In this document: in pieces, positions 1 to 64,000 of the stretch
How the letters are laid out: the number at the start of each line of letters is the position of its first letter
How positions within the stretch are numbered: position 1 is the stretch's first letter
Translations under genes and position numbers: made by a program
IMG/VR virus record: IMGVR_UViG_3300013772_000002
Coordinates: 40,817-104,816 of that record
Length of the DNA stretch: 64,000 nucleotides
Source of the DNA: a virus
Direction: 5' to 3' (one strand)
The notes under the pieces: model-generated
Told to the model about the DNA's origin: nothing
The model's database searches: none
The model's input: only the letters and a program-made list of their open reading frames with translations

Positions 1-696
1 GCAGAGCGTGAGGGACGCGGTGCATCCCTTGCCGATGTGCCGGAGGAAGTTCCGCCCGACGAGGAAATCACCTATGCATTCAAGGCGCCGCACGACTACG
101 TTGTCGAAGTGCGCGAAATGAATGTCGTCTTGACGAAGGAGTCCCAAGAGTCAATGGCACTCCTAACCGTTGCTGACGCACAGGGCACGAAGCGTCGTAT
201 GGCAGTTTTCCCGCGACTCTATCGCGAGCTGGCGCCGGAGGGTCTCGCACAGGGCGCGCTGATGCGGGTCGTCGCGCGCGCGAACATCTACAAAGGCGAG
301 GTCGGTCTTGTCGCCAATGAAGCGCGTATCGTTGCCCTCGGCGACATCGAGCGGATGATGCGTGCGGATGATGCACGGATGCTCGAAGTCCTGCACGTTT
401 CATTCTCACAGGCACAGTTGGCGACACCAGTCTACATGCGCTTTCTTACAAGCGCCATCAATCGTCCGGAGTTCTCCGGAGACCGCCCTGTGATCCTCCA
501 CACGCCCGATGGCAAGGCGGTACCACTCTCGACGGGCGTCAAGGCCCCACGCGCCATCTGCGAGCACCTGCGCACTCTCTTTGGGGGTCGCGTGTCCACC
601 GGACCACCCGGACTCCGTTGGCGTGATGAGGCATGGAATTTGTACGACCCAAACGCGGCATTGAGTGAAGAAGACTTCGCCGACGTGCCATTTTAG
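1..696 (+). CDS. dnaE: DNA polymerase III alpha subunit (DnaE-like), C-terminal OB-fold region; 5'-truncated by the window edge
   Basis: Frame is open from base 1. ESMALLTVADAQG..MAVFPRLYREL..GALMRVVARAN..GEVGLVANEA matches the DnaE C-terminal OB-fold pattern. Confidence 0.7.
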   Translation, partial: AEREGRGASLADVPEEVPPDEEITYAFKAPHDYVVEVREMNVVLTKESQESMALLTVADAQGTKRRMAVFPRLYRELAPEGLAQGALMRVVARANIYKGEVGLVANEARIVALGDIERMMRADDARMLEVLHVSFSQAQLATPVYMRFLTSAINRPEFSGDRPVILHTPDGKAVPLSTGVKAPRAICEHLRTLFGGRVSTGPPGLRWRDEAWNLYDPNAALSEEDFADVPF

Positions 697-711
697 ATTG
701 AGGAGAATATT

Positions 712-1578
712 GTGACTAAGACAAAGACCATTCGCATTGAATTGACGCAGCGTCAGACCGCTCTTATTGACATCGCCAACAAAGAGCGTGTGCGTCCCTA
801 CGACTGGCATGCGACCTTCGATCGCAATTCCGAGCGCTGGTACGCACGCGCCGCGATGACATCTCCTGACGGAACGCGCACCGAGGTGATGCTGCACCGC
901 TTTCTTCTCGACGAACCGTCCGGTACCGCCGTCCAGTTTATCGACGGTAACCCGCTCAATTGTACCGCCATCAACATGATTGGTGGTGTACGTAATCGTC
1001 TCGCACTGGGGCGCGGCACTTCTCGTTTCAAGGGCGTGTCGTTTGTCTCGAAGAAGAAGGTCAATCCCTGGCGGGCCGAGGTTCGTTTTGGTGGAATGAA
1101 GCATTATATCGGCGGCTTTCCCACCGAAGAAGAAGCCGCAAGCGCCTTTGACGATTTCTGGGAAACTCTTGGCGGTGACCCACGCCTGACGAACCGGGCA
1201 ATGATGGCGAGGCGGATGTTGCCAGCGGTCGCGATGGAGGTCGGTGTCGAAATCATGCCTCGGAGGGTTTCGCACAACGCTTCTGGCTATCGTGGCGTGA
1301 CACTCTTTAATAAGAAATGGCATCGCGCGACGATCTGGCTTGAAGATAAGACGAAATTGATTGGCTACTTCACGGAGATCACCGATGCCGCCCGGGCGTA
1401 TGACAGGGAGGCGTTTCTTCGCGACGGGGATCGGGCGCGCCTGAACTTCCCTAATGACGATCCGATGGTCTGGGTTGCTCCCCCTCCCGTCATTCGCGTC
1501 CCCCCGCCGCCAAAGCCGGTTTTCCCGCGTGATGCGAAGGATCGGCGGCGGCGCCCCGATCCGATGGCGGCGGCATAG
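712..1578 (+). CDS. HNH-AP2 family protein with a degenerate HNH and two AP2 DNA-binding domains
   Basis: MLHRFLL..IDGNPLN, then two AP2 repeats (SRFKGVS..WRAEV..YIGGFPTEEEAASAFD; SGYRGVT..IGYFTEITDAARAYDREA..ARLNFP). Confidence 0.85.
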   Translation: MTKTKTIRIELTQRQTALIDIANKERVRPYDWHATFDRNSERWYARAAMTSPDGTRTEVMLHRFLLDEPSGTAVQFIDGNPLNCTAINMIGGVRNRLALGRGTSRFKGVSFVSKKKVNPWRAEVRFGGMKHYIGGFPTEEEAASAFDDFWETLGGDPRLTNRAMMARRMLPAVAMEVGVEIMPRRVSHNASGYRGVTLFNKKWHRATIWLEDKTKLIGYFTEITDAARAYDREAFLRDGDRARLNFPNDDPMVWVAPPPVIRVPPPPKPVFPRDAKDRRRRPDPMAAA

Positions 1579-2007
1579 ATGTACGGATCGATCAATTCGT
1601 ACATAGAGGAATCAACCCAACACGATCTGAACGCGGAGATCGATCGGATCGCTAGGAGGCAGGAGGATATTCTCGTACGCGGTCGGAAAGCGCTGGAAGT
1701 CGCGGCGTTGCTCGCCGTTTCATTCTTTGGTATCAAGATGCCGTCATCGCTCCTCGTGCTTTGCGATGGGCCGCTTCGTGCCAATCATCGGCGGACAGAC
1801 GGACTCATGACGGGTGACGGCATGTGGCAAGAAATACGGTTTGATGGCGATACGCTTGTGCGTGCCGAGCAACGGCATGTCCTCGAGGAATCGTCAGTGC
1901 GCATGGAAGTTTCCGTTCAATTCGGGGAGCGGTTTCGGAAGGCACTCGAAGCGCGCGGGATGCTTGAATACGCGAATGGGGAGATTGAGCGATGCTTGAA
2001 GACATGA
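1579..2007 (+). CDS. hypothetical protein
   Basis: 142-aa ORF tightly coupled to both neighbours (TAG-ATG; ATGA). Confidence 0.7.
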   Translation: MYGSINSYIEESTQHDLNAEIDRIARRQEDILVRGRKALEVAALLAVSFFGIKMPSSLLVLCDGPLRANHRRTDGLMTGDGMWQEIRFDGDTLVRAEQRHVLEESSVRMEVSVQFGERFRKALEARGMLEYANGEIERCLKT

Positions 2008-2828
2008 TGCCTTTTGTACTCCTAGACGTAAGTCGTCCCCGGAATGGCGGAAGGATGAGCGAGGACGATATTATTGATATTCACGTCTCGTACGCGGCGG
2101 GAATATGCACGCGAAAGAACCTCGCGGATCGCTATCATGTTTCCCAAAGACAGATCGGTGCGATCTTGTGTGGGGAACAATATTTGTTGATCGGTCGAGA
2201 TAATATGCCGGTCATTCAGAAACACCAAAATAAATTGACCGCTGATGATGCGCGGGCAATTTGTGCCGCGTCCGATATCGGTGAAACGCAAATGTCGATT
2301 GCTGGCCGCTTCGGCGTCTCGGGTGCCAGGGTCAATCAGGTTATCAACGGTTTTGCATGGAGGGAAGCGACGGGGCGTATATGCCAACGCCATAATCCCT
2401 ACCATCCGTCTAAACTGACGGGTGAGAAGGTGCGGGCTATCCGTATCGCGTATGCGAAGGGCGATGTGACGCAAGGCGAGATTGCCATTCGTTATGGAGT
2501 TTCGCAATCACTGATATCCAATATTATCCTTGGCATTGCGCACCTAGAAAGCGATGACGAGACGAAGGATGATTACTTCTGGCGCAAAGTAGATCGCACG
2601 GGTGGTTCCAGTGCCTGTTGGGAATGGCAAGGGTCGATAAAGGCAGGGAAGGGTTACGGAATAGTAAAGCGGTCCGGTTCCATTATCTCTGCCCATCGAT
2701 GTGCGTACGAGATGATTAATGGCAAAATTGCCCCCGGAATCACCCTCCGACAAACCTGTCGGAACCCTCGTTGCGTCAATCCCGCACATATGCAAGAAAA
2801 GACAAGGAGGGTACAAGGTGTCGATTAG
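2004..2828 (+). CDS. HTH-repeat protein with a C-terminal degenerate HNH domain
   Basis: Three HTH-like repeats (LADRYHVSQRQI, IAGRFGVSGARV, IAIRYGVSQSLI), then FWRKVD..CWEWQG..GYG..AHRCAY..CRNPRCVNPAHM. Confidence 0.8.
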   Translation: MMPFVLLDVSRPRNGGRMSEDDIIDIHVSYAAGICTRKNLADRYHVSQRQIGAILCGEQYLLIGRDNMPVIQKHQNKLTADDARAICAASDIGETQMSIAGRFGVSGARVNQVINGFAWREATGRICQRHNPYHPSKLTGEKVRAIRIAYAKGDVTQGEIAIRYGVSQSLISNIILGIAHLESDDETKDDYFWRKVDRTGGSSACWEWQGSIKAGKGYGIVKRSGSIISAHRCAYEMINGKIAPGITLRQTCRNPRCVNPAHMQEKTRRVQGVD

Positions 2829-3255
2829 TTACATCAATGGCGATCTCCTCGCCTCAACAATGGAGACCCTCGTCTGTCCGACAAACTGCGTTGGCATTAT
2901 GGGCGCGGGACTGGCGGCAAAATTCGCGCGACGTTTTCCGGAGGTGGCAGATGCGTATAACCGGAGTAGTAAGGATGGTCAGGTCAGTCCCGGAGTTTTG
3001 GTGCTCTCTCGCGGACCCGGAGCACACAATATCCTGATGTTTCCGACCAAGCGTCACTGGCGTGATTTGTCGCGGCTGGAGGACATTGTTGCCGGGCTTG
3101 CCAACATTCGGGTTTTTGGAATTCAATCCATCGCCGTACCCGCGCTTGGCTGCGGTCTTGGCGGTCTTGACTGGGAGATTGTTCGCCCCCTAATGGAGCA
3201 GTATCTCGGCGCGCTCGATATTCCGGTGGAAATCTATCCGCCAAAGGAACGATGA
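2818..3255 (+). CDS. Macrodomain ADP-ribose hydrolase (DarG-like)
   Basis: GDLL..TLVCPTNCVGIMGAGLAAKF..FPTKRHWR..SIAVPALGCGLGGLDW. GTG start at 2818 after AGGAGG. Confidence 0.9.
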   Translation: MSISYINGDLLASTMETLVCPTNCVGIMGAGLAAKFARRFPEVADAYNRSSKDGQVSPGVLVLSRGPGAHNILMFPTKRHWRDLSRLEDIVAGLANIRVFGIQSIAVPALGCGLGGLDWEIVRPLMEQYLGALDIPVEIYPPKER

Positions 3256-3651
3256 ATGATGCCATTAATGGAAACCGCACTGAAGACGATGCAATTACCC
3301 GACATGGACCCCTTCGTTCGTCCCGATGAGACGACACATGTCGACCATCTTGACAAGCGCTGGTACATCCGCGAAGGAGATGAGGCGATCGGCGCACTTT
3401 GTGAAAACATCTCTGAGAAGTATCCCGATACCAAGACAATTAGCGTCGTTTCTTCATCCGGGGTCGAATATCGGGAGACCCCGGTTATCGGTGGCGGGTT
3501 CGTTTATCACCAATTCTATCACTGGGCGACGGCTATCTCCGTTTTTCGGCACGGTCCCTTCGGTATTATTCAAGGAACGTGGGAGCGGCGTTGCGGCTTC
3601 CTGCCGATTTTTACCAGCCCAAAACGACTCGATGGCATTCGTCTCGATTAA
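3256..3651 (+). CDS. hypothetical protein
   Basis: 131-aa ORF with AAGGA upstream; ends just before the terminator. Confidence 0.65.
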   Translation: MMPLMETALKTMQLPDMDPFVRPDETTHVDHLDKRWYIREGDEAIGALCENISEKYPDTKTISVVSSSGVEYRETPVIGGGFVYHQFYHWATAISVFRHGPFGIIQGTWERRCGFLPIFTSPKRLDGIRLD

Positions 3652-3680
3652 GGGCGTATCGCTTGACTCCGAGATAGCAC

Positions 3681-3716
3681 AATACCCCCGCTCGATCGAG
3701 CGGGGGTATTCTTTTC
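3681..3716. terminator. Terminator between convergent transcription units (perfect 30-bp palindrome)
   Basis: AATACCCCCGCTCGATCGAGCGGGGGTATT (3681-3710) followed by CTTTT, lying between the + and - gene blocks. Confidence 0.8.
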
Positions 3717-3723
3717 GCCTTGC

Positions 3724-4230
3724 CTAATCAGGATCGATCAGCGATCCATCGAAGAGCGGTCGCGCCGCCTCCATCGTCCAGTGACCACGTACCGCTCTCC
3801 ACCTGCCATCATATTGGCAGGAGAAACGGAGGGAGCCAGAGAGTGCGAAGCGAGCGATCTCTACCCTGCCCTTGTGTTTCGCGCGCTGGAGCGACGGTGG
3901 GTTGCCGTAGGAGTGCACCATGCTCCGAGCCACAATCAGTTCGATCGATTGGCCGAAAGAGTTCTGCCAGGTACGCGTTGTCGTTTCAAGAACGATCAGT
4001 GGTCGTGCCGGGAACTGAGCCTCGTGCTCTTCAAATGCCGTCAGAAAGCCGCTCGCTCTTGCTTCGTGATCGAGACCACCAAGTGAGCCGGATGGTTCGG
4101 AGAAAATGAGGTAGTCGCGAATCGGGAAATCCGCGTAATCATCTTCGCGCCCAAGAAGCGGATAGTTGCCGCCGAGATCGATGGCAAAGCCCAGTTCCTG
4201 CATGCGTGGGTCGATATTCCAGATGCTCAA
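3724..4230 (-). CDS. hypothetical protein, possibly RNase H/RuvC-like fold
   Basis: ORF is coupled to the upstream gene. FAIDLGG and LIVLET weakly resemble RuvC acidic motifs. Confidence 0.5.
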   Translation of the reverse strand: MSIWNIDPRMQELGFAIDLGGNYPLLGREDDYADFPIRDYLIFSEPSGSLGGLDHEARASGFLTAFEEHEAQFPARPLIVLETTTRTWQNSFGQSIELIVARSMVHSYGNPPSLQRAKHKGRVEIARFALSGSLRFSCQYDGRWRAVRGHWTMEAARPLFDGSLIDPD

Positions 4231-4859
4231 GCGGCGCCTTCTTTCTTCAGCCAGAGGTCGCGAACGAAGGCGCCGATCGCGACGTGACCCCTCATGCGCT
4301 TGATTTGTGGAAGGGTTATTTTATTACGATTGTACGACGCATCTAGAAGGAGAAGATCGAGAGGGCGGTCAAAGGTGTAATTGAGCGCGATGTTCGTCAG
4401 TGTCTCCAGGTGATCGTCGATAAAGACGAGGCGTTCGGGTCCGTGGAGGGCGAGTGCCGACATCTTTGTTTCCGGACCGCAGGAGAGGGATTCCTTGGGA
4501 CAATACGGCGTCAAGAAACCGTGCGCCTCGAGCCAGGTACGCGTTGTCGTCAGGAGGTGTTCGGGACGGCTGGAACGGAAGTAGATTGCACATCCAAGCG
4601 TACGCAATGCGAGAACCATTGCCAGTGCACCGCCCATCACGGGCGCGGTCGCGTAGTAGTAGGGATTGTTGTATGCGCTCTCCCACCAACGCAGACTCTC
4701 CGGGCTCATCCATGGATAGGCATCTGCCGTCCGGAAGGCGGTTGGCGCGGAGAGGGGCTTAGTGGGATGGAGCGTATTCCAGGCGTTCGTAATGTGACCG
4801 CTGACGTCACAAATGACGCCATCAATATCGCAAATGATGCCAATCGATTTGTTGAACAC
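4227..4859 (-). CDS. HAD-family 5'(3')-deoxyribonucleotidase-like protein
   Basis: DIDGVICD motif I, SSRP motif II, FIDD motif IV, and YNR near the C-terminus. Confidence 0.85.
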   Translation of the reverse strand: MFNKSIGIICDIDGVICDVSGHITNAWNTLHPTKPLSAPTAFRTADAYPWMSPESLRWWESAYNNPYYYATAPVMGGALAMVLALRTLGCAIYFRSSRPEHLLTTTRTWLEAHGFLTPYCPKESLSCGPETKMSALALHGPERLVFIDDHLETLTNIALNYTFDRPLDLLLLDASYNRNKITLPQIKRMRGHVAIGAFVRDLWLKKEGAA

Positions 4860-5506
4860 TAAGCGCTCACTTTCCTGTCATGGGTCGATACGAAATCTGG
4901 ATCGCGTGGGCGCGGATCGAAGGCGCCGAAGCCGGGACGACTAGCGAGATAATCGGCGGTCGCGACGGCGAGTTCGATCGGGACGGTGGGTTCGCCCATA
5001 CCATGACGACCCATGTGCGCTTCGCAAATTGCTACGAGTGGCTCATAGTACCGACCGAAAAGCGGGAGATCGGCAAGGTCGTCAGTCCGCATGCGCACCA
5101 GACTGTCATGAAAGCGGTCGATGTGCACCTCGTTATCCTGGTAGGAGGCGATATCGTGAACGAGCGCTCCCGCCATCGCGAGATCGTGCTCGACCTGAGT
5201 GAAGTCCCAAGCGTCAGCCAAGAGGGCGACGATATAGGCGACGCGGCGGCAGTGGTGAACCATGCCGCCCGTCTCTCCGGGGCTCGCGGGCGCGTTCGTT
5301 GGGTCTCCCTCCCGGGCGGAGAAGAACTCATCCGGCGGGTGGTAGATGCCCGTCGAGCTCGACGGACCTGTCAGGAAGCGCGGATGGGCACGACGGAGGA
5401 AGGCGACCGCCAGTTCACGAATCACCGCGTTCCTGATGCGTCCGAGCTCGGGCGCGAAGGCGGTGCGAACCGCCGTCTCATTAAGGAGACGCCCGGTCGT
5501 ACGCAT
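4859..5506 (-). CDS. HD-domain phosphohydrolase (YhaM-like HD)
   Basis: PSSSTGIYHP..GGMVHH..GALVHDI..EAHMG..ADYLAS. Confidence 0.85.
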   Translation of the reverse strand: MRTTGRLLNETAVRTAFAPELGRIRNAVIRELAVAFLRRAHPRFLTGPSSSTGIYHPPDEFFSAREGDPTNAPASPGETGGMVHHCRRVAYIVALLADAWDFTQVEHDLAMAGALVHDIASYQDNEVHIDRFHDSLVRMRTDDLADLPLFGRYYEPLVAICEAHMGRHGMGEPTVPIELAVATADYLASRPGFGAFDPRPRDPDFVSTHDRKVSA

Positions 5507-5785
5507 CTAGTCGGCCGGATCGCCGGGCGGTAGTGAGGTCGGCACGGTCTCGACGCCCGAAATTGGCGTGACGTTGGCGGGTAGTGCGGGTTCGTCCTGG
5601 ATGTTAACGGCCTGCGGTTGGTTGACGCGATCGCAGAGGTCCAGGTATTTCCTTGCGATCGCCCTGGTGTCACCACTGACGTTGCCGAGGTTGGCGGCAT
5701 AGAAGCACGCCGCGAAGGTTTGGTAATCAACGGCGGGGATGACGAGCGCCACAAACTCTGGCGCTGCTGGGGTGGTGGGTTCCAT
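5507..5785 (-). CDS. hypothetical protein
   Basis: ATG at 5785 after AAGGAA, downstream of a predicted promoter; abuts the HD gene start. Confidence 0.65.
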   Translation of the reverse strand: MEPTTPAAPEFVALVIPAVDYQTFAACFYAANLGNVSGDTRAIARKYLDLCDRVNQPQAVNIQDEPALPANVTPISGVETVPTSLPPGDPAD

Positions 5786-5841
5786 GGTCAGGAATTCCTT
5801 TCGGATGAGCGAGGACTTATCGCAGATCGACAAGTCCTCTT

Positions 5842-5870
5842 ATGATATCATGGTATTCGTGCGTTGTAAA
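5842..5870 (-). promoter_or_regulatory. sigma70-type promoter
   Basis: Minus strand TTTACA-N17-TATCAT with an extended -10 TG. Confidence 0.55.
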
Positions 5871-5872
5871 GC

Positions 5873-7996
5873 CTATGCCACAACGAACACGGGAGTCCAG
5901 TCGCACTGGCTGTAGCCGCAGGATTGGCAGGTGACACAACCACCGTCGTCCGCCATCGCATCGATCCCGCAATTCGGACAGCAGACGTCGTCATCGCCGG
6001 TCATTTCCGTCGATGCCTCCAGAAGAGCCTGTGGTGCCCCTCCACGCGCGAGAAGGCGGTCATCGGCAGTCTTGCCAATGTTATAGACCTGAACCTCCTT
6101 GCAGCCGTCACGGTAGATCGTCGTGCCCATGCAACCCGATGTGTACGAGAGGATGTACGCGGCACCGATCTCTTCACGCGTTGTCGAGTTTGGAGCATTC
6201 CCGGTCTTGGAAATGCCCGAATCGTTGTGCTCCTGCCATGCCGCCTGCATGAGGATGTGGTCGGTGAGCGAAATATCTCCCGCGGTGCGGAAGACGCGCT
6301 GCCATCGCTCCGGTACCATTGCAACGCCTTGGACTGACCCAGTCGCGACAACGTGTGCCTCCAGATCGCCTGACCAGAACCCCTCGTGTTCGGCCACGGC
6401 CCGGAAGGCGGCGTTAGCGATCTTCAGGTTGCGCCATGAGCCGTCGGTCTGCTTGACCGAGTGGTAAGCGAAGAGGGCAAAGACGGGCTCGATGCCGCTG
6501 GAACAATTGCCAAGAATTGAAATTGATCCGGTCGGCGCCACGGTCGTGAGGTTACTGTTGCGTCGCGGTGCGTCGTTTTTGTAGCGTGAGACGTTTTGTA
6601 GCGGGAAAGCCCCCCGATCGACCGCCAAGTTTTCCGAGGCAGAGATCGCCTCCTCATTAAGGACGCGCATGATATCGTTGCCCAGGGCACGAGCCTCGGG
6701 TGTGTGGTAGGCGATGCCCAGCAGAAAAAGGAGGTCAGCGAATCCCATCACGCCGAGACCGATCCGGCGCAAGTCTTGTGCGCGCTTGGTGATCTGTGGT
6801 AGTGGGAAGGGGTTGATCTCGATCACGTCGTCGAGGAAGCGGGTCGCGAGGCGGACGACGGACCGGAAGCGTGCCCAATCGAAGATCGGAATACCAAGTC
6901 CATACCCGCCAAAGTAGTGCGTGACGCTCTCGATAACAAAACGTCCGAGATTAATAGAGCCTAGATTGCAAACATCATATGGCCCCAAAGGTTGCTCTCC
7001 GCACGGATTAGTTGCCTCAATGCTTTCTATCTCTGGGATCGGATTCGCACGAGAAGCATTAACGCGATCGAGGAAGATAAGCCCCGGATCGCCCGTCCGC
7101 CACGCACAGTCAACAATCTGGTCCCAGATGTCGCGTGCCCGGCGCCGACTCGTCACCGCCTTCGTGTCGGGATCGATGAGATCGTATTCGCCATCTTCGC
7201 GTACCGCGTCCATGAAGACGTCAGTAATGCCGATCGAGCAATTAAAGTTCGTAATCGGATACTGAACTTCGTTCGTGCCGTTTAGTTTTGCGAGGACGCC
7301 GATTGGCTCCTTGCAATGAATGAATGTTTCCACGTCGGTATGATCGCAGCGTAATACCGCCATATTCGCGCCACGGCGGGTGCCCCCTTGCTTGATTTGC
7401 TCCGTTGCTACGTCGAAGATTTTCAAAAAACTGACGGGTCCGGACGCAACTCCCATGCTCCTTTTCACGGTTGCGCCCGCGGGACGGAGGCGCGAGAAAG
7501 AAAACCCGGTTCCGCCGCCGCTCTGATGCACAGTGGCAGCATCTCGTATTGTATTAAAGATTCCCTCTATTGAATCTTCGATAGGCAAAACAAAACATGC
7601 TGACAACTGAAGACCGTTCCCCTTCCCGGCGTTCATCAGACAGGGGCTATTGGGCAGGAAGTCTCCAGAGAGCAGCAGATCGGCGAATTGATCTCCGACG
7701 CGAGCGATCGCCGCATCTTCCTGGTGACCGCAAGCATCGAGATAGGTGGTGAATTCTTCGCGCGGCGTGAGGCCCGGCACGGAACCCCATTCGCTTCCGG
7801 CGCGCTCTTGATCAATCTTGACAAATTCGCGCTCGCCCTCGGCGACGGCGTATGCGACGCGTTTGTAGAGTCCCTGGGGAGTTTCGGTAATAGTGACTGT
7901 ACCATCTGGTTGTTTAACTTTTTGAAGATAGCGTTCTTCGAGGACGCGGAGCGCGGCGTCAGTAGTAAGGGGCGGTGAGTAAGGAGCGATGGTCAC
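5873..7996 (-). CDS. nrdJ: Class II (adenosylcobalamin-dependent) ribonucleotide reductase
   Basis: FLPNSPCLMNAG, LSACFV, GGGTG, QGGTRRGANM, TNPCGEQPL, CNLGSINL, TVAPTG, SKT and a C-terminal CxxC..CxxCxxC zinc ribbon. No small subunit gene is adjacent. Confidence 0.93.
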   Translation of the reverse strand: MTIAPYSPPLTTDAALRVLEERYLQKVKQPDGTVTITETPQGLYKRVAYAVAEGEREFVKIDQERAGSEWGSVPGLTPREEFTTYLDACGHQEDAAIARVGDQFADLLLSGDFLPNSPCLMNAGKGNGLQLSACFVLPIEDSIEGIFNTIRDAATVHQSGGGTGFSFSRLRPAGATVKRSMGVASGPVSFLKIFDVATEQIKQGGTRRGANMAVLRCDHTDVETFIHCKEPIGVLAKLNGTNEVQYPITNFNCSIGITDVFMDAVREDGEYDLIDPDTKAVTSRRRARDIWDQIVDCAWRTGDPGLIFLDRVNASRANPIPEIESIEATNPCGEQPLGPYDVCNLGSINLGRFVIESVTHYFGGYGLGIPIFDWARFRSVVRLATRFLDDVIEINPFPLPQITKRAQDLRRIGLGVMGFADLLFLLGIAYHTPEARALGNDIMRVLNEEAISASENLAVDRGAFPLQNVSRYKNDAPRRNSNLTTVAPTGSISILGNCSSGIEPVFALFAYHSVKQTDGSWRNLKIANAAFRAVAEHEGFWSGDLEAHVVATGSVQGVAMVPERWQRVFRTAGDISLTDHILMQAAWQEHNDSGISKTGNAPNSTTREEIGAAYILSYTSGCMGTTIYRDGCKEVQVYNIGKTADDRLLARGGAPQALLEASTEMTGDDDVCCPNCGIDAMADDGGCVTCQSCGYSQCDWTPVFVVA

Positions 7997-7999
7997 GGG

Positions 8000-9562
8000 C
8001 TAGACCTCCTGCGCGACAACACTGCCGCCAGACGAATGGAGTTGGGTTGAGAGCCTCGCCCACACATCGTGGGCGAGGGTACGGTGGAACCCCTCGCAGC
8101 CGCCAACGATCTCTGAGATCGCGACGGTGGCGTCGGAGCCGAGGATGATGCGCTCGACGCAAAGGCGATCGACTAGCGGCTTGAGTGCCTCAATGAGACC
8201 GATACCATGGAGTTTCTGGACGCGTTTGTCTGCTTCGATGACGATTTCCCAGGCGAGTGCGGCGACGGCCTCCATGACAAGTGTGGCGTCGTGATCGATG
8301 CGCGTAATGCGTGTCGCGGCGTTCTGTTTCATCTCATCCTTGAGGGCTGACCAGTCGAAGCGCGAGCCGTCAGCGCCACCACCCGCGACCGTTAGTTCGA
8401 CGAATGATTCGACGATCGCCTGGTAATCGCCGCCTGCCGCGTGGAGCGCGACGCCGTCTTCACTATAGACGAAGCGCTCCATTGCCTTACCCATGGCGAG
8501 GGAAACAATTTCGCAGAATCCGTCGAGGTAGTTCATCATCCGCTCGTTCCGGAAGAAAACTGACGCCTCCTGATCCCAAACGTCAAAGAGGTTGATGTTG
8601 GAGATCGAAAGACCGAGCGCGAAACCCCCGAGCGCGTGTCCACACTCATGGTGGGCGACGTGGATTTCGATCTCCGGTTCGTCCTGATCGTCAGGAATCG
8701 GGAACCACTGCTCGACCAGGGCACGGGCAATCCAGGATGGCGTTATCTCTCCGGGTGGGCAGATTTCAGCGCGAAGGGCAGTCCGTTCTACCGCGTCGTC
8801 AATGTCCGCTCCCGTCTGCGCGCTGCCACCAATTAGGTCGCGAAGATGCGCCGCGCTCGGAACGGGTAGATTGCGTGTGGTGAGGCGTTCCCCCAGCATG
8901 CGCGATGCTTCGCGGTCGGGTAAGCGAGAGCACTCCGCCTCGATCGACAATCGACCCGCACGGAGCAGCGAGGGATCGATACCATCCTTTTCATTGGCAG
9001 TCGCAAAAAGGAAAACGGGCACGCCACGATCCGCGAGCCCGTCCAGACATGTATTAAGAGCGGCGGTAATTGGGTCCTTGCCAACCGTTCCCCGGTCGGT
9101 CGTGACGTGCGCGTCGAATTCGTCCCAGATCAAGCCAATCGGTGCGTCGAGCCGTCTTGCCTCGTGGCATGCCGCCTTCCATAGCGCAACGACGTCGTTC
9201 TCTCCCCACTCGCCATTTTCCAGCGGCCACGCTCGTGCGTCGAAACACCGCGCCCTGACTTCCGTAATCAAGTGGCGAAGCATCAGCGTCTTGCCATTGC
9301 CCTGCTCGCCAAGCAGGATGCCGCCGCGTGGTAGGCGCTGACCGTTTGCCTTCATCTCGGGCCAGCGGTTGATTGCGGCGATAAATTCACCCATCGCGCG
9401 CTTGACATTCGAGAGTCCGTAGATGTCACCGGCATGAACGGTGTTCGCCCCAGTGCAGGAAAGAGGATGTTTCCAGTAGGCGACACGAGATTTTGTGAGG
9501 ATGGTGCGGGTACGTGGGATGACCGATATCTCCCCATCATCGAGACGGGCATTTTCGTTCAT
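8000..9562 (-). CDS. FtsH-like AAA+ ATPase / peptidase M41 without a membrane anchor
   Basis: Walker A GEQGNGKT, Walker B LIWDEFD, SRH IDPSLLRAGRL, HECGH zinc motif. ATG at 9562 after GGGAG. Confidence 0.85.
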   Translation of the reverse strand: MNENARLDDGEISVIPRTRTILTKSRVAYWKHPLSCTGANTVHAGDIYGLSNVKRAMGEFIAAINRWPEMKANGQRLPRGGILLGEQGNGKTLMLRHLITEVRARCFDARAWPLENGEWGENDVVALWKAACHEARRLDAPIGLIWDEFDAHVTTDRGTVGKDPITAALNTCLDGLADRGVPVFLFATANEKDGIDPSLLRAGRLSIEAECSRLPDREASRMLGERLTTRNLPVPSAAHLRDLIGGSAQTGADIDDAVERTALRAEICPPGEITPSWIARALVEQWFPIPDDQDEPEIEIHVAHHECGHALGGFALGLSISNINLFDVWDQEASVFFRNERMMNYLDGFCEIVSLAMGKAMERFVYSEDGVALHAAGGDYQAIVESFVELTVAGGGADGSRFDWSALKDEMKQNAATRITRIDHDATLVMEAVAALAWEIVIEADKRVQKLHGIGLIEALKPLVDRLCVERIILGSDATVAISEIVGGCEGFHRTLAHDVWARLSTQLHSSGGSVVAQEV

Positions 9563-9609
9563 GTAAAACTCCCATGACGGCAATGGTATGCCGTCCCGGA
9601 ATAGATCGA

Positions 9610-10293
9610 TTAGAACGCGATAGGTTTCAAGCAGTTAACGATGTCGTTCACACGGCAGTGGAGATCATCGAGACTACCGCCATTGACGATCTCCTCGTCG
9701 GCGGAGAGTGTGGACCAAAATTGCTCGGAGGAGTGATTCGCCGCTTCGCCTGTCAGTTTAGTGGCGTCGGGACGAATGATGCGAACGAAATGGAAGCCGT
9801 TGGCACGCAGTTGCTCGACTTCATGGGGGTAGCGAACATCGTCACAAACTATTGCTTTCCCAAAGAAACGAGATGTTTCCGCTTCCTGGAGTAGTAGTTT
9901 GACCCACGGTTCCTCGGGTGCGGCGAGACCCCGGATGACTTCCGTTCCCCACTGCTGGAGTGCGCCGCGGAAATGTGGCTTGTGTGCGTTGACGTAATTG
10001 ACGAAGTGATCGCGGACAATAATATCGCGGTGGTATGTCTCGAGATTTGGAGAATTCGTTGCGTACAGATATCCCATCTTGCCGGCCATAATACGCCTGA
10101 CGCTGCCGAACGTATCGGTAACGGACATGTGGAGTGGGAACGGCAGATCGAGTTGGACGTGGGCGAGAAAGCCAAGGCTTACCTTCATCGGATCAGCGAG
10201 TGCTGCCCGATGATAGTCATCTCGTACCTCGACCATCTGACTGACTGTCGTCTTTCCGCTACTGGCCATGCCGATAATGCCGAGATTTTGCAC
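9610..10293 (-). CDS. Deoxynucleoside monophosphate kinase
   Basis: GIIGMASSGKTT, ALADPMK, RGALQQWGTEVIR, DDVRYPHE, HSSE. Confidence 0.9.
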   Translation of the reverse strand: MQNLGIIGMASSGKTTVSQMVEVRDDYHRAALADPMKVSLGFLAHVQLDLPFPLHMSVTDTFGSVRRIMAGKMGYLYATNSPNLETYHRDIIVRDHFVNYVNAHKPHFRGALQQWGTEVIRGLAAPEEPWVKLLLQEAETSRFFGKAIVCDDVRYPHEVEQLRANGFHFVRIIRPDATKLTGEAANHSSEQFWSTLSADEEIVNGGSLDDLHCRVNDIVNCLKPIAF

Positions 10294-10314
10294 GAGATAT
10301 TCCTTCCGTCGTGA

Positions 10315-11175
10315 CTAAATTTGATCGCGGTATGCCGCAAAACGAGTACGATCACGCCCTATTCTTGGCCTGAGCAATAGCCCTCGAATGGCAACGTCGC
10401 TGTTCGGGTAATTGGGAGTGACCATTGCTGTGAGTGCCGCTTGCAGTGCGCCGGCATTGGTACGCGATACGAAGATTTCATCCTGGACGGGGATGCCTGT
10501 CGCTTTCAAATCACTCCATCCGAGCCAATAATCCCTGGCAACGCAGTAGACCTCCTTAACGAGAAAGGTTGTGCGTTGGGATGAGGACCCGAGGGTTACG
10601 CCGTCGTAGGGCTCACCGAGCATTGTGCCAATGACAACGAGTGGGTAGAGGGGAGCGTAGCGCAAAAGAACGTCTCCCCATGCCCGCAACCAACCAACCG
10701 CAGCATCCTTACGTGTATTCCGACGTGGATCATGACTGTGACCGATGCCCTTCGTTGGATTCGGCGGCGGTGACATAATCGGATAGGGAGCGGGATCGTC
10801 CCAGTTATTCCAATCGCCGACACGAATACGAAACGTGCCTGTCGTCGTCTCTATCGCGAGTGGCAAGTGACCGATGCGCGGCAGGATGGCGACGCCAAAG
10901 GGCTCGGAGAAGTCAGTGGCGCTTGTCGTTACCGTCTTGCCGTCTCCGGAAAGCCAGATACGTAGTTGTTGACCGGGTGGCAGCGCCTGAAGAACGCCGA
11001 TCTCCGGGTCCAAAAGCAAGCTGGACAAAACAGCCGGGGTGAAGGCGGGTGCGGCACGACGTGTCTTTGGATCGGTCGTAAAGAGCGGACCCTCTACCAA
11101 TGGCGCCCATGGAACAGCACGGTCGCTCGAATGCGGAGACTCCAGTTCAAGGAGAATCGGTGGGACGGTAGACAT
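10315..11175 (-). CDS. hypothetical protein; C-terminus resembles a degenerate RNA ligase
   Basis: 286-aa ORF within the operon. The C-terminal pattern is ligase-like but lacks the catalytic residues. Confidence 0.55.
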   Translation of the reverse strand: MSTVPPILLELESPHSSDRAVPWAPLVEGPLFTTDPKTRRAAPAFTPAVLSSLLLDPEIGVLQALPPGQQLRIWLSGDGKTVTTSATDFSEPFGVAILPRIGHLPLAIETTTGTFRIRVGDWNNWDDPAPYPIMSPPPNPTKGIGHSHDPRRNTRKDAAVGWLRAWGDVLLRYAPLYPLVVIGTMLGEPYDGVTLGSSSQRTTFLVKEVYCVARDYWLGWSDLKATGIPVQDEIFVSRTNAGALQAALTAMVTPNYPNSDVAIRGLLLRPRIGRDRTRFAAYRDQI

Positions 11176-11369
11176 TATGACTCCTGCCGGGCTTTCGCCA
11201 GGGGGGTTTCATCTTCGGTCGTGCGCCGTCCGGCAAGAGGCTCTTCGTCGTCCTCGCCACGGCGTTTTTGGAGGGGTTTCGAGTGATGAATCTTCCGCAG
11301 CGGCGTCTCGACCTCGTCGGCATCATCGTCGTCACTATCATCGCTTGGTGTAGGGGGTGTCTCGATCAA
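11175..11369 (-). CDS. small acidic protein with repeated PL-x-K/G units
   Basis: TTG start at 11369 after AAGGAG. Its stop overlaps the next start by one base. Confidence 0.55.
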   Translation of the reverse strand: MIETPPTPSDDSDDDDADEVETPLRKIHHSKPLQKRRGEDDEEPLAGRRTTEDETPLAKARQES

Positions 11370-11380
11370 TGGTGGTCTCC

Positions 11381-12067
11381 TTATTCTACCGCACCGGGGC
11401 ATTCCGGTGCAAGGGTCTTCAGGGTCCAAGAGTCGATTACCGTCGTCTCACCGGAAGAGATTGGCAATTTGCCGAAGTAGATCGTCTCATTCTCGGGACC
11501 GACGTTGACGACAGACATGGCGCGTCCATAACCGTATGGGCGCTCCCGATTTTTGCGCCGCTTGTGGTGAAGCGCGTCGACGACGCGACGACCCCAAGCG
11601 CCGGCCAGATCAAGCCAGACGATACCGATATCAGCTACTTCCTCGACGTCAATCTCTCCCATCCGGTAGTCAGCGGCGCGTAGCGTGGCGAGCGATTCGC
11701 CGATCTCGGCGACGAGGTGCAGGAGTTGGCGCAGAACATGACCGTCAATTCCGTTTGTCGGAGTTGTCACGGTCTGCTCGCGCCTTCCAGAACCCCCAAC
11801 GCGGGCGTAGGGAGGAAGGCGGGCGGAGAATGCAACACGACGCAATAGATTGGTTGCGTTCTCGATCTCTTCGAGATGGCTCGACGGGATTCGACCTGTC
11901 TTGCGCTGACCGTCGATCGCCGCGCCAACCGCGCGGACGAGGTCGCCGAGAATAACGAGCTGTTCGGCGTCGGGTGGTGGCGATGATGACTCCGCTTCAT
12001 CCCAGAATCCCTGGCGAATCGCATCGATGCGGCAACTATCGACAATTGCTCCCAAACTCGTATCCAT
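11381..12067 (-). CDS. MazG-like nucleotide pyrophosphohydrolase
   Basis: LLHLVAEIGE..EEVADIGIVWLDLAG..KRRKNRERPY. ATG at 12067 after GAGGAGG. Confidence 0.8.
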   Translation of the reverse strand: MDTSLGAIVDSCRIDAIRQGFWDEAESSSPPPDAEQLVILGDLVRAVGAAIDGQRKTGRIPSSHLEEIENATNLLRRVAFSARLPPYARVGGSGRREQTVTTPTNGIDGHVLRQLLHLVAEIGESLATLRAADYRMGEIDVEEVADIGIVWLDLAGAWGRRVVDALHHKRRKNRERPYGYGRAMSVVNVGPENETIYFGKLPISSGETTVIDSWTLKTLAPECPGAVE

Positions 12068-12131
12068 AGGAAGCCCCTCCTCAATAAAAATCGATTGCAG
12101 TCGAAGCATGAGCGGCATGCGTACTACGACT

Positions 12132-12160
12132 TTGCTAGTATACACGTGAAGTGGTACAAT
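12132..12160 (+). promoter_or_regulatory. sigma70-type promoter of the packaging/head operon
   Basis: TTGCTA-N17-TACAAT with an extended TG, in the divergent intergenic region. Confidence 0.6.
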
Positions 12161-12219
12161 GTAAAGCAGAGAAGACGACTTTCTACATGAGTTTTTGACA
12201 CCCCGGAAGGATCGCCCCT

Positions 12220-12966
12220 ATGCCCCGTCGTACGCTCAACGATCGCGACCTTAAGGCTGATCTTGATGAGGGGATGACGCCCGTCGAGATTGCCGTGCGG
12301 CGCAATGTCACCGATCGCACCGTCTCTCGTCGCATTCTCCGCCTCGGCGCGATGGGTGACGGCGCCGCCGTGCGTGCCGCCGATGAGATTATGGCCGCCG
12401 GTATTAATCAGGCGCGTGCCTACTACATGATCCAGATGACGATGTTGGAGCAACTGGACGACCTCGCCGAGGACGCGGAGCATTACCGCGAGGCGAAAGA
12501 GGAAGGGTTGGCGCTTGCCAATGAGTTTCTGGTTCGCTTTGCCGATGGTGAAGAGATTCTTACGCCACAGTTTGAGAAGACGCTCGATAGGCTTACCAAT
12601 CCGTCCGACCCCTACCCGAACATGTTCAAGGCGGCATCGCTTGCCTCCGCGAACATGCAACTCTATGTCGATATCTACAAGACGCTAATCGACATGCGCG
12701 CGATGGCGATGCTCAAGCAGGCGCTCCTGGAACTGCTCGATCTCGGTGACCCGCGCATCGCGGCGATCATCGGCGCTTATCAGACGCGCGCCGAGAGCGC
12801 CCGCAGTCTGCTTGGTATGGACTATCGCAACCCGGACCCCGACCCAAAGACATGGAGCGCGGCCGCTGAGCGTGATTTTCAGGCGCTCCCCCGCCCCGAC
12901 AGCTTGCCTGACCCGAAGCGGATTATTGCCGGTCACGGGATCGTCATCGAGGGGAAGGCGCGATGA
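12220..12966 (+). CDS. putative terminase small subunit
   Basis: N-terminal HTH (MTPVEIAVRRNVTDRTVSRRI), helical body, upstream of TerL. Confidence 0.55.
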   Translation: MPRRTLNDRDLKADLDEGMTPVEIAVRRNVTDRTVSRRILRLGAMGDGAAVRAADEIMAAGINQARAYYMIQMTMLEQLDDLAEDAEHYREAKEEGLALANEFLVRFADGEEILTPQFEKTLDRLTNPSDPYPNMFKAASLASANMQLYVDIYKTLIDMRAMAMLKQALLELLDLGDPRIAAIIGAYQTRAESARSLLGMDYRNPDPDPKTWSAAAERDFQALPRPDSLPDPKRIIAGHGIVIEGKAR

Positions 12967-13139
12967 CCAATATTTGGGATGAGCTCACGCTGGCGAAACG
13001 CCTGGCCGCTCGCGCTGCCGCCGAGGATCAACTGCGCGCCGCAGAGGAGCGCGCCTGGCACCGGGCGATCAACCGGCGTATCTGGGCGATCAACCACCCA
13101 TTGCTTGCTGCGCTATGCGTCGAGCGAGCCAAACGATGA
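12963..13139 (+). CDS. small hypothetical protein (58 aa)
   Basis: MTNIWDELTLAKRLAARAAAEDQLR...; ATGA overlaps at both ends. Confidence 0.55.
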   Translation: MTNIWDELTLAKRLAARAAAEDQLRAAEERAWHRAINRRIWAINHPLLAALCVERAKR

Positions 13140-13603
13140 TTGATTTTCTTCTCCGCCTGACGATTCCGATGCCGCCGACGGGCACCAACCACGCCTACGT
13201 CCCGCGCGTCGTTCATCGTGGTGGCGGCAAGATGGGCGCCTCCCTGATGCATTCCAAGGAGCACGCCACTTGGGAGTCGGGCGCCCTCAAGGCGATGGTC
13301 GATGACGACATGGGCGTCGAGTGGTTTATCAACCCGACTGATTTTGATCCCAAGGAGGCTCTCGGTCTTGCTTTCTCCTGGTATTTCAAGGATCGTCGCT
13401 CCGACCTCGACAGTCGCCACAAACTTGTCAAAGACCTCGTTTTCGATTACCTGACGGCACGGACGGGAATGAAATGCAATGATCGTGAGGTATCCGGCGA
13501 CATCAACGATCGCCATTACTACAAGACGAATCCTCATGTTTTCGTTACCGTTCGTACGCTTGACGCGCACAACGCTCGCTACCACACCGATGCCGAGCGA
13601 TAA
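13136..13603 (+). CDS. rusA: RusA-like Holliday junction resolvase
   Basis: LTIPMPPTGTNHAY..RRSDLDSRHKLVKDLV..NDREV. Confidence 0.75.
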   Translation: MIDFLLRLTIPMPPTGTNHAYVPRVVHRGGGKMGASLMHSKEHATWESGALKAMVDDDMGVEWFINPTDFDPKEALGLAFSWYFKDRRSDLDSRHKLVKDLVFDYLTARTGMKCNDREVSGDINDRHYYKTNPHVFVTVRTLDAHNARYHTDAER

Positions 13604-13611
13604 CCCGGTGG

Positions 13612-13641
13612 TTGAGTAAACACCATAAATCATGGTATACT
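13612..13641 (+). promoter_or_regulatory. putative promoter upstream of TerL
   Basis: TTGAGT-N18-TATACT with an extended TG. Confidence 0.45.
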
Positions 13642-13690
13642 GGTAGAGTATAGTATCGTTTCCCTCCCCATCCATAAAATCTGAGGCGCT

Positions 13691-15751
13691 ATGCCTGTCG
13701 CTACCTCCGCCGTTGACCCGCTCGACGATTTGTTTGGCGCGATCAAGGGCAAACTCAGCCAGCAAGTACAGCGCGACGAGCGCGCCCGGCTTCGCCTCGC
13801 AAGCGGCGGGGCGATTGGTGCTGGCGGCTCGGCTCTGCGCATGTACGAAGAAGGGACGATCTGGACGGATGGTATTGCGCCACCAACCTTCGTCGATTTC
13901 GTCACGAACGAGATGGAGGGCTTTCTTTATCCTCTGCAGGCCGAAGCAATCATGGCCGCGATTGGCAACGATCCTGCTTTGCTCTTTCATCCGCGAGTCG
14001 ACGAGAACGAGTATTACAACGATTGGCCGAATGGTCCACCACTACGCAATATTATATCTACTATTATCTTGTTATGGGGTAAGGGAAGCGGAAAAGACCT
14101 CATCATTTCATATCTAGTATCATATATAGTGTTTGTAATCATGCACATGGCAGACCCCTATGCATACTTTCATCATGCCCCCGGTGAACCCTTCGACATC
14201 ATTAACTGCGCCATTAATGCCCACCAAGCGCAGAACGTCTTCTTCCGTAAGCTCAAGAATTGTTTGTTGCGTGAGTGTTTTCAGAAGTTCGGCAGTAGGC
14301 CCGACATCCTCACTGATCGTGCCATCTTCTACCGCGTTGTTCCGGGCATCTCCGAGCCGGTCGAACTGATTCGTTGCTGGTCACGCCACTCGAAATCTGA
14401 ATCGATTGAGGGGATGAATATCATCGCCTTTATCCTCGACGAGGCATCGGGATTCGAGCTCAAGGGGAAGAAGGAACTGGCGGAAGACGACGAGGGCGAA
14501 GAGTACGCCCTCTCTCCCGCCGATGCGATCTTCGATGTTCTCGAAACATCCGCCGCAACGCGCTTCGAGGATCAGTACCTGGGATTCGTGATTTCGTATC
14601 CACGCTTTGAAGATGACTTTACGATGCGGATGTATAACCGGACACTTCTGGATCATCCAATGAACTACTTCTCGTTGGACGACATCGATGATCCGAATGA
14701 CTCCGTCGGGCTATCGCGGATCGGCAAGTTGAAGTATCCCCACATCTTCGCGCATAAAGCGGCTACCTGGGAAGTCAACCTCAAGAAACCACGCAGTGCA
14801 TTCGATAAGTTCTTTCGTGCCAATCCTGAGAAGTCGGCGATGCGCTTCGCTTGCGAACCGCCCCCCGCCAAGGGCGGCTACTTCTCGCAGCCACAAAAGA
14901 TTGACGAGGCATTCAGTGAACGCCTTCGCCCCGCTGTCCAGTGGACCGTCGACCATATTCGCCGCGGCTCTCAGGAGTTGGTCGGCGTCAAGTTGACAGG
15001 GCACCGCTTCTCTCCCGCCAACCTCTATGTTGCCCACTGCGATCCCGGTCTGAGTTCTGACGCTTTCACGCTCGGTATCGCGCACCCGAACTACGCGGTA
15101 CAAGCGGAAATCTTCGACTCCAAAGGAAAGGCGTACACGGTTCCGCAGGTGGTGATCGACTCGCTTATCGTCTGGCGTCCCGAGCCGCGCGAGCATCGTG
15201 TCGTTGATTTCATTAATGCCTCGCAGGTGATTCTCGATCTGGCCGGACTTTGTGACATGCGTCGTTGGTCGGCGGATCGTTGGAACAGCGCCCAGTTACA
15301 ACAACAACTGACTGCCGCTGGCATTCGCTGTGAGTACGCCGCCTTCTCGAATGCACAGCAAATCCAGCAGTACGAGAATTTCAAGACACTCCTCTATGCC
15401 GGACTGATCAAGTTCAGTGGTTTCTGGGATGTCGAGCCCTGGCGGCGCGTACGAGACGAACTTCGCAAGTTGATCCTCATCAATGGCACGCGCATCGATC
15501 ACCAAACGGGCGGATCGAAAGACTGTGCGGATGTCGTTGTTGGTGCTACCTGGCTCGCTTGCCAAAAAGGTCTCTCGCAGCGGGCATTCGAGGGATACGC
15601 TCCCCCCGCTCCGGGTCATGCCACTCTCCACCAGCACAACCAGACAACATCGACCCTTGATACCTTGCGCCGCATGCACCGCGCTCCAAACGCGAAGGAA
15701 ACGCTGCGGCTCCCCTACGCCAAGTCCCGCATTTCGGCAGGAGTTAGCTAA
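13691..15751 (+). CDS. Terminase large subunit
   Basis: LYPLQ, LWGKGSGKD (Walker A), FILDEA (Walker B), ISYP, nuclease HCDPG..DRWNS..SKDCAD. Confidence 0.92.
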   Translation: MPVATSAVDPLDDLFGAIKGKLSQQVQRDERARLRLASGGAIGAGGSALRMYEEGTIWTDGIAPPTFVDFVTNEMEGFLYPLQAEAIMAAIGNDPALLFHPRVDENEYYNDWPNGPPLRNIISTIILLWGKGSGKDLIISYLVSYIVFVIMHMADPYAYFHHAPGEPFDIINCAINAHQAQNVFFRKLKNCLLRECFQKFGSRPDILTDRAIFYRVVPGISEPVELIRCWSRHSKSESIEGMNIIAFILDEASGFELKGKKELAEDDEGEEYALSPADAIFDVLETSAATRFEDQYLGFVISYPRFEDDFTMRMYNRTLLDHPMNYFSLDDIDDPNDSVGLSRIGKLKYPHIFAHKAATWEVNLKKPRSAFDKFFRANPEKSAMRFACEPPPAKGGYFSQPQKIDEAFSERLRPAVQWTVDHIRRGSQELVGVKLTGHRFSPANLYVAHCDPGLSSDAFTLGIAHPNYAVQAEIFDSKGKAYTVPQVVIDSLIVWRPEPREHRVVDFINASQVILDLAGLCDMRRWSADRWNSAQLQQQLTAAGIRCEYAAFSNAQQIQQYENFKTLLYAGLIKFSGFWDVEPWRRVRDELRKLILINGTRIDHQTGGSKDCADVVVGATWLACQKGLSQRAFEGYAPPAPGHATLHQHNQTTSTLDTLRRMHRAPNAKETLRLPYAKSRISAGVS

Positions 15752-17715
15752 TGCCCCGCGACCCGCGCATGCCAAACATCCCGGCGCCACCTGACTGGGA
15801 CTACCACCAGGGGAAAATCTATCTTCCCCCGACGATTGCCAAGTCAATTAGGGAAGAGAAGAGTGCCGAAGAGAAGGCGATCAAGGGGAAGCTCTTCTCC
15901 AACTGGTCCCGGACAATTACGCGTACCGCCGGCGGCGCCGTTGACCGTTCGCCGAACCGCCCCTCACACGCCCTCCTGAAGTACGTGGCACGTAACTGCA
16001 CGCTGGATTCAGCGATTATCTCGACACTCAAGGCGAACATTTCCGCCTTTACACAAGTCGCCCACGTCGAGGGGAAGCAGATTGGCTTCCGCGTCGTGCA
16101 CAAACGGTACAACGATCCCGCCTGGCAGCCGGACGAGGAGACGTTACACGATATCAATGATCGCTGCCGCCAGATGGAACGCTTGATCCTCAATACGACC
16201 AAGCCCGCCTGCCCTTCGTTCGCCACCTTTATGTCGGCGGCGACCGATGATGAGCTGACAATCGACCGCGCGAACATGGTGATCGTCCCTGACCGCCAGG
16301 GACGTCCCCTTAGTTATCACTATCTTCCCGGCGGGACGCTCTTGCCACGCTTCCTCTATCTCAAAGAGTTCATGGCTCGCTGGGGTAAAGAGGATTCGCT
16401 CTTCTATAATGACGACCGTGCCGCCCAACGTCTTTCCGAGGAGCTGAAACTTAACGGCGTGCGCACTCCCGAGGGGCACGAGATCGACCTGACGCATGCC
16501 GCTTTCGTACAGGTCCTTGATGACAATACCGTCTGTGGCGCTTGGACTGAGAAGCAATTGGCGATTGACATTATCAACCCGATGGTGGAGATCGACCAGA
16601 GTTACTTTGGCACTTCGCCGGTCGAGCAGTCACTCGACGTGAGCTATCTGTGGAACAGTGCCTGGAACTACCAGAAGCAGCTATTCCAAACGACCTGGCC
16701 CGAAGCGATCCTCCTGTTGCACGGCGACTACTCCCCCGAAGGGTTGCAGGGGTTCAAGGACGATGTCCTTGCCTCGCACGGTAACTCTCAACGTCTGCCA
16801 GTGATTTCCGGTGGTCCGAAAGGGGAGACCGACGTCTCGCTCGTTACATTGCGCAATACGCCACAGGACATGCTCTTCGACCAGCTGTTGAAATTCATGC
16901 TCGCGCTGAAGTGCGCCTTTTTTCGCATCCATCCCAGTACGATCAACTTCGCTTCCGAGGGCGCCGCTTCCGATGGCGGTCTGCCCCAAGACCGAAACTA
17001 CATCATCCAGCAGGCCAACGAAGAGGGCAACCGTTCGCGCCTGCGTCGTCGCTTCGGCTGGCTGACCCATCACCTGATCATCCCATGGTACGACGATCTG
17101 ATCGCCATTCCCGAAGGAATGGACATGGTTCCCTTCGAGCAGGTCATTCAACGTGAGATCGAGCTCTCCGGCGCGGGCATCAAGACGAAGAACGAGACGC
17201 GCGCGCAGATCGGTCTTCCGCCCATGCCCGATGGTCTACCTGGCTCCAACCTTGGCGACTGGACTGGATCACAGGTCGATGTCGCGATCGTCGGCGCCAT
17301 CCAGGCTCAGGAAGCGATGAAGCAGCAGCAACAGGCGCAGATGAACCCACAGAATGTCGCCGCACAACAGCCGGGCGCTAGCGGTGGCGACTATGGCGCC
17401 GACCAAGGGATGCCCCAGGGCGGTGCGACCACCCCACCTCCACAGGGTCAACCACCCCAACCCGGCGCCCCGCCGACGGGCGGACCACCCGCGGCGCCGC
17501 CGCCTCCTCCGGCACAAAAGAGTCTCAATCCATTGACGGAAACGGAGGGACATCCCCACCATCGGAAGACACATTACAGTCTTCTCTGGTCGGGTGGCCC
17601 GGTCGTGCCGCGCGGCGGTCTCGGTTCTGCCTACATGGAGGATGACGAGGACGACACTGATGATGGTCCGAATGGTTCGGACGATGATGGAGGCGAGGAT
17701 GGCGACGACGTCTAG
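15751..17715 (+). CDS. Portal protein with a long Q/P-rich and acidic C-terminal tail
   Basis: Follows TerL. YFGTSPVEQ, DMLFDQLLKFMLALKCAFFRIHPSTINF and KTKNETRAQIGLPP are SPO1/Twort-like portal motifs. Confidence 0.9.
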   Translation: MPRDPRMPNIPAPPDWDYHQGKIYLPPTIAKSIREEKSAEEKAIKGKLFSNWSRTITRTAGGAVDRSPNRPSHALLKYVARNCTLDSAIISTLKANISAFTQVAHVEGKQIGFRVVHKRYNDPAWQPDEETLHDINDRCRQMERLILNTTKPACPSFATFMSAATDDELTIDRANMVIVPDRQGRPLSYHYLPGGTLLPRFLYLKEFMARWGKEDSLFYNDDRAAQRLSEELKLNGVRTPEGHEIDLTHAAFVQVLDDNTVCGAWTEKQLAIDIINPMVEIDQSYFGTSPVEQSLDVSYLWNSAWNYQKQLFQTTWPEAILLLHGDYSPEGLQGFKDDVLASHGNSQRLPVISGGPKGETDVSLVTLRNTPQDMLFDQLLKFMLALKCAFFRIHPSTINFASEGAASDGGLPQDRNYIIQQANEEGNRSRLRRRFGWLTHHLIIPWYDDLIAIPEGMDMVPFEQVIQREIELSGAGIKTKNETRAQIGLPPMPDGLPGSNLGDWTGSQVDVAIVGAIQAQEAMKQQQQAQMNPQNVAAQQPGASGGDYGADQGMPQGGATTPPPQGQPPQPGAPPTGGPPAAPPPPPAQKSLNPLTETEGHPHHRKTHYSLLWSGGPVVPRGGLGSAYMEDDEDDTDDGPNGSDDDGGEDGDDV

Positions 17716-17974
17716 CCCTAAGACCACCGTCGGCGACATCGTTATGTTTCATCGCGCGCATGGTGTCCACCGTGGTGTCGTACTCGCTTCTGGCAAGGAT
17801 GGCGCGCGCGTTCTCGATGCTTTCACGGGCGATAAGTTGGAAGTACGTCACGAAGGTATCTATCGTCACATTACTATTGATGCCACCGACCTCCGCGCCG
17901 CTGTTGCCGGATTGCACGGCATGGGCCTGCGCGTTCATTTGACCGACGCGCAACGCATCGCGCTGGAGGAGTAA
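17699..17974 (+). CDS. hypothetical protein (SH3/KOW-like beta pattern)
   Basis: ATG after GGAGG; VGDIVMFH..GVVLASGKDGARV. Confidence 0.6.
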   Translation: MATTSSPKTTVGDIVMFHRAHGVHRGVVLASGKDGARVLDAFTGDKLEVRHEGIYRHITIDATDLRAAVAGLHGMGLRVHLTDAQRIALEE

Positions 17975-17978
17975 TCCC

Positions 17979-18461
17979 ATGCCTACGCATCGTGTTGCCT
18001 GGATTGGCGCCTATGAACCGCTCAAGCCATGGCGTTTCGATACCGGATATCCCTCGATCTCTCTCTTTATGGGGGACGACGTCGATATCTATTTTCGGGC
18101 AACGATGCGTGCCGCCACGACGATCTATACTCCCGATGGGGGCTTTGAGAGTACCGTTGTCGATCTCACTTATGCCAAAATCATCTTTACCCTGACCCCC
18201 GCCGACCCCGACCTGACAGACCCCCAGACGATCACGAAGACGAGCGCTACCGGCGGCGGCATTGTGATCGTTGACGGTCCAACCGGGCAGTTGACGATTT
18301 CGCTTGCCGCCGCGGATACCGCCGACCTGCCAACGACCGTTTACACCGCTGAGTGTCGTGCGTTGTTTACGGACACGGGCAAGATCGGCATGATCGGCAA
18401 GAGTCCCGCCTTCTTCATCCCCACGAGCATTGGCGCGGACGCCTTCAACGCGATTCCATAA
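17979..18461 (+). CDS. BppU-N/Ig-like beta protein; paralog of 54990-55400
   Basis: DLTYAKIIFTL..GIVIVDGPTGQLTISLAAADTADL..YTAE. Confidence 0.6.
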   Translation: MPTHRVAWIGAYEPLKPWRFDTGYPSISLFMGDDVDIYFRATMRAATTIYTPDGGFESTVVDLTYAKIIFTLTPADPDLTDPQTITKTSATGGGIVIVDGPTGQLTISLAAADTADLPTTVYTAECRALFTDTGKIGMIGKSPAFFIPTSIGADAFNAIP

Positions 18462-18471
18462 TAGGAGCCAT

Positions 18472-19200
18472 ATGGCGACGCCCACGCTGCCGGAACAGCA
18501 CAAGTTCAGCTCGAAAATCTTCATCCCGGGTCACGGATGGAAATATAACTACGCGCCCGGCTTATCGTCGACACGCGTGCCGACCTTCGCTGCTGCTGCC
18601 GCGCGTGCGCGATCTGCCGCCACTCCCCCGGGAGGCACGGCGCCACCAACCCTTCCTTCGACCCCATCTCCTCAAACTCCACCCCCGCCGCCCGGTGACG
18701 ATGGCATGATTCGCGTCGGTGACCGGGTTGTTCCACGTGCTGAAGGTAAACGCGCCCGCCGCTCTTTTCGCCCCGATGGCGGACCCGACCCGGACGACGA
18801 AGCCACGGCACAATTCGTTGCTCAGGCGCGTGGTTATATCCGCAAGGCGCTTTTTCTCTATGCCCATGAACGATGTGCACTTGGGCATTTGCCCAATGTT
18901 TGGAGTGCGTTAGAGCCCCACCTAGACGCCGCGCTCGAGGCGGGAGTCGATATGGTTGTCGCCGATAAAGATCGTCTCTCCGCGCTCTTCAAGGCCGCGA
19001 AGGGAAACGCGCATATCGCCGGGCATCTCGCCGCCGCCGACCGCTGGATACCTGCCGCGCATGCCATCTGCGCCGCCGCCAATGTGCCGCAATTTGGCGG
19101 TGAACTTGCTCGGATCGCTCGACCACGCTCAGGTTGGCCAGCGTTCGATGCCGCCATGAGGGAACTTTCTGAGATGCGTCGTGGTACCCCAAATGACTGA
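18472..19200 (+). CDS. hypothetical head-associated protein
   Basis: ATG after AGGAG. HKFSSKIFIPGHGWKYNY, a Pro-rich linker, and IRKAL/LFKAA motifs. Confidence 0.65.
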   Translation: MATPTLPEQHKFSSKIFIPGHGWKYNYAPGLSSTRVPTFAAAAARARSAATPPGGTAPPTLPSTPSPQTPPPPPGDDGMIRVGDRVVPRAEGKRARRSFRPDGGPDPDDEATAQFVAQARGYIRKALFLYAHERCALGHLPNVWSALEPHLDAALEAGVDMVVADKDRLSALFKAAKGNAHIAGHLAAADRWIPAAHAICAAANVPQFGGELARIARPRSGWPAFDAAMRELSEMRRGTPND

Positions 19201-20548
19201 TGCACTTGGTCCTGTCCCCACACTTCATCTTGACCACCACGGCTTACCCGTGGCGTTTGGAGACGTGCCAGCGGGGGCATATAGGATCATCACCCTTCTC
19301 GAGGGTCCCCTGACGGGAAAGGACATCCTCATCCGTAAACGCCCCGATAACGCCGTCGATCTCTTTCTCGTCCCCGAGAACAAGATTGGCAAATCCCTGC
19401 GCCTCGATGGTATCGGTCACGAACCTGATCGGGAACCGCTAGAGAAGACCTTTATCGAGCATCTCGGTTCTCACCTTGCCGCCCAATCCGCCGCAAAGAC
19501 CGTCGCTCCGACGCCGCCGCCACAGGCATCGTCAACATGGACGAGTACGAACAAGCCGACACATATAGCGCACGTCTCATTGCCATCAGGACAGACAAAA
19601 TACATCGGTATGCACGGCACTCCCATGCCTGATCTCGAGTCGTATAAGATTGGCAATCCCGCCGATCGTGCCGATGGTTCGATCGGTATCCGTAATGGGC
19701 AGAAGTTGGCGATGACGCCCGTTGAGCGCGCGACCAATCGTGCCTACGGCGTGACGAATCCGACTGCGGACCTCCCCTCCGCCCGGATCGGCACGAATGC
19801 GCAGGAGGCGGTCAGGCGGCGCGTCTCGCATCCTGACTTCCGGATGATCGACGAAACAGGTAAATCGAAGTCGGATCGTTGGGACGACATGGAACGCAAG
19901 GTATTGGCGGGCGGTCTGGTACCGAGCGACCATCCCTATCTCTCACCGCGCGCCTACATGGGCATTGGCCCTGACGGTCATGTCATTCATGTCGCCACCG
20001 CCGCGACGGAAAAGATGCGTCCCGAACTGCCGCAGTCTAGGGGCGAGAGCTATGCGTATGGCGAACATAGTCACAAGAGTACGGGCGACTACCCCGATCG
20101 CGGCCATGCCGACGATTTCCTCCATCATGCGATCTACAACCCCGCCTGGGTGACGATGCAGCGACGACATGGCAAGGACATCATGTACCGTCACGTCTAC
20201 CCGCGCGCGGACGGCAAGAACAGCCAGTTGGAACATGACGCGCCGGGCGGCCTCACGTACGTAATGGAGCGCATCCGTCACCCTAATGACCCAAACGGTA
20301 ATCACTGGAACCTGCAGACCGTGATTACGAACCAGGGTTATAGTCGTCACCACCCAACCCACGATCAATACGTCGCGGAGTCACATCGTCTCGCTGACGA
20401 TAATCGTGGCGCGCGCTATATCCGCAGTAGCGAGAATCCGAATGACCCGGGCGTCCAGGCTGCCGTTGCCGCCAGCGCCAAGCGGTATGAGTACCTCTCA
20501 AACAAGAACTCTCCCAAGATTGCCGATCCAGACACGGGAGGGCGCTAA
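19193..20548 (+). CDS. hypothetical protein with a possible C-terminal PBECR-like RNase
   Basis: IGKSL/LEKTFIEH motifs, a Pro linker, and C-terminal HAIYNPAWV..IMYRHVY..TYVMERI..WNLQTVIT. Confidence 0.6.
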   Translation: MTDALGPVPTLHLDHHGLPVAFGDVPAGAYRIITLLEGPLTGKDILIRKRPDNAVDLFLVPENKIGKSLRLDGIGHEPDREPLEKTFIEHLGSHLAAQSAAKTVAPTPPPQASSTWTSTNKPTHIAHVSLPSGQTKYIGMHGTPMPDLESYKIGNPADRADGSIGIRNGQKLAMTPVERATNRAYGVTNPTADLPSARIGTNAQEAVRRRVSHPDFRMIDETGKSKSDRWDDMERKVLAGGLVPSDHPYLSPRAYMGIGPDGHVIHVATAATEKMRPELPQSRGESYAYGEHSHKSTGDYPDRGHADDFLHHAIYNPAWVTMQRRHGKDIMYRHVYPRADGKNSQLEHDAPGGLTYVMERIRHPNDPNGNHWNLQTVITNQGYSRHHPTHDQYVAESHRLADDNRGARYIRSSENPNDPGVQAAVAASAKRYEYLSNKNSPKIADPDTGGR

Positions 20549-23500
20549 TGCCCGTCACGCCGTCAACAATCCCACCGAACAATGTTCCCGTCCGCCTTGC
20601 CGCTAACGCGGCGCAGGGAACGGCGCCGACGATGGGGCAAATACACGGTATTAGTAATGACCTGAAATTGGTGCCATCTCCGAACGCGGGAAAGACTGAC
20701 CTCACTCCGGGCGTGCCTGGTGGCATGGTGCCGAAACTCGCCCTCAATCTTCCCCAACGTCCACGCATCACGGCTGATCCGGTCGAAGATCAGCCATCAG
20801 CCAATGCATTTCCGGTTGCCGGTGGTGGATCGCCTCCGCCTCCCGCCGGTTCCGCCGTGCATCGTGCGGTTCCCCGGCTCTTCGGCGGACTCAATAACGC
20901 CAATGACCTGCGTCTCGATTACGCCGCCGCCGTTCGTCATCCCGACGGCGACTGGTTCGCGGACGGCGGCTACGCCCCGCCCCGCGTCACCGACGACCCG
21001 CTCGCGAATCGCGCGTACGGCGCTCAGCGCGCCGCCGCCCACACAAGCGTTGCCCAGGGTGCGCCCGCCGCTTGGGTTGGTCCAGACGGCGCGGTCGGTC
21101 ATGGCATCTCGCTCCACGATCGCGAAGGTAACTTGATTGGTCATACAATGCGCCACTATCATGACGACGGCGCCGGTGGTATCGCGACACGCATGCACCC
21201 GATGACCCTCGCTCCAGGGATTAATCCGGCGGTCGCGCACCAGCACGCCCATGCCGAGGATCAATGGCTCAGGGGGCATGGCGTGACACGCAAGGAGCGG
21301 TCGGTCGGCGCCGGGCAAGAAGCACACGACGCGGCGCGCGAGGGCTACGACTTTGCCTCGCCTGCCCAGGGCTACAATGCGACACAGCGCTATCACCGCT
21401 ATCTGATGGAGCGCGGCCATACGCGGGCGATGAACGAGTGGCAAGATCGGTTGGCCGCCGAGGGGCGAGACGCGATGACGCCCAACGAAATCGTCACGCA
21501 CGCTCCCTTCCAGACACAGGTAACACAGCGCGGTGAAAACGGTCATGCCGAGGACTTTCCGACGGTCGGTGCGGGCACTGCCTACATGCTCGAACATCAG
21601 CAGCCCTATGAGGCGGTGCAAGATTTTGATTCGCCCGGCGATCGGATCGGCGTTGCCCAACGCGCCGTGGAAATGAGCAAGTCCCTTGCTCCTCCGCCGA
21701 TGCCGAAGATCGATGTCCATGCGGAGCCGCCGCGTGGCGCTTACCGCATTCCGCCCGTACCGAAACCGGCGCCCGCCCAGCCGAAAGCGGCGGAACCGTG
21801 GCATGGCACCGCTGAACGGGCGGCCGCGACCTGGCGCTCACCGACGCCTGAACCAGAAGGATGGGGCAAACCGAAGCCGCCGCCCGAGTCGGTCACTGGT
21901 CCTGCCGTCCATGGCGCGACTCCCTACGCCAACGTGACGCCAACGCATATTCCCCACGAACCGGATGCCCCGCCGGTCCACCAGATGACCCAGGCGGAAT
22001 TCCTCAAGACTGGCCACCTCCTCTACCCGAGCAGCGAAGATAATGGCTACGGGAACACCGCCCGTATGCGTCTGACGCCGGAGATTGGCGGCAACCTCAA
22101 TCGCTACGCCGAAGAGGTCGGCGGCGCATCAGTACGCGGCAGGCATCGCAAGGCGGGCAACAGCGACCCGACCGGCGGCGGTCGTCCTCCGGAGCACGCG
22201 GCGATCCAGACGGAGCGGCGCGCTGACCTTCGGGCGGCGATGGAGAAGCATGGCGTCCTCTGGCATCACGACGAGCAAGGCAATCCACAACGAATCGACA
22301 ACCTCGACGCCCTGCCCGAGCATATCCACGACAATGGCAACATCTTTGCCTTCCCGCCTGATGCGCCCAAGCAGGACGCGAAGACGGTCTGGGGCAGTGG
22401 CTTCCGCGCCGACCAGGGTCACTCCCCTTACAGCGACGAACCCGATACCAGCGAGGACATGACCGATAGTTATACCGCCGGTCATCACGGTAAAGTCGTC
22501 GACCATAACTTCCTCTTCGACGCCGACGATGACTTCGAGGAGAACGAGCACGAAGGGACACCCAAGAAGCCCGCGCCAGACCCCAAGGTCGTCCTGGCAC
22601 GTCGGGACATGATCGGCAACAATGGCAAGAAAGTCCATGCGAACCTCGTACGCGCGGCCCTCATGCACGGCGACGAGCATGTCCCCGACTCCGTGCTCGC
22701 CGACTATCCGGGGTTGCGCGAGAAAGTCGACGCGGAGCGGCTTGAGAAGTTCCGTCCGCAGATGGAATACAACGCCACCCTCCGCCCCCACCTCGACGAT
22801 TTTGCCGTCAAGGCGCGCAAATTTATCCAGAACAGCGTCGACAAGAAGATGGAAGGGCATCTCGCGGCCGTCAAGCGGGACAAGCCGAATCACATCCCCG
22901 AGTACGGTGATTTCGATACCCATCCCTCTGCCAGTGACCGTCGGCTGGCGGCGTTGGACTATGAGACCGTCGCCCCCTTCGACGTTCCGGATGCCCATGC
23001 GGCGATGGAGTCTTGGCCCAAGGGCGCGCGGGAGCTCCCGAAAGTCGGTCAACTCGCCAAGCACTACGACGCCCATGCCGCGCTGACGCGCCACCATAGT
23101 GGCGCGGACCTCTATCACTACACCGTCTCCCCCGGTCATTTCTCTGACTTCCAGCCGGAGCGCAAGACCGAATACGAACCGGAGACCTCCTCGCGCAACG
23201 CCACCTACCTCGCCGAGACCCCCTTCGGCGCGGCAACCGGCGGCCGGGGTGGCTCGGAGAACCCCGACCCCTACTGGGGGGACGTCCCCCCGGCGCACTC
23301 TAGTCCCCCACCCACACTGCCGCTCGTCGGTCACCCGGAACGCCGGGACTATTCGCATCCCGGCACACGCGTCTTTGCCGTCAAGCATCACGGTCTTCGC
23401 ACCTTGGGCGAGGACATCCCCAAGCATCCGATCGCCAACGAGGCTGAGTGGCATAGCCATCGCGCCCTGATCCGCCGACTGGCAGAGAAGCGCGATGCGA

Positions 23501-26500
23501 TCAAGGACCCGAAGGTACGCGAGCGCGCCAAAGAGCTGATCGAGCAGCATCGCTTGGGTCTGGACGGTCATGTCGATGCGACGCAATTCGCCATGCGCTG
23601 GCACGATGCGGAGAACCCCTTGACGCAGGCCGCGGCAAAGGCGCTCGGCTACAATAACCTGATCGTCGCCGATGAAACGGGTCACTCCTCTGCCGTCATG
23701 GATCAGTCGAAGATCAAGGTTGGGCAGCCCGTCGCCTCGATCTTGCGTGCCTACGAACCCGGCGATCTCGCCAAGACGCTCGTTCATAGTCTCGCACCCA
23801 ACGCCAAAAAGAATGATGAAACCTGGCGCGACCTCGTCACCCTCCGTGAGTTGGGCAAGGATGAACTCGACGAGCACATCGCACGTCACCAGGGCATTAC
23901 CAAGTCAGTGCCAGTCGCCCGACCCGGCACTGCCGCCCAGATACCAACGCCAACTTCACCGCCACATATACCGACACTTCCGACACAAACCGCAACGCCG
24001 ATTCCCAAACACACGTCAACCATCAGTCCGCCCGATGCACCGGGGGAAACGCTAGGTAAGCCCCCGAAAGACGAGAGGTCGATGGCCCAATATCTGAATT
24101 TTAAAGACCTCTATCACGGCACGGGCATGCCTCATTTGGAGCCCTCGATTCTGGATAGTAAAAAAGTTTCAGCAGGCAGTCTCTTTGGTCCCGGTATCTA
24201 TCTGACGGATAATCCGACAGTCGCCCAAGGATATGCGCGTGACTCAGAGGGAAAGACCGGATACGAGTATCCCACCGTCTATCATGGCAAAACGAACCTG
24301 CGCCGCGTCCTCGACCTGGAACAGCCCGCACCCAGACGCGTACGCACGCTCTTTCGCCGTGCCGCTGCAAAAGTGCCAGCGGGACATCACGCGTCATACC
24401 CCGAAGGGCAGATGGCCGATGCGCTGATCGACCCGGCGACAAAGACCGAAGATTTGTATAGGCATCTTTTGAACGCGCACTCATACGTTCCGCATAGCGA
24501 TGCCGACCATCCCTATCGCCAAGTCAACGACGAACTGGCGCGGATGGGCTATGACGGTCTGACGCATATGGGGGGAGGACGGCGGGGCGGTGGTAACATG
24601 CACCGCGTCGCGATCGTCCTCGATCCGCAGGGCAGGAATCGAAAGCGAGTGGCGATCTCGGTGAAAAAACTGATCCCCCAGTTCCAGGGGAATGAAGCGT
24701 CCCCATATCCGAACCTGCAATACGGAGCGGACGCGGTGAAACGGAAGCGGGCATATATCGAAGACCTGCACGAAACCGCACGTGATTTTCGCCAGAGCCC
24801 GGATGTCTGGAGTGTTCCCAGTGGTCAACCACGTTATTTGCGCGAAGCACTTGATGCCGTCAAAACGCGTCACGATCCACACGATACGATGCCGGATGGG
24901 TATGATCCGCGAAGATTACTGGCCCAGCAGGGCGGGATGTACGATTGGGCGCGCAACACCCTTGCTGGCGGGAAGTTGACCGGCAACGACGCTCATTTTC
25001 CCCACGATCACGACCTTCTCTGGGGACATAGCATCGTTGCCGATAAGGGGAAGGGTGGTCCCGAGCAAGCAGAGAATTACGATGCCCATCGTGACGAAAG
25101 CCAAAATGCGCTTAGGCGCGAAGCGCATCCCTGGCTGGCGCAAAGAATCATGGAGGCGGCCAAGCGCGACAAGTGGTTCACGCCACCGGATGAAGAAGCA
25201 ACGAAGACGCTTTCGGGCGGTCTCGCTGATATGCTGCTGAAGGCGCTGGTGCATACACCGTCATCACCGACGCCGCCGTCAATCGACCAGGCGCCGCATT
25301 CCGCCCGCCTGACCGCGCAATATGCCGCTGACCCGACGCAGATGACGCGTGCCCAGTTCCGCGCGCCGCCCCCCGTGGCTCCCGAGGGACGGCGGATGCT
25401 CTACCATGCGGTTCGCGATCCCGCCGTCATTCCCAACATTATCAACGAAGGACTGGACCCGACCCGGGCGCGCAGCGACATGGACGGAGGTAGCAATGTC
25501 ATCTGGTCGGCGGCGTCGCGCACGGGCTACGGACCGGAAGCGCACAAGGTCGCCTTCCATGTTCCCGAAGACGATCGCTCCGTCGAGCGTGCTGGCGGAC
25601 CTGGTGAGGATGCGCACTATCGTGTTACGCGTCCAATCCTCCCACATGAGATCGCACAGGTTGATCGTCCCTACCACACCGCCGTCTCAGGCGGCAATAC
25701 CCTCGGTGCCCAACGCGCGAGTCACTACGCCGATGCCTATCACGAGCACATCATCCAGGAAGCACTCGATCGTGGCGACCCGGTACCGGAGCATGTGCGC
25801 GCGGAGTACCCACACCTCTCTCCACCAGACAAAGAACCGACGACGTGGCGCGATAACGTCAACCTAACCCCTCTCGGTGACGACGAACTCAACGAGCATA
25901 TCGCTCGCCATGCCGAATTGAACAAGTCGATTCCACAAGCGCCACCTGGTACTGCGGCAACGCTGCCGCCTCCGAAGCCGCCCCCGACGACGACGCCCAC
26001 TCCGACCACGCCAATGGTGCCGCGCAAGGTCTCGCCTGCGAAAACCGACTGGCGCTCACTGGAAACGCCGCAGTCCGAGGAGCGAGCGATGGCGCAGCGC
26101 CTCAACCGGACCGACTTCTACCACGGCACGGGGATGCCGCACCTCGAACCGACTAACCTCGACAGTGGCAAGACGAAAGCCTCCGGACTCTACGGACCGG
26201 GCGTCTATATGACCGACAACCCCACCGTCGCTCAGGGATACGCAAAGGACTCAAGGGGCAAGGCGGGCTCCGAGTTCCCGGTCGTCTACCACGGGAAGAC
26301 AAATTTTCGGCGCGTCCTAGATGCCGATCGAGAAGCGCCGCGTCACGTCCGGGATATCTTTCGCAAGGTAGCGAAGCCGTTCACTGACGATGTTGACACT
26401 GACGCCGAGAAGTACGAGACCTTCGACGGGCACCTCAACGATCCCACAACGCCGACGACGAAGCTCTATCGCGCCCTGCGACCGATGATCGAAGACGTCG

Positions 26501-29500
26501 ACGACTACTCCGAGGAAGACCATCCGTTCCGCCAGGTCAATCGCGCACTTGCGAGTCACGGTTACGACGCGATTACCCATCTCGGCGGCGGTATTCGCGG
26601 CAACGTGCGTCACCGGGTCGCGATCGCCCTCGATCCGCAGCGCGAGGATCGCCAACGTCCCGTTTCGCCGATCAAGAAGCTCGAGCCGAAGTTTCAGGAG
26701 GGAGACGCATCGCATTACCCGAATCTGAACTACAGCTCGACGTTACATCAGAAATACCTCGACGAGTTGCATGCGACCGCCCGCGACTTCCGCTACCCTG
26801 GCAGCGCGCCGGACGCGGGGGATGCCACCGATGTAACGGACGCCCTCAGTCGTGTCAAGTACAAACATGACCCCGGAAATACCGCACCAGAGTCGGTCGA
26901 CGATCGCGGCGTGAGCATGACGACCAAGTTGCGGCGTCGTGCGCGACTCTACCATTGGGCGCGGGAGATAGAAGAGCAAGGACACGACGCCGATCTCCCT
27001 TTCGACGATGCCCAGGTGCCGAACGAACACGGCATGCTCTCGGGTCACGGCGTCGTTTCCCACGACAATCCCGACGAAGAGCAAGTACGCGAATACGAGA
27101 ACAAGCGGCAGGAGGGTGATCACTTCCGCGGACAACCGTCCTACCTTCGCATGGGCGCGCATCCTTGGCTTGCCAATCGGATCATGGAGACCGCCAAGCG
27201 CGACAAGTGGTTCGAGCCGCCAAAAGTGGAAGCAACGAAATCCTTCGCCGAACTCTTGCTCAAGACGTTCGTTCATACCCCCTTGACAGCGCCGTCCGGC
27301 CTCAGTGGTCGCTCCTTTGCTACCGTCCTCGTCACGTCACTCGACGGTAACCATGAGATACGCAAGGCGAGCGTCCCCCCGCCCCCCGCGTCCGTGCCGG
27401 CATCGACGGTTGTTGCCCACAACACGAACTGGTTCCGACGACCGTCAGGCGAGACGGGGACGACGGCAACCAAGACCGCAGCAATCAAGGCACAGGGCGG
27501 TCTGACACTCACCGGCAATAATAAGGCGCCGATGACGCAGGAATTCAACCGGCGGCTTGGGCGTGCCCCGGAATCGCTGTTTACGACGCGCACCGGGGAT
27601 AATACGCTCGACACGATGCGCGAGAATGGCATTCGTCCCGAAGCGTCGCTCGCTGAACATGCTGACGCGTTCCGCGATAAACTCTATCTGGGCATACCCC
27701 ATGATACCTACGGTCGGTTGAAGGTCGATGATATGTGGAGCCTGCCGAGTACGCGAGGGGCGTCACAAAACCCCGAGGCGATCGCCTCGGACCGCAGGGT
27801 CTACGAACAGAACCGCCGTCCACTTGCCGCGCACGATGCCTTTCATCGCGGAGTCAACCCAAAACACGGCGGAATCCGTGAGTACAACGAGATTCCAATC
27901 GACCGCACTGCACACCCAAGTGGTCATTTTCCCCTCGATCACCTCGCCTTCGGCCACGACATCGTTGAAGGCGCGCTCGCCGAGGACCCCCAAACGACCG
28001 TCCATGACTACCTTCATAAACATCTCGCGCCCCATCTCGCCGAGCGTTTTGGCTATCAACTCCCCGCCCACGATATCAGTGCTTTGGCCGGACTCGATGA
28101 TTCAGATTTCAGTGGCGTCCAGTACGACTATAACGGGCGCTCTCCACTGCCGATCGATCACTGGGACGGCGAAGAATTGCCACAGGGTATCAAAGACCTG
28201 GGTTGGCATACGCCGCAGGTCGAGAAATCGTTCGCCAAATCTAATGCTGCTCAGACAGGCGTGATGATCGGTCTCTGGGTGCCAAAAGAGGCTGCGGAGA
28301 AGTTGGCGATGCCGGACGGTGAAGAATCTGACGAATTACACATCACGCTCGCCTACCTTGGCAAATTAGGAGAGGACGTCGATCAACAGACAGTCACGCG
28401 TATGACAAATGCCGTCCGTCGTTGGGCAGCAAACCAATCTCCCTTTGTCGGCCATGTCGAGGACGGCGGCCGCTTCCCTGCCTCCGAAGGAAGTGACGGC
28501 AAGGACGTCCTCTTTGCCGTGCCGGAGATCGATGGGTTGCGCGAGGCGCGAACCGATCTCTGTCGACAATTGAAGAAAGCGAAAATAGAGTGGAAGCAGG
28601 ATCACGGATTCACGCCACACATAACCCTCGCCTACGTCGACCAGGGCGGGAAATGGCCTGCGGATGGTCCCGCCGAGACGCAACTGACATTCACACACGT
28701 TACGGTTTGCGCTGGACCTGACCGGACGGCGATCCCCTTCAAGGGTATCGCAAAGGTACATAAAGATGGGGCGATTGGCGAGGGTTGGGGAACCTATAAG
28801 AAAACGGGCGCGGTCAAAGCAGAGAAAATGGATGCCGCTTTCACAGTCGCAACGAAGGAAGGTAAGGCTTCCGGCAAAGCCGGGGATTATCGTGTTACCG
28901 GGATTGATGGCGAACAATGGCCGATCCCTGCCACTGACCTGTCGCGTTTCTATCGCCCAACGAAAGAGGCGGGCGTCTATCGTTCCGTCGGCACACCTGT
29001 GCGAGCAAAGAAGATGACCGAGACATTCACTGTCAAGATTGACAATGGAGAACAATTGCACGGTAAGATAGGCGATTATCTCATCGAGGGTAAGGATGGT
29101 GCGCGCTGGGTTGTTGACTCCCATATCTTTGCGCGCACGTACGAAGCCGTCACGGGCGTGTCGCTGGCAAAGACGCTGATCCACGCCATGTCTGGATCGT
29201 CCACCCCCGCCGTTCAAAGGTCACCAACCACACCGATCGCCGCACCCGCACCCGCAATGTCGCCGAAGGCGGAGAACGTTAACTATGCATCTCTTCCCAA
29301 GGAACACCCTTTCTGGGAGGGGAGCGACGATCATCTCTACCACTCCACTCCCGCAGATAACCTGCCGAGTATTGCGCGCCACGGTCTGCATACGAACATC
29401 CCATTCAATGACTACGAGGACGACGAGAACCCGGACGCACCAGGTGCGTGGCCGGAGGGCGGGAGTGAGCCGCGAACCTACTTCGGTGATAGCCCCCGTA

Positions 29501-31461
29501 ATGCGGACGAGTACGGAGGAGGGAATAACGCGATGCTGCGCGTACCATATGATCACGTCAGCGCGCGGGATCACGGGAGCGACTATTCCGGAACCTACGC
29601 GCGCGAGGATATCCCGGCTAAGCACGTCGAGTATTACGGCGATGGCGCTTGGAAACCGATGGAACACCATCCCTCCCTCGCCGAAACGGAGAAATCACTC
29701 GCCAAGGCGACGACCTTCTCACTAAAGAATCTGCCGCCCGCCAAGCCGATTCATCACTACCGCCATCGCACCGATAGCGGGCACGAGCATCTCGGCGTCG
29801 TACCGACCGGCACACCTCATGGCGCGGGCGAACGACCCGAGCACGCTTCACCTGCCTGGCGACTGGCGACGACCGGACATGTCGATTTCTCTGGTACGAA
29901 CCATCAGGATCATCCCCGTCACCACCACACGCTGCTGCCGATTTACCAGGGAGAGCAGGGGCGGCACGACCTTCTCACTCACCATCGCTTCGCGGCGCAT
30001 ACCCGTCGCGCGCACGAACAGGGCGAGACGAAGGGATACTGGGATGAGTTGCCGGGACCCGAGGATGTGCCGACCTATGGTGACCGCGAGCACGCGGAAC
30101 ATGCCCTGGCGCATTACCGTCAAGCACGCGATACCGCCAAGCACGTGCATCATGCCGCCGATGGTGACGCGCGCCATGCCGACGCTGCCGGAAAATGGCA
30201 ACACTACGTCAGCGACCTCTCTGCCCTCCACCACAAACTGACGGGCAAGCATCCTGAACTGGACCTTCTCGAAGGCGATGTCAAGCGGATGCAGCGCGTT
30301 CACCAAATGCTGACATCAATGACCCCTGCCGATCTGGCGCGTGACGCGACAGCGGGCGTCCTTCCCCAGCCGGGCACGACTTTTCACCTGCACGCCGATC
30401 GGTCCGCTTTCGACGACGGTGACGTGGAAGCGCTCGACATGGCTGATAGCGCGATGGCCGGACTCGCTGATGAGATTGGGCGCGCCATCCCAACGGGAAT
30501 GCCGCTCGATGCTCGCAAGGGAGAGCGCGTCCGTACCGCGCGTCGCGCCTGGTTGCAACTGGCGCGAGATTTGAAGCGCCAGAGCGCGCTTCGTCACCAT
30601 GTCGCGGATACCGGACGCGCGCCACACGAGTCACTTTGGCACGATCTCGAAACGCCAGGTTCAGGAACGCCCTTTTACCGCCTTTCCCAAGGAGCGCTCA
30701 ATCGCAACGTCGATCGCCTCTTGCCCCAGCGTCGCCAACAGGATGCCGAACGCGCCTTGGGCATGACGTTCGCGCAGTTCGTCGCGGAGAAAATGCGCGA
30801 TACCGGAACGCAGGCGCCGCCCGAATTGGCGTCGATGAAACTGATTCAGTACTGCGACAAGATGCGCCCTGTCCATGGTGGCTCGCTCGATCAGTTGCGA
30901 CAAATACTCGCCCAGGGCGCTTTCGATATTCTTGGCACACAAGATCGCTCGGGCATCTCACACGCGACGCTCTCCGGCGATGAGGAAGCGTCCGGATTGG
31001 AGAACGCGGTTTTCCTCCAGGACGGTCCGCCCCATGGCGACCCGGAGTATATTGCCGTCTTTCACCCGCGCGTTCTCAGCCTCCACGGCGCGGTTGCGAT
31101 CCCGATCAATCATGTCTCGCTCGATTCCGGAAAGACTCTTCCACTCGATAACTTGCTCGTTTCTTGCGCCGACCGAGCCATTCGTGGTAAGATTATGATA
31201 GCCCTTGGCATTATGCCTGCTATTCTCGCCGGGCGCTGGGACGACCTCACCTCCGGCGCTTGGGCCGATCACGCGGGTTTGTGGTATGCCTTCCCCTTCG
31301 GCATCGCCCTCTCTGACATCACCCACTTGATTCTCGCACCCGGCACGGACGCTGACCGGGTTGCCGATATTACGCGACACGCTCATGCCGCCTCCCACAC
31401 CATTGAAGTAACGACGGGTCGCTACGCGGACGTCGTGACGCTGACCGCGGAGCGCAAGTGA
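20548..31461 (+). CDS. Giant (3637 aa) polyvalent protein: several ART-fold-like domains, a 2H phosphoesterase and tandem PGDYG-like domains
   Basis: Uninterrupted ORF after GGGAGG. Motifs: YHGTG..GPG(I/V)Y(L/M)TDNP..GYD (twice); LYHAV..NIINEGL; LYHST..SIARHGL; HITLAY twice; GDY(R/L) repeats. Confidence 0.85.
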   Translation: MPVTPSTIPPNNVPVRLAANAAQGTAPTMGQIHGISNDLKLVPSPNAGKTDLTPGVPGGMVPKLALNLPQRPRITADPVEDQPSANAFPVAGGGSPPPPAGSAVHRAVPRLFGGLNNANDLRLDYAAAVRHPDGDWFADGGYAPPRVTDDPLANRAYGAQRAAAHTSVAQGAPAAWVGPDGAVGHGISLHDREGNLIGHTMRHYHDDGAGGIATRMHPMTLAPGINPAVAHQHAHAEDQWLRGHGVTRKERSVGAGQEAHDAAREGYDFASPAQGYNATQRYHRYLMERGHTRAMNEWQDRLAAEGRDAMTPNEIVTHAPFQTQVTQRGENGHAEDFPTVGAGTAYMLEHQQPYEAVQDFDSPGDRIGVAQRAVEMSKSLAPPPMPKIDVHAEPPRGAYRIPPVPKPAPAQPKAAEPWHGTAERAAATWRSPTPEPEGWGKPKPPPESVTGPAVHGATPYANVTPTHIPHEPDAPPVHQMTQAEFLKTGHLLYPSSEDNGYGNTARMRLTPEIGGNLNRYAEEVGGASVRGRHRKAGNSDPTGGGRPPEHAAIQTERRADLRAAMEKHGVLWHHDEQGNPQRIDNLDALPEHIHDNGNIFAFPPDAPKQDAKTVWGSGFRADQGHSPYSDEPDTSEDMTDSYTAGHHGKVVDHNFLFDADDDFEENEHEGTPKKPAPDPKVVLARRDMIGNNGKKVHANLVRAALMHGDEHVPDSVLADYPGLREKVDAERLEKFRPQMEYNATLRPHLDDFAVKARKFIQNSVDKKMEGHLAAVKRDKPNHIPEYGDFDTHPSASDRRLAALDYETVAPFDVPDAHAAMESWPKGARELPKVGQLAKHYDAHAALTRHHSGADLYHYTVSPGHFSDFQPERKTEYEPETSSRNATYLAETPFGAATGGRGGSENPDPYWGDVPPAHSSPPPTLPLVGHPERRDYSHPGTRVFAVKHHGLRTLGEDIPKHPIANEAEWHSHRALIRRLAEKRDAIKDPKVRERAKELIEQHRLGLDGHVDATQFAMRWHDAENPLTQAAAKALGYNNLIVADETGHSSAVMDQSKIKVGQPVASILRAYEPGDLAKTLVHSLAPNAKKNDETWRDLVTLRELGKDELDEHIARHQGITKSVPVARPGTAAQIPTPTSPPHIPTLPTQTATPIPKHTSTISPPDAPGETLGKPPKDERSMAQYLNFKDLYHGTGMPHLEPSILDSKKVSAGSLFGPGIYLTDNPTVAQGYARDSEGKTGYEYPTVYHGKTNLRRVLDLEQPAPRRVRTLFRRAAAKVPAGHHASYPEGQMADALIDPATKTEDLYRHLLNAHSYVPHSDADHPYRQVNDELARMGYDGLTHMGGGRRGGGNMHRVAIVLDPQGRNRKRVAISVKKLIPQFQGNEASPYPNLQYGADAVKRKRAYIEDLHETARDFRQSPDVWSVPSGQPRYLREALDAVKTRHDPHDTMPDGYDPRRLLAQQGGMYDWARNTLAGGKLTGNDAHFPHDHDLLWGHSIVADKGKGGPEQAENYDAHRDESQNALRREAHPWLAQRIMEAAKRDKWFTPPDEEATKTLSGGLADMLLKALVHTPSSPTPPSIDQAPHSARLTAQYAADPTQMTRAQFRAPPPVAPEGRRMLYHAVRDPAVIPNIINEGLDPTRARSDMDGGSNVIWSAASRTGYGPEAHKVAFHVPEDDRSVERAGGPGEDAHYRVTRPILPHEIAQVDRPYHTAVSGGNTLGAQRASHYADAYHEHIIQEALDRGDPVPEHVRAEYPHLSPPDKEPTTWRDNVNLTPLGDDELNEHIARHAELNKSIPQAPPGTAATLPPPKPPPTTTPTPTTPMVPRKVSPAKTDWRSLETPQSEERAMAQRLNRTDFYHGTGMPHLEPTNLDSGKTKASGLYGPGVYMTDNPTVAQGYAKDSRGKAGSEFPVVYHGKTNFRRVLDADREAPRHVRDIFRKVAKPFTDDVDTDAEKYETFDGHLNDPTTPTTKLYRALRPMIEDVDDYSEEDHPFRQVNRALASHGYDAITHLGGGIRGNVRHRVAIALDPQREDRQRPVSPIKKLEPKFQEGDASHYPNLNYSSTLHQKYLDELHATARDFRYPGSAPDAGDATDVTDALSRVKYKHDPGNTAPESVDDRGVSMTTKLRRRARLYHWAREIEEQGHDADLPFDDAQVPNEHGMLSGHGVVSHDNPDEEQVREYENKRQEGDHFRGQPSYLRMGAHPWLANRIMETAKRDKWFEPPKVEATKSFAELLLKTFVHTPLTAPSGLSGRSFATVLVTSLDGNHEIRKASVPPPPASVPASTVVAHNTNWFRRPSGETGTTATKTAAIKAQGGLTLTGNNKAPMTQEFNRRLGRAPESLFTTRTGDNTLDTMRENGIRPEASLAEHADAFRDKLYLGIPHDTYGRLKVDDMWSLPSTRGASQNPEAIASDRRVYEQNRRPLAAHDAFHRGVNPKHGGIREYNEIPIDRTAHPSGHFPLDHLAFGHDIVEGALAEDPQTTVHDYLHKHLAPHLAERFGYQLPAHDISALAGLDDSDFSGVQYDYNGRSPLPIDHWDGEELPQGIKDLGWHTPQVEKSFAKSNAAQTGVMIGLWVPKEAAEKLAMPDGEESDELHITLAYLGKLGEDVDQQTVTRMTNAVRRWAANQSPFVGHVEDGGRFPASEGSDGKDVLFAVPEIDGLREARTDLCRQLKKAKIEWKQDHGFTPHITLAYVDQGGKWPADGPAETQLTFTHVTVCAGPDRTAIPFKGIAKVHKDGAIGEGWGTYKKTGAVKAEKMDAAFTVATKEGKASGKAGDYRVTGIDGEQWPIPATDLSRFYRPTKEAGVYRSVGTPVRAKKMTETFTVKIDNGEQLHGKIGDYLIEGKDGARWVVDSHIFARTYEAVTGVSLAKTLIHAMSGSSTPAVQRSPTTPIAAPAPAMSPKAENVNYASLPKEHPFWEGSDDHLYHSTPADNLPSIARHGLHTNIPFNDYEDDENPDAPGAWPEGGSEPRTYFGDSPRNADEYGGGNNAMLRVPYDHVSARDHGSDYSGTYAREDIPAKHVEYYGDGAWKPMEHHPSLAETEKSLAKATTFSLKNLPPAKPIHHYRHRTDSGHEHLGVVPTGTPHGAGERPEHASPAWRLATTGHVDFSGTNHQDHPRHHHTLLPIYQGEQGRHDLLTHHRFAAHTRRAHEQGETKGYWDELPGPEDVPTYGDREHAEHALAHYRQARDTAKHVHHAADGDARHADAAGKWQHYVSDLSALHHKLTGKHPELDLLEGDVKRMQRVHQMLTSMTPADLARDATAGVLPQPGTTFHLHADRSAFDDGDVEALDMADSAMAGLADEIGRAIPTGMPLDARKGERVRTARRAWLQLARDLKRQSALRHHVADTGRAPHESLWHDLETPGSGTPFYRLSQGALNRNVDRLLPQRRQQDAERALGMTFAQFVAEKMRDTGTQAPPELASMKLIQYCDKMRPVHGGSLDQLRQILAQGAFDILGTQDRSGISHATLSGDEEASGLENAVFLQDGPPHGDPEYIAVFHPRVLSLHGAVAIPINHVSLDSGKTLPLDNLLVSCADRAIRGKIMIALGIMPAILAGRWDDLTSGAWADHAGLWYAFPFGIALSDITHLILAPGTDADRVADITRHAHAASHTIEVTTGRYADVVTLTAERK
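23821..27212 (+). repeat. Diverged internal duplication (~1.36 kb units at ~23821-25180 and ~25843-27212)
   Basis: Both units run from TWRD..DEL.EHIARH through YHGTGMPHLEP and TDNPTVAQGYA to AHPWLA.RIME.AKRDKWF. Confidence 0.9.
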
Positions 31462-31781
31462 TCCCGTTTGACGAGAAAACATCATTGACTGATTTGAGGG
31501 AGCTTTACCCGGACCCCCCTCATAATTTGGTGGTATCTTCGCCGCCCTTAATACATCATGGCTACTTTCTCGGTCACGCGACGGTTTGTGTTCCCGCTCT
31601 CAAAGAATGCCTGGAGATCGCGAAGAAACGCGGCGACCAGGCCGCCGTCGCGCACCTACGCGCCCATGCTCAGGCATATGCCAAGTGGAAGAAAGAGCGC
31701 ACCGATGCGCGCTCAGTCCAGGAGTCGGCAACGCGCCGCTCCACCGGACCACGCCCCCAAACGATGCCGTCTGGCATCTAG
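31458..31781 (+). CDS. hypothetical protein
   Basis: GTGA overlap with the stop of the giant gene; 107 aa. Confidence 0.55.
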   Translation: MIPFDEKTSLTDLRELYPDPPHNLVVSSPPLIHHGYFLGHATVCVPALKECLEIAKKRGDQAAVAHLRAHAQAYAKWKKERTDARSVQESATRRSTGPRPQTMPSGI

Positions 31782-31807
31782 TCCCGCATTCCCGCAGCGA
31801 GGTTTGA

Positions 31808-34800
31808 ATGGTAACGAAACGATCGCCTGTGGACGATCTTGGAAAAAATCCAGATACGTCCCCCGACTACAGCGCGTACGGTCGCTGGGGGAAACAGCTC
31901 ACTGACGAGCCGTTTCAAATAAGCCGTCATGGCAAAGGCGGTGTTCCCCATTTCGATCCGGACAACAATGTCTCTTATGACAAACCTGCCCAGGGACATA
32001 AGCCCAAACCAATTGTGGACCCAGCCGGCAAGACCGTCAAACTCGGCAACGACCAGCATGGCTTTCTGCAGGTCTTTCAGCAGGCGGCACTGAAAACGGG
32101 CGTGACCGTGCCCACTCACGTGCTCGTCCTGATGAGTGATGCCGCGAACGCCGCCGCCAAGACGAGCGTTGACGATTTGCGCGCCCACATGGAGCGCGGC
32201 ACCAAGGGCGCCCATCGGGAACATGCTCGGACGCGGATGTATAACGAGCCCTTCCTAGCGGCGTTGAAGGTCGGCGAACAGCACCTGCAAGGTCAGGACT
32301 TGCGCAAATTGATGACGCGTGCCGCCGGTGGGTTTCGTGATGGGGCATCACATAGTCTCTCCGACGGTACCGAGTCGCCGATTCCCCTTCCCCTCGCTTC
32401 GGTTGCTCGTCATCACCTGACAGGTGGTGAACGGCGGGATGGTCTGGACGTCAAGGACATCCTCGATGAGCGCGACAAACCCTTCCATGACGGTCTGAAG
32501 AAGTACCAGAAGGCGAGCGAGGCGGCGGCCAAGAATCCCGCCTCCACCGCGCATATGCAAGCGGCTGCCGCGCATCGCTCTTCGCTCGGTGAACTGGGTA
32601 AGCACCACACCGATCATCTCAATCAATTGCGTCAGCGTACCAAGGATGAGGACGCGAAGCGACCCGCCGCCGAAAAGGAGCAGCGCTCTCGCGAGGTCGC
32701 CGGGCAATGGGATCAGGAAGCGGACGCGAACCTGCAACCAATGAGCGACCAGGAATTGGCTTCATTAAAAGAAGTTGTCCAGCGTCTCGTCGCTGATCCG
32801 TCGCAGTTCGCCGAGGTGAACGCACTACCGAACGCGGCACAGGGCGGTAAGGCGCACGACTCGGGACGCGCTTCCATCGTCCGCGCCCTCGAAGAGGCGG
32901 TTAAGTCGGAATCGGCTCGCCCACCCGATCAGCGTACTCCTGCCGAGACCCTGATCGCGCGCACGCTCGTTCGTGCCATGGCACCGCGTGCGAATGCACA
33001 TATCAGTCGTGCCGAGAAGACGGGTGAGGCGAAGAACTACCACGTGCTTGCTCACCGAGACATTCATACCGATCGGCATGCGATCGCGCGCGCGATCGTC
33101 GAGTCCGCGCACAATACGCCGGATCAATCAATATGCGCGATCATGCATCTCGACGCTTATAGGGTCGCTCGCTATATCACTGCCAGCCTCCCCGGACCCG
33201 ACGATATGCTCCGCCATCTGACCGAGCAAGGGCGCGTGAAGCCGAAACCACCCGACGCCAAGGACCCAAAATTGATGCCCGGCGGTAAAAAGCCAGGCGC
33301 GAGTGGTGATCCGAAAACTGCCGGAGCAGGCGTACCTCCACTCATCCTCAAGGCGAACAACGTCCCTTTTCTAAAAGCCTCCGGGTGGGAGGGTGCCGAC
33401 CAATGGTCGCGTTCACGCCCCCGCTCCGGAGGCGGTAAGCCGACCCTCTATCGCGATCAGCGTCCCGCCAACCTTGGCGCCGTCCAAGTTGACGCATCAA
33501 ACTCAACGCCGGTCCGCAATGCGCTCGGACGTGGATTCGATGATGACCAGGCAATGCGCGACGCACGCGACACTTTCAACACGATGCGGGACAAACATCT
33601 TTCCCAGCCATTGAGCGCGCGTGACGATTCGCACATTCCCGAGATGGTTGCACACGGTACCGACCTCCTCCATGGCCCGATGGCGCCGATGCGCCGCCAG
33701 ATGAACAAGATCGGCGGTCCTGAACTCGTCCACCGCTTCCTGACCCACTATGGAGCACATCCACGCGACAGTTACGACGAGACGATGCCGCACAAACACT
33801 TCGATGACCACGTCGGTCGCGCGGCGGGCAATGCAATCGCCGATCATCTCTATGATGAGGAGTATGGCAAGGCACGGCAGGGCGCGGAGGACGATTATAC
33901 CGCGCGACGAGACTCGCACAAAATATCTCCTGATACCCAGAAGGAAATTGATGATGTCCATCGCCGCTACTCCAATCCTGGCAGCAGCACCGACTGGACG
34001 CGCAAGGTTCGCTTGCATGAGAAAGAGGCTCATATCAACAACATTATTCGTAACCAGTCAGCGACAGAACCTGGCGTTAATGAGACTGGGGGACAAAAGT
34101 TTCTGCGCGAACTTCGTGACTCGACGCGCGGTCAGATGGACGTGATGACGCGTTCGGCCCGTAATCCCGCTACCGCGATTTTTGGTGATCTTGGCGGTCG
34201 TGCAATGGATGCCGTTCAACGCGGCATTGACTTGCGTCGCGCACACAAAACCGCGCTCGATGCCGTCAAGAAACGGATGAATGGACTCTATTCGCGCGCT
34301 GAGGCCGAGCAATCAGCGCCTGCGTTTACGCCGACCGCCCCGTCGGGTGGTGGACCCGTCGGTGGTAAGACGTCCAATTATAGCCGGACTGGACCGATGG
34401 TGCCGACGACGCGGCGGTATGGCGGACAAAAACGCGCGGAACCCGTGGTCGAACAACCGCCTGCGCGCATTCTCCGTGACCCGCGCGCCATGACTCGAGC
34501 GGGCATGAACGGGTCTAATGCGCCGACGCTTTCCCCCGAACGTGTCGTACGCGATCCGCGTGCAATGACGCGCCAGGGTGAATCAGATACCCCATCGATC
34601 GCCAGCAACGGTGCGACGCCAATGGTGCCTGCCGCGCGCGCGCACGTAGAATCACCGACCGAGTCCGTTACGAACGTCGATCCAGCGAAGACGCAGATGC
34701 GTTCCCTGGATGACGGCACCAACGCGCGCCCAGAGGCACAGCCCGTTCGTCGCGCATTGCCCGTCGGCGGCGGCGGGCACGGCGGCTCCGACGGGCGGTT

Positions 34801-36025
34801 CATCGCTGACACCCTCGCTACCCTCTCCCGATACGCCAACGCGACCGGAAATCCTGCGAGGCATCGGACACCCGGCGGCGCCGACGCGCGCCTAGCCGCC
34901 AACGCGCGCGAGAACGCCAACGCGCGCCTAGAGGAACAGCCTGTTCGTCGCGCTAACCCGCACGTCGCCGCACCGCCCGACGTAGGGCGTGGTGACGATC
35001 CAACTGGGGAGATCACCGAGGGCGTTCCTCCAACGAATGCCCCTTCCCCAGGCGGGTCGCCACCAATGGACGCGACACCAACATTGGCCGCCGATCCGCC
35101 CGCCGCGACTCCCAATCGCGCGCGGGAGTGGGCAGACTCGATGCTTTCCGGCAAGGGGCGGCGCGTTACGGTCCCACAACACGTGCGTCAGGCTGCCAAC
35201 GATCTGGGCGTCCCGTACGATCCGAACTTGACTGCACGAGAGTTTGCGAAACTCATTCGTGACGGCGAAGGTGGTGCGGTGACGTCGGGCGCAACGCCAA
35301 CACTGACCACCACCCCGCCACCTTCGCCTCTCGCCGCGCCGTCATCTACCGCCGACAGTGGATCGACCGTCCAGGGAAAACGCGCACGAGATATTGCGAC
35401 CGGAGTAGTCCCTGTTCCCACTCCACCCGTCATCAGTGGCGCGAACTTGACTGGCAGGGATGCAAGGGATGCATACGGCCAAAGCCAGGAAGTCGCCACT
35501 CACAAGAAACTTGGTACCTATGTCCTTCACCCCCACGAGGACGGCTATCGGATCAGTCGAGATGATGGCAGTGAGCCGATGAGTCTCAAAGCCATCAAGG
35601 GGCACGACGTCTTCCCGACCAAGGAAGAAGCACTCGATCACTTCCAGTCAGCCAAGGGACACATCCCCGGTTACAATCTCTCGCATTCTTACTTCGGCGA
35701 TACCGCTGCACCGGAGGACGATGAAGAGCCTACATCACCACCGCCTGCTCCCGCCACACCACCGCCCCCGCCATCTGCACCGACACCTACCCAAGAGCCG
35801 ACCATTCCGCCTCCCGCGCCACCATCCAGTTTCGACTATAGCGACGTTAACGTTCCACGACGCTCGTTGCGCGCCGGTACTCCGATTACAACGTCATCGA
35901 CCCCGGAACCACCTGAATCAAAAGCCCCGAAAGTAGTAAAGCCAAAGAGCTACAGTGTTGCAGATTTGCTCGCCGCTAAGAGCATGACCCCGATGCTCAC
36001 CTACGACCGTATGCCTCACGCATAG
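31808..36025 (+). CDS. large low-complexity protein (1405 aa), putative internal virion protein
   Basis: Long ORF rich in Pro/Ala/Arg/His, with ILKA, FLKA and AAKS motifs. Confidence 0.75.
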   Translation: MVTKRSPVDDLGKNPDTSPDYSAYGRWGKQLTDEPFQISRHGKGGVPHFDPDNNVSYDKPAQGHKPKPIVDPAGKTVKLGNDQHGFLQVFQQAALKTGVTVPTHVLVLMSDAANAAAKTSVDDLRAHMERGTKGAHREHARTRMYNEPFLAALKVGEQHLQGQDLRKLMTRAAGGFRDGASHSLSDGTESPIPLPLASVARHHLTGGERRDGLDVKDILDERDKPFHDGLKKYQKASEAAAKNPASTAHMQAAAAHRSSLGELGKHHTDHLNQLRQRTKDEDAKRPAAEKEQRSREVAGQWDQEADANLQPMSDQELASLKEVVQRLVADPSQFAEVNALPNAAQGGKAHDSGRASIVRALEEAVKSESARPPDQRTPAETLIARTLVRAMAPRANAHISRAEKTGEAKNYHVLAHRDIHTDRHAIARAIVESAHNTPDQSICAIMHLDAYRVARYITASLPGPDDMLRHLTEQGRVKPKPPDAKDPKLMPGGKKPGASGDPKTAGAGVPPLILKANNVPFLKASGWEGADQWSRSRPRSGGGKPTLYRDQRPANLGAVQVDASNSTPVRNALGRGFDDDQAMRDARDTFNTMRDKHLSQPLSARDDSHIPEMVAHGTDLLHGPMAPMRRQMNKIGGPELVHRFLTHYGAHPRDSYDETMPHKHFDDHVGRAAGNAIADHLYDEEYGKARQGAEDDYTARRDSHKISPDTQKEIDDVHRRYSNPGSSTDWTRKVRLHEKEAHINNIIRNQSATEPGVNETGGQKFLRELRDSTRGQMDVMTRSARNPATAIFGDLGGRAMDAVQRGIDLRRAHKTALDAVKKRMNGLYSRAEAEQSAPAFTPTAPSGGGPVGGKTSNYSRTGPMVPTTRRYGGQKRAEPVVEQPPARILRDPRAMTRAGMNGSNAPTLSPERVVRDPRAMTRQGESDTPSIASNGATPMVPAARAHVESPTESVTNVDPAKTQMRSLDDGTNARPEAQPVRRALPVGGGGHGGSDGRFIADTLATLSRYANATGNPARHRTPGGADARLAANARENANARLEEQPVRRANPHVAAPPDVGRGDDPTGEITEGVPPTNAPSPGGSPPMDATPTLAADPPAATPNRAREWADSMLSGKGRRVTVPQHVRQAANDLGVPYDPNLTAREFAKLIRDGEGGAVTSGATPTLTTTPPPSPLAAPSSTADSGSTVQGKRARDIATGVVPVPTPPVISGANLTGRDARDAYGQSQEVATHKKLGTYVLHPHEDGYRISRDDGSEPMSLKAIKGHDVFPTKEEALDHFQSAKGHIPGYNLSHSYFGDTAAPEDDEEPTSPPPAPATPPPPPSAPTPTQEPTIPPPAPPSSFDYSDVNVPRRSLRAGTPITTSSTPEPPESKAPKVVKPKSYSVADLLAAKSMTPMLTYDRMPHA

Positions 36026-36035
36026 GAGAAGACCC

Positions 36036-39000
36036 ATGGCGATGTCGCCGCTCGAACACTACTTGCACGAACGCGACCTCAAGCGCGGCGAACGGTCGCT
36101 TCTCCGCATGGAGTCATACGATCGCGGCACTTCGCTTATCAAGGCAGCGGAACCACAGCCCGACGATGAGGATCGCGCGCGCCAGACGAACATGCGTGCG
36201 GACTTCGCGGCGAAAATGTATCACCGCCTGCGCAATAGTCGTGTTCCCGAGGAGGAGATCGTCACTCAGATCGCCGCCAAGATCGGCGTCCGTCCCGAGC
36301 GCGTCGATGCCTATGTCAAGCATGGCCGCCAGCGCGACGTTCAGCGTGCCGAGTCACAGAGCGCCGACCTACGCACTTCGACAACTAAGATCGCCGGTGG
36401 TCAGCGTGCCGATGCGCGGAGCGCGGCGAATGCCCAACTCGCCCCGATGTCTGTTATGGAAGCCAAGCAGATGAAGATGCTGATGGCGAAGGACGACAGG
36501 GGAGAGGCAACTGACGAGGAGATTGAAGACCTCAATGGCCTGATGCATATCAAGGCAGGTCGCAACTCGAAGGACGCACAGGCATATCGCGCCAAAAATG
36601 GCGAACCCGACGCCGCCGTCACACAACCGGAAAAGCCGAAACCACAAGCTGTCGTGCCCGCCGATCCCAATGCTCCCGAAGACGCCGCTTCCTCTGAGGC
36701 ATCCGCGTCCGCCCCCGCCAGCAGCCAGGCTGCCGCGCCACCGCCCGCCGAGTCTGCACCGCCAACCGAAGAGGAGATGGCGCCGTCGGCAGGCAGCGCC
36801 GATCCGAATGGCCCCCAGGAGGAGGAAGCGCCTCAGGGCGGGGGAGACTCGCAACTCAACCTCGACGCGATGATGGCCGATGAGGGCGAGGAGGAGAAGC
36901 CGAAACCGAAACGCAAGAAGAAGGTCAAGAACCCGAACGAAGTGCCCGAAGGCGCGGTCGAGGTTCCCGAGGAGCCCCAAGCCGCTCCCCAGCCCGAAGA
37001 AGCGCCCGCGCCCGAGGAGGCAGGTCCTTCGGAATCAGAAACGCCACCGGACGATCAAGCAAATCCCATGATGGCCGACGAGCCCGAACAGGTCGCGCCG
37101 CCACAGCAGCAAGAGGCAGCCGCGCCGAAACCAAAGCGCGTCCGTCGTCAACGAGCCGCCGCGCCTCAAGAAGGGATGGAAGAAGGACCGAAAGCCGCGC
37201 ATGGTGGTCCGGTAACCGAAACCGGGGAAGTGATGGGGGGCGGCGGTACCCAGCGTAAGCAGGGCCTTGGTGTCGATACCGTCCGTGGACCGAACGGTGG
37301 CTTCTATCAGGTGACGCAGAACGGCAACTATCGCCGCATCAGCCAGCGCGAGTACTCCGAACGACAGGGCAAGGGAAACCAGCCCCGCCACGCAAGCAAA
37401 CTCGGTCCCGAGGACGATCGCAACGGTCCTATGGACGCCTATCATCGCTGGAACGAGATGGAGGGAATGGGGCACAAGCCCTTCCATAGCTCCAACGTCA
37501 CCGCGACGACGCATCACAAGACGGGCGAATCGATCGACGAACTTTCCGGTCCCGAGGCGATGCATGGAACCGATGCCGCGCGCGAAGAGTACCAGGAACA
37601 CATGTCCCAACAGGCAGAGGAGCGCAAGGCCAGTCGCGAAGCCGACCATTCCCTGACAAACCACGCACACAAATATGAGCGTCCCGAGACGCCGGGCGGT
37701 CATTTCCAAGGGAAGAAAAACCTCACCACCGATGACGTGCGCGCCCATATCCGCGCCCTCTCCGAATTCACGGGGCTCGGCGGCAAGGCGGGTCACCGGA
37801 TGAGCTGGGTCGTCGAGCCCGAATATCACACCATCTACCGTGACGGTAAGAAGTACCGCGTTCGTAAGAATGAGGGCGGTGGCCGGGCGATCGACTTCGA
37901 TGTCAAGGAGAACGAGGACGGCTCGATGACGGTGCAGGGCAAACTGCTCAGTTACGCGCCGACACACAAGAAACTCTCCGCCAAGCAGATCGCCTACTTG
38001 ATTGCTACCGGACAGATTCATCCTGCTAATAACAAGCATAACCCCGAGTCCGTCAAGGACTTCGGTCAGGAAGTGACTCTCTCCGCCGAAGACCTCAAGA
38101 ACGGCAATATGTTGCAACTCAACAACCTGATGTCACACTGCGCTGAGACATCACACAACATGCGTGGCGCGCGCGTCAATCGCCGAATGCACGATCTTTA
38201 CGAAGCGCACGGCGCCGGTCACCACAACTGGAGGTATGACCAGATGTTCAATACCGCGGGTCGTGGTGGCACCGGGGCGCATGCCCAAGGACGCGCGGGC
38301 GGCGGATCGTACGAAGCGCACGGCGGTAAAGAGCAGCCTCTCGCCGCGTCGATGACCAGTCTACGCGAAAGCCAGATGGCCACCTATCTCGGTCCTGACT
38401 GGCGCGCGAAGCTGGCAACGGCGGTCGCGCTACGTAAGGCGGGCGTTCCCATTGAGGCGACCGAGGTAGATGGCGAGCGTTATCTGCATACGCCTGTCCT
38501 CGTTTCGCTTACGAAAGCGGATACGATGATGTCGCAACAGGCAATGATGCGCGCCGCGTATGCGATGATCGCCGCCTCGGGTGGTTCACAGCCACCTCGA
38601 ATCGCCGGAGACCCACTTGGCACGGTCGAGCGCCTGCCGCCCCCACCTGCCACCCATACGCCGACACGCCAGCCGCGCGAGGCAGCCGCGCCCAGCATGC
38701 GTCCGCCACGGACACCTAGCAAGTTCTTTGAGACCGTCAATGGTGGTCCGGCGAGCTGGCGACCCGCGATCGGAACGTACGACGGGCGTGGCAATCGCCA
38801 AGGTCTTGCTTCGGCAGTACTCGCTGCTCTCAAGGGAGGCAATCCCGATGGTGACTGGGAGTCAACTGTCTCTTCGCATACTTGGCGATACGGTCCCATT
38901 CGCATGGATAAGGTTCATGCCGTAGGGGTGAAGGAGCGAAGCTTCAGTCCTGAGAAGGCTGACATGTACCGCCAAAACTATCTCGATGGCATTGCGCTAC

Positions 39001-39179
39001 CGCCGATTGTCTGCATCGCGCATGGCGCGTCCAATCATATTCTGGATGGTCGTCATCGGTATGTTGGGGCCTTCGATGCGGGCATGCGCTCACTTTTCGG
39101 TTTCATTGGCACCCCCAAGCGCAATGCCGCGGGTTACCAAACTTCGGACGGTCCGACGGCGACTCGTCAGAATGGCTGA
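36036..39179 (+). CDS. large protein (1047 aa) with an acidic disordered region and a C-terminal ParB/Srx-like domain
   Basis: LPPIVC..HILDGRHRYVGA at the C-terminus; LIKA/LRKA/LTKA motifs; AGGAG RBS. Confidence 0.8.
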   Translation: MAMSPLEHYLHERDLKRGERSLLRMESYDRGTSLIKAAEPQPDDEDRARQTNMRADFAAKMYHRLRNSRVPEEEIVTQIAAKIGVRPERVDAYVKHGRQRDVQRAESQSADLRTSTTKIAGGQRADARSAANAQLAPMSVMEAKQMKMLMAKDDRGEATDEEIEDLNGLMHIKAGRNSKDAQAYRAKNGEPDAAVTQPEKPKPQAVVPADPNAPEDAASSEASASAPASSQAAAPPPAESAPPTEEEMAPSAGSADPNGPQEEEAPQGGGDSQLNLDAMMADEGEEEKPKPKRKKKVKNPNEVPEGAVEVPEEPQAAPQPEEAPAPEEAGPSESETPPDDQANPMMADEPEQVAPPQQQEAAAPKPKRVRRQRAAAPQEGMEEGPKAAHGGPVTETGEVMGGGGTQRKQGLGVDTVRGPNGGFYQVTQNGNYRRISQREYSERQGKGNQPRHASKLGPEDDRNGPMDAYHRWNEMEGMGHKPFHSSNVTATTHHKTGESIDELSGPEAMHGTDAAREEYQEHMSQQAEERKASREADHSLTNHAHKYERPETPGGHFQGKKNLTTDDVRAHIRALSEFTGLGGKAGHRMSWVVEPEYHTIYRDGKKYRVRKNEGGGRAIDFDVKENEDGSMTVQGKLLSYAPTHKKLSAKQIAYLIATGQIHPANNKHNPESVKDFGQEVTLSAEDLKNGNMLQLNNLMSHCAETSHNMRGARVNRRMHDLYEAHGAGHHNWRYDQMFNTAGRGGTGAHAQGRAGGGSYEAHGGKEQPLAASMTSLRESQMATYLGPDWRAKLATAVALRKAGVPIEATEVDGERYLHTPVLVSLTKADTMMSQQAMMRAAYAMIAASGGSQPPRIAGDPLGTVERLPPPPATHTPTRQPREAAAPSMRPPRTPSKFFETVNGGPASWRPAIGTYDGRGNRQGLASAVLAALKGGNPDGDWESTVSSHTWRYGPIRMDKVHAVGVKERSFSPEKADMYRQNYLDGIALPPIVCIAHGASNHILDGRHRYVGAFDAGMRSLFGFIGTPKRNAAGYQTSDGPTATRQNG

Positions 39180-39459
39180 ACGACGCCGCGGTGCGCTCTG
39201 CCCCCACTGTGGGGGCGAGACGTACCTGCTTGAGGCGAAAGAGAACCCCGGCGCCTATCAGTATATCGGTAAGGGCGTACGCTACCACCCGGAGGACGGA
39301 AGCACACGCTGGAACTGTCCGAAGTGTGGCGCCGAGCACCGACATACACATGAAGTCACCTTGACGAAAGGGGGTGGTACTAGCACCCGCTCACGTCTCT
39401 CAACATTGCCACCACCGATTCCTGTTTTGCCGCTTTCGAAGCGGATCGCACCTAAGTAA
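39172..39459 (+). CDS. small zinc-ribbon protein
   Basis: CPHCG...CPKCG. Confidence 0.65.
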   Translation: MAERRRGALCPHCGGETYLLEAKENPGAYQYIGKGVRYHPEDGSTRWNCPKCGAEHRHTHEVTLTKGGGTSTRSRLSTLPPPIPVLPLSKRIAPK

Positions 39460-39488
39460 TTGCGGGTATTACCCCGCGGAGGTTCCCC

Positions 39489-39590
39489 GTGCTCCAGACA
39501 CTCGCTGCCATCGATGCCAGTAGCCCGCTCGTTATCGTCGTTCTCGTGCTCCTAGCAATCGCACTCCTGATCTTCATCATCCGCCGCTGA
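39489..39590 (+). CDS. 33-aa single-pass membrane microprotein
   Basis: GGAGG then GTG; MLQTLAAIDASSPLVIVVLVLLAIALLIFIIRR. Confidence 0.6.
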   Translation: MLQTLAAIDASSPLVIVVLVLLAIALLIFIIRR

Positions 39591-39611
39591 TCGCGCTAAG
39601 GAGAGAATCCT

Positions 39612-41057
39612 ATGACTGCCACCGCCTTCGCGCGTTTTCGGATGCGCGACACCGAGTTTTCCCGCAATGTCGCCGCCCAGTCGGTCGTCGGCTGCCGCGT
39701 CGAACTCGATGACGTCCCCGGGGCGGTGACGGTCAGCTATGCGCTCGTTCAAGAAGATTCACAGACGACGATCGCGACCAAGATTGTTGTGCCAACCGAG
39801 AAGCGTTTCGATGTTGGCATCGACCTGACCCGTGATTGCTTTGATCCCCTCTATCTTGGTCGTGCCGGACATCCTGACGTCAATGTTTATCAGGGTCGGT
39901 ACGGTCTTTATCACTGCGTCCTAACCCTGATGGATGGCATGAGCATGCCGATCGCCGTCGTCACGACGCCAAGTTTTGCGATTATGCCAGTCACGGTCAA
40001 AGAACTCAGAGGGGGATATGCGTATGGTTTGTCCGGACTTGCCTCCGATGTGATTGCCCCGGTCAAACAGCCAGTCAATATTACGGGCGTCACCATTGAG
40101 ACAATTTCTCCGACGATGTACAAGGCAAATTACACCCTTCGATGGAATGTTGGCGACGCGACACTGACGCTCGTGCCGAAGGTCCGCGTCCCGGGATTTC
40201 CGCCCCCGTCGGTCGCGATCGACCCCAATAGTGCCGGAACCGCCATCATGCATGTGAGTCCGCTCGGTGGCGACTACGCCACGATCGTTTATGACGGCTG
40301 GGACTTGCCGAATACCGATGCCGAGGACGTGATGGAGTTCGATAATGCTCGCATCAAGGACGAGGTCTGGCGTAAGCATATCTTCGACGCGATCCGCTAT
40401 GTTGAAAGCAAACTCTTTTGTTACGTCGAGCCTGTCCGCATCGCAACTGATGCCGATCTTGACCCAAGAGCAGTCGACAACGATCGGATGCCAGTTGGTT
40501 ACGAGAGGCCACCATCGCAAAACAACTGGCTCACCGTTCCCCTCCCCGTCCGCCCCTTGCTCGTCGTCAATCAGTTAATTGGCAAAATGAACGATGGCAA
40601 GGTACTCGATATTCCGCCGGAGTGGCGCAAAGTAGGCCGCCAGAACGGGCGCGTCTCACTCGTACCAAGCGCGGGTTCTCCGATTAACTGGTTGCTCTAT
40701 GGTCCACAATTCATCGGCTTCCTTTGGTACGGCTTTCCCAATATCCCCGACTTCTGGCATTATGCCGCGATCGCCGGTATCCCTGATTTCGACGGCGAAA
40801 TCTATTCTGACGTGCGCGAGTTGATCGCCAAACGAGCGATGGTCAACATCTTGCAGGTAATGGGACGAGCGTTGGCAGGTGGACGAAGTTCGGAAAGTTA
40901 TTCAAAAGACGGTATAAATACTTCATCTAGTTACACAAGTGGATCGGGTTCTCCAATGTATGGCGCCGAGATCGCCGAGTACAGTAAGCAGGTCGAGGAC
41001 GGTCTGAAACGAGCGCGCCAGCGGGTCCTTGGTATTATCAGTACTACCTTTTCCTGA
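39612..41057 (+). CDS. Head-tail adaptor / head completion protein
   Basis: C-terminal half IFDAIRYVESKL..PDFWHYAAIAG..GRSSESYSKDGINTS..MYGAEI resembles the SPO1/Twort-like adaptor. Confidence 0.7.
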   Translation: MTATAFARFRMRDTEFSRNVAAQSVVGCRVELDDVPGAVTVSYALVQEDSQTTIATKIVVPTEKRFDVGIDLTRDCFDPLYLGRAGHPDVNVYQGRYGLYHCVLTLMDGMSMPIAVVTTPSFAIMPVTVKELRGGYAYGLSGLASDVIAPVKQPVNITGVTIETISPTMYKANYTLRWNVGDATLTLVPKVRVPGFPPPSVAIDPNSAGTAIMHVSPLGGDYATIVYDGWDLPNTDAEDVMEFDNARIKDEVWRKHIFDAIRYVESKLFCYVEPVRIATDADLDPRAVDNDRMPVGYERPPSQNNWLTVPLPVRPLLVVNQLIGKMNDGKVLDIPPEWRKVGRQNGRVSLVPSAGSPINWLLYGPQFIGFLWYGFPNIPDFWHYAAIAGIPDFDGEIYSDVRELIAKRAMVNILQVMGRALAGGRSSESYSKDGINTSSSYTSGSGSPMYGAEIAEYSKQVEDGLKRARQRVLGIISTTFS

Positions 41058-41060
41058 TCC

Positions 41061-41090
41061 TTGACGAGACAAGAGAAACATGAGATAGTG
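41061..41090 (+). promoter_or_regulatory. promoter of the MTase gene
   Basis: TTGACG-N17-GATAGT. Shares CATGAGATAGTG with the recA promoter. Confidence 0.6.
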
Positions 41091-41133
41091 ACGGTGGCGA
41101 TTGAGCCACCGTCACTTATGTTTGGGAGCGATC

Positions 41134-41964
41134 ATGCCCTTAGAACCTGCGGCTCGCGCGACGATTATTACCGGCGACGCGGTACGCACGTTGGCATCGA
41201 TCGACGATGCAACATGTGCCTTGACGCTCTTTAGTCCGCCTTACGATAAGGTCCGTGACTATGAAGACCATCCCACTTACGACAGTAGGACGCTCGGTGA
41301 TGAATTGCTACGTGTGACGATGGACGGCGGTATTTGCGCCGTCGTGATTGGCGACGGTACGGAAAAATTCGCCAAGTCGCTGACTTCATTTCGTCTCGCC
41401 GTCGATTGGTGCGATCGGGTGGGGTGGCGTCTCTTCGAGTGTTGTATCTACCAGCGCGACGGTCGACCCGGCGCTTGGTGGAGCAAACGTTTTCGTGTCG
41501 ACCATGAGTATCTCCTCTTTTTCCTCAAGGGCGCTCGTCCACGTTACTTCGACAAGACGCACCTCACGATTCCAACGAAACACGCCGGGGCCGTCTGGCA
41601 CGGAACGCAGCGCCATACGGACGGCACGCTGACAAAGATTGGCCCGAAGGCGGTCTCCGCGACGAAGTGTCGTGGCACAATCTGGCCTTACGCGACGAGC
41701 AATAGCGAAGGGAACAAGGAGAAAATGCGTCATCCGGCCACCTTCCCCGACAAACTGGCCGACGACGTGATTCGCTGTTTCTCGCGCCCCGGAGACCTCG
41801 TGCTTGACCCGATGTGCGGGAGTGGCACGACATTAGCGATGGCGCTACGGGCAGGACGCTCGGCGATCGGGATCGAAATCGCCGAGGACTATGCGACACT
41901 TGCACGCGAGCGTATTGCACGGGAACAGGGTGGGTCTGTACTTGACAATACACTCGTAGCATGA
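41134..41964 (+). CDS. beta-class DNA amino-methyltransferase (N4-C/N6-A)
   Basis: FSPPY catalytic motif, HEY, HPATFP, then VLDPMCGSGTT and GIEI. Confidence 0.92.
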   Translation: MPLEPAARATIITGDAVRTLASIDDATCALTLFSPPYDKVRDYEDHPTYDSRTLGDELLRVTMDGGICAVVIGDGTEKFAKSLTSFRLAVDWCDRVGWRLFECCIYQRDGRPGAWWSKRFRVDHEYLLFFLKGARPRYFDKTHLTIPTKHAGAVWHGTQRHTDGTLTKIGPKAVSATKCRGTIWPYATSNSEGNKEKMRHPATFPDKLADDVIRCFSRPGDLVLDPMCGSGTTLAMALRAGRSAIGIEIAEDYATLARERIAREQGGSVLDNTLVA

Positions 41965-41971
41965 GATAGTG
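41942..41971 (+). promoter_or_regulatory. promoter of recA
   Basis: TTGACA-N17-GATAGT with an extended TG. Confidence 0.65.
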
Positions 41972-42018
41972 GGGGCGATCCATCAGGATCGTCTTTCTCA
42001 TTTCAAAGGAGTTCACGC

Positions 42019-43101
42019 TTGGCTAAAACCCCAGCACCCACGGCAGCATCGCGCGACGAACAAAAACAAGCCGCACTCGCCATGGCGATCGGTCAGATCG
42101 AAAAAGCGTATGGCAAGGGTTCGGTGATGTATCGCGACAATATCGCGCGCCTTCCGGTCTCGGTGATTTCCACGGGAGCGATCGCTCTCGACCTTGCGCT
42201 TGGCGTCGGCGGTCTGCCGCGCGGACGAATCACGGAGATTTACGGCGCTGAGGGTTCAGGAAAAAGCTCGTTGTGTTTTCATGTGATCGCCGAGGCGCAG
42301 AAAGCGGGCGGTCTCGCTGCTTTTATTGATATGGAGCACGCGGTCGATCCTGTTTTCGCGGCCAAATGTGGTATGGACATGCACAACCTCGTTTTCTTGC
42401 AGCCCGACACGGGAGAGCAAGCGCTAGAGGATGCGGAAACGCTGATTCGCTCGGGAGCGATCGATGTGGTGGTGATCGACTCTGTGGCGGCGCTTGTACC
42501 GAAAGCAGAGATCGATGGCGACATGGGCGACTCCCACATGGGTCTCCAGGCACGCCTGATGTCCCAAGGGCTGCGGAAGATCGCGGCGGCGATTAATCAC
42601 ACAAACACCTGCGTCATCTTCACGAACCAACTCCGGATGAAGATTGGGGTCGTTTGGGGCAATCCCGAGGTTCAGCCAGGCGGTCGGGCACTGAAGTTCT
42701 GGGCAGGCGTCCGCCTCGAAGTCAAGCGAGGCGACTCGATCAAGCGCGGCGATCTTGTCATTGGTCACCGCATGCGGGTAAATGTCGTCAAGAACAAGGT
42801 CGCGCCCCCATTCCGTCATGCAGAATTCGATATTATGTATTACGCCAACGGTATTTCTAAGTCGGGTGGCGTCCTGGATGTTGGTGAAGGGTTGGCCATC
42901 ATCGCGAAGACCGGATCGCACTACGCGTTCGGTGAAGAAAAACTTGGTCACGGGCACGAGGCGGCCAAGGCGTATCTAGATGCCAATCCGGAGACCATGG
43001 CGAAGATCGCTACTGCCATCTATGCGAAGGTAGAACAACACGGTTCCCCCGCACCGGGGATGACTGATACCTTGTTCTCAGAAGAGGAGGAGTTGGGATG
43101 A
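42019..43101 (+). CDS. recA: RecA recombinase
   Basis: [70 protein letters not shown]. Confidence 0.97.
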
Positions 43102-43520
43102 CATTCACACGACGGGGATTCTTTCGGACTGCAGGCGGCGCGGTAGCGACCCTCGCTGCGGCGGCGACCAGCGGAGCGCTTCTGGCGAAGGCAATCGCGC
43201 CACCGCAGGACAATCCCGTGACATTTGATAAGCGCGGCCATCTCTCGATTACTACACCACCCGATCTTGATCTGGATCGGTTTCCCCTTGTGGTGACGGG
43301 CAATCTTGTGACGAATGACATCGACATGAAGAGCGAAAACCTTGTGCAGTGGAACGTTGTGCCCCCCGGTGGCTCTCTCGTAATTCATGGCAATTACAGC
43401 TCCGAAGGTCTGGAAGCATTCAAGCGTTCTGTCCTCGCGATGAACACCGACATGCACCGCCTCCCGATCGTCGCGAGCGATTCAGAGATGGACGAGAAGT
43501 TTACGTTCATCTCGAAATAG
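43098..43520 (+). CDS. protein with a twin-arginine (Tat) signal peptide
   Basis: [32 protein letters not shown]. Confidence 0.7.
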
Positions 43521-43542
43521 ATTTGTGACCGATGGCAATGAT

Positions 43543-43574
43543 GGGGCGGCGAATTGCGTCGCCCCTTTCTTTCT
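43543..43574 (+). terminator. Rho-independent terminator
   Basis: GGGGCGGC-loop-GTCGCCCC followed by TTTCTTTCT. Confidence 0.75.
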
Positions 43575-43613
43575 GTTACAATTGACGTATCGCTATAAAA
43601 ACAGGAGACCCCT

Positions 43614-43715
43614 ATGGTCGTCATTACCGTCGTCTTTTTGCTCTTGCTTGTGGCATTCCTAAGCACCGGCGTTTATTACACCACGCGAGCACCGGAGCGC
43701 CATGACCTTCAATAA
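43614..43715 (+). CDS. 33-aa membrane microprotein
   Basis: AGGAG RBS; MVVITVVFLLLLVAFLSTGVYYTTRAPERHDLQ. Confidence 0.55.
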   Translation: MVVITVVFLLLLVAFLSTGVYYTTRAPERHDLQ

Positions 43716-44496
43716 CACTCGCATGCGCACCCAGGGACTGGGCGATCTTACCCGTTCCCAGGGCGAGCAGGTTGTCTTTACCCCGGCGGTGGCCTGTCCA
43801 TGCAGCCTCAACCGCAATCGCCCCAACCCCGACTGCAAAATCTGTGGTGGTTTCGGCGCCTTCTGGGACGACGATTCCGAGCGCAAACAGATGCTCTGGG
43901 CGTCGGTCGCCAGCGTCCATCTGACACGCAGCCTCCAGGTCTTTGGCGAAGTCGAGTCAGGCGATCTTGTGCTCGGGCAAGAGTTGATGCCTTACCCGAT
44001 GCTGACGGTCTACGACCGTATCGAATTCACCAATGTTCTTGGTGAGCCCTTCGAGCCCGAAACGGTGGAGCGCGCGGGCGACCGCTGTGTTCTTTCCTAC
44101 GCCCCAATGGTCGTCGAGGAAGTGCTGATCGGCAACCCGGACGTCGGTCCCGCGTCAGTCGTTCGCTATAATTGTTACTGGCTCGAGGAAGGATCGTTAC
44201 CTGCTTCTCTTCCCCCGGACGCTGACTGCTACTTCCGTTGGGGGGTTCGTCGCATTACCTGGATGCCGGGACGCGGACCCAAAGAGGGGGAATATGTCTC
44301 GATTCGCTATCGCGCGCGAATGGAATGGATTGTTTACAAGACCCCCGATCCGCGCTTCGTACGTGGCACCAACCTCTCTGAGGCAGTCGCCCTCCAACTC
44401 AAACATCGCTTGCTGGCGCGGATGCGTGACCTGGATGCGGGACGCGAGGAACCGAAGCCACCAGACAGGAAGCGCATCCAGCGCAATGCTTGGTAG
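43702..44496 (+). CDS. Neck / head-closure protein (zinc-binding)
   Basis: ACPC..PNPDCKICGGFG..DRIEF..YVSIRY, a pattern typical of SPO1/Twort-like neck proteins. Confidence 0.65.
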   Translation: MTFNNTRMRTQGLGDLTRSQGEQVVFTPAVACPCSLNRNRPNPDCKICGGFGAFWDDDSERKQMLWASVASVHLTRSLQVFGEVESGDLVLGQELMPYPMLTVYDRIEFTNVLGEPFEPETVERAGDRCVLSYAPMVVEEVLIGNPDVGPASVVRYNCYWLEEGSLPASLPPDADCYFRWGVRRITWMPGRGPKEGEYVSIRYRARMEWIVYKTPDPRFVRGTNLSEAVALQLKHRLLARMRDLDAGREEPKPPDRKRIQRNAW

Positions 44497-44503
44497 TAGA
44501 CCC

Positions 44504-44600
44504 TTGACAAGACATTCAAAGAATGATATTCTGAAATTGTACCCCAGAAACACCCACCCGCACGATCACTATTGACGTGACACACATAACGTGTTATTCT
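44504..44600 (+). promoter_or_regulatory. tandem sigma70-type promoters
   Basis: TTGACA(44504)-N17-TATTCT and TTGACG(44572)-N17-TATTCT, both with an extended TG. Confidence 0.7.
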
Positions 44601-44606
44601 GAGGAT

Positions 44607-44766
44607 ACACCCCGATCGACCGAGGTAGAAAACCGGGCACTATTACACCCACCGCGTAGCGGTCGGTGATTGATGCGGGAACTGCTCGACCCGCCGGAAC
44701 GATCCCCCTTCGTACAACCTACGTGCCCATTACGGGGCCAGAAGCACCTCCGGGGTGTTTTTTGGC
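44607..44766 (+). ncRNA. candidate structured RNA or attenuator leader
   Basis: Non-coding stretch between the promoters and a terminator-like hairpin (44737-44766), with several nested stems. Confidence 0.35.
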
Positions 44767-44784
44767 TTGCGTTCCCGGAGACCC

Positions 44785-45681
44785 ATGCCCGAGACGGTCT
44801 ACTACAAAGATTTCCGTCCCGACGAACTCGAAGAGAGCTTCTCCTTCGGGATGCCAATCTCGAAGAGCGAGATGTGCGAGCACACGGGGTTGCGCTATAT
44901 CGAGGGGATTGCCTCTACCGAGGATTGGGACCAGCAGGACGAGCAGATGCTCGCTTCCGGCATGGACCTCGATTACCTCATCAATAAGGGTACGATCAAC
45001 TGGAACCACTCGCACGCCGCCGCCGATCTGATCGGCATCCCCGAGAAGGTTCAGATCAAGATTTGGGAAGGCAAGCCCGCCCTCTGGGTACGCGCCGCCC
45101 TCCTCCCCAATGTCGCGAATGCCGATTACGCCTGGACTCTGATGAATGCCTACGACTCGGTCAAATCGATGGGTGGTCCCATCCGCACCGTCGGTTGGTC
45201 AGTCGAGGGAGGCGTCCTCCGCAAGGAGAACGGACGCATCACCAAGAGCGTAATTCGCAACCTCGCCCTCACCCAGGAGCCGGTCAACGACAAGACCTTC
45301 GCCGACTTCGCCAAGTCGCTCAATCACAACGCGATCGCGAAGACCTTCTCCTCCGGCGGTTCGGTCAATCCAACCTTCGCTGGCGCGGATGACGCGGGTG
45401 CGGCTCTCCGGTTGGAGAACCTTTCCGCCGGTCGTCGCGACGAAGAGGACGAGGACGAGGAACGTAAGAACGGTACCTATAACGCCTCTCTGGTTGGTAT
45501 CGGCGAACTGCGCCGCTCCCTCGCCGCCAGCGGCTCTCCCCACTACGACGCGCGCACCGGGCGCTTCGTGAACGGATTTGACGGGATGTTCAAGCATCTC
45601 ACCCAGATCGATCTAATGCCGTTCGGTGCAGCGGCGGAATTGGTCAGTTGGCTGCGGGCGCAAAGCCTGCCCGCCGCGTAA
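44785..45681 (+). CDS. Prohead (capsid maturation) protease
   Basis: IEGIASTEDWDQQDE, INWNH, GWSVEG (catalytic Ser), LALTQEPVN; lies upstream of scaffold and MCP. Confidence 0.9.
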   Translation: MPETVYYKDFRPDELEESFSFGMPISKSEMCEHTGLRYIEGIASTEDWDQQDEQMLASGMDLDYLINKGTINWNHSHAAADLIGIPEKVQIKIWEGKPALWVRAALLPNVANADYAWTLMNAYDSVKSMGGPIRTVGWSVEGGVLRKENGRITKSVIRNLALTQEPVNDKTFADFAKSLNHNAIAKTFSSGGSVNPTFAGADDAGAALRLENLSAGRRDEEDEDEERKNGTYNASLVGIGELRRSLAASGSPHYDARTGRFVNGFDGMFKHLTQIDLMPFGAAAELVSWLRAQSLPAA

Positions 45682-45698
45682 TCGGAGGCGACACTTCC

Positions 45699-46652
45699 AT
45701 GGACTACACTGAGTACAACAAGCTCAACGAAGAGGCAAAGCCCTACTTCCTCAAGGCGTATGGTTTCACCGACGAGGAAATTCCCGGCGCGATGGCACTA
45801 CTCGCGAAGGGTCTTCAGGTGACGGCACAGCCGACCGCGGCCGCTGCCGCGACAGGCTTCAACGAGCACCCTGACAAAGCAAGCGTTGAGAAAGTCAAGG
45901 GGCGCGAAGGCGCCGAGACCGTTCCCGCGAGCAAGTACAACAAGAGCGATGCCGCGATGCTGGACGATGAGGAGCGGGAAGACGACGACGAAGATGGCGA
46001 CGGCATTCCTGATGACGAGGAGTACCCGCCCAAGGGCGCGATGAAGGCCAAGAAGAGCCAGACGCCCGACTTCGGTACCGAGGACTTTGCCGACGACTGG
46101 ATGGACACACTCGCCAAGAGCGCGGGTCCGCAGGTCGCGCCGCAGTTCGACGCCTCGGTTGTTCTCCAGTCGCTGCGCGACACAATCGCCGACATGTACG
46201 GTGAACTCGCCTTCGGCCTCCAGGAGATGCGCAAGTCGCTCGACACGGTCGATGCTCGCACGAAGAACATCTCCAAGCGGCAGACGGTCTCCAACAACAA
46301 GCTGGTTGACCACATCACGAAGACGATCGGCGAGATTCCCGGTCAGATCGAGACCTTGCAAAAGAGCATGGCCGCAGTCGCCGAATCCCCCGTCGCCCCG
46401 GTTTCCACGGGCGTCGTCCATCGCATCGAGAGCCATAACGGCGATGCGTCGAAGGGTGTCTACGTTCGGACGGGCAACTTCGACGCCGACCATGCAAAGA
46501 TCAGCGCCTCGCTCGAGAAGAGTCTTCAGATGACGACCGGCCCCGACGAGGTCGAAATCCAGAACGTGATGATCAAGATGCCGCGCGTCAAGAATTACGA
46601 CGAACTTGACTGGCTGACGGCGAGCGTCAAGCCCGAGTATCTCAGCCGCTAA
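45699..46652 (+). CDS. Scaffolding protein
   Basis: Acidic and coiled-coil, between protease and MCP, with many KS/KA/KT sites (FLKA, YNKS, LAKS, MRKS, ITKT, LQKS, LEKS). Confidence 0.75.
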   Translation: MDYTEYNKLNEEAKPYFLKAYGFTDEEIPGAMALLAKGLQVTAQPTAAAAATGFNEHPDKASVEKVKGREGAETVPASKYNKSDAAMLDDEEREDDDEDGDGIPDDEEYPPKGAMKAKKSQTPDFGTEDFADDWMDTLAKSAGPQVAPQFDASVVLQSLRDTIADMYGELAFGLQEMRKSLDTVDARTKNISKRQTVSNNKLVDHITKTIGEIPGQIETLQKSMAAVAESPVAPVSTGVVHRIESHNGDASKGVYVRTGNFDADHAKISASLEKSLQMTTGPDEVEIQNVMIKMPRVKNYDELDWLTASVKPEYLSR

Positions 46653-46791
46653 TCCCCCCGCCCCTACCGCGGACTCCCCATCCGCTTCCCCTTCCGGCGG
46701 GTGCCCCTCACCCGCCCCCCTCGATCCCCCTTGACGGCGCCTCGCGCCCCTCGATGACCCCACAGGCATGTTTCCCAGGAGGACCCCTTCC

Positions 46792-48300
46792 ATGCTGACT
46801 CAGGAACGCAAGCAACTCGTCAAGAGCTTTTATCAGCTCGGGCGCGAGGCGATCGGCCAAGACTTCCGACCCAATGAGATGGTGAATGAGTTCGCCAAGA
46901 CGTTCTCGTCCGGCGGCTCGGTTAATCCGACGCTTGCGGGCGCCGGTGACGCGGGTGCGGCTCTCCGTTTGGAGAACCTCGACCCGATTATGACGACCGT
47001 CCTCTATGACGAGTCGGACATCAAGATTTTCCCTTGGATCGAGCGCGAAGTCTCGACGCAAGCGATGTTCATGTATAACAAGCGACTCAGTTACGGCGGC
47101 GGCGGTCGCGGTAAGGCCGGTTTCGCCGAAGGCAACACGCCTGTCGGTGGAACCGCGACGTACGAGCGCGATATCGCCCAGATTCGCTACATGGGCACCC
47201 GGCGCGGAACGACCCACCAGTTCACCACGATGAGTGAGGCGGGCGGCACACAGCTCGACATCATCGACGAGGAGAACCGGAACGGCACGATGGCACTGAT
47301 GGAGATGATCGAGCGCGCGACCCTCTGGGGCGACGCCCGCATTCTCGATGACAGCGGCACCGTCGTGCATTACGACGGCGTGATTCGCCAGCTTTTGGCC
47401 AGTCCGTTCGCGGTCTCAAACGTCCTCGACTTGCGCGACTCGATCAACCCGGACGTCTTCAACTTCATCGGTACGCAACTCCGCCAGGAAGGCAAGCTGC
47501 ATTCGAGCGGCTTCGCCAAGATGTGCGCGTTCATGCCGCCAACCAGCAAGGCAACGCTCTCGCAGGAGCTCTACTCGACGCAGCGCGTCGTTGTGCAGCA
47601 AACCAGCGGAACGGCGAATCCGAACCCCTACAGCCAGCTCGGCACGATGATCGACGGGATGACGACCAACTTCGGCTACCTGCGCTTCGAGGACTCCATC
47701 CTCATGGAGCGGGTCGATACGTCCCTGCCGGTCAATAGCTTCTCCGCTTCCGGTGACGCGGGCGCTCCGGTCGCACCAGCATCGGCGACAGCAACGGCGG
47801 CGGCTGTTGCCGGCGGACGCGTCTCCAAGTTTGCCAAGGCGCTTACCGCCACCTACTGGGTCTCGGCCTTCAATAACTACGGCGAGTCTTTGTCGGTTGC
47901 CAGCGCGGCGACGGTGATCGCGGGCGCCAACGCCCAAGAAGTCAACATCGTCATGCCCGCGACGGTCGGCGCGTGGGGCTATCGCATCTATCGTTCCGAC
48001 ACGGACGGGTTGGCGACAAGTGCCGGGATCATCGACGAGATTCCCGCCGCGCTTTCCGGTAACACGACCTTCCACGACGATAACGTGTGGCTGCCGAATA
48101 CGGATACAATCGTCATGATCGAGCGCGACAAGCGCGACCTCTCGATCGTCCAGCTGATGCCGCTGATCAAGTTCCCCCTCGCCGTGGTCTCGACCAAGCA
48201 GGAATTCCTCCTGATGCTCTACCACACGGTCCTTCTCAAGGCGGCGCAGCGCATGTTCATGATCAAAAACGTCACCCGACCGACGTTGACCACGTACTAA
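46792..48300 (+). CDS. Major capsid protein precursor
   Basis: FAK|TFSS..GAALRLENLD, TLWGD..HYDG, Ig-like insertion YWVSAFNNYGES..YRIYRS, QLMPLIKFPLA: SPO1/A511-type MCP. Confidence 0.93.
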   Translation: MLTQERKQLVKSFYQLGREAIGQDFRPNEMVNEFAKTFSSGGSVNPTLAGAGDAGAALRLENLDPIMTTVLYDESDIKIFPWIEREVSTQAMFMYNKRLSYGGGGRGKAGFAEGNTPVGGTATYERDIAQIRYMGTRRGTTHQFTTMSEAGGTQLDIIDEENRNGTMALMEMIERATLWGDARILDDSGTVVHYDGVIRQLLASPFAVSNVLDLRDSINPDVFNFIGTQLRQEGKLHSSGFAKMCAFMPPTSKATLSQELYSTQRVVVQQTSGTANPNPYSQLGTMIDGMTTNFGYLRFEDSILMERVDTSLPVNSFSASGDAGAPVAPASATATAAAVAGGRVSKFAKALTATYWVSAFNNYGESLSVASAATVIAGANAQEVNIVMPATVGAWGYRIYRSDTDGLATSAGIIDEIPAALSGNTTFHDDNVWLPNTDTIVMIERDKRDLSIVQLMPLIKFPLAVVSTKQEFLLMLYHTVLLKAAQRMFMIKNVTRPTLTTY

Positions 48301-48327
48301 CCCGCGCTCCCCTTATTGTGACATGTC

Positions 48328-48356
48328 GGGGGAGCTCCGGCTCCCCCATTTCTTTT
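48328..48356 (+). terminator. Rho-independent terminator after MCP
   Basis: GGGGGAGC-TCCG-GCTCCCCC-ATTTCTTTT. Confidence 0.8.
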
Positions 48357-48376
48357 CTCTCGGAGGACACACACCA

Positions 48377-49375
48377 ATGAATGAGTACGTGAACGAACCG
48401 ATGGGCAACCCCGTAGATGCGCATGTGAACGAACCCCTCCATGCTCCCGTTGCTTCGCACGCGGACGGGCGAGTCGTCAATGGGCACGTCGCGGACGGCG
48501 ACCCGTACGAGCGGATGAACGGCCCGATGCCGGTGCGCGTCAATGCGGCGAGCATCCCTCATCCTCATGACCCAGCAGACCATCGCGAAGATCGCGTGGA
48601 CGTCGATCACGACGGTCTGGGGCCGATCGTTGTCGAACGATTTACCGTTCGTGCCGCCGAAGCCGCTCTCTTCGGACGCACGGTCACCTTCGTTGCTCTC
48701 GACAACAAGGAAGACACCTTCGTCGTTGAATTCGACGCGACGGGGAATGGCACGATTGATGGCGATGCGACGATCTGCGCCGCCGATGCTGCGGTGATTG
48801 TCGGGAACGATCCCACACACACCATGTACGTCGCCACGGCGCTCGTCAGCACGCCATTCATGGCAAGCCTGCCCACGGCACTCGCCAGTCTAGTCAACAA
48901 CCCGACCGACTACTCTCACGTTGGCACGTCCGACCACCCGACCGATGACCCGACCGGAGACAATCACGTCGATCCAACCCACTATCTGAAGGTGGATACG
49001 ACGAATCATGCAACGGCTTACGTCGGGCAAGATGCAGTTGACGACCCGAACCGCGAAGTGATGGATGACTCAGACGACCATCCGTACCGCGAAGGAATTG
49101 ATGACCCGGACAACCGTCCAAATCATTTCCCGCTCCTCGGCAAGCACGAAGATCGCGCAGACCATGTAACGGATCGTCACGCGGATTACTCTGCGGATCG
49201 TCGTCCAGATTACCCGGCGGATCGTTCAACGGCTCGTCTTGCAGACTACCCGGTAAATCACTCAGCGGACGACTCGACTGACGATTCGCTCTTTGACCAA
49301 ATCGACGAACCAGTCGATGCCCCGGCTCCCATGCCGGTACGTGCGAATCGCGCGCCCAGGTTGGAACAGGAATAA
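48377..49375 (+). CDS. hypothetical Asp/His/Pro-rich protein sharing a domain with the next gene
   Basis: GGAGG RBS; central FVAL..EDTFVVEFD.TG.G.IDGD domain; short D-R/D-Y repeats. Confidence 0.7.
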   Translation: MNEYVNEPMGNPVDAHVNEPLHAPVASHADGRVVNGHVADGDPYERMNGPMPVRVNAASIPHPHDPADHREDRVDVDHDGLGPIVVERFTVRAAEAALFGRTVTFVALDNKEDTFVVEFDATGNGTIDGDATICAADAAVIVGNDPTHTMYVATALVSTPFMASLPTALASLVNNPTDYSHVGTSDHPTDDPTGDNHVDPTHYLKVDTTNHATAYVGQDAVDDPNREVMDDSDDHPYREGIDDPDNRPNHFPLLGKHEDRADHVTDRHADYSADRRPDYPADRSTARLADYPVNHSADDSTDDSLFDQIDEPVDAPAPMPVRANRAPRLEQE

Positions 49376-49428
49376 CTTCCTAATCTCAGCCGACATCGCA
49401 CATCTTCAATCATCAAAGGATAAGTTCG

Positions 49429-49782
49429 ATGACTGAACGTTTCACCGTTCATACCCACCAGTCCAATCTCTATGGTCGGGCGCTCAATTTCGTGGCGCTC
49501 GGTGACGACGAAGATACCTTCGTCGTCGAGTTTGACTGGACGGGAGTCGGTTCGATCGACGGTGACACGGAGATCACGGACGGTGACGCTCGGGTGATCG
49601 CCGCAAACGACCCCGGACGCACCATGTTCATCACTACGCCGATCTCCGATCCAATCCCCGATCCGGTCGTTGTGGAAGGGGAACCTGCGGAAACCCTAGA
49701 ACCCACACCGCCCCCAACAATCGTACCGCCACCCGCTCCACGCGGAAAGCCAGGACCGAAGCCCAAAGTAAAGGGAGCGTAA
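49429..49782 (+). CDS. hypothetical protein, paralog of the 48377 domain
   Basis: FVALGDDEDTFVVEFDWTGVGSIDGD; Pro/Lys-rich tail. Confidence 0.75.
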   Translation: MTERFTVHTHQSNLYGRALNFVALGDDEDTFVVEFDWTGVGSIDGDTEITDGDARVIAANDPGRTMFITTPISDPIPDPVVVEGEPAETLEPTPPPTIVPPPAPRGKPGPKPKVKGA

Positions 49783-49785
49783 CCG

Positions 49786-50169
49786 ATGAGCGTCCCCGGC
49801 TATCCACACGTCTTTAGCAAGAAAGAGCATCGCGGCACCCTGCATGGTCAGAACCGCTTCTACACGGCGGTTGAAACCGAGAAGTCCGTGATCGTTGCCA
49901 CCGAGCTTACCGATCCCGGCGAGCGTGTCGATATCTTTGGCCTGACAACGGTGACGATCGTCGTGAACAAGGTCACCGGCGGTGGAACCCTCAGCCTTGC
50001 CGTCAAGGGGTCGATCGATCCAAACGCCAGTAGCGCGCTTGCTTTCTCCACCCCCCTCGCCTTTACGGCGAGCGGCATCTATACCTTTACCGTCAATGTC
50101 CCCTATCTCTGGATCGGCGGCACGAATACCGGCACCGCCGTCGAATATCAACTCTACGCGACCCGATAG
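49786..50169 (+). CDS. hypothetical beta-rich virion protein
   Basis: 127-aa ORF with a GGGAG RBS in the structural operon. Confidence 0.65.
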   Translation: MSVPGYPHVFSKKEHRGTLHGQNRFYTAVETEKSVIVATELTDPGERVDIFGLTTVTIVVNKVTGGGTLSLAVKGSIDPNASSALAFSTPLAFTASGIYTFTVNVPYLWIGGTNTGTAVEYQLYATR

Positions 50170-50180
50170 GCGGTAACGCC

Positions 50181-50819
50181 ATGCTGATCGATCCGAGCTA
50201 CTACGTCGAGGACGCGATTCGGGGCACGTTGGCACTGATTCGCGCTGACCAGAACTATCTCCTAGAAATCTTCAGCGGTAATCCACCCCGCGTGATCGAG
50301 CAGATCACCCGCTTCATTCCCACATGGAATCCCTCCGACATCGGTCCGACCTATGCTCGAGAGGAAAGAGAACTTCCCTGCATCTCCATCCTGTCGGGCG
50401 ATGGCGGCAATGTTGACCACTACGTCGGTAACTCGCTCGGGTACTGGTACGACGAAAACAATCTGACCATTGCCGAAGAGGTTGGACCACGCGACCGGGC
50501 GAGTTGCGAGATTGTGATCTTTGCCGGCTCCGACAGCCACTTACGCATTCTCCTCGCACTCGTTCGTGGCGCACTGGAATACCACCGTGCCGACTTTGAC
50601 GAACTGGGTCTCAACGAGATGGAAGTGAACTATACCCACGCGGAACCCGACGAGCAGTCGCTTGCGTGGCCGGCGATGCGGGTGACCGTCAATGTTGAGT
50701 GGACGTGTTTCGCTTCCGTTGCTCTCCGTTACGGCAATGCCCCCAATGAGTTTCTCGTCTCCCTGAACGAGACCGGAGCATTCCCGACTACCACCGAACC
50801 ACACTTCCGCTATCCATAA
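50181..50819 (+). CDS. putative tail terminator/completion protein
   Basis: Position before the sheath; YAREERELPCISI pattern. Confidence 0.55.
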   Translation: MLIDPSYYVEDAIRGTLALIRADQNYLLEIFSGNPPRVIEQITRFIPTWNPSDIGPTYAREERELPCISILSGDGGNVDHYVGNSLGYWYDENNLTIAEEVGPRDRASCEIVIFAGSDSHLRILLALVRGALEYHRADFDELGLNEMEVNYTHAEPDEQSLAWPAMRVTVNVEWTCFASVALRYGNAPNEFLVSLNETGAFPTTTEPHFRYP

Positions 50820-50835
50820 GAAAGGGGCGCCTCAC

Positions 50836-51336
50836 GTGCCTGAACCCGAAACCAAAACGCGCACAACCACACGCAAGGGTCAGACGAAAATTCGTTTCGA
50901 GGCGCTCGAAGCGATGGACGATTACGAAGAGGTGCGTCAAAAACTCGGTTTTGATCTTCCGATTTTGCCGATAAATGGAGACGTTCGCCGTTGTCGCCAC
51001 CCGGACCCCGAGGAATGGGATGCCAAACGCCTTGAGGCAACAGAACGCGGCAAAGAAGAAACGGCACTAATGCGCTATTTCTCCCCCGATACGACTAAGG
51101 AGCAAGACGTGTCCGACTCGAAAGACGATGAAAAAGATGACGAGGAAGCACCCTTCGACCCTGTTGAGTCGCTCGGTATTTTCTGTGCCAATCTCGACAT
51201 TACCAAACAGCATAACCCCCATACGGTCATGCAGTTCTACTCGCGCATGCTCAACCGGGCAAAGTTGACCGTTGGGCGGCGTAGCGAATTCCAGTCCCAC
51301 TGGGAACAATTCAACCATGTAGATCGACCCGCCTAA
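50836..51336 (+). CDS. hypothetical protein
   Basis: ORF directly upstream of the sheath gene. Confidence 0.6.
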   Translation: MPEPETKTRTTTRKGQTKIRFEALEAMDDYEEVRQKLGFDLPILPINGDVRRCRHPDPEEWDAKRLEATERGKEETALMRYFSPDTTKEQDVSDSKDDEKDDEEAPFDPVESLGIFCANLDITKQHNPHTVMQFYSRMLNRAKLTVGRRSEFQSHWEQFNHVDRPA

Positions 51337-51360
51337 TAGGCGCGTCGGGAGGACCCCCTA

Positions 51361-53484
51361 ATGCCTGGATTCTTCGATAAGCAGTTCTACGGGCAGACGC
51401 TCGTCAACCCGGGCGTTTACATTAAGCGCAACGAGCAGGGCGGCCTCCTCCCGCCGGACCCGAACGAGCTGATCCCGCTGATTATTGGTGACTCTCTCGG
51501 TGGCGCGCCCGGCATTATCCATGAGTTCAGGAGTGCCTCTCAGGCATCAGCAGTCCTGCGGGGTGGCGACCTCTTGACCGCCGTTCTTGCCGCCTTCCAA
51601 CCACGCACCACCGGACCCGGTCCGGATACCATTCTGGCGATCCGCATCGGTGATGGTGTCGATGCGCCTACCCAAGCAGCACACACCTTCAACGACAGTG
51701 GAACCAATCCGGTCCTGATCGTGAAGAGCATTGACTATGGCCAATACACGAATGGCATGGCGTTGGCGATCGAGTCCTCTGCTGTTGCGAACGCCGGTTA
51801 TAAGATCATCCTTTCCCAGGACGGTACGGCGGCAGGCAAGCGCTTCGCGAACCCGAAAGACCCGGTTGGGCGACAGGGCATCAAGGTACGCTATCTCGGC
51901 TCCGGCACTACCTGTGCCGTGACGATCACGCGCACTCACCTGACGACCACCTGCACGGGCGCATCGGGAGACAACCTCAATATCGATCTGACGGCGACGG
52001 CAACAAATACGCTCGACAAACTCGTCAGCATCATCAATGGAACAGGCGGTGGTACGAAGTACGCTGCGGACGTCGTTGATGTCGCACCAAACCGTCCGTC
52101 GAATCAGCAAGACCTCCTCTCCGCTATCGACATCTTCTCGTCGATGACGGTCAGTTACACGGGCGCGGGACTCTCTTCGACTCTCTCGGTAACGATCGGC
52201 GCGTCGGATACGACGTTGACGACAACCGCCGGCACCGTCACTGCCGATCAACTTTCGATTGCCTTCTCGGGTTTGCGCACGATCCAAGACCTCGCCGCGG
52301 CAATCGCCGGGACGGCGACCAATGTCGTGGGATCGGGCATCCTCACCTATACCGGCGCGAAATACACTGTCGTGCTTCAGACGTCCTTCAAGGACCTGCC
52401 GGTCGCGAACGTTCCCGCAACGACAACGCCGATCAACATCCTCACTGGCGGCAAGTTGCCCGCCTTCTTCCAGACCACCCAGCACCTCCAGGCAGTCGTT
52501 GACTTCCTCAACGTCCAGCTCTCGGCCTACGTGACGGCATCGCTCGTCGCTGACGCCGGTGGCGTGACGGTCGGCGCTCTCCGCCTCGCCACGGTTCCCA
52601 CTACATACCTGACGGGTGGGGCAAACGCGACAGTCAATGGTCCCTCATGGGCCGCGGGGCTAACACTGGCCGAGGTTGCCCATTGCCAGATCGTAGTGCT
52701 CCTTTCTCCCGATATCGACGACCATATGGCCCTCAAGGCGCACTGCGCGCTGATGAGTTCACCAAAGAGACGTCGCGAGCGCGTCGGTATCTGCGGAGGG
52801 GCGGCGGGCGAGTCCTTGCAAGAAGCTATCGACCGGGCATATGCTCTCGGAATCAACTTCGACGGTGACTATATCCAGCTCGTCTGGCCGGGCGTTATCC
52901 GCGTCGACCCGATCACCGAGACGAAGGTTTCTTACGCGCCGTGGATGTTCGCGGCGATGAAGGCGGGTCTTTCCGCCGCCCTTGGCGCGGGTCGCAGCTC
53001 AACGAACAAAATTCTTGACATCATCGGTCTGGAGACCGACGTCAGCCAGGACGACCTGGAGCTGTTGATTGATGGCGGCGTTTGCGCGGTCGTTAAACTC
53101 GACAGTGGCGTGCGCAAGGGATTCATCGTTGCCAAGGATATCATGACCTATCAGGAGGATGCGAACTTCATCAAGTCCTTCTTTATGACACGAATGAATG
53201 CCCTCATCTCCGCGCGACGAGTACGCGAATCACTGGAACCATTGGTTGGCGAGCCAAATAACAAGAGTCTCGAGCAACGCGCCGCAGTGATCGTCAGGAC
53301 CGAACTCAATCACCAGGTGGACGACGAGATTCTCGTCGCTTCCGGTAGTGATGGCGGTTGGGCAAACCTTATCGTCAACCAGACAGCCGATACGATCACA
53401 ATTGAGTACAACGCTCGATTGACGACTGAGGCGGACTTCTTCCTCATCACCGCGAACTTCACGGTCATCGGCGGCGCCGTCTAA
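51361..53484 (+). CDS. Contractile tail sheath protein
   Basis: PGVY, IIGDSLGGAP, VLRGGDLL, SIDYG, LTGG, and a C-terminal sheath domain (LLIDGGVCAV..DIMTY..FFLIT). Confidence 0.92.
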   Translation: MPGFFDKQFYGQTLVNPGVYIKRNEQGGLLPPDPNELIPLIIGDSLGGAPGIIHEFRSASQASAVLRGGDLLTAVLAAFQPRTTGPGPDTILAIRIGDGVDAPTQAAHTFNDSGTNPVLIVKSIDYGQYTNGMALAIESSAVANAGYKIILSQDGTAAGKRFANPKDPVGRQGIKVRYLGSGTTCAVTITRTHLTTTCTGASGDNLNIDLTATATNTLDKLVSIINGTGGGTKYAADVVDVAPNRPSNQQDLLSAIDIFSSMTVSYTGAGLSSTLSVTIGASDTTLTTTAGTVTADQLSIAFSGLRTIQDLAAAIAGTATNVVGSGILTYTGAKYTVVLQTSFKDLPVANVPATTTPINILTGGKLPAFFQTTQHLQAVVDFLNVQLSAYVTASLVADAGGVTVGALRLATVPTTYLTGGANATVNGPSWAAGLTLAEVAHCQIVVLLSPDIDDHMALKAHCALMSSPKRRRERVGICGGAAGESLQEAIDRAYALGINFDGDYIQLVWPGVIRVDPITETKVSYAPWMFAAMKAGLSAALGAGRSSTNKILDIIGLETDVSQDDLELLIDGGVCAVVKLDSGVRKGFIVAKDIMTYQEDANFIKSFFMTRMNALISARRVRESLEPLVGEPNNKSLEQRAAVIVRTELNHQVDDEILVASGSDGGWANLIVNQTADTITIEYNARLTTEADFFLITANFTVIGGAV

Positions 53485-53538
53485 GTGTCGCTTCGACCGC
53501 CCCTCGCTTCCCCGCGTACCGGGGAGGAGTAGACCCTC

Positions 53539-54048
53539 ATGGCAAATGTACGACAAAACCGCCAGACCTATGTGGCCAACCGGATGGACGTCCAGTTCGC
53601 GGACTCTCAAGGCGGTGCCGTCGGCGCCGTTCAGAACGCGAACGTTTCGATGTCCTTCGGTCTGGATGGCGTTTCCGGCATCGGCGCGGTAACGATGATC
53701 GAATATGTCCCGACCGTCGCGCGTATCAGCGTTTCGACCGATCAGGTCTATCTCTTCGGACGGGAACTCGATCGCGTCAGCGCCGGAGGCTTTGGCGGTC
53801 AAACGGGCATTCTGCCGCACCAAGCGGAAGAGAGCCTCAATGGCGTGGTCTTCAATATCTCCGCCGCGGTCCTCAAAACAGACAAGGACACGAATGGGCA
53901 AGCATACACGACTCTCTGGCAAGCCGTTGATTGCTTCCTCGACTCAGGAGACTTCTCCACGGCGAAGCATGGCACGGTCGGTCGGCGCTGCCAATTCATG
54001 GCACTCAACTATGCGGTCGGTTCCGCGTTCTCTAAGGGCGCTGCGTAG
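53539..54048 (+). CDS. Tail tube protein
   Basis: Follows the sheath; QTYVANR..VGAVQN..SFGLDGVSGIG..EYVP resembles the Twort/SPO1-like tube. Confidence 0.85.
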   Translation: MANVRQNRQTYVANRMDVQFADSQGGAVGAVQNANVSMSFGLDGVSGIGAVTMIEYVPTVARISVSTDQVYLFGRELDRVSAGGFGGQTGILPHQAEESLNGVVFNISAAVLKTDKDTNGQAYTTLWQAVDCFLDSGDFSTAKHGTVGRRCQFMALNYAVGSAFSKGAA

Positions 54049-54102
54049 GCTTCGCTCTTTCTTGCTCACGCCGCCCAGTAGGCGGGAAAGGTAGGCCATC
54101 AC

Positions 54103-54576
54103 GTGGCCGAAGTAAACGAACCGAAGAAGGAAGGCGGCAAGCCCGACATCAGGGCTGGCGCGAAGATAGATACCAAAGTCGATGTCGCCGTCGCCGCAGT
54201 AAATCCCTTCCTCCCCACCGTCGATCCCGCCGAAAAGAACTGGGAGTTCATCACGCTCCGTACGCCGCTCGTCCCGGGCGGCGTGCTTCGTATCGAACGT
54301 CCCGGATTCGCGGCGGAAACAACCCTGCGTTACGACCTCCGACAGATCGCGCGCCGTCAGAATGTCAATCCCGAGGACATGGACGGCAATACCTACGATA
54401 CCTATTACGTCGCCGCGCTCTGTGCGAAACACGCGACCGAGCCTGCAGAATTCGACTATCTCTCCCTGAACCCGAAGAGTCGTAAGCAAATGGAAGGCTT
54501 ACAGCGCGTCCAGTTGGAGGTACTCCTATGGATGTCCTTCTTTCGGGACGACGAGGTTGACGAAGGAGTCTCCTGA
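54103..54576 (+). CDS. Tail assembly chaperone
   Basis: Between tube and tape measure; ends WMSFFR, with a TTT-CGG candidate slip site. Confidence 0.7.
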   Translation: MAEVNEPKKEGGKPDIRAGAKIDTKVDVAVAAVNPFLPTVDPAEKNWEFITLRTPLVPGGVLRIERPGFAAETTLRYDLRQIARRQNVNPEDMDGNTYDTYYVAALCAKHATEPAEFDYLSLNPKSRKQMEGLQRVQLEVLLWMSFFRDDEVDEGVS

Positions 54577-55000
54577 GTCCTTCGTCACCCTGCGAGAGAT
54601 CGTCAATACCGAACCGAGTTGGGCACGCCGCTATCGCGAACTCTTCGGCTACGGACCCGATGACCCCCTGTATCGAAATGCCAAGACCCCACGAATGCTC
54701 GCCGAACTCCATGCCGACGACATTCGTCACGGACGTCGCAATCTCGACGGCACATTGGTAACCGATGACGAAGACGACGACGAGAATGTCCCTGACTGGG
54801 ACGAGGATACGGACTACCTGGGCGAAGGTAGCGAGCCGGTCCAGATGGATCGCTACGAGTTGGAGCGCTTCCTCAAACGAGGTGGTGCGGATACCGCGGC
54901 TACTCTGGAAGAGCGCGACCAGCTGATGCGCGAACTCGAAGACGAAGCATTAACTGAAATGCTTGGCGAAGTTGGTGGAGGGTATTACGATGGCCGTTGA
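54542..55000 (+). CDS. Tail assembly chaperone extension (+1 frame; probable frameshift product)
   Basis: +1-frame ORF overlapping the end of the chaperone; has only a weak TTG start of its own. Confidence 0.6.
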   Translation, partial: FGTTRLTKESPESFVTLREIVNTEPSWARRYRELFGYGPDDPLYRNAKTPRMLAELHADDIRHGRRNLDGTLVTDDEDDDENVPDWDEDTDYLGEGSEPVQMDRYELERFLKRGGADTAATLEERDQLMRELEDEALTEMLGEVGGGYYDGR

Positions 55001-55400
55001 TCGCTATGTCCTCCGAATCTCTCCCGACGGCACGCCGACCGCGTTGCCGTCACCGCTCGTCATTACTCCCGGCGTCGACACGATCTGGGAATGCGAAGCA
55101 ACCGCCGCCAATGGCGCTGACATTGGCCCGGTCGATCTGACCGCCGCTCGACTTGTCTGGGAATTAACCGCCCTGAGCTTTAGTATCGCAATGTGGATCG
55201 AAGACGCGCCGTTCTTCCTGATCACTGACGGTCCCAACGGTCTCTTCTCGATCAATCTCGCCGCCGGAACGACTTCCTTCCTCGTCGACGGCACCTACCA
55301 ACTCGAGGTCAAGGCGGTAACGAGTGACGGACGGCGGCGGCGAATCATCTGGATGCCGAGCCTGCTCGTTCTTCTTGCCCCGCTTGCCACGCAACCTTAA
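54990..55400 (+). CDS. BppU-N/Ig-like protein; paralog of 17979-18461
   Basis: DLTAARLVWEL..ITDGPNGLFSINLAAGTT..GTYQLEV. Confidence 0.6.
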   Translation: MAVDRYVLRISPDGTPTALPSPLVITPGVDTIWECEATAANGADIGPVDLTAARLVWELTALSFSIAMWIEDAPFFLITDGPNGLFSINLAAGTTSFLVDGTYQLEVKAVTSDGRRRRIIWMPSLLVLLAPLATQP

Positions 55401-55448
55401 TGTCAACCATTAACTCCGTCGACGAACGAATCGACCGGAGGTTTTCCC

Positions 55449-58400
55449 ATGCCCGACGATAATCGCATCGGCGATTTGCAGAACAGTATCCGCGAAACGC
55501 AGGGACAAGTCCAACAGGCCGTTTCTACCGGGCAGAAGACCGCGTCCGCGAGTAGCGACACCAACACGCAAATGCTCAATCGTTCGATTGCTGACCTTGG
55601 CGCGAAATTCGTAAGTCTCACAAAGGCAATTGCCGAACTCGTCAAGGCCACGGATCAAAGCGACACGGAAAGCGGGCGGGACACCGACAAGCTCGAAGGC
55701 GCGATGAAGTCGCTTACCGATGCCCTAAACACAACGCGTGGGGTTGGAGGCGGCATGTCGTCCGCGGCCGGCGCAAGTGGATTTATGGCTGGCATGGCTC
55801 CGGGCATGGCGTCAGCAAACATGGGATGGAATTCCAATCCCACCCTTGCCGGCAAGGGTGGCGCGGGAAAAGAAATGCTCGGTACGTTGCTTTCTACCGG
55901 AACGGGCGCGCCGAGTAGTATTGCTGGCTTCCGTTCCGATGTCAATAGCGCGATGGGTGGTACCTCCCAGCTCTGGCCTGACTACATGCAGACGATCCAG
56001 CAGGTCAAAACGCTCGGCACCGAGATGACCGCCTTCGGTAAGGGTCTTGGCTTCGTTGGTAATAGCGCGATGGACGCCTATCGCCGGATGCAGAAAGTCG
56101 GTGCCGACTACGGTCAGTCGATGCAGCAGAGCCTGCAGCAGTCGCAGCAGATTCTCCAACAGATGTCGTTCACGGGTTCCCCCGAACAGGTCTCGAGTCA
56201 GGTGAATCGCGCCTACAAGAGCGCCACCGGACGTGCGATTGGCTACGGTATGGCACCCTCCGAGATGATCGGCATTCAGGCGCAGCAACAGCAACTGGGG
56301 ATGGACCCGGATCGTCTCGGCAACTCAATCGGCGTGGCGATGGAACGCGCCCAAGCACGTGGCTCTCAGGGCCAGTTCATGGCCTCGATCAATCAGCTCC
56401 TCCAGGCACAGGCACAAAACTCGGTCACTGGACCGGGACGCAGCGGCGATATCAACGCCGCCTTTGTGAGCAGTCTCTATAAGCAGAATGCTGATAATCC
56501 CCTCGCGCGCTCGGCGGGCATGGGGGTCATGGGACAGTTCACCCAGCAATCGGGACAGACGGGTAATATTGATAACAGTCTCGTTTATGCCGCGGTACAA
56601 GCGAGACCGGAAAATCGTGGTAAGGACATGATCGATATTATCGGCCAGGTGCAGGAGATGTCCGGTCCTGAACGCATGCAAGTCCTGCTGCAGCAATCAT
56701 TCCATGGCCGAACGCCAACGGATAAGGAACTCAAACGTTTCAACATGATCCGTGGCATTAGCCCAAACAACCTCCAAGCGGGAGTCGTTGCTGACCGAGC
56801 GGCGCTGGATTTGACTCCCGAGCAGATCGCCCTCCAGCACGCACAGAGCGATACGCGCGCGCAGCTTGGCTTGGAACCGGACAAGGGTGGCTTTGGCGAG
56901 GGAAACCAGTCGGCGCTCCTCGACGCGCTCGCCACGAATACTGATCCAGGAAAGAAGGCACTCTACGACGCGTTGCAGAAAAGCGACAAGGGCAAGGCGT
57001 TCATCAAACAGATCGGTGGCAAGGACGCCTTCGATAAACAAGACGGCGCGGTTTTGCTCAATAATTACAAGAGTTTCAACCCCGGTTTCGATATCACCAA
57101 GGACGATGCGTTCAATGACGTATCGACTCAATTGGCGCAATCGAAGGCGAGAACTGAGACTGCGATGACTGGCAGTGTCACTGATAATCTACTCACGAAC
57201 ATTCGCGATAATCAGCAAAAAGAAGAGGGAAAGGCAGACCTGGCAGCCAAGACGATGGACGGCATTCTTAAGCATGGGCAGGCACTCCTCAACCCGCTCA
57301 ATGCGGTAATGGGATTTACTGGGGTAATCGCTGGGAACTCGATCGCCCAGACGGGCTTGATGAAGGTCTGCTGCATGGGTGGCGGAAAACTGCCTGGCGG
57401 TGGCATGACGCCGGGTGGTGGTGCTGGTGGAACCGGAACGAATGGAATCCCCCCCGGTAAGGCCCTGACTGTCGAGGAGGCAGCACGCAACGCCGGCAAG
57501 GGACGCGCGCTCGCCGGACCGATCTCAACCGCCGGAAAGGCTCTCGGCACGGTGACCGCGATCGGCGCAATTGGCGGTATCTCGGACTCCGCCCTCAATG
57601 CCAATGATGGGCGCTTCGGTCTGCCAACCGTTGATAAAGAAGGCACACAGGGATTGGGTCTTGGTCCTCTTTTGCCGACCCACAGTTCTCTCAAAGATGA
57701 GTTCACTAACACCCCATTCACGCGTTCTGTCGGTTGGGCGCGGAAGAAGTTGGGCTTCGCCTCTGGCGGCACCGTACCGACAACCGTTGGCGAACGTGGC
57801 ATGGAAGCGATCAATCTCCGACCTGGTGACAACGTCACGCCGATGTCCTCACTAATCAATCTTGCTCTCTCCGATCCATCAAAACAACCAGCGACCGAAA
57901 AAACAATGCGCGAACTCCTTTCACTGATACAACAGTCAATCAGGAGTCAAGGCGGTGCGTCGGGGCTTGGCGCCTACGGATTCGGTCTCTCTGGCGCTGG
58001 TGGTTCTGCCCTCTCCAGCGGGACCAACCTTGCAGTGATTCGCGCGCTTCTGGGTGGCACCGGCGCGTTCTCCGGCAACGATAACGGCGTTGTCTCTCCC
58101 GGCGGCTCCGCTGACGTTGGCAGTTGGGGTACGCCCGACGTCCCCACGGGCGGCGGTGTTGCGCCAACCGGCGGCGGGGGCATCGCACCGGGCGGCGGCG
58201 GCAATGATGTCACTGCGCCCGGGGGTGGGGAGGCGCAATGGAACAAGTTCCAGCCACTTGACTACGATTCGTATCTGAAGATCATCAAGGATGGCTCCGC
58301 TAAGGGCAAGCAGAGCCCGTGGGGCAACGAAGAGACCTACAAGCAGCTGATCTCCGCCGCGCAGAGCCGCCAGGTCGATCCCCGCGCCCTGCTCGCCTGG

Positions 58401-60227
58401 ACGAAGCTGGAGAGTGGCAATGGCACAACGAGCGCGGCCAATCTCAACGCGATCCACAATTATGGCGGTATCCAGATCGGCAACCAGCCAGGGGCGACCG
58501 ATTCTGGGTTCGCCGAGCCGGGGTATTCGGTCAACTTTGCCGATTTCCACAGCGATGAGAACTTCTTCAATGCGCTCGCCACCAACCTCTCAACGGGCTC
58601 CTATGCGCAGGATTACCAAAGTGGAAACTTGGATGCGGTCGCGCGCCGCTACGCGAAGTCCCCGGGGAATCGCGTGCAGCAGACGTACGATTACGAACAA
58701 CAATATCCACCCGGACCGACGGCGCCCGGTACGTCCGGGGGTGGTGGACGTACCAAACCGACCCCGAACCCGACCCGCTCTGCGGGTCCACAATCGATCA
58801 CGGCGCAGTCCGTCACGGCGATTAAGGCGCGAGCCGGGCAGACGGCTGGCACTCCCTATGTCTATGGTGGCGGTCATGGGTCTGCGGATGTCGGTGGATT
58901 CGACTGCTCTGGCTATGTTGTCGACCTACTTCACGCGGGTGGTATCAATGTCCCCTACATGACTGCAGGCGGTTTATACGCGTGGTCGAAGACGGGAGAG
59001 GGCGCGAAAATCCTCGACGCCGCCGGTATTGAACTCGGCTTTCTCAACCCCGGTGCGGGCGGTCAAAACGAACATGTCGCCATGAAGGTCGACGGTGTTT
59101 GGTACGAGGATGGGGGCATGCACGGTCCTTCGGCGGGCGCGAGTGCGAATGCGGCACAGGGGCTAAATGTCTTCACCGGACTCGGTATCCCGACTTCGCC
59201 GGACACTCTTCCTGACGCGACTACCGCCGTGCATAGTTTCGGCCTTGTCCCGCCGACGTCAGGTTCTGGCGGCATATCGCAACAAACGAGCGGTACGCTA
59301 CCGCCGGAACTGAATGCCTTTAACCCGAAGAGCAAGCTCTACGATCCGGTCGGCGTCTCGAGTAAATACATGCAAACCGCCTTCGGTGCCAATGTTCCCG
59401 GAGAAACGCCCCAGCAACGCCAGCAACGCGTCCAAGCGGCGATTGACACGCATCAGTCTGAGACTGACAAACAGAATCGCTGGGGTGCGCAAATATCGAC
59501 CGGAACCTTCGATCGCTACGAGAACGCGGACGCCAAATTTGACGATGCCAATACCCAGTATCAACAAATGCTCGCCGCAAAGGAAAATAATCCAGAAGTC
59601 CTTGCCTACTACCAGCAGGCGAAGCGCGAGCAGCAGAGTCACCAGCAATACCTCAATTTCATCAAAGACCCGGCCGCGGCCAAGCGCGACTATCTGGATT
59701 CCCATATTGGCGCTGTTGGCAATGTCGGCAACATCGATCAAGCGATCGCAAACGCCGGCGGTTTCGACTATCAACCTGGGCGAGCACAAACAGCGGTCGG
59801 TTATGATGAGGCGAATAAAGCACAGGCGCAAAAGGACCTCGATAATTATCAGAAAGGTCAGGGTGCGCCGCCAACGACCGTTGGTGGGCTACGAACCGAT
59901 GCGACGGGTGCCGCAGTCGTCAGTTTCCCGCCGGAATTGATTGACTACCTACGCCAGATCGCTGCCAACACAACCCAGACAAATACCATTCTTACCGGAC
60001 AGTCGGGAGGAGCAACGCCCCCCACGTCCCTTTATGACCGCATCGGCAATCCGCAAACATCGCAGCCACCGCCTCGTGGCGGTCCATATCGACGCACGAA
60101 CCCACAGGGTGGCACGGACGAGATCACCACTAGAAAAGGGCAGGTATACGCTAATAGCGACGTCCTGCCAAATGCAGGCGATGTGATCGACGGCGTCCAT
60201 GTTAACCCGAAGAACCGCGGCTATTAA
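55449..60227 (+). CDS. Tape measure protein with lysozyme-like (GH73-type) and NlpC/P60 domains
   Basis: Long Gln/Ala/Gly helical N-terminus; LLAWTKLESGNG..HNYGGI; GTPYVYGG..FDCSGYV..EHVAM. Confidence 0.88.
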   Translation: MPDDNRIGDLQNSIRETQGQVQQAVSTGQKTASASSDTNTQMLNRSIADLGAKFVSLTKAIAELVKATDQSDTESGRDTDKLEGAMKSLTDALNTTRGVGGGMSSAAGASGFMAGMAPGMASANMGWNSNPTLAGKGGAGKEMLGTLLSTGTGAPSSIAGFRSDVNSAMGGTSQLWPDYMQTIQQVKTLGTEMTAFGKGLGFVGNSAMDAYRRMQKVGADYGQSMQQSLQQSQQILQQMSFTGSPEQVSSQVNRAYKSATGRAIGYGMAPSEMIGIQAQQQQLGMDPDRLGNSIGVAMERAQARGSQGQFMASINQLLQAQAQNSVTGPGRSGDINAAFVSSLYKQNADNPLARSAGMGVMGQFTQQSGQTGNIDNSLVYAAVQARPENRGKDMIDIIGQVQEMSGPERMQVLLQQSFHGRTPTDKELKRFNMIRGISPNNLQAGVVADRAALDLTPEQIALQHAQSDTRAQLGLEPDKGGFGEGNQSALLDALATNTDPGKKALYDALQKSDKGKAFIKQIGGKDAFDKQDGAVLLNNYKSFNPGFDITKDDAFNDVSTQLAQSKARTETAMTGSVTDNLLTNIRDNQQKEEGKADLAAKTMDGILKHGQALLNPLNAVMGFTGVIAGNSIAQTGLMKVCCMGGGKLPGGGMTPGGGAGGTGTNGIPPGKALTVEEAARNAGKGRALAGPISTAGKALGTVTAIGAIGGISDSALNANDGRFGLPTVDKEGTQGLGLGPLLPTHSSLKDEFTNTPFTRSVGWARKKLGFASGGTVPTTVGERGMEAINLRPGDNVTPMSSLINLALSDPSKQPATEKTMRELLSLIQQSIRSQGGASGLGAYGFGLSGAGGSALSSGTNLAVIRALLGGTGAFSGNDNGVVSPGGSADVGSWGTPDVPTGGGVAPTGGGGIAPGGGGNDVTAPGGGEAQWNKFQPLDYDSYLKIIKDGSAKGKQSPWGNEETYKQLISAAQSRQVDPRALLAWTKLESGNGTTSAANLNAIHNYGGIQIGNQPGATDSGFAEPGYSVNFADFHSDENFFNALATNLSTGSYAQDYQSGNLDAVARRYAKSPGNRVQQTYDYEQQYPPGPTAPGTSGGGGRTKPTPNPTRSAGPQSITAQSVTAIKARAGQTAGTPYVYGGGHGSADVGGFDCSGYVVDLLHAGGINVPYMTAGGLYAWSKTGEGAKILDAAGIELGFLNPGAGGQNEHVAMKVDGVWYEDGGMHGPSAGASANAAQGLNVFTGLGIPTSPDTLPDATTAVHSFGLVPPTSGSGGISQQTSGTLPPELNAFNPKSKLYDPVGVSSKYMQTAFGANVPGETPQQRQQRVQAAIDTHQSETDKQNRWGAQISTGTFDRYENADAKFDDANTQYQQMLAAKENNPEVLAYYQQAKREQQSHQQYLNFIKDPAAAKRDYLDSHIGAVGNVGNIDQAIANAGGFDYQPGRAQTAVGYDEANKAQAQKDLDNYQKGQGAPPTTVGGLRTDATGAAVVSFPPELIDYLRQIAANTTQTNTILTGQSGGATPPTSLYDRIGNPQTSQPPPRGGPYRRTNPQGGTDEITTRKGQVYANSDVLPNAGDVIDGVHVNPKNRGY

Positions 60228-60239
60228 AGGAGCACTTCG

Positions 60240-61694
60240 ATGACCGATGGTCACGACTACACGCCATTTTACGAAGTCTTCTTTGCCGGCAAGGGCTCTA
60301 AGGCGAACGGGAACAAGCCGCGCCTTGACGCGGTCGATAATGTCATCTCGATCGTCACGCAGAAGTCGATCGGCGACCCCGCCGGGGCGTTCGAAATTAC
60401 GCTCGACGGCACGCATATCGAAGGCAATGCTCGCTGGCGCGAACTGATCGTACCCAACGACTACGTCGAAATCCGCATCGGCGTCCAGCCGCGCTATCCA
60501 GAAGTACGTGTCGTGCTACGCGGTTGGGTTGACAATGTCCGTCTCATCGAAAGTGGCGAGGGACAGGGGTCGCGCCGGATCATTATCTCGGGTCGGGACT
60601 ACGGAAAAATCTGGCTCGTTGTCAAGTTGCTCAATATTTACCCCCCGTTCACCGAAGCAACCGCCCTCCTCCTCAACTTCTATCACTTTTCCGAGGACTC
60701 GCTGATCGACGTTCCCCTCACGCGTTTCTTCCTTGCCGTGATGGAAAAAATCCTCCAGCCGTACGTCGAATTCCAGAAAAAGCGCATTCCGTCAGGCCCT
60801 GACGGCGTGAAGTCTTTTGTCGCCACAAGTGAAATTCAGGACTTCCTCCATCTGGCGAACACCCAGTCGTCAAGTGCGCTGGACATCATCTTCAATTATC
60901 TCAAGACATACCAGAACAGCCCCTGGATCGAGATGTTTGTTCGGGACGACGACGACGCACCTCGCTTTTATCTTCGCTGGGCACGACTCAGGACAAGCGA
61001 GAACAAGTTGATCGATCCCTTCGATAACCCGCTGCCACCTGACCGTCACCACCAGATGGACGAAACAGACGATGTAATCGTCACCAATCTCGGTGGAACC
61101 GACAACGAAGTCTTCAACTGGTTCTACACCGCCAACTCTGCCTTTGGCAATGTCGACCAAGACGTCAGTGCCTTCTACGATCCAGGCGTCAATCCCTACG
61201 TCGCCGGTGACTCGATCGACCTCTACGGACTCAGGAAGATGAACGCAAATACCACCTTCACGCCGACGGCCGAAGGTGACACCGAGGTGGGTCTTAACAA
61301 CGCCGTTGCCAAGCACCGAGACCTGACCGGCCCCCTCAATCTCTGGCTCGTAAAAATGTACAGTTATACCTATCTCCTCGAGAACGGCACGGCCTCATCC
61401 CTCGGCTGGCCCGATTTTCGCGTCGGCGAGGAACTCTACATTCCCGATACGGACATGCAGTACTACATCGAGGGCGTACAACACAACTATATCCATAATG
61501 AAACGTACACAATGTCGCTTACTCTGACGCGCGGGATGAATTACAACAATGGCACGGGTCTGGGCGCCTCACCGTTCAAAATCAGCCCCTACGCGATGCC
61601 TCAATCCTATGGCGACATCACGCCGATCGTCGGCGGAGAGTTTGCTCGTGGGCATACCTTCACCACGGATGGATCGTTCAGTCCTCAGCCGTAA
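60240..61694 (+). CDS. Baseplate hub / tail protein
   Basis: KSIGDPAGAFEITL, GWVDNV, ISGRDYGK, FRVGEEL..YYIEGVQHNY..LTLTRG. Confidence 0.8.
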   Translation: MTDGHDYTPFYEVFFAGKGSKANGNKPRLDAVDNVISIVTQKSIGDPAGAFEITLDGTHIEGNARWRELIVPNDYVEIRIGVQPRYPEVRVVLRGWVDNVRLIESGEGQGSRRIIISGRDYGKIWLVVKLLNIYPPFTEATALLLNFYHFSEDSLIDVPLTRFFLAVMEKILQPYVEFQKKRIPSGPDGVKSFVATSEIQDFLHLANTQSSSALDIIFNYLKTYQNSPWIEMFVRDDDDAPRFYLRWARLRTSENKLIDPFDNPLPPDRHHQMDETDDVIVTNLGGTDNEVFNWFYTANSAFGNVDQDVSAFYDPGVNPYVAGDSIDLYGLRKMNANTTFTPTAEGDTEVGLNNAVAKHRDLTGPLNLWLVKMYSYTYLLENGTASSLGWPDFRVGEELYIPDTDMQYYIEGVQHNYIHNETYTMSLTLTRGMNYNNGTGLGASPFKISPYAMPQSYGDITPIVGGEFARGHTFTTDGSFSPQP

Positions 61695-61715
61695 CTATAC
61701 GAGATACCTCAACCA

Positions 61716-61724
61716 TGTTATAAT
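61716..61724 (+). promoter_or_regulatory. extended -10 promoter element
   Basis: TGTTATAAT upstream of ORF 61775. Confidence 0.45.
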
Positions 61725-61774
61725 GAGAGGGAGCGAGTATGCGCTCATTCCCCACAAATTGAAGGACGTCTTCT

Positions 61775-62344
61775 ATGAATGCGATCGCGTATTTCCTCCA
61801 TCGCGCGAGCGAATTATTGCATATGGCCAAGCCTCCTATTGTCATGCTCCAACAACCGATAACTCATGTCGGTCCTCCCGAAGCCTATCCCAATCCCACG
61901 ATCACCCCTGGCGCGCTCAACCCCACCGTCACCCAGGCAACCATCAAGAAAACGATCGGTGTACCGGGGTGGACGGACAAGATTCGCCCCCCCACAAGCT
62001 ACACCAACGCACTAAAGCGAAAACAGCTGACGGCATACGGATACCCTTCCTTCACAAATCTTGCCGACCTGGAGGAGGATCATTTTATCCCACTCTGCTG
62101 TGGTGGCCACCCTACGAACCCAAAGAACCTTTGGCCACAACGAAGGGCGGGACACTTCGGCGCGAGGACGAAAGACATAGCAGAATCCGCGGCACAGCAC
62201 GCGATATTGAATGGCATCATTACGCTACGAGAGGCACAAGATGGATTTGCGCAAGACTGGGTGGCACTCCATAAGAGGCTCCTTGCAAACCCAAAGATCG
62301 TTGGTTTAATGATGGCAATGGGACCACCTGATGAGGAGCCCTAG
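61775..62344 (+). CDS. HNH-like protein
   Basis: TPGALNP..IRPPTSYT..EEDHFIPLCCGGHPTNPKNLWPQ..KD. Confidence 0.7.
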   Translation: MNAIAYFLHRASELLHMAKPPIVMLQQPITHVGPPEAYPNPTITPGALNPTVTQATIKKTIGVPGWTDKIRPPTSYTNALKRKQLTAYGYPSFTNLADLEEDHFIPLCCGGHPTNPKNLWPQRRAGHFGARTKDIAESAAQHAILNGIITLREAQDGFAQDWVALHKRLLANPKIVGLMMAMGPPDEEP

Positions 62345-63358
62345 ATGAGCAGTAGCCCCTACAATCCCAGTGGCGTCGCGCGCCACCGGGCGCTGGAACA
62401 GTTCGCCTGGTTCAATACCGGATCGAACAACCGTCCGCCACCAATGCCGATCCAGCGCGCCAAGATTATCCAGGTGCGCCAGGAGGAGAACACGGTCGAC
62501 ATCCGATTGACCGATGGGTCGATCGTGCGTCACGTTTCGCTTTCCAGTCCCCACGCTGGCACGAACTACGGCAGCTATCGCACACCAAAGATCAAGAATT
62601 ACATCGACGATGCGGGACCGGAAGGATCGCTTGATACCTACCAGAAAACGGGGGAACGAGATAATTATGTAATGGTTGCCTACTTGGGCGGGACAGATGG
62701 CGCTGACGATATCCAGCGTCCGGTGATCATCGGCAGTATCCTTCCACAAGTTAATCATTTGACGAACAAGGAAATTGGACAGGTCGATCGAACTCCCAAC
62801 GATCAAGTAGAACTTATTACAGATAGTGAACATTTTGCTCAATACGCACCAGATTATACTGGCATATCGCGTGGACCTGATCCCGAGAAGTTTTATCCAC
62901 AGGCTGTCGATCCGCAAATGGAGGGACCGCCTGACTTCGACAATAAATGGAAACTTCACAACGAAGATGATAAGAAGTTCTTTTTTAGCATACGTCAACA
63001 ATCTGGGGACAACACTTTTATCCAGCACCCAGATGGCCGCATGCAATTGCATCATGGTGATGGAAATGGTAGCACACTTTCTGCAATTGAGATGCATCCC
63101 GATGGTCACGTGACGAGCTTTTCTGTCTCGGGACATACGATCCAGTCCCCAGTCGTTACCATCACGGGAAACTTATTCGTAAACGGTAATATTTCAACAC
63201 CTAATAACATCAATGGTGGAAACATCCAATCTCCTGCCGGTGGGGTCCCGGGTCCGCCCGGAGGCGCCGGCGCTGCCGGTACGCCCGGTCCGATCACTCC
63301 GCATGATTATCCACTCGCCAGCCCGCCCCCCAATCCTGTAACGAGTAAACGACCGTAA
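62345..63358 (+). CDS. Baseplate spike (gpV/gp5-like)
   Basis: N-terminal OB pattern (AKIIQVR..TVDIRL..VMVAYLGG..PVIIGSI) and a C-terminal beta-repeat (VTITGNLFVNGNI). Confidence 0.7.
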   Translation: MSSSPYNPSGVARHRALEQFAWFNTGSNNRPPPMPIQRAKIIQVRQEENTVDIRLTDGSIVRHVSLSSPHAGTNYGSYRTPKIKNYIDDAGPEGSLDTYQKTGERDNYVMVAYLGGTDGADDIQRPVIIGSILPQVNHLTNKEIGQVDRTPNDQVELITDSEHFAQYAPDYTGISRGPDPEKFYPQAVDPQMEGPPDFDNKWKLHNEDDKKFFFSIRQQSGDNTFIQHPDGRMQLHHGDGNGSTLSAIEMHPDGHVTSFSVSGHTIQSPVVTITGNLFVNGNISTPNNINGGNIQSPAGGVPGPPGGAGAAGTPGPITPHDYPLASPPPNPVTSKRP

Positions 63359-63379
63359 TCCCTTCCCGGAGTTAATCCC

Positions 63380-64000
63380 ATGGCGACAAAAGGACCCGCA
63401 AGAGGCATAGTACGAGCTCGTGGGGATAGCAGTAATCTTCTCCCTGGGTCAAGTCGCCCATTGCCCTTTTATCTTAGTTTTGGAAATATAGGAGATTTCG
63501 AATATCCAGTTCCTCCCGAATCTATAGACATTGCCATGAATCAGCGCGAAACCGTTTTACAAACGAAACATGGTTACCATGTTGACTCCTGGGGGCCCGC
63601 GCCGATTGAAATTAGCATGCAGGGCACCTTTGGCTGGCGTGAAAGCGATACCTCAAATGGTAAAATGACCGGCAAGCAGAGCTTCCGCTTCTTTGCCAAC
63701 CTTCACCGCGAACGCTCCAAGGCAATCGAGCGTGCCCGCGACAATCCAGAGCGCTTCCTCGTAACATTAGTGGATTTGCAGGACGGCGTATTGATAGACG
63801 CAGTAGCGCCAATGTTCAATTATCACCGCGATAAGTCAAGCCCCCAACTCTATCACTACACACTGAAACTAATCTCGGTCAAGGTGAACGCCCTCTTTCA
63901 GGGGTTCTCTTCTAACATCCCATCGCCACCCCGCCCCTCAACTCCAACCGGATCAACGACCGCCTCGATCTTCTCCTCGACCACCAATACTTTCAATGCC
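63380..64000 (+). CDS. Baseplate / tail-tube initiator protein, 3'-truncated by the window edge
   Basis: ATG after GGAG; FEYPVPPESI..VLQTKHGYHVDSWG..ISMQGTFG..PQLYHYTLKL; frame open to the end. Confidence 0.7.
   Translation, partial: MATKGPARGIVRARGDSSNLLPGSSRPLPFYLSFGNIGDFEYPVPPESIDIAMNQRETVLQTKHGYHVDSWGPAPIEISMQGTFGWRESDTSNGKMTGKQSFRFFANLHRERSKAIERARDNPERFLVTLVDLQDGVLIDAVAPMFNYHRDKSSPQLYHYTLKLISVKVNALFQGFSSNIPSPPRPSTPTGSTTASIFSSTTNTFNA

Follow-up and report, generated by a model that had tools for sequence, protein, structure and literature searches.

The window analyzed in this study is the whole 64,000-nucleotide stretch presented above, part of a 104.8-kb record of an uncultured myovirus that is approximately 67% complete. 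A same-strand block at 17699-39459 (21,761 bp, 34% of the window) is flanked by the portal gene and an adaptor-like gene, and from 13691 to 41057 the genes are tightly packed on one strand. The head genes are, by sequence comparison, distant kin of the Herelleviridae head genes. The following genes were considered.

15751-17715, + strand: portal protein, 654 aa (phrog_2662, E 4.5e-13; Pfam Phage_portal, E 7.4e-5, below the cut-off)
18430-19200, + strand: 256-aa protein (242 aa from the ATG at 18472)
19181-20548, + strand: His-rich 455-aa protein (451 aa from the ATG at 19193)
20548-31461, + strand: giant polyvalent protein, 3637 aa, single open frame (Pfam ART-PolyVal, DUF3990/PARP, LigT/2_5_RNA_ligase2, PGDYG)
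31808-36025, + strand: 1405-aa protein, function unassigned
36036-39179, + strand: 1047-aa protein, function unassigned
39612-41057, + strand: adaptor-like or neck-like gene, closing the block
44755-45681, + strand: prohead (head maturation) protease, probable start M11 (phrog_1028, E 5.4e-26)
45648-46652, + strand: scaffold-like protein (motif count)
46768-48300, + strand: major capsid protein, MCP (phrog_752, E 3.8e-61)

The initial annotation had placed an island of five proteins between the portal and the adaptor, and both the sizes and the position of these open reading frames were borne out. The name adaptor is plausible only: the product of 39612-41057 carries the PHROG name tail fiber protein (phrog_772, E 1.2e-17), its sole PDB sequence match is the adaptor/neck protein 8q01_b (E 0.021), and its homolog sits upstream of the protease in 8 of the 17 related IMG/VR loci. 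The island had also been described as His/Pro/Arg-rich and largely low-complexity. The island is indeed richer in His (4.9% vs 2.7%) and in Pro (8.9% vs 5.7%), but not in Arg (7.3% vs 7.9%), and the low-entropy fraction of 0.21 in the island against 0.175 elsewhere (0.16 in the giant) does not fit the latter description. A hairpin scan of 17.7-39.5 kb identified no strong + strand terminator-like hairpin; the argument from hairpins and gene packing is weak evidence because the scan counts were no higher than those of shuffles. Taken jointly with the whole explanation developed below, the block is rather probably an accessory part of the head-gene operon whose content varies.

The large proteins of the island had been proposed to share a K↓S/T/A tag (the arrow marks the proposed cleavage point). 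All of the strings quoted for this tag occur at the quoted places (IRKAL, LFKAA, IGKSL, LEKTFIEH, ILKA at 33350, FLKA at 33374, AAKSM, LIKA at 36141, LRKA, LTKA at 38514, and IAKSI and AQKSL in the portal). Nevertheless, when each protein was shuffled 500 times, the bare K[STA] form was at chance in every island protein: 41 observed versus 35.3 expected in the giant (76/500 shuffles reach this), 18 versus 17.0 in the 1405-aa protein (226/500), 9 versus 12.8 in the 1047-aa protein (461/500), 6 versus 4.3 in the 455-aa protein (128/500), and 2 versus 2.3 in the 256-aa protein (374/500), with 7 versus 4.9 in the portal (102/500). The count given for the extended form was correct: the giant has four copies (KTLVH at K1076, KALVH at K1565, KTFVH at K2239, and KTLIH at K2875), and the 19193 reading frame has one (KTFIEH). 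In the giant, K[TA][LF][VI] was observed 4 times versus 0.25 expected, and 0/500 shuffles reached 4; however, two of the four copies (K1565 and K2239) are paralogous by internal duplication.

A sharper form was then considered, the strict motif hydrophobic-x-K↓[S/T/A]-[L/F/I/M], searched as [LIFMV].K[STA][LFIM]. Outside the giant, its sites are as follows, together with four in the scaffold-like protein (K196, K225, K239, and K291).

15841-15843, + strand: portal K31 (1 observed vs 0.18 expected, 169/1000 shuffles)
18844-18846, + strand: K139 of the 256-aa protein, motif only (1 vs 0.06, 60/1000)
19391-19393, + strand: K71 of the 455-aa protein, IGK↓SL
19445-19447, + strand: K89 of the 455-aa protein, LEK↓TFIEH
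45313-45315 and 45340-45342, + strand: K187 and K196 in the protease C-tail
46822-46824 and 46897-46899, + strand: K19 and K44 in the MCP N-terminal propeptide

The results revealed that the protease, scaffold, and MCP together carry 9 strict sites versus 0.7 expected (0/200 shuffles), and the interval from the portal to the 1047-aa reading frame carries 11 versus 2.3 (0/200). The other 110 open reading frames are weakly enriched (15 vs 8.6, 6/200). The giant accounts for 7 versus 0.98 (0/1000 shuffles), the scaffold for 4 versus 0.24 (0/1000), and the 455-aa protein for 2 versus 0.14 (6/1000), which is predicted to possess an N-terminal propeptide. The claim that each island protein has the motif therefore stands for the trivial K↓S/T/A alone; the specific form is missing from the 1405-aa and 1047-aa proteins (0 vs 0.38 and 0 vs 0.27 expected). 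In addition, R[STA][LFIM] is enriched everywhere.

We trained a position weight matrix (PWM) on 94 distinct 11-mers drawn solely from the head-core sites of relatives. On the present genome it matched 5 sites in the head core, 1 in other late genes, and 0 in the remaining 18,616 aa, and 4 in the island (shuffle mean 0.4, maximum 3 of 100), among them K71. The giant prefers Thr at P1', whereas the relatives' core sites prefer Ser or Ala, and consequently the PWM passes only 3 of the 8 giant sites.

In the MCP, K19-S-F and K44 are invariant in 7/7 homologs with identity down to 35%, and both lysines are kept in 17/17 related IMG/VR loci. The MCP matches SPO1 Gp6.1 (PDB 9vel, E 1.2e-50) and the phi812 MCP (PDB 5lii, E 1.6e-28), and the motif is found at the aligned place in both chains. 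A further strict match, K357, lies inside the mature fold; the motif alone is thus not sufficient for cutting. The protease K187-S188 pair is invariant in 13/13 sequences, and beyond K196 the protease tail repeats the N-arm of the MCP, with 75% identity to MCP aa 32-71 across 40 aa. The sites in the MCP, scaffold, and protease occupy positions where head proteases trim. The protease had no Pfam (including S78) or PDB sequence match, and its family and specificity are putative assignments drawn from a PHROG name and from inference.

Among the 17 related loci, 12 were surveyed for the strict motif: the head core carries 100 sites versus 7.3 expected, the upstream + strand reading frames 35 versus 11.7, and the downstream reading frames 3 versus 11.0. 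The motif is abundant in the relatives' scaffolds and protease tails in the same pattern. Bacillus phage YungSlug has the same layout, with sites in the MCP propeptide, the protease tail, the scaffold (7 sites), and the portal (K10). Portal homologs are present in the relatives G001-G003, and K31 is not kept in the portals of G003 and G002, whose N-terminal 90 aa are free of the motif.

Judged from its sequence and structural models, the giant contains two H-Y-D ART-PolyVal domains, a third ART-fold domain, a 2H phosphoesterase with PGDYG, and several unassigned modules. Its modules and predicted cut sites are listed below.

21679-21681, + strand: predicted cut site K378 (MSK↓SLAPPP)
23773-23775, + strand: predicted cut site K1076 (LAK↓TLVH)
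23902-23904, + strand: looser site K1119 (ITK↓SV), paralog of K1793; Pro-rich linker from +1
24070-24642, + strand: ART domain 1, approximately aa 1175-1365, H-Y-D type (Pfam ART-PolyVal/DUF3990; many homologs)
25240-25242, + strand: predicted cut site K1565 (LLK↓ALVH); linker from +3
25321-25830, + strand: third ART-fold domain, approximately aa 1592-1761 (AlphaFold pLDDT 78; structural matches)
25924-25926, + strand: predicted cut site K1793 (LNK↓SIPQ), within a Pro-rich linker or where it begins
26080-26652, + strand: ART domain 2, approximately aa 1845-2035, paralog of ART domain 1 (Pfam ART-PolyVal aa 1857-1951, whole-protein E 1.6e-8)
27262-27264, + strand: predicted cut site K2239 (LLK↓TFVH), paralog of K1565
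28225-28227, + strand: predicted cut site K2560 (VEK↓SF), 3 residues ahead of the 2H domain
28234-29142, + strand: 2H phosphoesterase (aa 2563-2737), then PGDYG (aa 2777-2865) (2_5_RNA_ligase2 E 1.7e-11, PGDYG E 1.5e-9, LigT E 8e-9)
29170-29172, + strand: predicted cut site K2875 (LAK↓TLIH), 10 aa past PGDYG; linker from +7

The ART H, Y, and D residues are conserved without exception across 16/16 aligned sequences. The 2H region matches phrog_14859 (E 5.4e-18), and the 2H domain holds two H-x-T motifs, one at 2598 and the other at 2691. The third ART-fold domain matched no Pfam family; some of its homologs are stand-alone proteins, 159 and 191 aa long, all 50 of the VIA-align rows listed for its model are ART-fold proteins (best Z 6.6), and the best Foldseek match is to Tpt1 (E 2.4e-3). 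K1565 and K1793 bracket this self-contained domain: among the matches listed, only 3 of 149 non-self best stretches cross either site, and the first 13 residues past K1565 have pLDDT < 50 in the AlphaFold model. The giant sites lie at module edges, mostly C-terminal ones, and before Pro-rich linkers; 4/8 sit in such a linker or no more than 12 aa upstream of one, versus 14/157 of all lysines.

These positions bear on the proposal that the Lys motif is an addressing tag loading unrelated effector domains into the capsid, instead of or besides being a cut site. The giant and the head proteins have the motif in common. Three proteins carry it close to their N-terminus, namely the 455-aa protein (K71/K89), the G003 1772-aa protein (K16), and the G002 1529-aa protein (K6), and T4 propeptides are stated to target proteins into the prohead core (PMC10052503). 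However, most giant sites are internal, a 5-residue motif offers little binding surface, all-against-all BLASTP found no flanking sequence common to the island proteins, and the bare form is at chance while the specific form is missing in two of the three largest proteins. We consider such addressing unlikely. The idea of a shared tag survived in a sharper form linking head proteins with a multi-enzyme cargo protein, and the processing half of the proposed "targeting or processing tag" was retained, whereas the capsid-targeting half was not; the best reading of the strict motif is a prohead-protease cut site.

Alternatively, the motif in the giant might be an uncut end-of-domain helix cap before linkers, spread by duplication, with a coincidental likeness to the MCP and scaffold. 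The giant contains an internal duplication (aa 1053-1571 ~ 1737-2245, ~45% identity) in which K1565/K2239 and K1119/K1793 are paralogous pairs, and the K1565/K2239 paralogy implies fewer independent events than the site count suggests. The extended form ending in [VI]-H is also a peculiarity of the giant and of the 455-aa protein, and the mild background excess and general Arg-form enrichment described above point the same way. Nevertheless, K378, K1076, K2560, and K2875 lie outside the duplicated pairs; K1076 is located in an 8-residue stretch missing from the paralogous copy and was therefore gained or lost independently; the PWM from other phages picks 3 giant sites and none in the non-late reading frames; and a non-homologous protein of G003 exhibits the same excess. 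This reading also appears improbable. The G003 protein, 1772 aa and syntenic, carries InPase and DUF7178 with 6 sites versus 0.84 expected, and K1414 and K1617 bracket its InPase; other domains with the same motif agree with the initial expectation of variable cargo and a conserved tag. The large proteins near the head genes of G002 displayed no clear enrichment (3 vs 1.1, 3 vs 1.3, and 4 vs 1.8), and the 869-aa "PARP polymerase" adjoining the YungSlug portal has 0 sites versus 0.97 expected.

Because the enzyme units of the giant are separated by the motif of capsid trimming sites, the giant is probably split by the head protease into individual enzymes that the capsid carries. The prohead protease encoded by this phage would recognize the strict motif and cleave after its Lys. 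The protease is predicted to cut the MCP after K19 and K44, the scaffold at four or more sites, its own C-tail at K187/K196, and the 455-aa protein at K71/K89. The giant, presumably packaged, would be cut at up to eight junctions into approximately nine pieces, freeing single enzyme modules inside the capsid that may enter the host together with the DNA.

Still less likely is a role for the island proteins as late enzymes of the cytoplasm or as assembly factors, never packaged and, if cut at all, cut outside the capsid. The 1405-aa and 1047-aa proteins, at most candidate cargo, match no Pfam or PHROG family (nor does the 256-aa protein), lack the strict motif, and have no counterpart among 5 related records; the best Atlas score of the 1047-aa protein, 0.76, is at noise level. 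By eye, its C-terminus may be ParB-like, with no matches and a poor model. The portal is distant from the head genes in G001 and G002, and portal adjacency is therefore no fixed rule. Against this reading, the block has the portal gene on one side and neck/head genes on the other, all on one strand, its sites match those of proteins processed inside proheads, and ART-PolyVal, 2H, and the G003 InPase belong to the set that Iyer et al. assign to packaged phage polyvalent proteins (PMC5512222).

The proposed head-protease cutting of the giant can be compared with known systems. In our search, no paper connected polyvalent proteins with cleavage by a prohead protease, and none gave the mature N-terminus of a Herelleviridae MCP. 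HK97 gp4 protease cuts gp5 after Lys103, before Ser104, at a capsid maturation site, a cleavage after Lys before a small residue that resembles the one proposed here; the present protease differs in lacking the S78 or PDB match, and we know of no cargo polyprotein in HK97. T4 gp21 and phiKZ gp175 are further prohead proteases with cleavage motifs. Herelleviridae and YungSlug share with the present phage a homologous MCP, a K↓[SA]-[LF] motif that is placed alike in the N-terminus of the MCP, in the protease tail, and in the scaffold, and a protease tail copying the MCP N-arm; however, identity is only ~25%, the YungSlug ART protein beside the portal lacks such sites, and no 3637-aa polyprotein was seen in Herelleviridae head modules.

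In SPN3US, the prohead protease gp245 recognizes A-X-E, and 13/14 mapped sites remove N-terminal propeptides (PMC10052503). As predicted here, one giant-phage protease with a short motif cuts the MCP, portal, internal/ejection proteins, and its own C-tail (PMC10052503), but P1 would be Lys rather than Glu, and most of the predicted sites lie within a single 3637-aa chain, where one enzyme module joins the next. Iyer, Burroughs, Anand, de Souza, and Aravind (2017) predicted that phage polyvalent proteins are packaged, co-delivered with DNA, and require processing into units, which they attributed to embedded peptidase domains, either a zincin MPTase or rarely a C-terminal assemblin-like peptidase (PMC5512222). 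The giant resembles these as a multi-domain protein among virion genes with ART-PolyVal (H-Y-D) and 2H, and InPase in G003, but it has no HExxH motif or peptidase family match, and its junctions carry the MCP trimming-site motif, an indication that the prohead protease, a separate protein, would cut it in trans. The same source describes P1 DdrB as processed ahead of packaging, and the P1 Dar head proteins and N4 virion RNA polymerase, with which no sequence relation was found here, as very large capsid-carried enzymes delivered with DNA (PMC5512222), a likeness to the role predicted here for the giant.

The window forms the final 64 kb of a 104,816-bp IMG/VR virus record, the completeness of which was estimated as 67% by CheckV, and the record encodes a myovirus. 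The genes relevant to this analysis were located as follows.

Head-region genes and the block between the portal and the adaptor-like gene (window coordinates)
15751-17715: portal (phrog_2662, E 4.5e-13)
17699-39459: block (hereafter the island) of close-packed ORFs of 60, 160, 256, 455, 3637, 107, 1405, and 1047 aa, all on one strand
20548-31461, + strand: the 3637-aa ORF of the island (hereafter the giant protein)
39612-41057: adaptor-like gene (phrog_772, E 1.2e-17; PDB adaptor/neck protein 8q01_b, E 0.021)
44755-45681: head maturation protease (phrog_1028, E 5.4e-26; probable start at M11, giving 44785-45681)
45648-46652: scaffold-like gene
46768-48300: major capsid protein (phrog_752, E 3.8e-61)
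51361-53484: tail sheath

The capsid protein is approximately 25% identical to the capsid proteins of SPO1-like Bacillus phages, and its profile matched the solved chains of SPO1 Gp6.1 (PDB 9vel; E 1.2e-50) and the phi812 capsid (PDB 5lii; E 1.6e-28). Megablast of positions 17000-40000 against 50,697 phage records identified no relative at the DNA level.

The initial annotation had described the large island proteins as His/Pro/Arg-rich, largely of low complexity, and each carrying a K-[S/T/A] tag. The island measures 21,761 bp, the length originally given, and every motif string quoted for it was recovered at its coordinate. We analyzed the tag by using regular expressions, shuffles, and a position weight matrix (PWM) in place of MEME. 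The results revealed that K-[S/T/A] was not enriched: it occurred 41 times in the giant protein (35.3 expected), 18 times in the 1405-aa protein (17.0 expected), and 9 times in the 1047-aa protein (12.8 expected), and the total for the whole island, 86 observed against 80.4 expected, was at the level set by composition. The extended form K[TA][LF][VI] was confirmed in the giant protein, where it occurred 4 times against 0.25 expected, a count reached by 0 of 500 shuffles, and His follows each copy. The island was richer than the rest in His (4.9% vs 2.7%) and Pro (8.9% vs 5.7%), but not in Arg. The low-entropy share was 0.21 in the island, 0.175 in the rest of the genome, and 0.16 in the giant protein, which does not bear out a largely low-complexity composition. 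BLASTP at E 1e-3, a search that short tags would escape, detected neither mutual similarity among the island proteins nor a shared N-terminal peptide of the kind represented by T4-type capsid targeting sequences, which are removed by the protease.

When the record was searched with its own capsid protein, a second match fell inside the protease gene. Capsid residues 32-71 (46861-46980) and protease residues 184-223 (45304-45423) are 75% identical over 40 residues, and the common block starts right after a lysine (↓, predicted cut), reading F-A-K↓T-F-S-S at capsid K44 and I-A-K↓T-F-S-S at protease K196. The protease carries an additional F-A-K↓S-L nine residues before the K196 site. Because the capsid and protease sites resemble L-A-K↓T-L-V-H, L-L-K↓A-L-V-H, L-L-K↓T-F-V-H, and L-A-K↓T-L-I-H of the giant protein, we tested the strict motif [LIFMV].K[STA][LFIM]. 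Gene groups were compared with 200 shuffles over 122 ORFs selected greedily from the entire record, and individual proteins with 1000 shuffles each.

Strict-motif sites observed and expected, with the shuffles reaching the observed count
Protease, scaffold, and capsid protein (core): 9 vs 0.7; 0 of 200
Portal to 1047-aa ORF: 11 vs 2.3; 0 of 200
Remaining 110 ORFs: 15 vs 8.6; 6 of 200
Giant protein: 7 vs 0.98; 0 of 1000
455-aa protein: 2 vs 0.14; 6 of 1000
Scaffold: 4 vs 0.24; 0 of 1000
Capsid protein: 3 vs 0.25; 1 of 1000
Protease: 2 vs 0.18; 12 of 1000
Portal: 1 vs 0.18; 169 of 1000
256-aa protein: 1 vs 0.06; 60 of 1000
1405-aa protein: 0 vs 0.38
1047-aa protein: 0 vs 0.27

Within the island and portal set, N-terminal sites were limited to the 455-aa protein and the portal. 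A PWM trained only on the core proteins of relatives (94 distinct 11-mers; threshold passing 90% of the training sites) gave 5 matches in the core of this genome, 4 in the island (K71 of the 455-aa protein and K378, K1076, and K1565 of the giant protein), 1 in other late genes, and 0 in the remaining 18,616 aa of ORFs.

A viral-contig scan with the single capsid protein as the query returned no relative, whereas the same scan with a capsid protein alignment returned 17 IMG/VR loci. K19-S-F and K44 were kept in 7 capsid homologs down to 35% identity, with drifting flanks, and all 17 loci have K-S-F and K-A-[LV] in the capsid N-terminus as well as a protease homolog at the same place. K187-S188 is invariant in the 13 aligned proteases. 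The protease tails and scaffolds of the relatives contain the motif many times, and in several relatives the tail again mimics the capsid N-arm (...LENLD). In the cultured Bacillus phage YungSlug (Herelleviridae), the motif is present at portal K10, at seven places in the scaffold, in the protease tail, which likewise carries a copy of the capsid N-arm, and in the capsid N-terminus itself. The SPO1 and phi812 capsid chains have the motif at the aligned position. The two N-arm copies are closer within each phage than to their orthologs, suggesting co-evolution, and the mimicry may be the route by which the protease is incorporated into the procapsid. In the capsid proteins of loci L005-L019, the second conserved Lys (the K↓A-L site) is followed by a low-complexity stretch that varies widely in length (approximately 10 to 70 residues), is rich in Gly, Ala, Thr, and Asn, and precedes the conserved ALRLENLD.

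We then counted the motif in 12 of the 17 loci, omitting L003, L016, and L019 (short upstream flanks) and L010 and L013 (near-duplicates of L009 and L012). Observed and expected numbers of sites were 100 and 7.3 in the core genes, 35 and 11.7 in + strand ORFs preceding the protease gene, and 3 and 11.0 in + strand ORFs following the capsid gene. The downstream depletion in these 12 relatives (loci L004-L018) could reflect selection against the motif in tail and neck proteins, and it is absent from the late genes of this window.

Large portal-adjoining proteins were also compared across related phages. In the syntenic record G003 (105.9 kb), the portal lies at 9667-11091 and the capsid gene 18 kb further on, and the ORFs in the gap encode 244, 435, 319, and 1772 aa. 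The 1772-aa protein contains an InPase domain (E 3.7e-33) and DUF7178, with no ART-PolyVal domain; it has 6 motif sites against 0.84 expected, including K1414 and K1617 on either side of the InPase domain and an N-terminal K16; in the 435-aa protein, 2 were counted where 0.16 were expected. In two other related records, G001 and G002, a long distance separates the portal from the head genes, and the large G002 proteins adjoining the head genes, which carry UvrD, DprA, and HD domains, showed no clear enrichment (3 vs 1.1, 3 vs 1.3, and 4 vs 1.8). YungSlug encodes an 869-aa "PARP polymerase" (L025:9345-11954) directly upstream of its portal, a smaller counterpart of the portal-adjoining ART protein, with 0 sites against 0.97 expected.

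Pfam placed ART-PolyVal (PF18760; whole-protein E 1.6e-8; score 35.8 bits, cut-off 31.2) at aa 1857-1951 of the giant protein and detected a DUF3990/PARP-like segment at aa 1188-1257. An internal duplication (aa 1053-1571 and 1737-2245, approximately 45% identity) spans both ART-PolyVal-type domains. The His, Tyr, and Asp columns (H71, Y99, and D240) are invariant in all 16 aligned ART sequences, both giant copies included; judged from this alignment, both domains are predicted ADP-ribosyltransferases of the H-Y-D type (Tox-ART-HYD2 clade, described in PMC5512222 with these residues on strands 1, 2, and 5). Further downstream are a 2H phosphoesterase at aa ~2563-2737 (2_5_RNA_ligase2, E 1.7e-11), which has two H-x-T motifs (HITL at 2598 and 2691), and a PGDYG domain at aa 2777-2865. 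An anti-CBASS (Acb1) identity for the 2H domain was not significant (E 0.16). The library search described below also indicated a third ART-fold domain at aa ~1592-1761, homologs of which occur as stand-alone proteins of 159 and 191 aa. Its model, built on a 6-sequence alignment, reached pLDDT 78; all 50 of the VIA-align matches listed had an ADP-ribosyltransferase fold (best Z 6.6, a middling value; rmsd 3.7 over 96 residues), and Foldseek ranked ART folds highest, among them Tpt1/KptA (best E 2.4e-3). The presence of a fourth ART-like domain at aa ~2925-3060 was not established, with DUF7002 reaching only E 0.013 in Pfam and hhalign giving a probability of 3% to the third ART-fold domain. 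A possible ART-like/DUF7002-like module, LYHST...I..HGL, is visible at window 29290-29772 (aa ~2915-3075), and a weakly similar stretch occurs in the C-terminus of the G003 1772-aa protein (L021:11698-12132 region; BLASTP E 6e-4). Residues 1-1076, 2240-2560, and 2876-3637 received no domain assignment, and the protein lacks HExxH and matched no peptidase family of Pfam or of the PHROGs.

An exhaustive library search with aa 1046-2245 of the giant protein returned 543 proteins at E <= 1e-3, mostly of 1000-3100 aa, a match profile characteristic of polyvalent proteins. Of the traits of phage polyvalent proteins given by Iyer et al. 2017, several disparate domains in one ORF, domains of the polyvalent repertoire, and a gene among late/virion genes of a portal-terminase phage were all found; an embedded peptidase (MPTase or assemblin-like) for self-processing, which is frequent and not obligatory in polyvalent proteins, was not. 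No full-length homolog (2000-6365 aa) was present among 2353 scored candidates, a result that does not show that none exists, and a metagenome scan with aa 1046-2901 returned no relative.

The sites of the giant protein were then compared with its domain boundaries. K2560 lies three residues upstream of the 2H domain and K2875 ten residues downstream of PGDYG; the third ART-fold domain is bracketed by K1565 and K1793, and the duplicated modules end at K1565 and K2239. In the model of the third ART-fold domain, pLDDT fell below 50 in the 13 residues after K1565 and in residues 196-208. K1793 and K1119 (I-T-K↓S-V, a looser match) are paralogous, and a Pro-rich linker begins at each. Four of the eight sites were inside a Pro-rich linker or at most 12 residues upstream of one, compared with 14 of 157 for all lysines. 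Of the 149 non-self best stretches listed from the library search, 3 crossed K1565 or K1793, and two of these bridge both ART copies. Cutting at all eight sites would divide the giant protein into predicted pieces of 378, 698, 43, 446, 228, 446, 321, 315, and 762 aa. K1076 falls within an 8-residue stretch absent from the paralogous copy; therefore, at least one site was gained or lost independently.

These patterns point to recognition by the prohead protease as the best explanation of the strict motif. The motif is conserved where proteases of this kind act (the scaffold, the propeptide of the capsid protein, and the tail of the protease itself), this conservation spans a deep lineage, the motif is depleted in the downstream genes of the relatives, and it is found again at junctions within a polyvalent protein without its own peptidase. 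Several findings argue against such a cut site. No strict site occurs in the 1405-aa and 1047-aa proteins, which rank among the three largest of the island, or in the portal-adjoining ART protein of YungSlug; the portal site of this phage is not conserved; the giant protein prefers Thr at P1', whereas the relatives prefer Ser or Ala; and a strict match at capsid K357 sits in the mature fold. In a comparison with the HK97-type (MEROPS S78) prohead proteases, the protease matched no Pfam family at E <= 0.01, and a profile of 13 proteases had no PDB match better than E 0.22. Full-text literature searches turned up no experimentally mapped cleavage position in a Herelleviridae capsid protein. The HK97 capsid protein is cut after Lys during maturation. 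Protease cuts after Lys are invisible in standard tryptic digests; therefore, such processing may have gone unreported.

Iyer et al. 2017 (PMC5512222) predicted that phage polyvalent proteins are packaged and that embedded peptidases process them. In phage SPN3US, a single head protease cuts at a short motif, A-X-E, in its own chain as well as in the capsid, portal, and ejection proteins (PMC10052503). In the searched literature, the terms polyvalent protein and prohead protease occurred together only in Iyer et al. 2017, the latter in the title of a reference. Polyvalent proteins are regarded as a first-minute toolkit of the phage against host defences, and a 400-kDa chain must somehow yield working enzymes. 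If the head protease cuts the giant protein at capsid-type sites, cargo modules would be predictable from sequence by the motif, cargo exchange between phages would need no dedicated peptidase, and the arrangement could be adopted for packing proteins of choice into capsids. We propose more tentatively, as a possibility that we would not yet favor, a lysine junction code common to the capsid lineage from Herelleviridae to high-GC soil myoviruses, in which any enzyme module with hydrophobic-x-K↓S/T/A-hydrophobic at its flanks could be strung into a capsid-loaded polyprotein and freed by the ordinary head protease. Under such a code, short cut-site stretches could come and go independently, as with the stretch around K1076, and cargo would be freely swappable between phages and usable for protein delivery with phage particles.

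The 1405-aa and 1047-aa proteins matched no Pfam or PHROG family, even as pieces at E <= 10, had no counterpart in 5 related records, and gave protein atlas matches at noise level (best score 0.76). The C-terminal 147 aa of the 1047-aa protein (38736-39176) contain the stretch "...IVCIAHGASNHILDGRHRY..." / "ILDGRHRY", which resembles a ParB/DdrB-type motif. This ParB-like identity was not retained: the region had no Pfam match, no PDB match, and no homolog of 91-293 aa, and its single-sequence AlphaFold model (pLDDT 41) was unusable. A small ORF at 38986-39459 (probable start near 39172) has two CxxC pairs and weak zinc-ribbon matches (E 5e-4 to 9e-3). In a different frame, this ORF runs over the 3' end of the 1047-aa gene, and an internal Met would place its start 8 nt before the stop of that gene.

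Other genes near the head region were also noted. A 686-aa ORF at 13691-15751, which overlaps the downstream portal gene by 1 base, occupies the position of a large terminase and had no Pfam, PHROG, or PDB sequence match. Directly after the capsid gene, a 350-aa ORF (48323-49375) is extremely rich in His, Asp, and Pro; it matched no family and may be a decoration or head-internal protein. Promoter and terminator scans gave counts not above those of shuffles and were used as a weak check of consistency only. A DNA N6/N4 methyltransferase gene (41101-41964) and a RecA gene (42019-43101; Pfam E 1.9e-118) separate the adaptor-like gene from the head genes. On either side of the pair are the strongest terminator-like hairpins of the + strand (41087-41116 and 43543-43565), and promoter-like sites occur at 41061 and 41942 within this region (41061-43565). 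The relatives are without this insert, as their adaptor homolog lies approximately 1.7 kb nearer the capsid gene.

What the first reader, a model, noticed from the sequence alone, without database searches (positions are those of the whole stretch)
20548..31461. Giant cargo polyprotein punctuated by capsid-protease-type sites: a candidate virion-packaged enzyme arsenal
SEEN: domain boundaries in the 3637-aa protein carry a recurring x-x-K-(S/T/A) motif, usually with a hydrophobic residue at -2 or +2 and often followed by a Pro/Thr/Ser linker. Lys codon positions are MSK|SL 21679, LAK|TLVH 23773, ITK|SV 23902, ATK|TL 25204, LLK|ALVH 25240, LNK|SI 25924, ATK|SF 27238, LLK|TFVH 27262, IRK|AS 27364, VEK|SFAK|S 28225/28237, LAK|TLIH 29170 and TEK|SLAK|A 29692/29704. 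The same motif sits at the predicted mature N-terminus of the MCP (FAK|TFSS, 46897) and throughout the scaffold. KNOWN: A511/Twort-type capsid precursors are cut after Lys at a K|S site, and T4 and phiKZ head proteases process internal head proteins. INFERENCE: the prohead protease cuts this protein in the head into about 10 separate enzymes (ART-like, 2H phosphoesterase, PGDYG-like) that are injected with the DNA.
Basis: partly seen in the sequence, partly recalled or inferred. Interest (0 to 1): 0.92.

Follow-up and report, generated by a model that had tools for sequence, protein, structure and literature searches.

The report
Phage polyvalent protein with protease-site joints
An uncultured soil phage encodes a 400-kDa chain of ADP-ribosyltransferase-like and phosphoesterase modules next to its head genes, and the joints between modules carry the same short lysine motif at which its capsid protein is probably trimmed, so the head protease may cut the chain into separate injected enzymes, though no cutting or packaging has been measured.

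Summary
The ORF (20548-31461, 3637 aa) and all 14 listed Lys codons are exactly as described. The motif as written, x-x-K-(S/T/A), is not above chance. 26% of the protein's Lys residues are followed by S/T/A, against 22% in non-virion proteins. 27 further matches went unlisted, 12 of them inside mapped folds, and three listed pairs are paralogous copies.

A tighter rule, K-[ST]-[LF], taken from the capsid, protease and scaffold proteins, is enriched:
- 9 sites against 1.6 in shuffles.
- 5.7% of Lys, against 2.0% in non-virion proteins and 1.9% in 106 homologous proteins.
- No site lies in a mapped fold core, and several lie exactly at module borders.

The capsid site K44|T45 aligns with the K24|S25 maturation site of a staphylococcal myovirus capsid protein. 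The protease is the SPO1/Herelleviridae type.

The protein is a polyvalent protein (Iyer et al. 2017). Its 2H domain's nearest relatives are fused to portals, head proteases and capsid proteins.

Packaging and cutting by the prohead protease are plausible (about 0.5) but unproven. No orthologue exists to test conservation. Earlier notes of this scan describe the same theme in at least eight other phages. I class it as a new variant of a known kind.

The parts
20548..31461 (+). Giant ORF of 3637 aa (399.5 kDa), a polyvalent protein. It is translationally coupled to the upstream 455-aa ORF (TAATG) and to the downstream 107-aa ORF.
20548..21681 (+). aa 1-378: N-terminal region of unknown function. 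It ends at MSK378|SL, followed by a Pro-rich linker (382-476).
   Evidence: no family match
21682..23775 (+). aa 379-1076: unknown module, ART-PolyVal-like only as a language-model lead (score 0.88). It ends at LAK1076|TLVH.
23776..23904 (+). aa 1077-1119: a 43-aa element conserved in both repeats (copy 2 is at aa 1751-1793). In copy 1 it is bounded by K1076 and ITK1119|SV.
23905..25242 (+). aa 1120-1565: Pro/Thr linker, ART-PolyVal core (about 1147-1367) and a helical-looking tail. It ends in the double site ATK1553|TL and LLK1565|ALVH.
25243..25926 (+). aa 1566-1793: domain X (core about 1592-1763), which has stand-alone homologues of 159-191 aa. It ends at LNK1793|SI, followed by a Pro-rich linker.
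25927..27264 (+). aa 1794-2239: second ART-PolyVal module, a paralogue of 1120-1565 at 50% identity. It ends in ATK2231|SF and LLK2239|TFVH.
27265..28239 (+). aa 2240-2564: linker with IRK2273|AS, then an unknown module (2274-2560), ending in the double site VEK2560|SFAK2564|S.
28240..29172 (+). aa 2565-2875: 2H (LigT-type) phosphoesterase with two HxTL motifs, confidently folded from 2568 to 2736, then a PGDYG region (2742-2869). It ends at LAK2875|TLIH.
29173..29694 (+). aa 2876-3049: Ser/Pro linker and a small module with a weak DUF7002 match. It ends in TEK3049|SLAK3053|A.
29707..31458 (+). aa 3054-3637: His-rich stretch and a C-terminal domain of unknown fold. OspC/DUF3626-like is only a weak lead (0.79). 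There is no similarity to the prohead protease. It holds one unlisted tight-motif match, K3529|TL.
15751..17715 (+). Portal protein. The island that holds the giant gene starts just downstream.
44755..45681 (+). Prohead protease of the SPO1/Herelleviridae type (catalytic part about aa 20-207). Its C-terminal part has NDK180|TF, FAK187|SLNH and IAK196|TFSS. After those sites comes a copy of the mature MCP N-arm (40 aa, 75% identical, with many synonymous differences).
45648..46652 (+). Scaffold-like protein. 10 of its 27 Lys are followed by S/T/A (MRK|SL, ITK|TI, LQK|SM, LEK|SL and others).
46768..48300 (+). Major capsid protein. The predicted maturation site EFAK44|T45FSS has its Lys codon at 46897-46899.

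Best explanation
**What it is.** The ORF is a phage polyvalent protein, a single 400-kDa chain of effector modules. The modules are two clear ART-PolyVal domains, a 2H phosphoesterase with a PGDYG region, and four or five further modules. Some of the further modules look ART-like.

**Where it sits.** It is encoded in a 27-kb island of about a dozen same-strand ORFs. The island lies between the portal gene and the protease-scaffold-MCP genes of an SPO1-like head module.

**Most likely mechanism.**
1. The chain is made late and built into the prohead.
2. The prohead protease trims the capsid protein after Lys44 (K|TF) and presumably degrades the scaffold at K|[ST]-hydrophobic sites.
3. The same protease cuts the chain at the same kind of site: K|[ST][LF], with Leu/Phe/Ala at P3 and often His at P4'.
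4. This yields eight or nine folded pieces of 19-77 kDa and several short peptides.
5. The pieces leave the head with the DNA and act on host targets by ADP-ribosylation and by 2H phosphoesterase action on RNA ends or cyclic nucleotides.

**Shown versus inferred.**
- Shown: the domain content, the gene position, the protease family, the homology of the MCP site to a known maturation site, the enrichment and placement of the motif, and the head-protein fusions of related 2H domains.
- Inferred: packaging, cutting, which sites are used, ejection and targets.
For: **Identity**
- ART-PolyVal scores 35.8 bits against a cut-off of 31.2. PGDYG, LigT and 2_5_RNA_ligase2 also score above their cut-offs.
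- ART homologues sit in 1000-3100-aa proteins that carry LPD38, M15 and SLT domains.

**Cutting rule**
- MCP K44|T45 aligns with K24|S25 of the phage 812-type MCP, and a deposited chain begins at S25.
- The protease is 31-38% identical to SPO1 gp3.2 and to proteases in 643 phage records in all.
- SPO1 control: 14 of 22 scaffold Lys are followed by S/T/A, and the protease tail echoes the MCP N-arm after a K|S site.
- This phage's protease has the same echo, kept at the protein level.

**Motif in the giant protein**
- K[ST][LF] occurs 9 times against 1.6 in shuffles.
- It follows 5.7% of Lys, against 2.0% in non-virion proteins (p=0.016).
- The pooled rate in 106 homologues is 1.9% (p=0.003).
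- The 7-mer occurs four times here and once in the protease, and nowhere else in the proteome or in 149 homologues.
- Synonymous codons differ between the copies, so they are not recent DNA copies.

**Placement**
- None of the 9 tight sites is in a mapped core (p=0.034).
- K2560/K2564 lie just before the 2H fold.
- K2875 lies just after PGDYG.
- K1565 and K2239 lie at the end of the repeat, in its best-conserved stretch.
- 5 of 13 Pro-rich linkers have a site no more than 18 aa upstream, where about 1 is expected.

**Location in the head**
- The gene lies between portal and protease, which are contiguous in SPO1.
- Related 2H domains occur in other phages fused to head proteins:
  - 2H-protease-MCP in one protein (P0153).
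  - portal-2H (P0154, P0156).
  - 2H-protease-like proteins next to the portal and MuF genes in Arthrobacter and Microbacterium phages.

**Precedents**
- T4 Alt and polyvalent proteins (PMC5512222).
- A 2811-aa polyvalent protein found in phi24B virions (bioRxiv 10.64898/2026.04.10.717836).
Against: - There is no experimental or expression evidence of any kind.
- Enrichment of the tight motif per Lys is only about threefold, with p of 0.003-0.04 depending on the control. The pattern was also refined after looking at the data.
- Three site pairs are paralogous.
- Domain borders are mapped for only about a quarter of the protein. AF2 failed on the rest (pLDDT 34), so most sites cannot be placed relative to folds.
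- The other large island proteins are not enriched.
- No common targeting signal was found.
- No orthologue shows conservation.
- Known prohead-protease processing of ejection proteins in SPN3US removes N-terminal propeptides only (PMC10052503).
- The N4 virion RNA polymerase, a polyvalent-type protein, is packaged uncut (PMC5512222).
Confidence: 0.5

Rival explanations
1. The chain is packaged and ejected but not cut. It enters the head and the host as one 400-kDa protein, like the N4 virion RNA polymerase. On this reading the recurring L-x-K-[TA]-[LF]-[VI]-H and E-K-S-[FL]-A-K peptides are docking or spacer elements, for example short strands that bind the capsid interior or the scaffold as the MCP N-arm does. 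They are not scissile sites.
For: - The protease carries an uncut-looking echo of the MCP N-arm, which suggests that such peptides can act as docking elements.
- N4 vRNAP is packaged unprocessed (PMC5512222).
- phi24B gp47 is reported in virions without mention of processing (bioRxiv 10.64898/2026.04.10.717836).
Against: - The motif shares the exact P1/P1'/P2' residues of the homology-supported MCP cleavage site.
- It often comes as double sites 4-12 residues apart, as in the protease tail. That suits redundancy of cutting better than docking.
- It sits next to flexible Pro-rich linkers, where a protease has access.
Confidence: 0.2
2. The protein is not a virion protein. On this reading it is made in the infected cell and works there whole, or is cut by a host or other protease. 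Its position among head genes reflects only where a mobile island landed.
For: - The island also holds clearly non-structural genes: a DNA methyltransferase and a UvsX-like recombinase at 41101-43101.
- No capsid-targeting tag, MuF domain or portal-binding domain was detected.
- The island's other large proteins lack the motif enrichment.
Against: - The 455-aa, giant and 107-aa ORFs are joined by overlapping stop and start codons (TAATG upstream of the giant), and the island's ORFs lie on the same strand downstream of the terminase and portal genes.
- Related 2H domains are covalently fused to portal, protease and MCP in other phages.
- ART-PolyVal proteins as a class are predicted capsid cargo (PMC5512222).
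- An effector arsenal against host defences is most useful at the moment of entry.
Confidence: 0.17
3. The motif is a by-product. On this reading a few chance K-S/T-L/F matches, module duplication and a reader's eye for patterns produced an apparent code with no function.
For: - The loose motif is at background level, and 27 matches were left unlisted.
- Three pairs are paralogous.
- p-values for the tight motif are modest (0.003-0.04) and the pattern was chosen after inspection.
- Non-virion proteins also exceed the shuffle expectation slightly.
Against: - The tight pattern was defined from proteins other than the giant one (MCP and protease) and then tested on it.
- The 7-mer recurs at three independent places and in the protease, with an expectation near zero.
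- Only 1 of 106 homologous proteins shows as high a rate.
- The copies differ at synonymous positions.
- The sites avoid mapped cores and coincide with three homology-defined borders.
Confidence: 0.13

Closest known systems
Polyvalent proteins of phages and conjugative elements (Iyer, Burroughs, Anand, de Souza, Aravind 2017, PMC5512222)
   Same: - It is a giant single polypeptide that strings unrelated conflict domains together.
- The ART-PolyVal signature domain is present above the Pfam cut-off.
- It is encoded in a phage with a portal-terminase system.
- The class is predicted to be packaged and delivered with the DNA. The paper already proposes release of domains by proteolysis and notes assemblin-like (prohead-type) peptidases fused at the C-terminus of some members.
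   Different: - No embedded peptidase was found here.
- Instead the joints carry the site motif of the phage's separate prohead protease, which implies cutting in trans by the capsid maturation enzyme.
- I found no paper that describes such reiterated MCP-type sites at module joints.
T4 Alt and internal proteins IPI-III, packaged through a capsid targeting sequence and trimmed by the gp21 prohead protease (as summarised in PMC5512222 and PMC9026906)
   Same: An ADP-ribosyltransferase is carried in the head, processed by the prohead protease and injected with the DNA.
   Different: - T4 cargo are separate small or medium proteins. Each has one N-terminal targeting peptide that is removed at an L/I-x-E site.
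- Here there would be one 400-kDa chain with many internal K|[ST][LF] sites.
- No shared N-terminal tag was detected.
phiKZ/SPN3US ejection and inner-body proteins cleaved by the prohead protease (PMC10052503, PMC7411985)
   Same: The prohead protease processes many head-internal proteins that are later ejected, and a short sequence motif defines its sites.
   Different: - In SPN3US all identified cleavages, apart from the protease's own, remove N-terminal propeptides.
- Its motif ends in Glu.
- The substrates are many separate gene products, not a polyprotein.
Herelleviridae head maturation (SPO1 gp3.2 protease, gp3.3 scaffold and gp6.1 MCP; staphylococcal phage 812/K MCP, PDB 5lii and 9row)
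   Same: - The protease (31-38% identity) and MCP (24-26% identity) are homologous.
- The MCP cut position after Lys is the same.
- The scaffold is rich in K|S-hydrophobic motifs.
- The protease tail echoes the MCP N-arm.
   Different: In SPO1 the portal, protease, scaffold and MCP genes are contiguous, with no cargo island. No polyprotein substrate is known to me in that family (from memory).
2H phosphoesterase fused to head proteins (phrog_14859; Arthrobacter phage Edmundo gp18, Microbacterium phage ValentiniPuff gp7; metagenomic P0153, P0154, P0156)
   Same: The 2H clade is the same (31-37% identity). In those phages it is tethered to head-interior proteins, in one case upstream of a prohead protease and MCP in a single chain.
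   Different: In those phages the 2H domain is fused directly to a structural or protease protein. Here it is one module of a free-standing effector chain.

Membership tests
Polyvalent proteins (Iyer et al. 2017) | Two or more unrelated effector or enzymatic domains in one very large polypeptide | tested here: met
   ART-PolyVal twice, 2H/LigT, PGDYG and a separate domain X in 3637 aa
Polyvalent proteins (Iyer et al. 2017) | Signature domains of the class (ART-PolyVal PF18760 and LPD-type domains in relatives) | tested here: met
   PF18760 scores 35.8 bits against a cut-off of 31.2. Homologues carry LPD38, M15 and SLT.
Polyvalent proteins (Iyer et al. 2017) | Encoded by a phage, prophage or conjugative element with a portal-terminase system | tested here: met
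   The genome is a 104.8-kb phage contig with portal, protease, scaffold, MCP and tail genes.
Polyvalent proteins (Iyer et al. 2017) | Delivered into the recipient cell with the DNA | not testable with these tools
   This needs virion proteomics or infection assays.
Substrates of the Herelleviridae-type prohead protease | The phage encodes a protease of this family | tested here: met
   phrog_1028 at E=5e-26. tblastn gives 31-38% identity to SPO1 gp3.2 and to proteases in 643 phage records in all.
Substrates of the Herelleviridae-type prohead protease | Site of the type hydrophobic-x-K|S/T/A-hydrophobic, as at the MCP maturation site | tested here: met
   MCP K44|T45 aligns with K24|S25 of the phage 812-type MCP. 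The giant protein has 9 K[ST][LF] sites, and 4 carry the extended 7-mer also found in the protease.
Substrates of the Herelleviridae-type prohead protease | Sites lie in accessible, unfolded segments | tested here: inconclusive
   None of the 9 sites is in a mapped core. Three lie at homology-defined borders, and K2560/K2564 lie in the low-confidence lead-in to the 2H fold. About 75% of the protein has no mapped fold, and single-sequence AF2 failed.
Substrates of the Herelleviridae-type prohead protease | Actually cleaved in proheads | not testable with these tools
   No proteomic data exist. The phage is known only from metagenomic sequence.
T4-type CTS cargo (Alt, IPI-III) | A shared short N-terminal capsid-targeting sequence that ends in a protease site | tested here: not met
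   All-against-all BLASTP of the proteome finds no shared N-terminal segment among the island proteins or with the scaffold. The first tight site is at residue 378.
Polyvalent proteins with an embedded or C-terminal assemblin-like peptidase | A peptidase domain within the chain | tested here: not met
   No peptidase family was found in Pfam, NCBIfam or PHROGs. The C-terminal 584 aa show no similarity to the phage's own protease.

The most novel reading that the evidence does not exclude
The capsid maturation protease doubles as a polyprotein maturase. On this reading, one 400-kDa precursor is loaded into the prohead and cut at reiterated copies of the capsid protein's own maturation site. Each virion then delivers a fixed, equimolar set of eight or nine anti-host enzymes. 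Modules can be added or swapped by evolution simply by keeping a K|[ST][LF] joint. This would be a bacteriophage counterpart of RNA-virus polyprotein processing that uses the head as the reaction vessel. It may be general, since notes of this scan report analogous joints with other protease codes in other phages.
Probability: 0.4. Interest if true: 0.8.

Novelty: new variant of a known kind. Interest (0 to 1): 0.6.

Why it matters
**If the joints are real cut sites**
- Polyvalent proteins would have a maturation route that needs no peptidase of their own.
- The specificity of a prohead protease would become a readable code. That code would predict which phage proteins are head cargo and where their functional units begin and end.
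- Unknown giant phage proteins could then be split directly into expressible enzymes.
- It would also explain how a phage can deliver several ADP-ribosyltransferase-like enzymes and a 2H phosphoesterase at the instant of infection, before any phage gene is expressed.

**Limits**
- The general idea of packaged multi-enzyme proteins is already published.
- The evidence for cutting here is statistical and comparative only.

Tried and rejected
1. **Full-length relatives.** A word-indexed search over residues 1-3637 found none. A 100% identical 931-aa fragment (P0003) is the same protein.
2. **Related phages.**
   - The MCP has no relative in viral contigs.
   - The portal has one relative, 59% identical, on a 3-kb contig.
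   - The ART-module profile found nothing in viral contigs.
   - In metagenome contigs it found one locus, L004. That locus shares only the ART core and no other gene with this phage.
   - Conservation of the joints in orthologues therefore could not be tested.
3. **Megablast and tblastn against isolated phages.** There was no DNA match and no match to the ART module.
4. **AF2 of aa 2225-3080 from a single sequence.** Mean pLDDT was 33.9, so it was not used.
5. **Fold of the protease and of domain X from solved-structure sequences.** Nothing significant was found.
6. **An embedded peptidase, or a C-terminal assemblin-like domain as in some polyvalent proteins.** None was found.
7. **A shared capsid-targeting tag among island proteins.** None was found.
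8. **Promoter and terminator scans of 13000-32500.** Results were at shuffle level.
9. **Pfam on the 455-, 1405- and 1047-aa island proteins in pieces.** There were no usable matches.
10. **Language-model look-alikes.** Scores were below 0.9, so I kept them as leads only.
11. **The idea that the tight motif is part of the conserved ART family.** Rejected, because none of 149 homologues has it.
12. **The idea that the motif copies are recent DNA duplications.** Rejected, because their codons differ at synonymous positions.
Full report
**1. The observation**

The window is the right 64 kb of a single 104,816-bp phage contig. The ORF at 20548-31461 (+) is uninterrupted and encodes 3637 aa, 399.5 kDa. 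It has a GGGAGG ribosome-binding site, and its ATG overlaps the stop of the upstream 455-aa ORF as TAATG. The MCP context FAK|TFSS at 46897 is also correct.

**2. Is it more than chance?**

*As written, no.*
- K followed by S/T/A accounts for 41 of 157 Lys (26.1%). The figure is 22.1% in 17,262 aa of non-virion proteins of the same genome (Fisher p=0.17).
Of the other 27, 12 lie inside fold cores mapped by homology, including the invariant VYHGK|TN of both ART cores.
- Residues 1053-1571 and 1737-2245 are a duplication at 45-50% identity. Three of the listed pairs are therefore single observations.

*In a tighter form, yes.* I took the pattern from proteins other than the giant one: MCP K|TF, and protease K|TF twice and K|SL. 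I then tested K-[ST]-[LF].
- The giant protein has 9 against 1.6 in composition shuffles.
- The protease, scaffold and MCP together have 7 against 0.9.
- The remaining 27,879 aa have 21 against 12.9.
- Per Lys the rates are 5.7% (giant), 12.3% (three head proteins), 2.0% (non-virion) and 1.2% (other island proteins). Giant against non-virion gives p=0.016, or 0.036 after removing one paralogous site.
- As a class-matched control I used 106 homologous large polyvalent proteins from the representatives search. Their pooled rate is 1.9% of 12,637 Lys, and only one reaches 5.7%. The binomial p is 0.003.
- An extended form, [LF][AL]K[STA][LF]xH, occurs at 1076, 1565, 2239 and 2875. It occurs once more in the whole proteome, at FAK187|SLNH in the protease tail. 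The shuffle expectation is about 0, and it is absent from 149 homologues.
- A second form is the double site E-K|S-[FL]-A-K|, at 2560/2564 and 3049/3053. It resembles NDK|TFADFAK|S in the protease.
- Codons differ at synonymous positions among the copies.

**3. The cutting rule**

- The MCP is a distant SPO1/Kayvirus-type capsid protein.
- In the alignment to solved chains, K44|T45 falls exactly on K24|S25 of the staphylococcal myovirus MCP (5lii). A second deposit of the same protein (9row, 439 residues) begins at S25, which is the mature N-terminus. SPO1 gp6.1 has LNK|ALEAG at the same place.
- The protease is 31-38% identical over residues 20-207 to SPO1 gp3.2 and to the proteases of staphylococcal, Listeria, Enterococcus and Bacillus myoviruses. 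There are 643 matching phage records.
- As a control I read the SPO1 head genes. In its scaffold 14 of 22 Lys are followed by S/T/A, nearly all as K|S followed by L/I/F/V. Its protease tail carries LDK|SLEAGYEVDP, an echo of the MCP's LNK|ALEAGHTVNP.
- This phage shows the same two traits. Its scaffold has 10 of 27 Lys followed by S/T/A. A 40-aa stretch of its protease tail is 75% identical to the MCP around and after the cut site, with many synonymous differences.
- So K|S/T-hydrophobic is a credible specificity for this protease family. That rests on one homology-anchored site and on pattern, not on biochemistry for this phage.

**4. What the protein is**

- Pfam and PHROGs give ART-PolyVal twice, a 2H/LigT phosphoesterase with both HxTL motifs, and PGDYG.
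- A full HMMER search with aa 1053-2252 found 543 relatives. The ART core maps to about 1147-1367 and 1794-2058. A further domain X maps to about 1592-1763 and also exists as stand-alone proteins of 159-191 aa.
- The ART relatives are themselves 1000-3100-aa proteins with LPD38, M15 and SLT domains.
- This is the polyvalent-protein class of Iyer et al. 2017 (PMC5512222). That paper already predicts capsid packaging, release of domains by peptidases, and prohead-type (assemblin-like) peptidases fused to some members.
- Language-model look-alikes suggest that aa 480-1076 is also ART-PolyVal-like (0.88) and that the C-terminal domain is OspC/DUF3626-like (0.79). Both are leads only.
- No peptidase is embedded in the chain.

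**5. Placement of the sites**

- None of the 9 tight sites lies in a mapped core, whereas 31% of all Lys do (p=0.034).
- K2560/K2564 precede the 2H domain. Giant residue 2565 corresponds to about residue 13 of a protein whose 2H domain is N-terminal.
- An AF2 model built with a six-sequence alignment folds residues 2568-2736 with pLDDT 71-91. The two Lys lie in the low-confidence lead-in, 7-11 residues before the first strand.
- K2875 is 6-10 residues past the PGDYG match.
- K1565 and K2239 are 6 residues before the end of the duplicated module. They sit in its best-conserved stretch, which reads AHPWLA.RIME.AKRDKWF.PP..EATK...LLK..VHTP.
- K1793 is the first residue before the Pro-rich linker of ART module 2.
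- Five of 13 Pro-rich segments have a K[STA][LFIVM] site no more than 18 aa upstream, where about one is expected.
- The predicted large pieces are 40, 77, 48, 25, 49, 32, 34, 19 and 64 kDa.
- For three quarters of the protein, however, no fold is mapped. Single-sequence AF2 was useless there (pLDDT 34).

**6. Is it in the head?**

- In SPO1 the portal, protease, scaffold and MCP genes are contiguous. Here a 27-kb same-strand island of about a dozen ORFs lies between the portal and the protease.
- The strongest independent hint came from the 2H domain. Its nearest relatives in 5.8 billion proteins are fusions with head proteins:
  - P0153: 2H (17-181), prohead protease (212-496) and MCP (586-902).
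  - P0154: portal followed by 2H.
  - P0156: Mu-type portal followed by 2H.
- In isolated actinophages, the best-matching PHROG family (phrog_14859) is a 2H domain joined to a protease-like C-terminal domain. It is encoded directly after the portal and MuF genes, as in Arthrobacter phage Edmundo gp18 and Microbacterium phage ValentiniPuff gp7.
- A 2811-aa polyvalent protein has been found by proteomics in phi24B virions.
- Against this: the island also holds a methyltransferase and a UvsX-like recombinase. No targeting tag is shared among the island proteins. The other large island proteins are not enriched in the motif.

**7. Mechanism and rivals**

- Most likely (about 0.5): the chain is a late-made polyvalent precursor that is built into the prohead. 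The prohead protease cuts it at K|[ST][LF] joints into eight or nine effector modules, which are ejected with the DNA.
- Rivals:
  - packaged but uncut, with the peptides serving as docking or spacer elements (0.2);
  - not a virion protein (0.17);
  - motif without function (0.13).
- Known prohead-protease processing of ejection proteins in SPN3US removes only N-terminal propeptides. Polyprotein-style cutting would therefore be a real extension.

**8. Novelty**

- The class, the idea of packaging and the idea of proteolytic release are all published.
- What I did not find in the papers I read is the use of reiterated copies of the capsid protein's own maturation site as module joints, read in trans by the prohead protease.
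- Earlier notes of this scan describe the same theme, with other protease codes, in at least eight other phage genomes. Those are unchecked AI notes and are not counted as evidence here. If they hold, this case is one instance of a recurring pattern rather than a singleton.
- Verdict: observation partly confirmed, reading partly supported, a new variant of a known kind.

Noticed in passing
window 45304-45423 (protease aa 184-223) versus 46861-46980 (MCP aa 32-71); L003 8977-9747 and 10511-11917 (SPO1): The prohead protease tail carries a 40-aa stretch that is 75% identical to the MCP around and after its cut site, with many synonymous differences. SPO1 shows the same echo (protease LDK|SLEAGYEVDP, MCP LNK|ALEAGHTVNP). 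It looks like a family trait, perhaps the way the protease docks into the shell and is then released.
   Followed up: partly
L003 9747-10481 (SPO1 scaffold gp3.3): 14 of the 22 Lys in the SPO1 scaffold are followed by S/T/A, nearly all as K|S followed by L/I/F/V. This is a very dense array of putative protease sites and a useful positive control for the K|S rule.
   Followed up: partly
P0153, P0154, P0156; L001 4842-5954 (Arthrobacter phage Edmundo gp18); L002 4830-6002 (Microbacterium phage ValentiniPuff gp7): 2H phosphoesterase domains related to the one here are fused to portal proteins, to prohead proteases and, in one chain, to protease and MCP. phrog_14859, named 'RNA ligase', is really a 2H domain joined to a protease-like domain and is encoded after the portal and MuF genes. 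This suggests a widespread head-carried 2H enzyme.
   Followed up: partly
window 15751-17715 (portal): The portal has a cluster of Lys sites near its N-terminus (IAK31|SIREEK37|SAEEK42|AI). It also has AQK590|SLNP after a long Pro/Gln-rich tail and before an acidic C-terminus. The SPO1 portal has similar N-terminal K|A and K|S sites. The portal may also be trimmed.
   Followed up: no
window 19181-20548 (455-aa ORF): The ORF just upstream, translationally coupled to the giant gene, has IGK71|SL, LEK89|TFIEH and AAK106|TVAPTPPPQ ahead of a Pro-rich linker. This is the same grammar as the giant protein's joints. No family match was found.
   Followed up: partly
window 36036-39179 (1047-aa ORF), C-terminal about 60 aa: By eye, the C-terminus has an ILDGRHRY motif like the DGxHR box of ParB/sulfiredoxin-type domains, which occur in polyvalent proteins. 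Pfam gave no match even at E=1, so this is unverified.
   Followed up: partly
window 23776-23904 and 25798-25926 (giant aa 1077-1119 and 1751-1793): A conserved element of about 43 aa (W-R-D..V.L...G.DEL.EHIARH....K|S) precedes the Pro-rich linker of each ART module. In copy 1 it is flanked by motif sites on both sides. Its function is unknown.
   Followed up: no
P0017 (1627-aa ART-PolyVal homologue from the representatives search): This is the only homologue with a higher K[ST][LF] rate (7 of 85 Lys). Six of the seven sites read G-K|[ST]-[LF]. It may be a different joint code in another element. Its context was not fetched.
   Followed up: no
window 31808-36025 and 36036-39179: The two further large ORFs of the island (1405 and 1047 aa) are rich in Pro/Ala/Glu/Gln low-complexity stretches and match no family. 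Motif-like sites lie only near their ends (LLAAK1391|SM, 14 aa from the C-terminus of the first; SLIK36|AA near the N-terminus of the second).
   Followed up: partly
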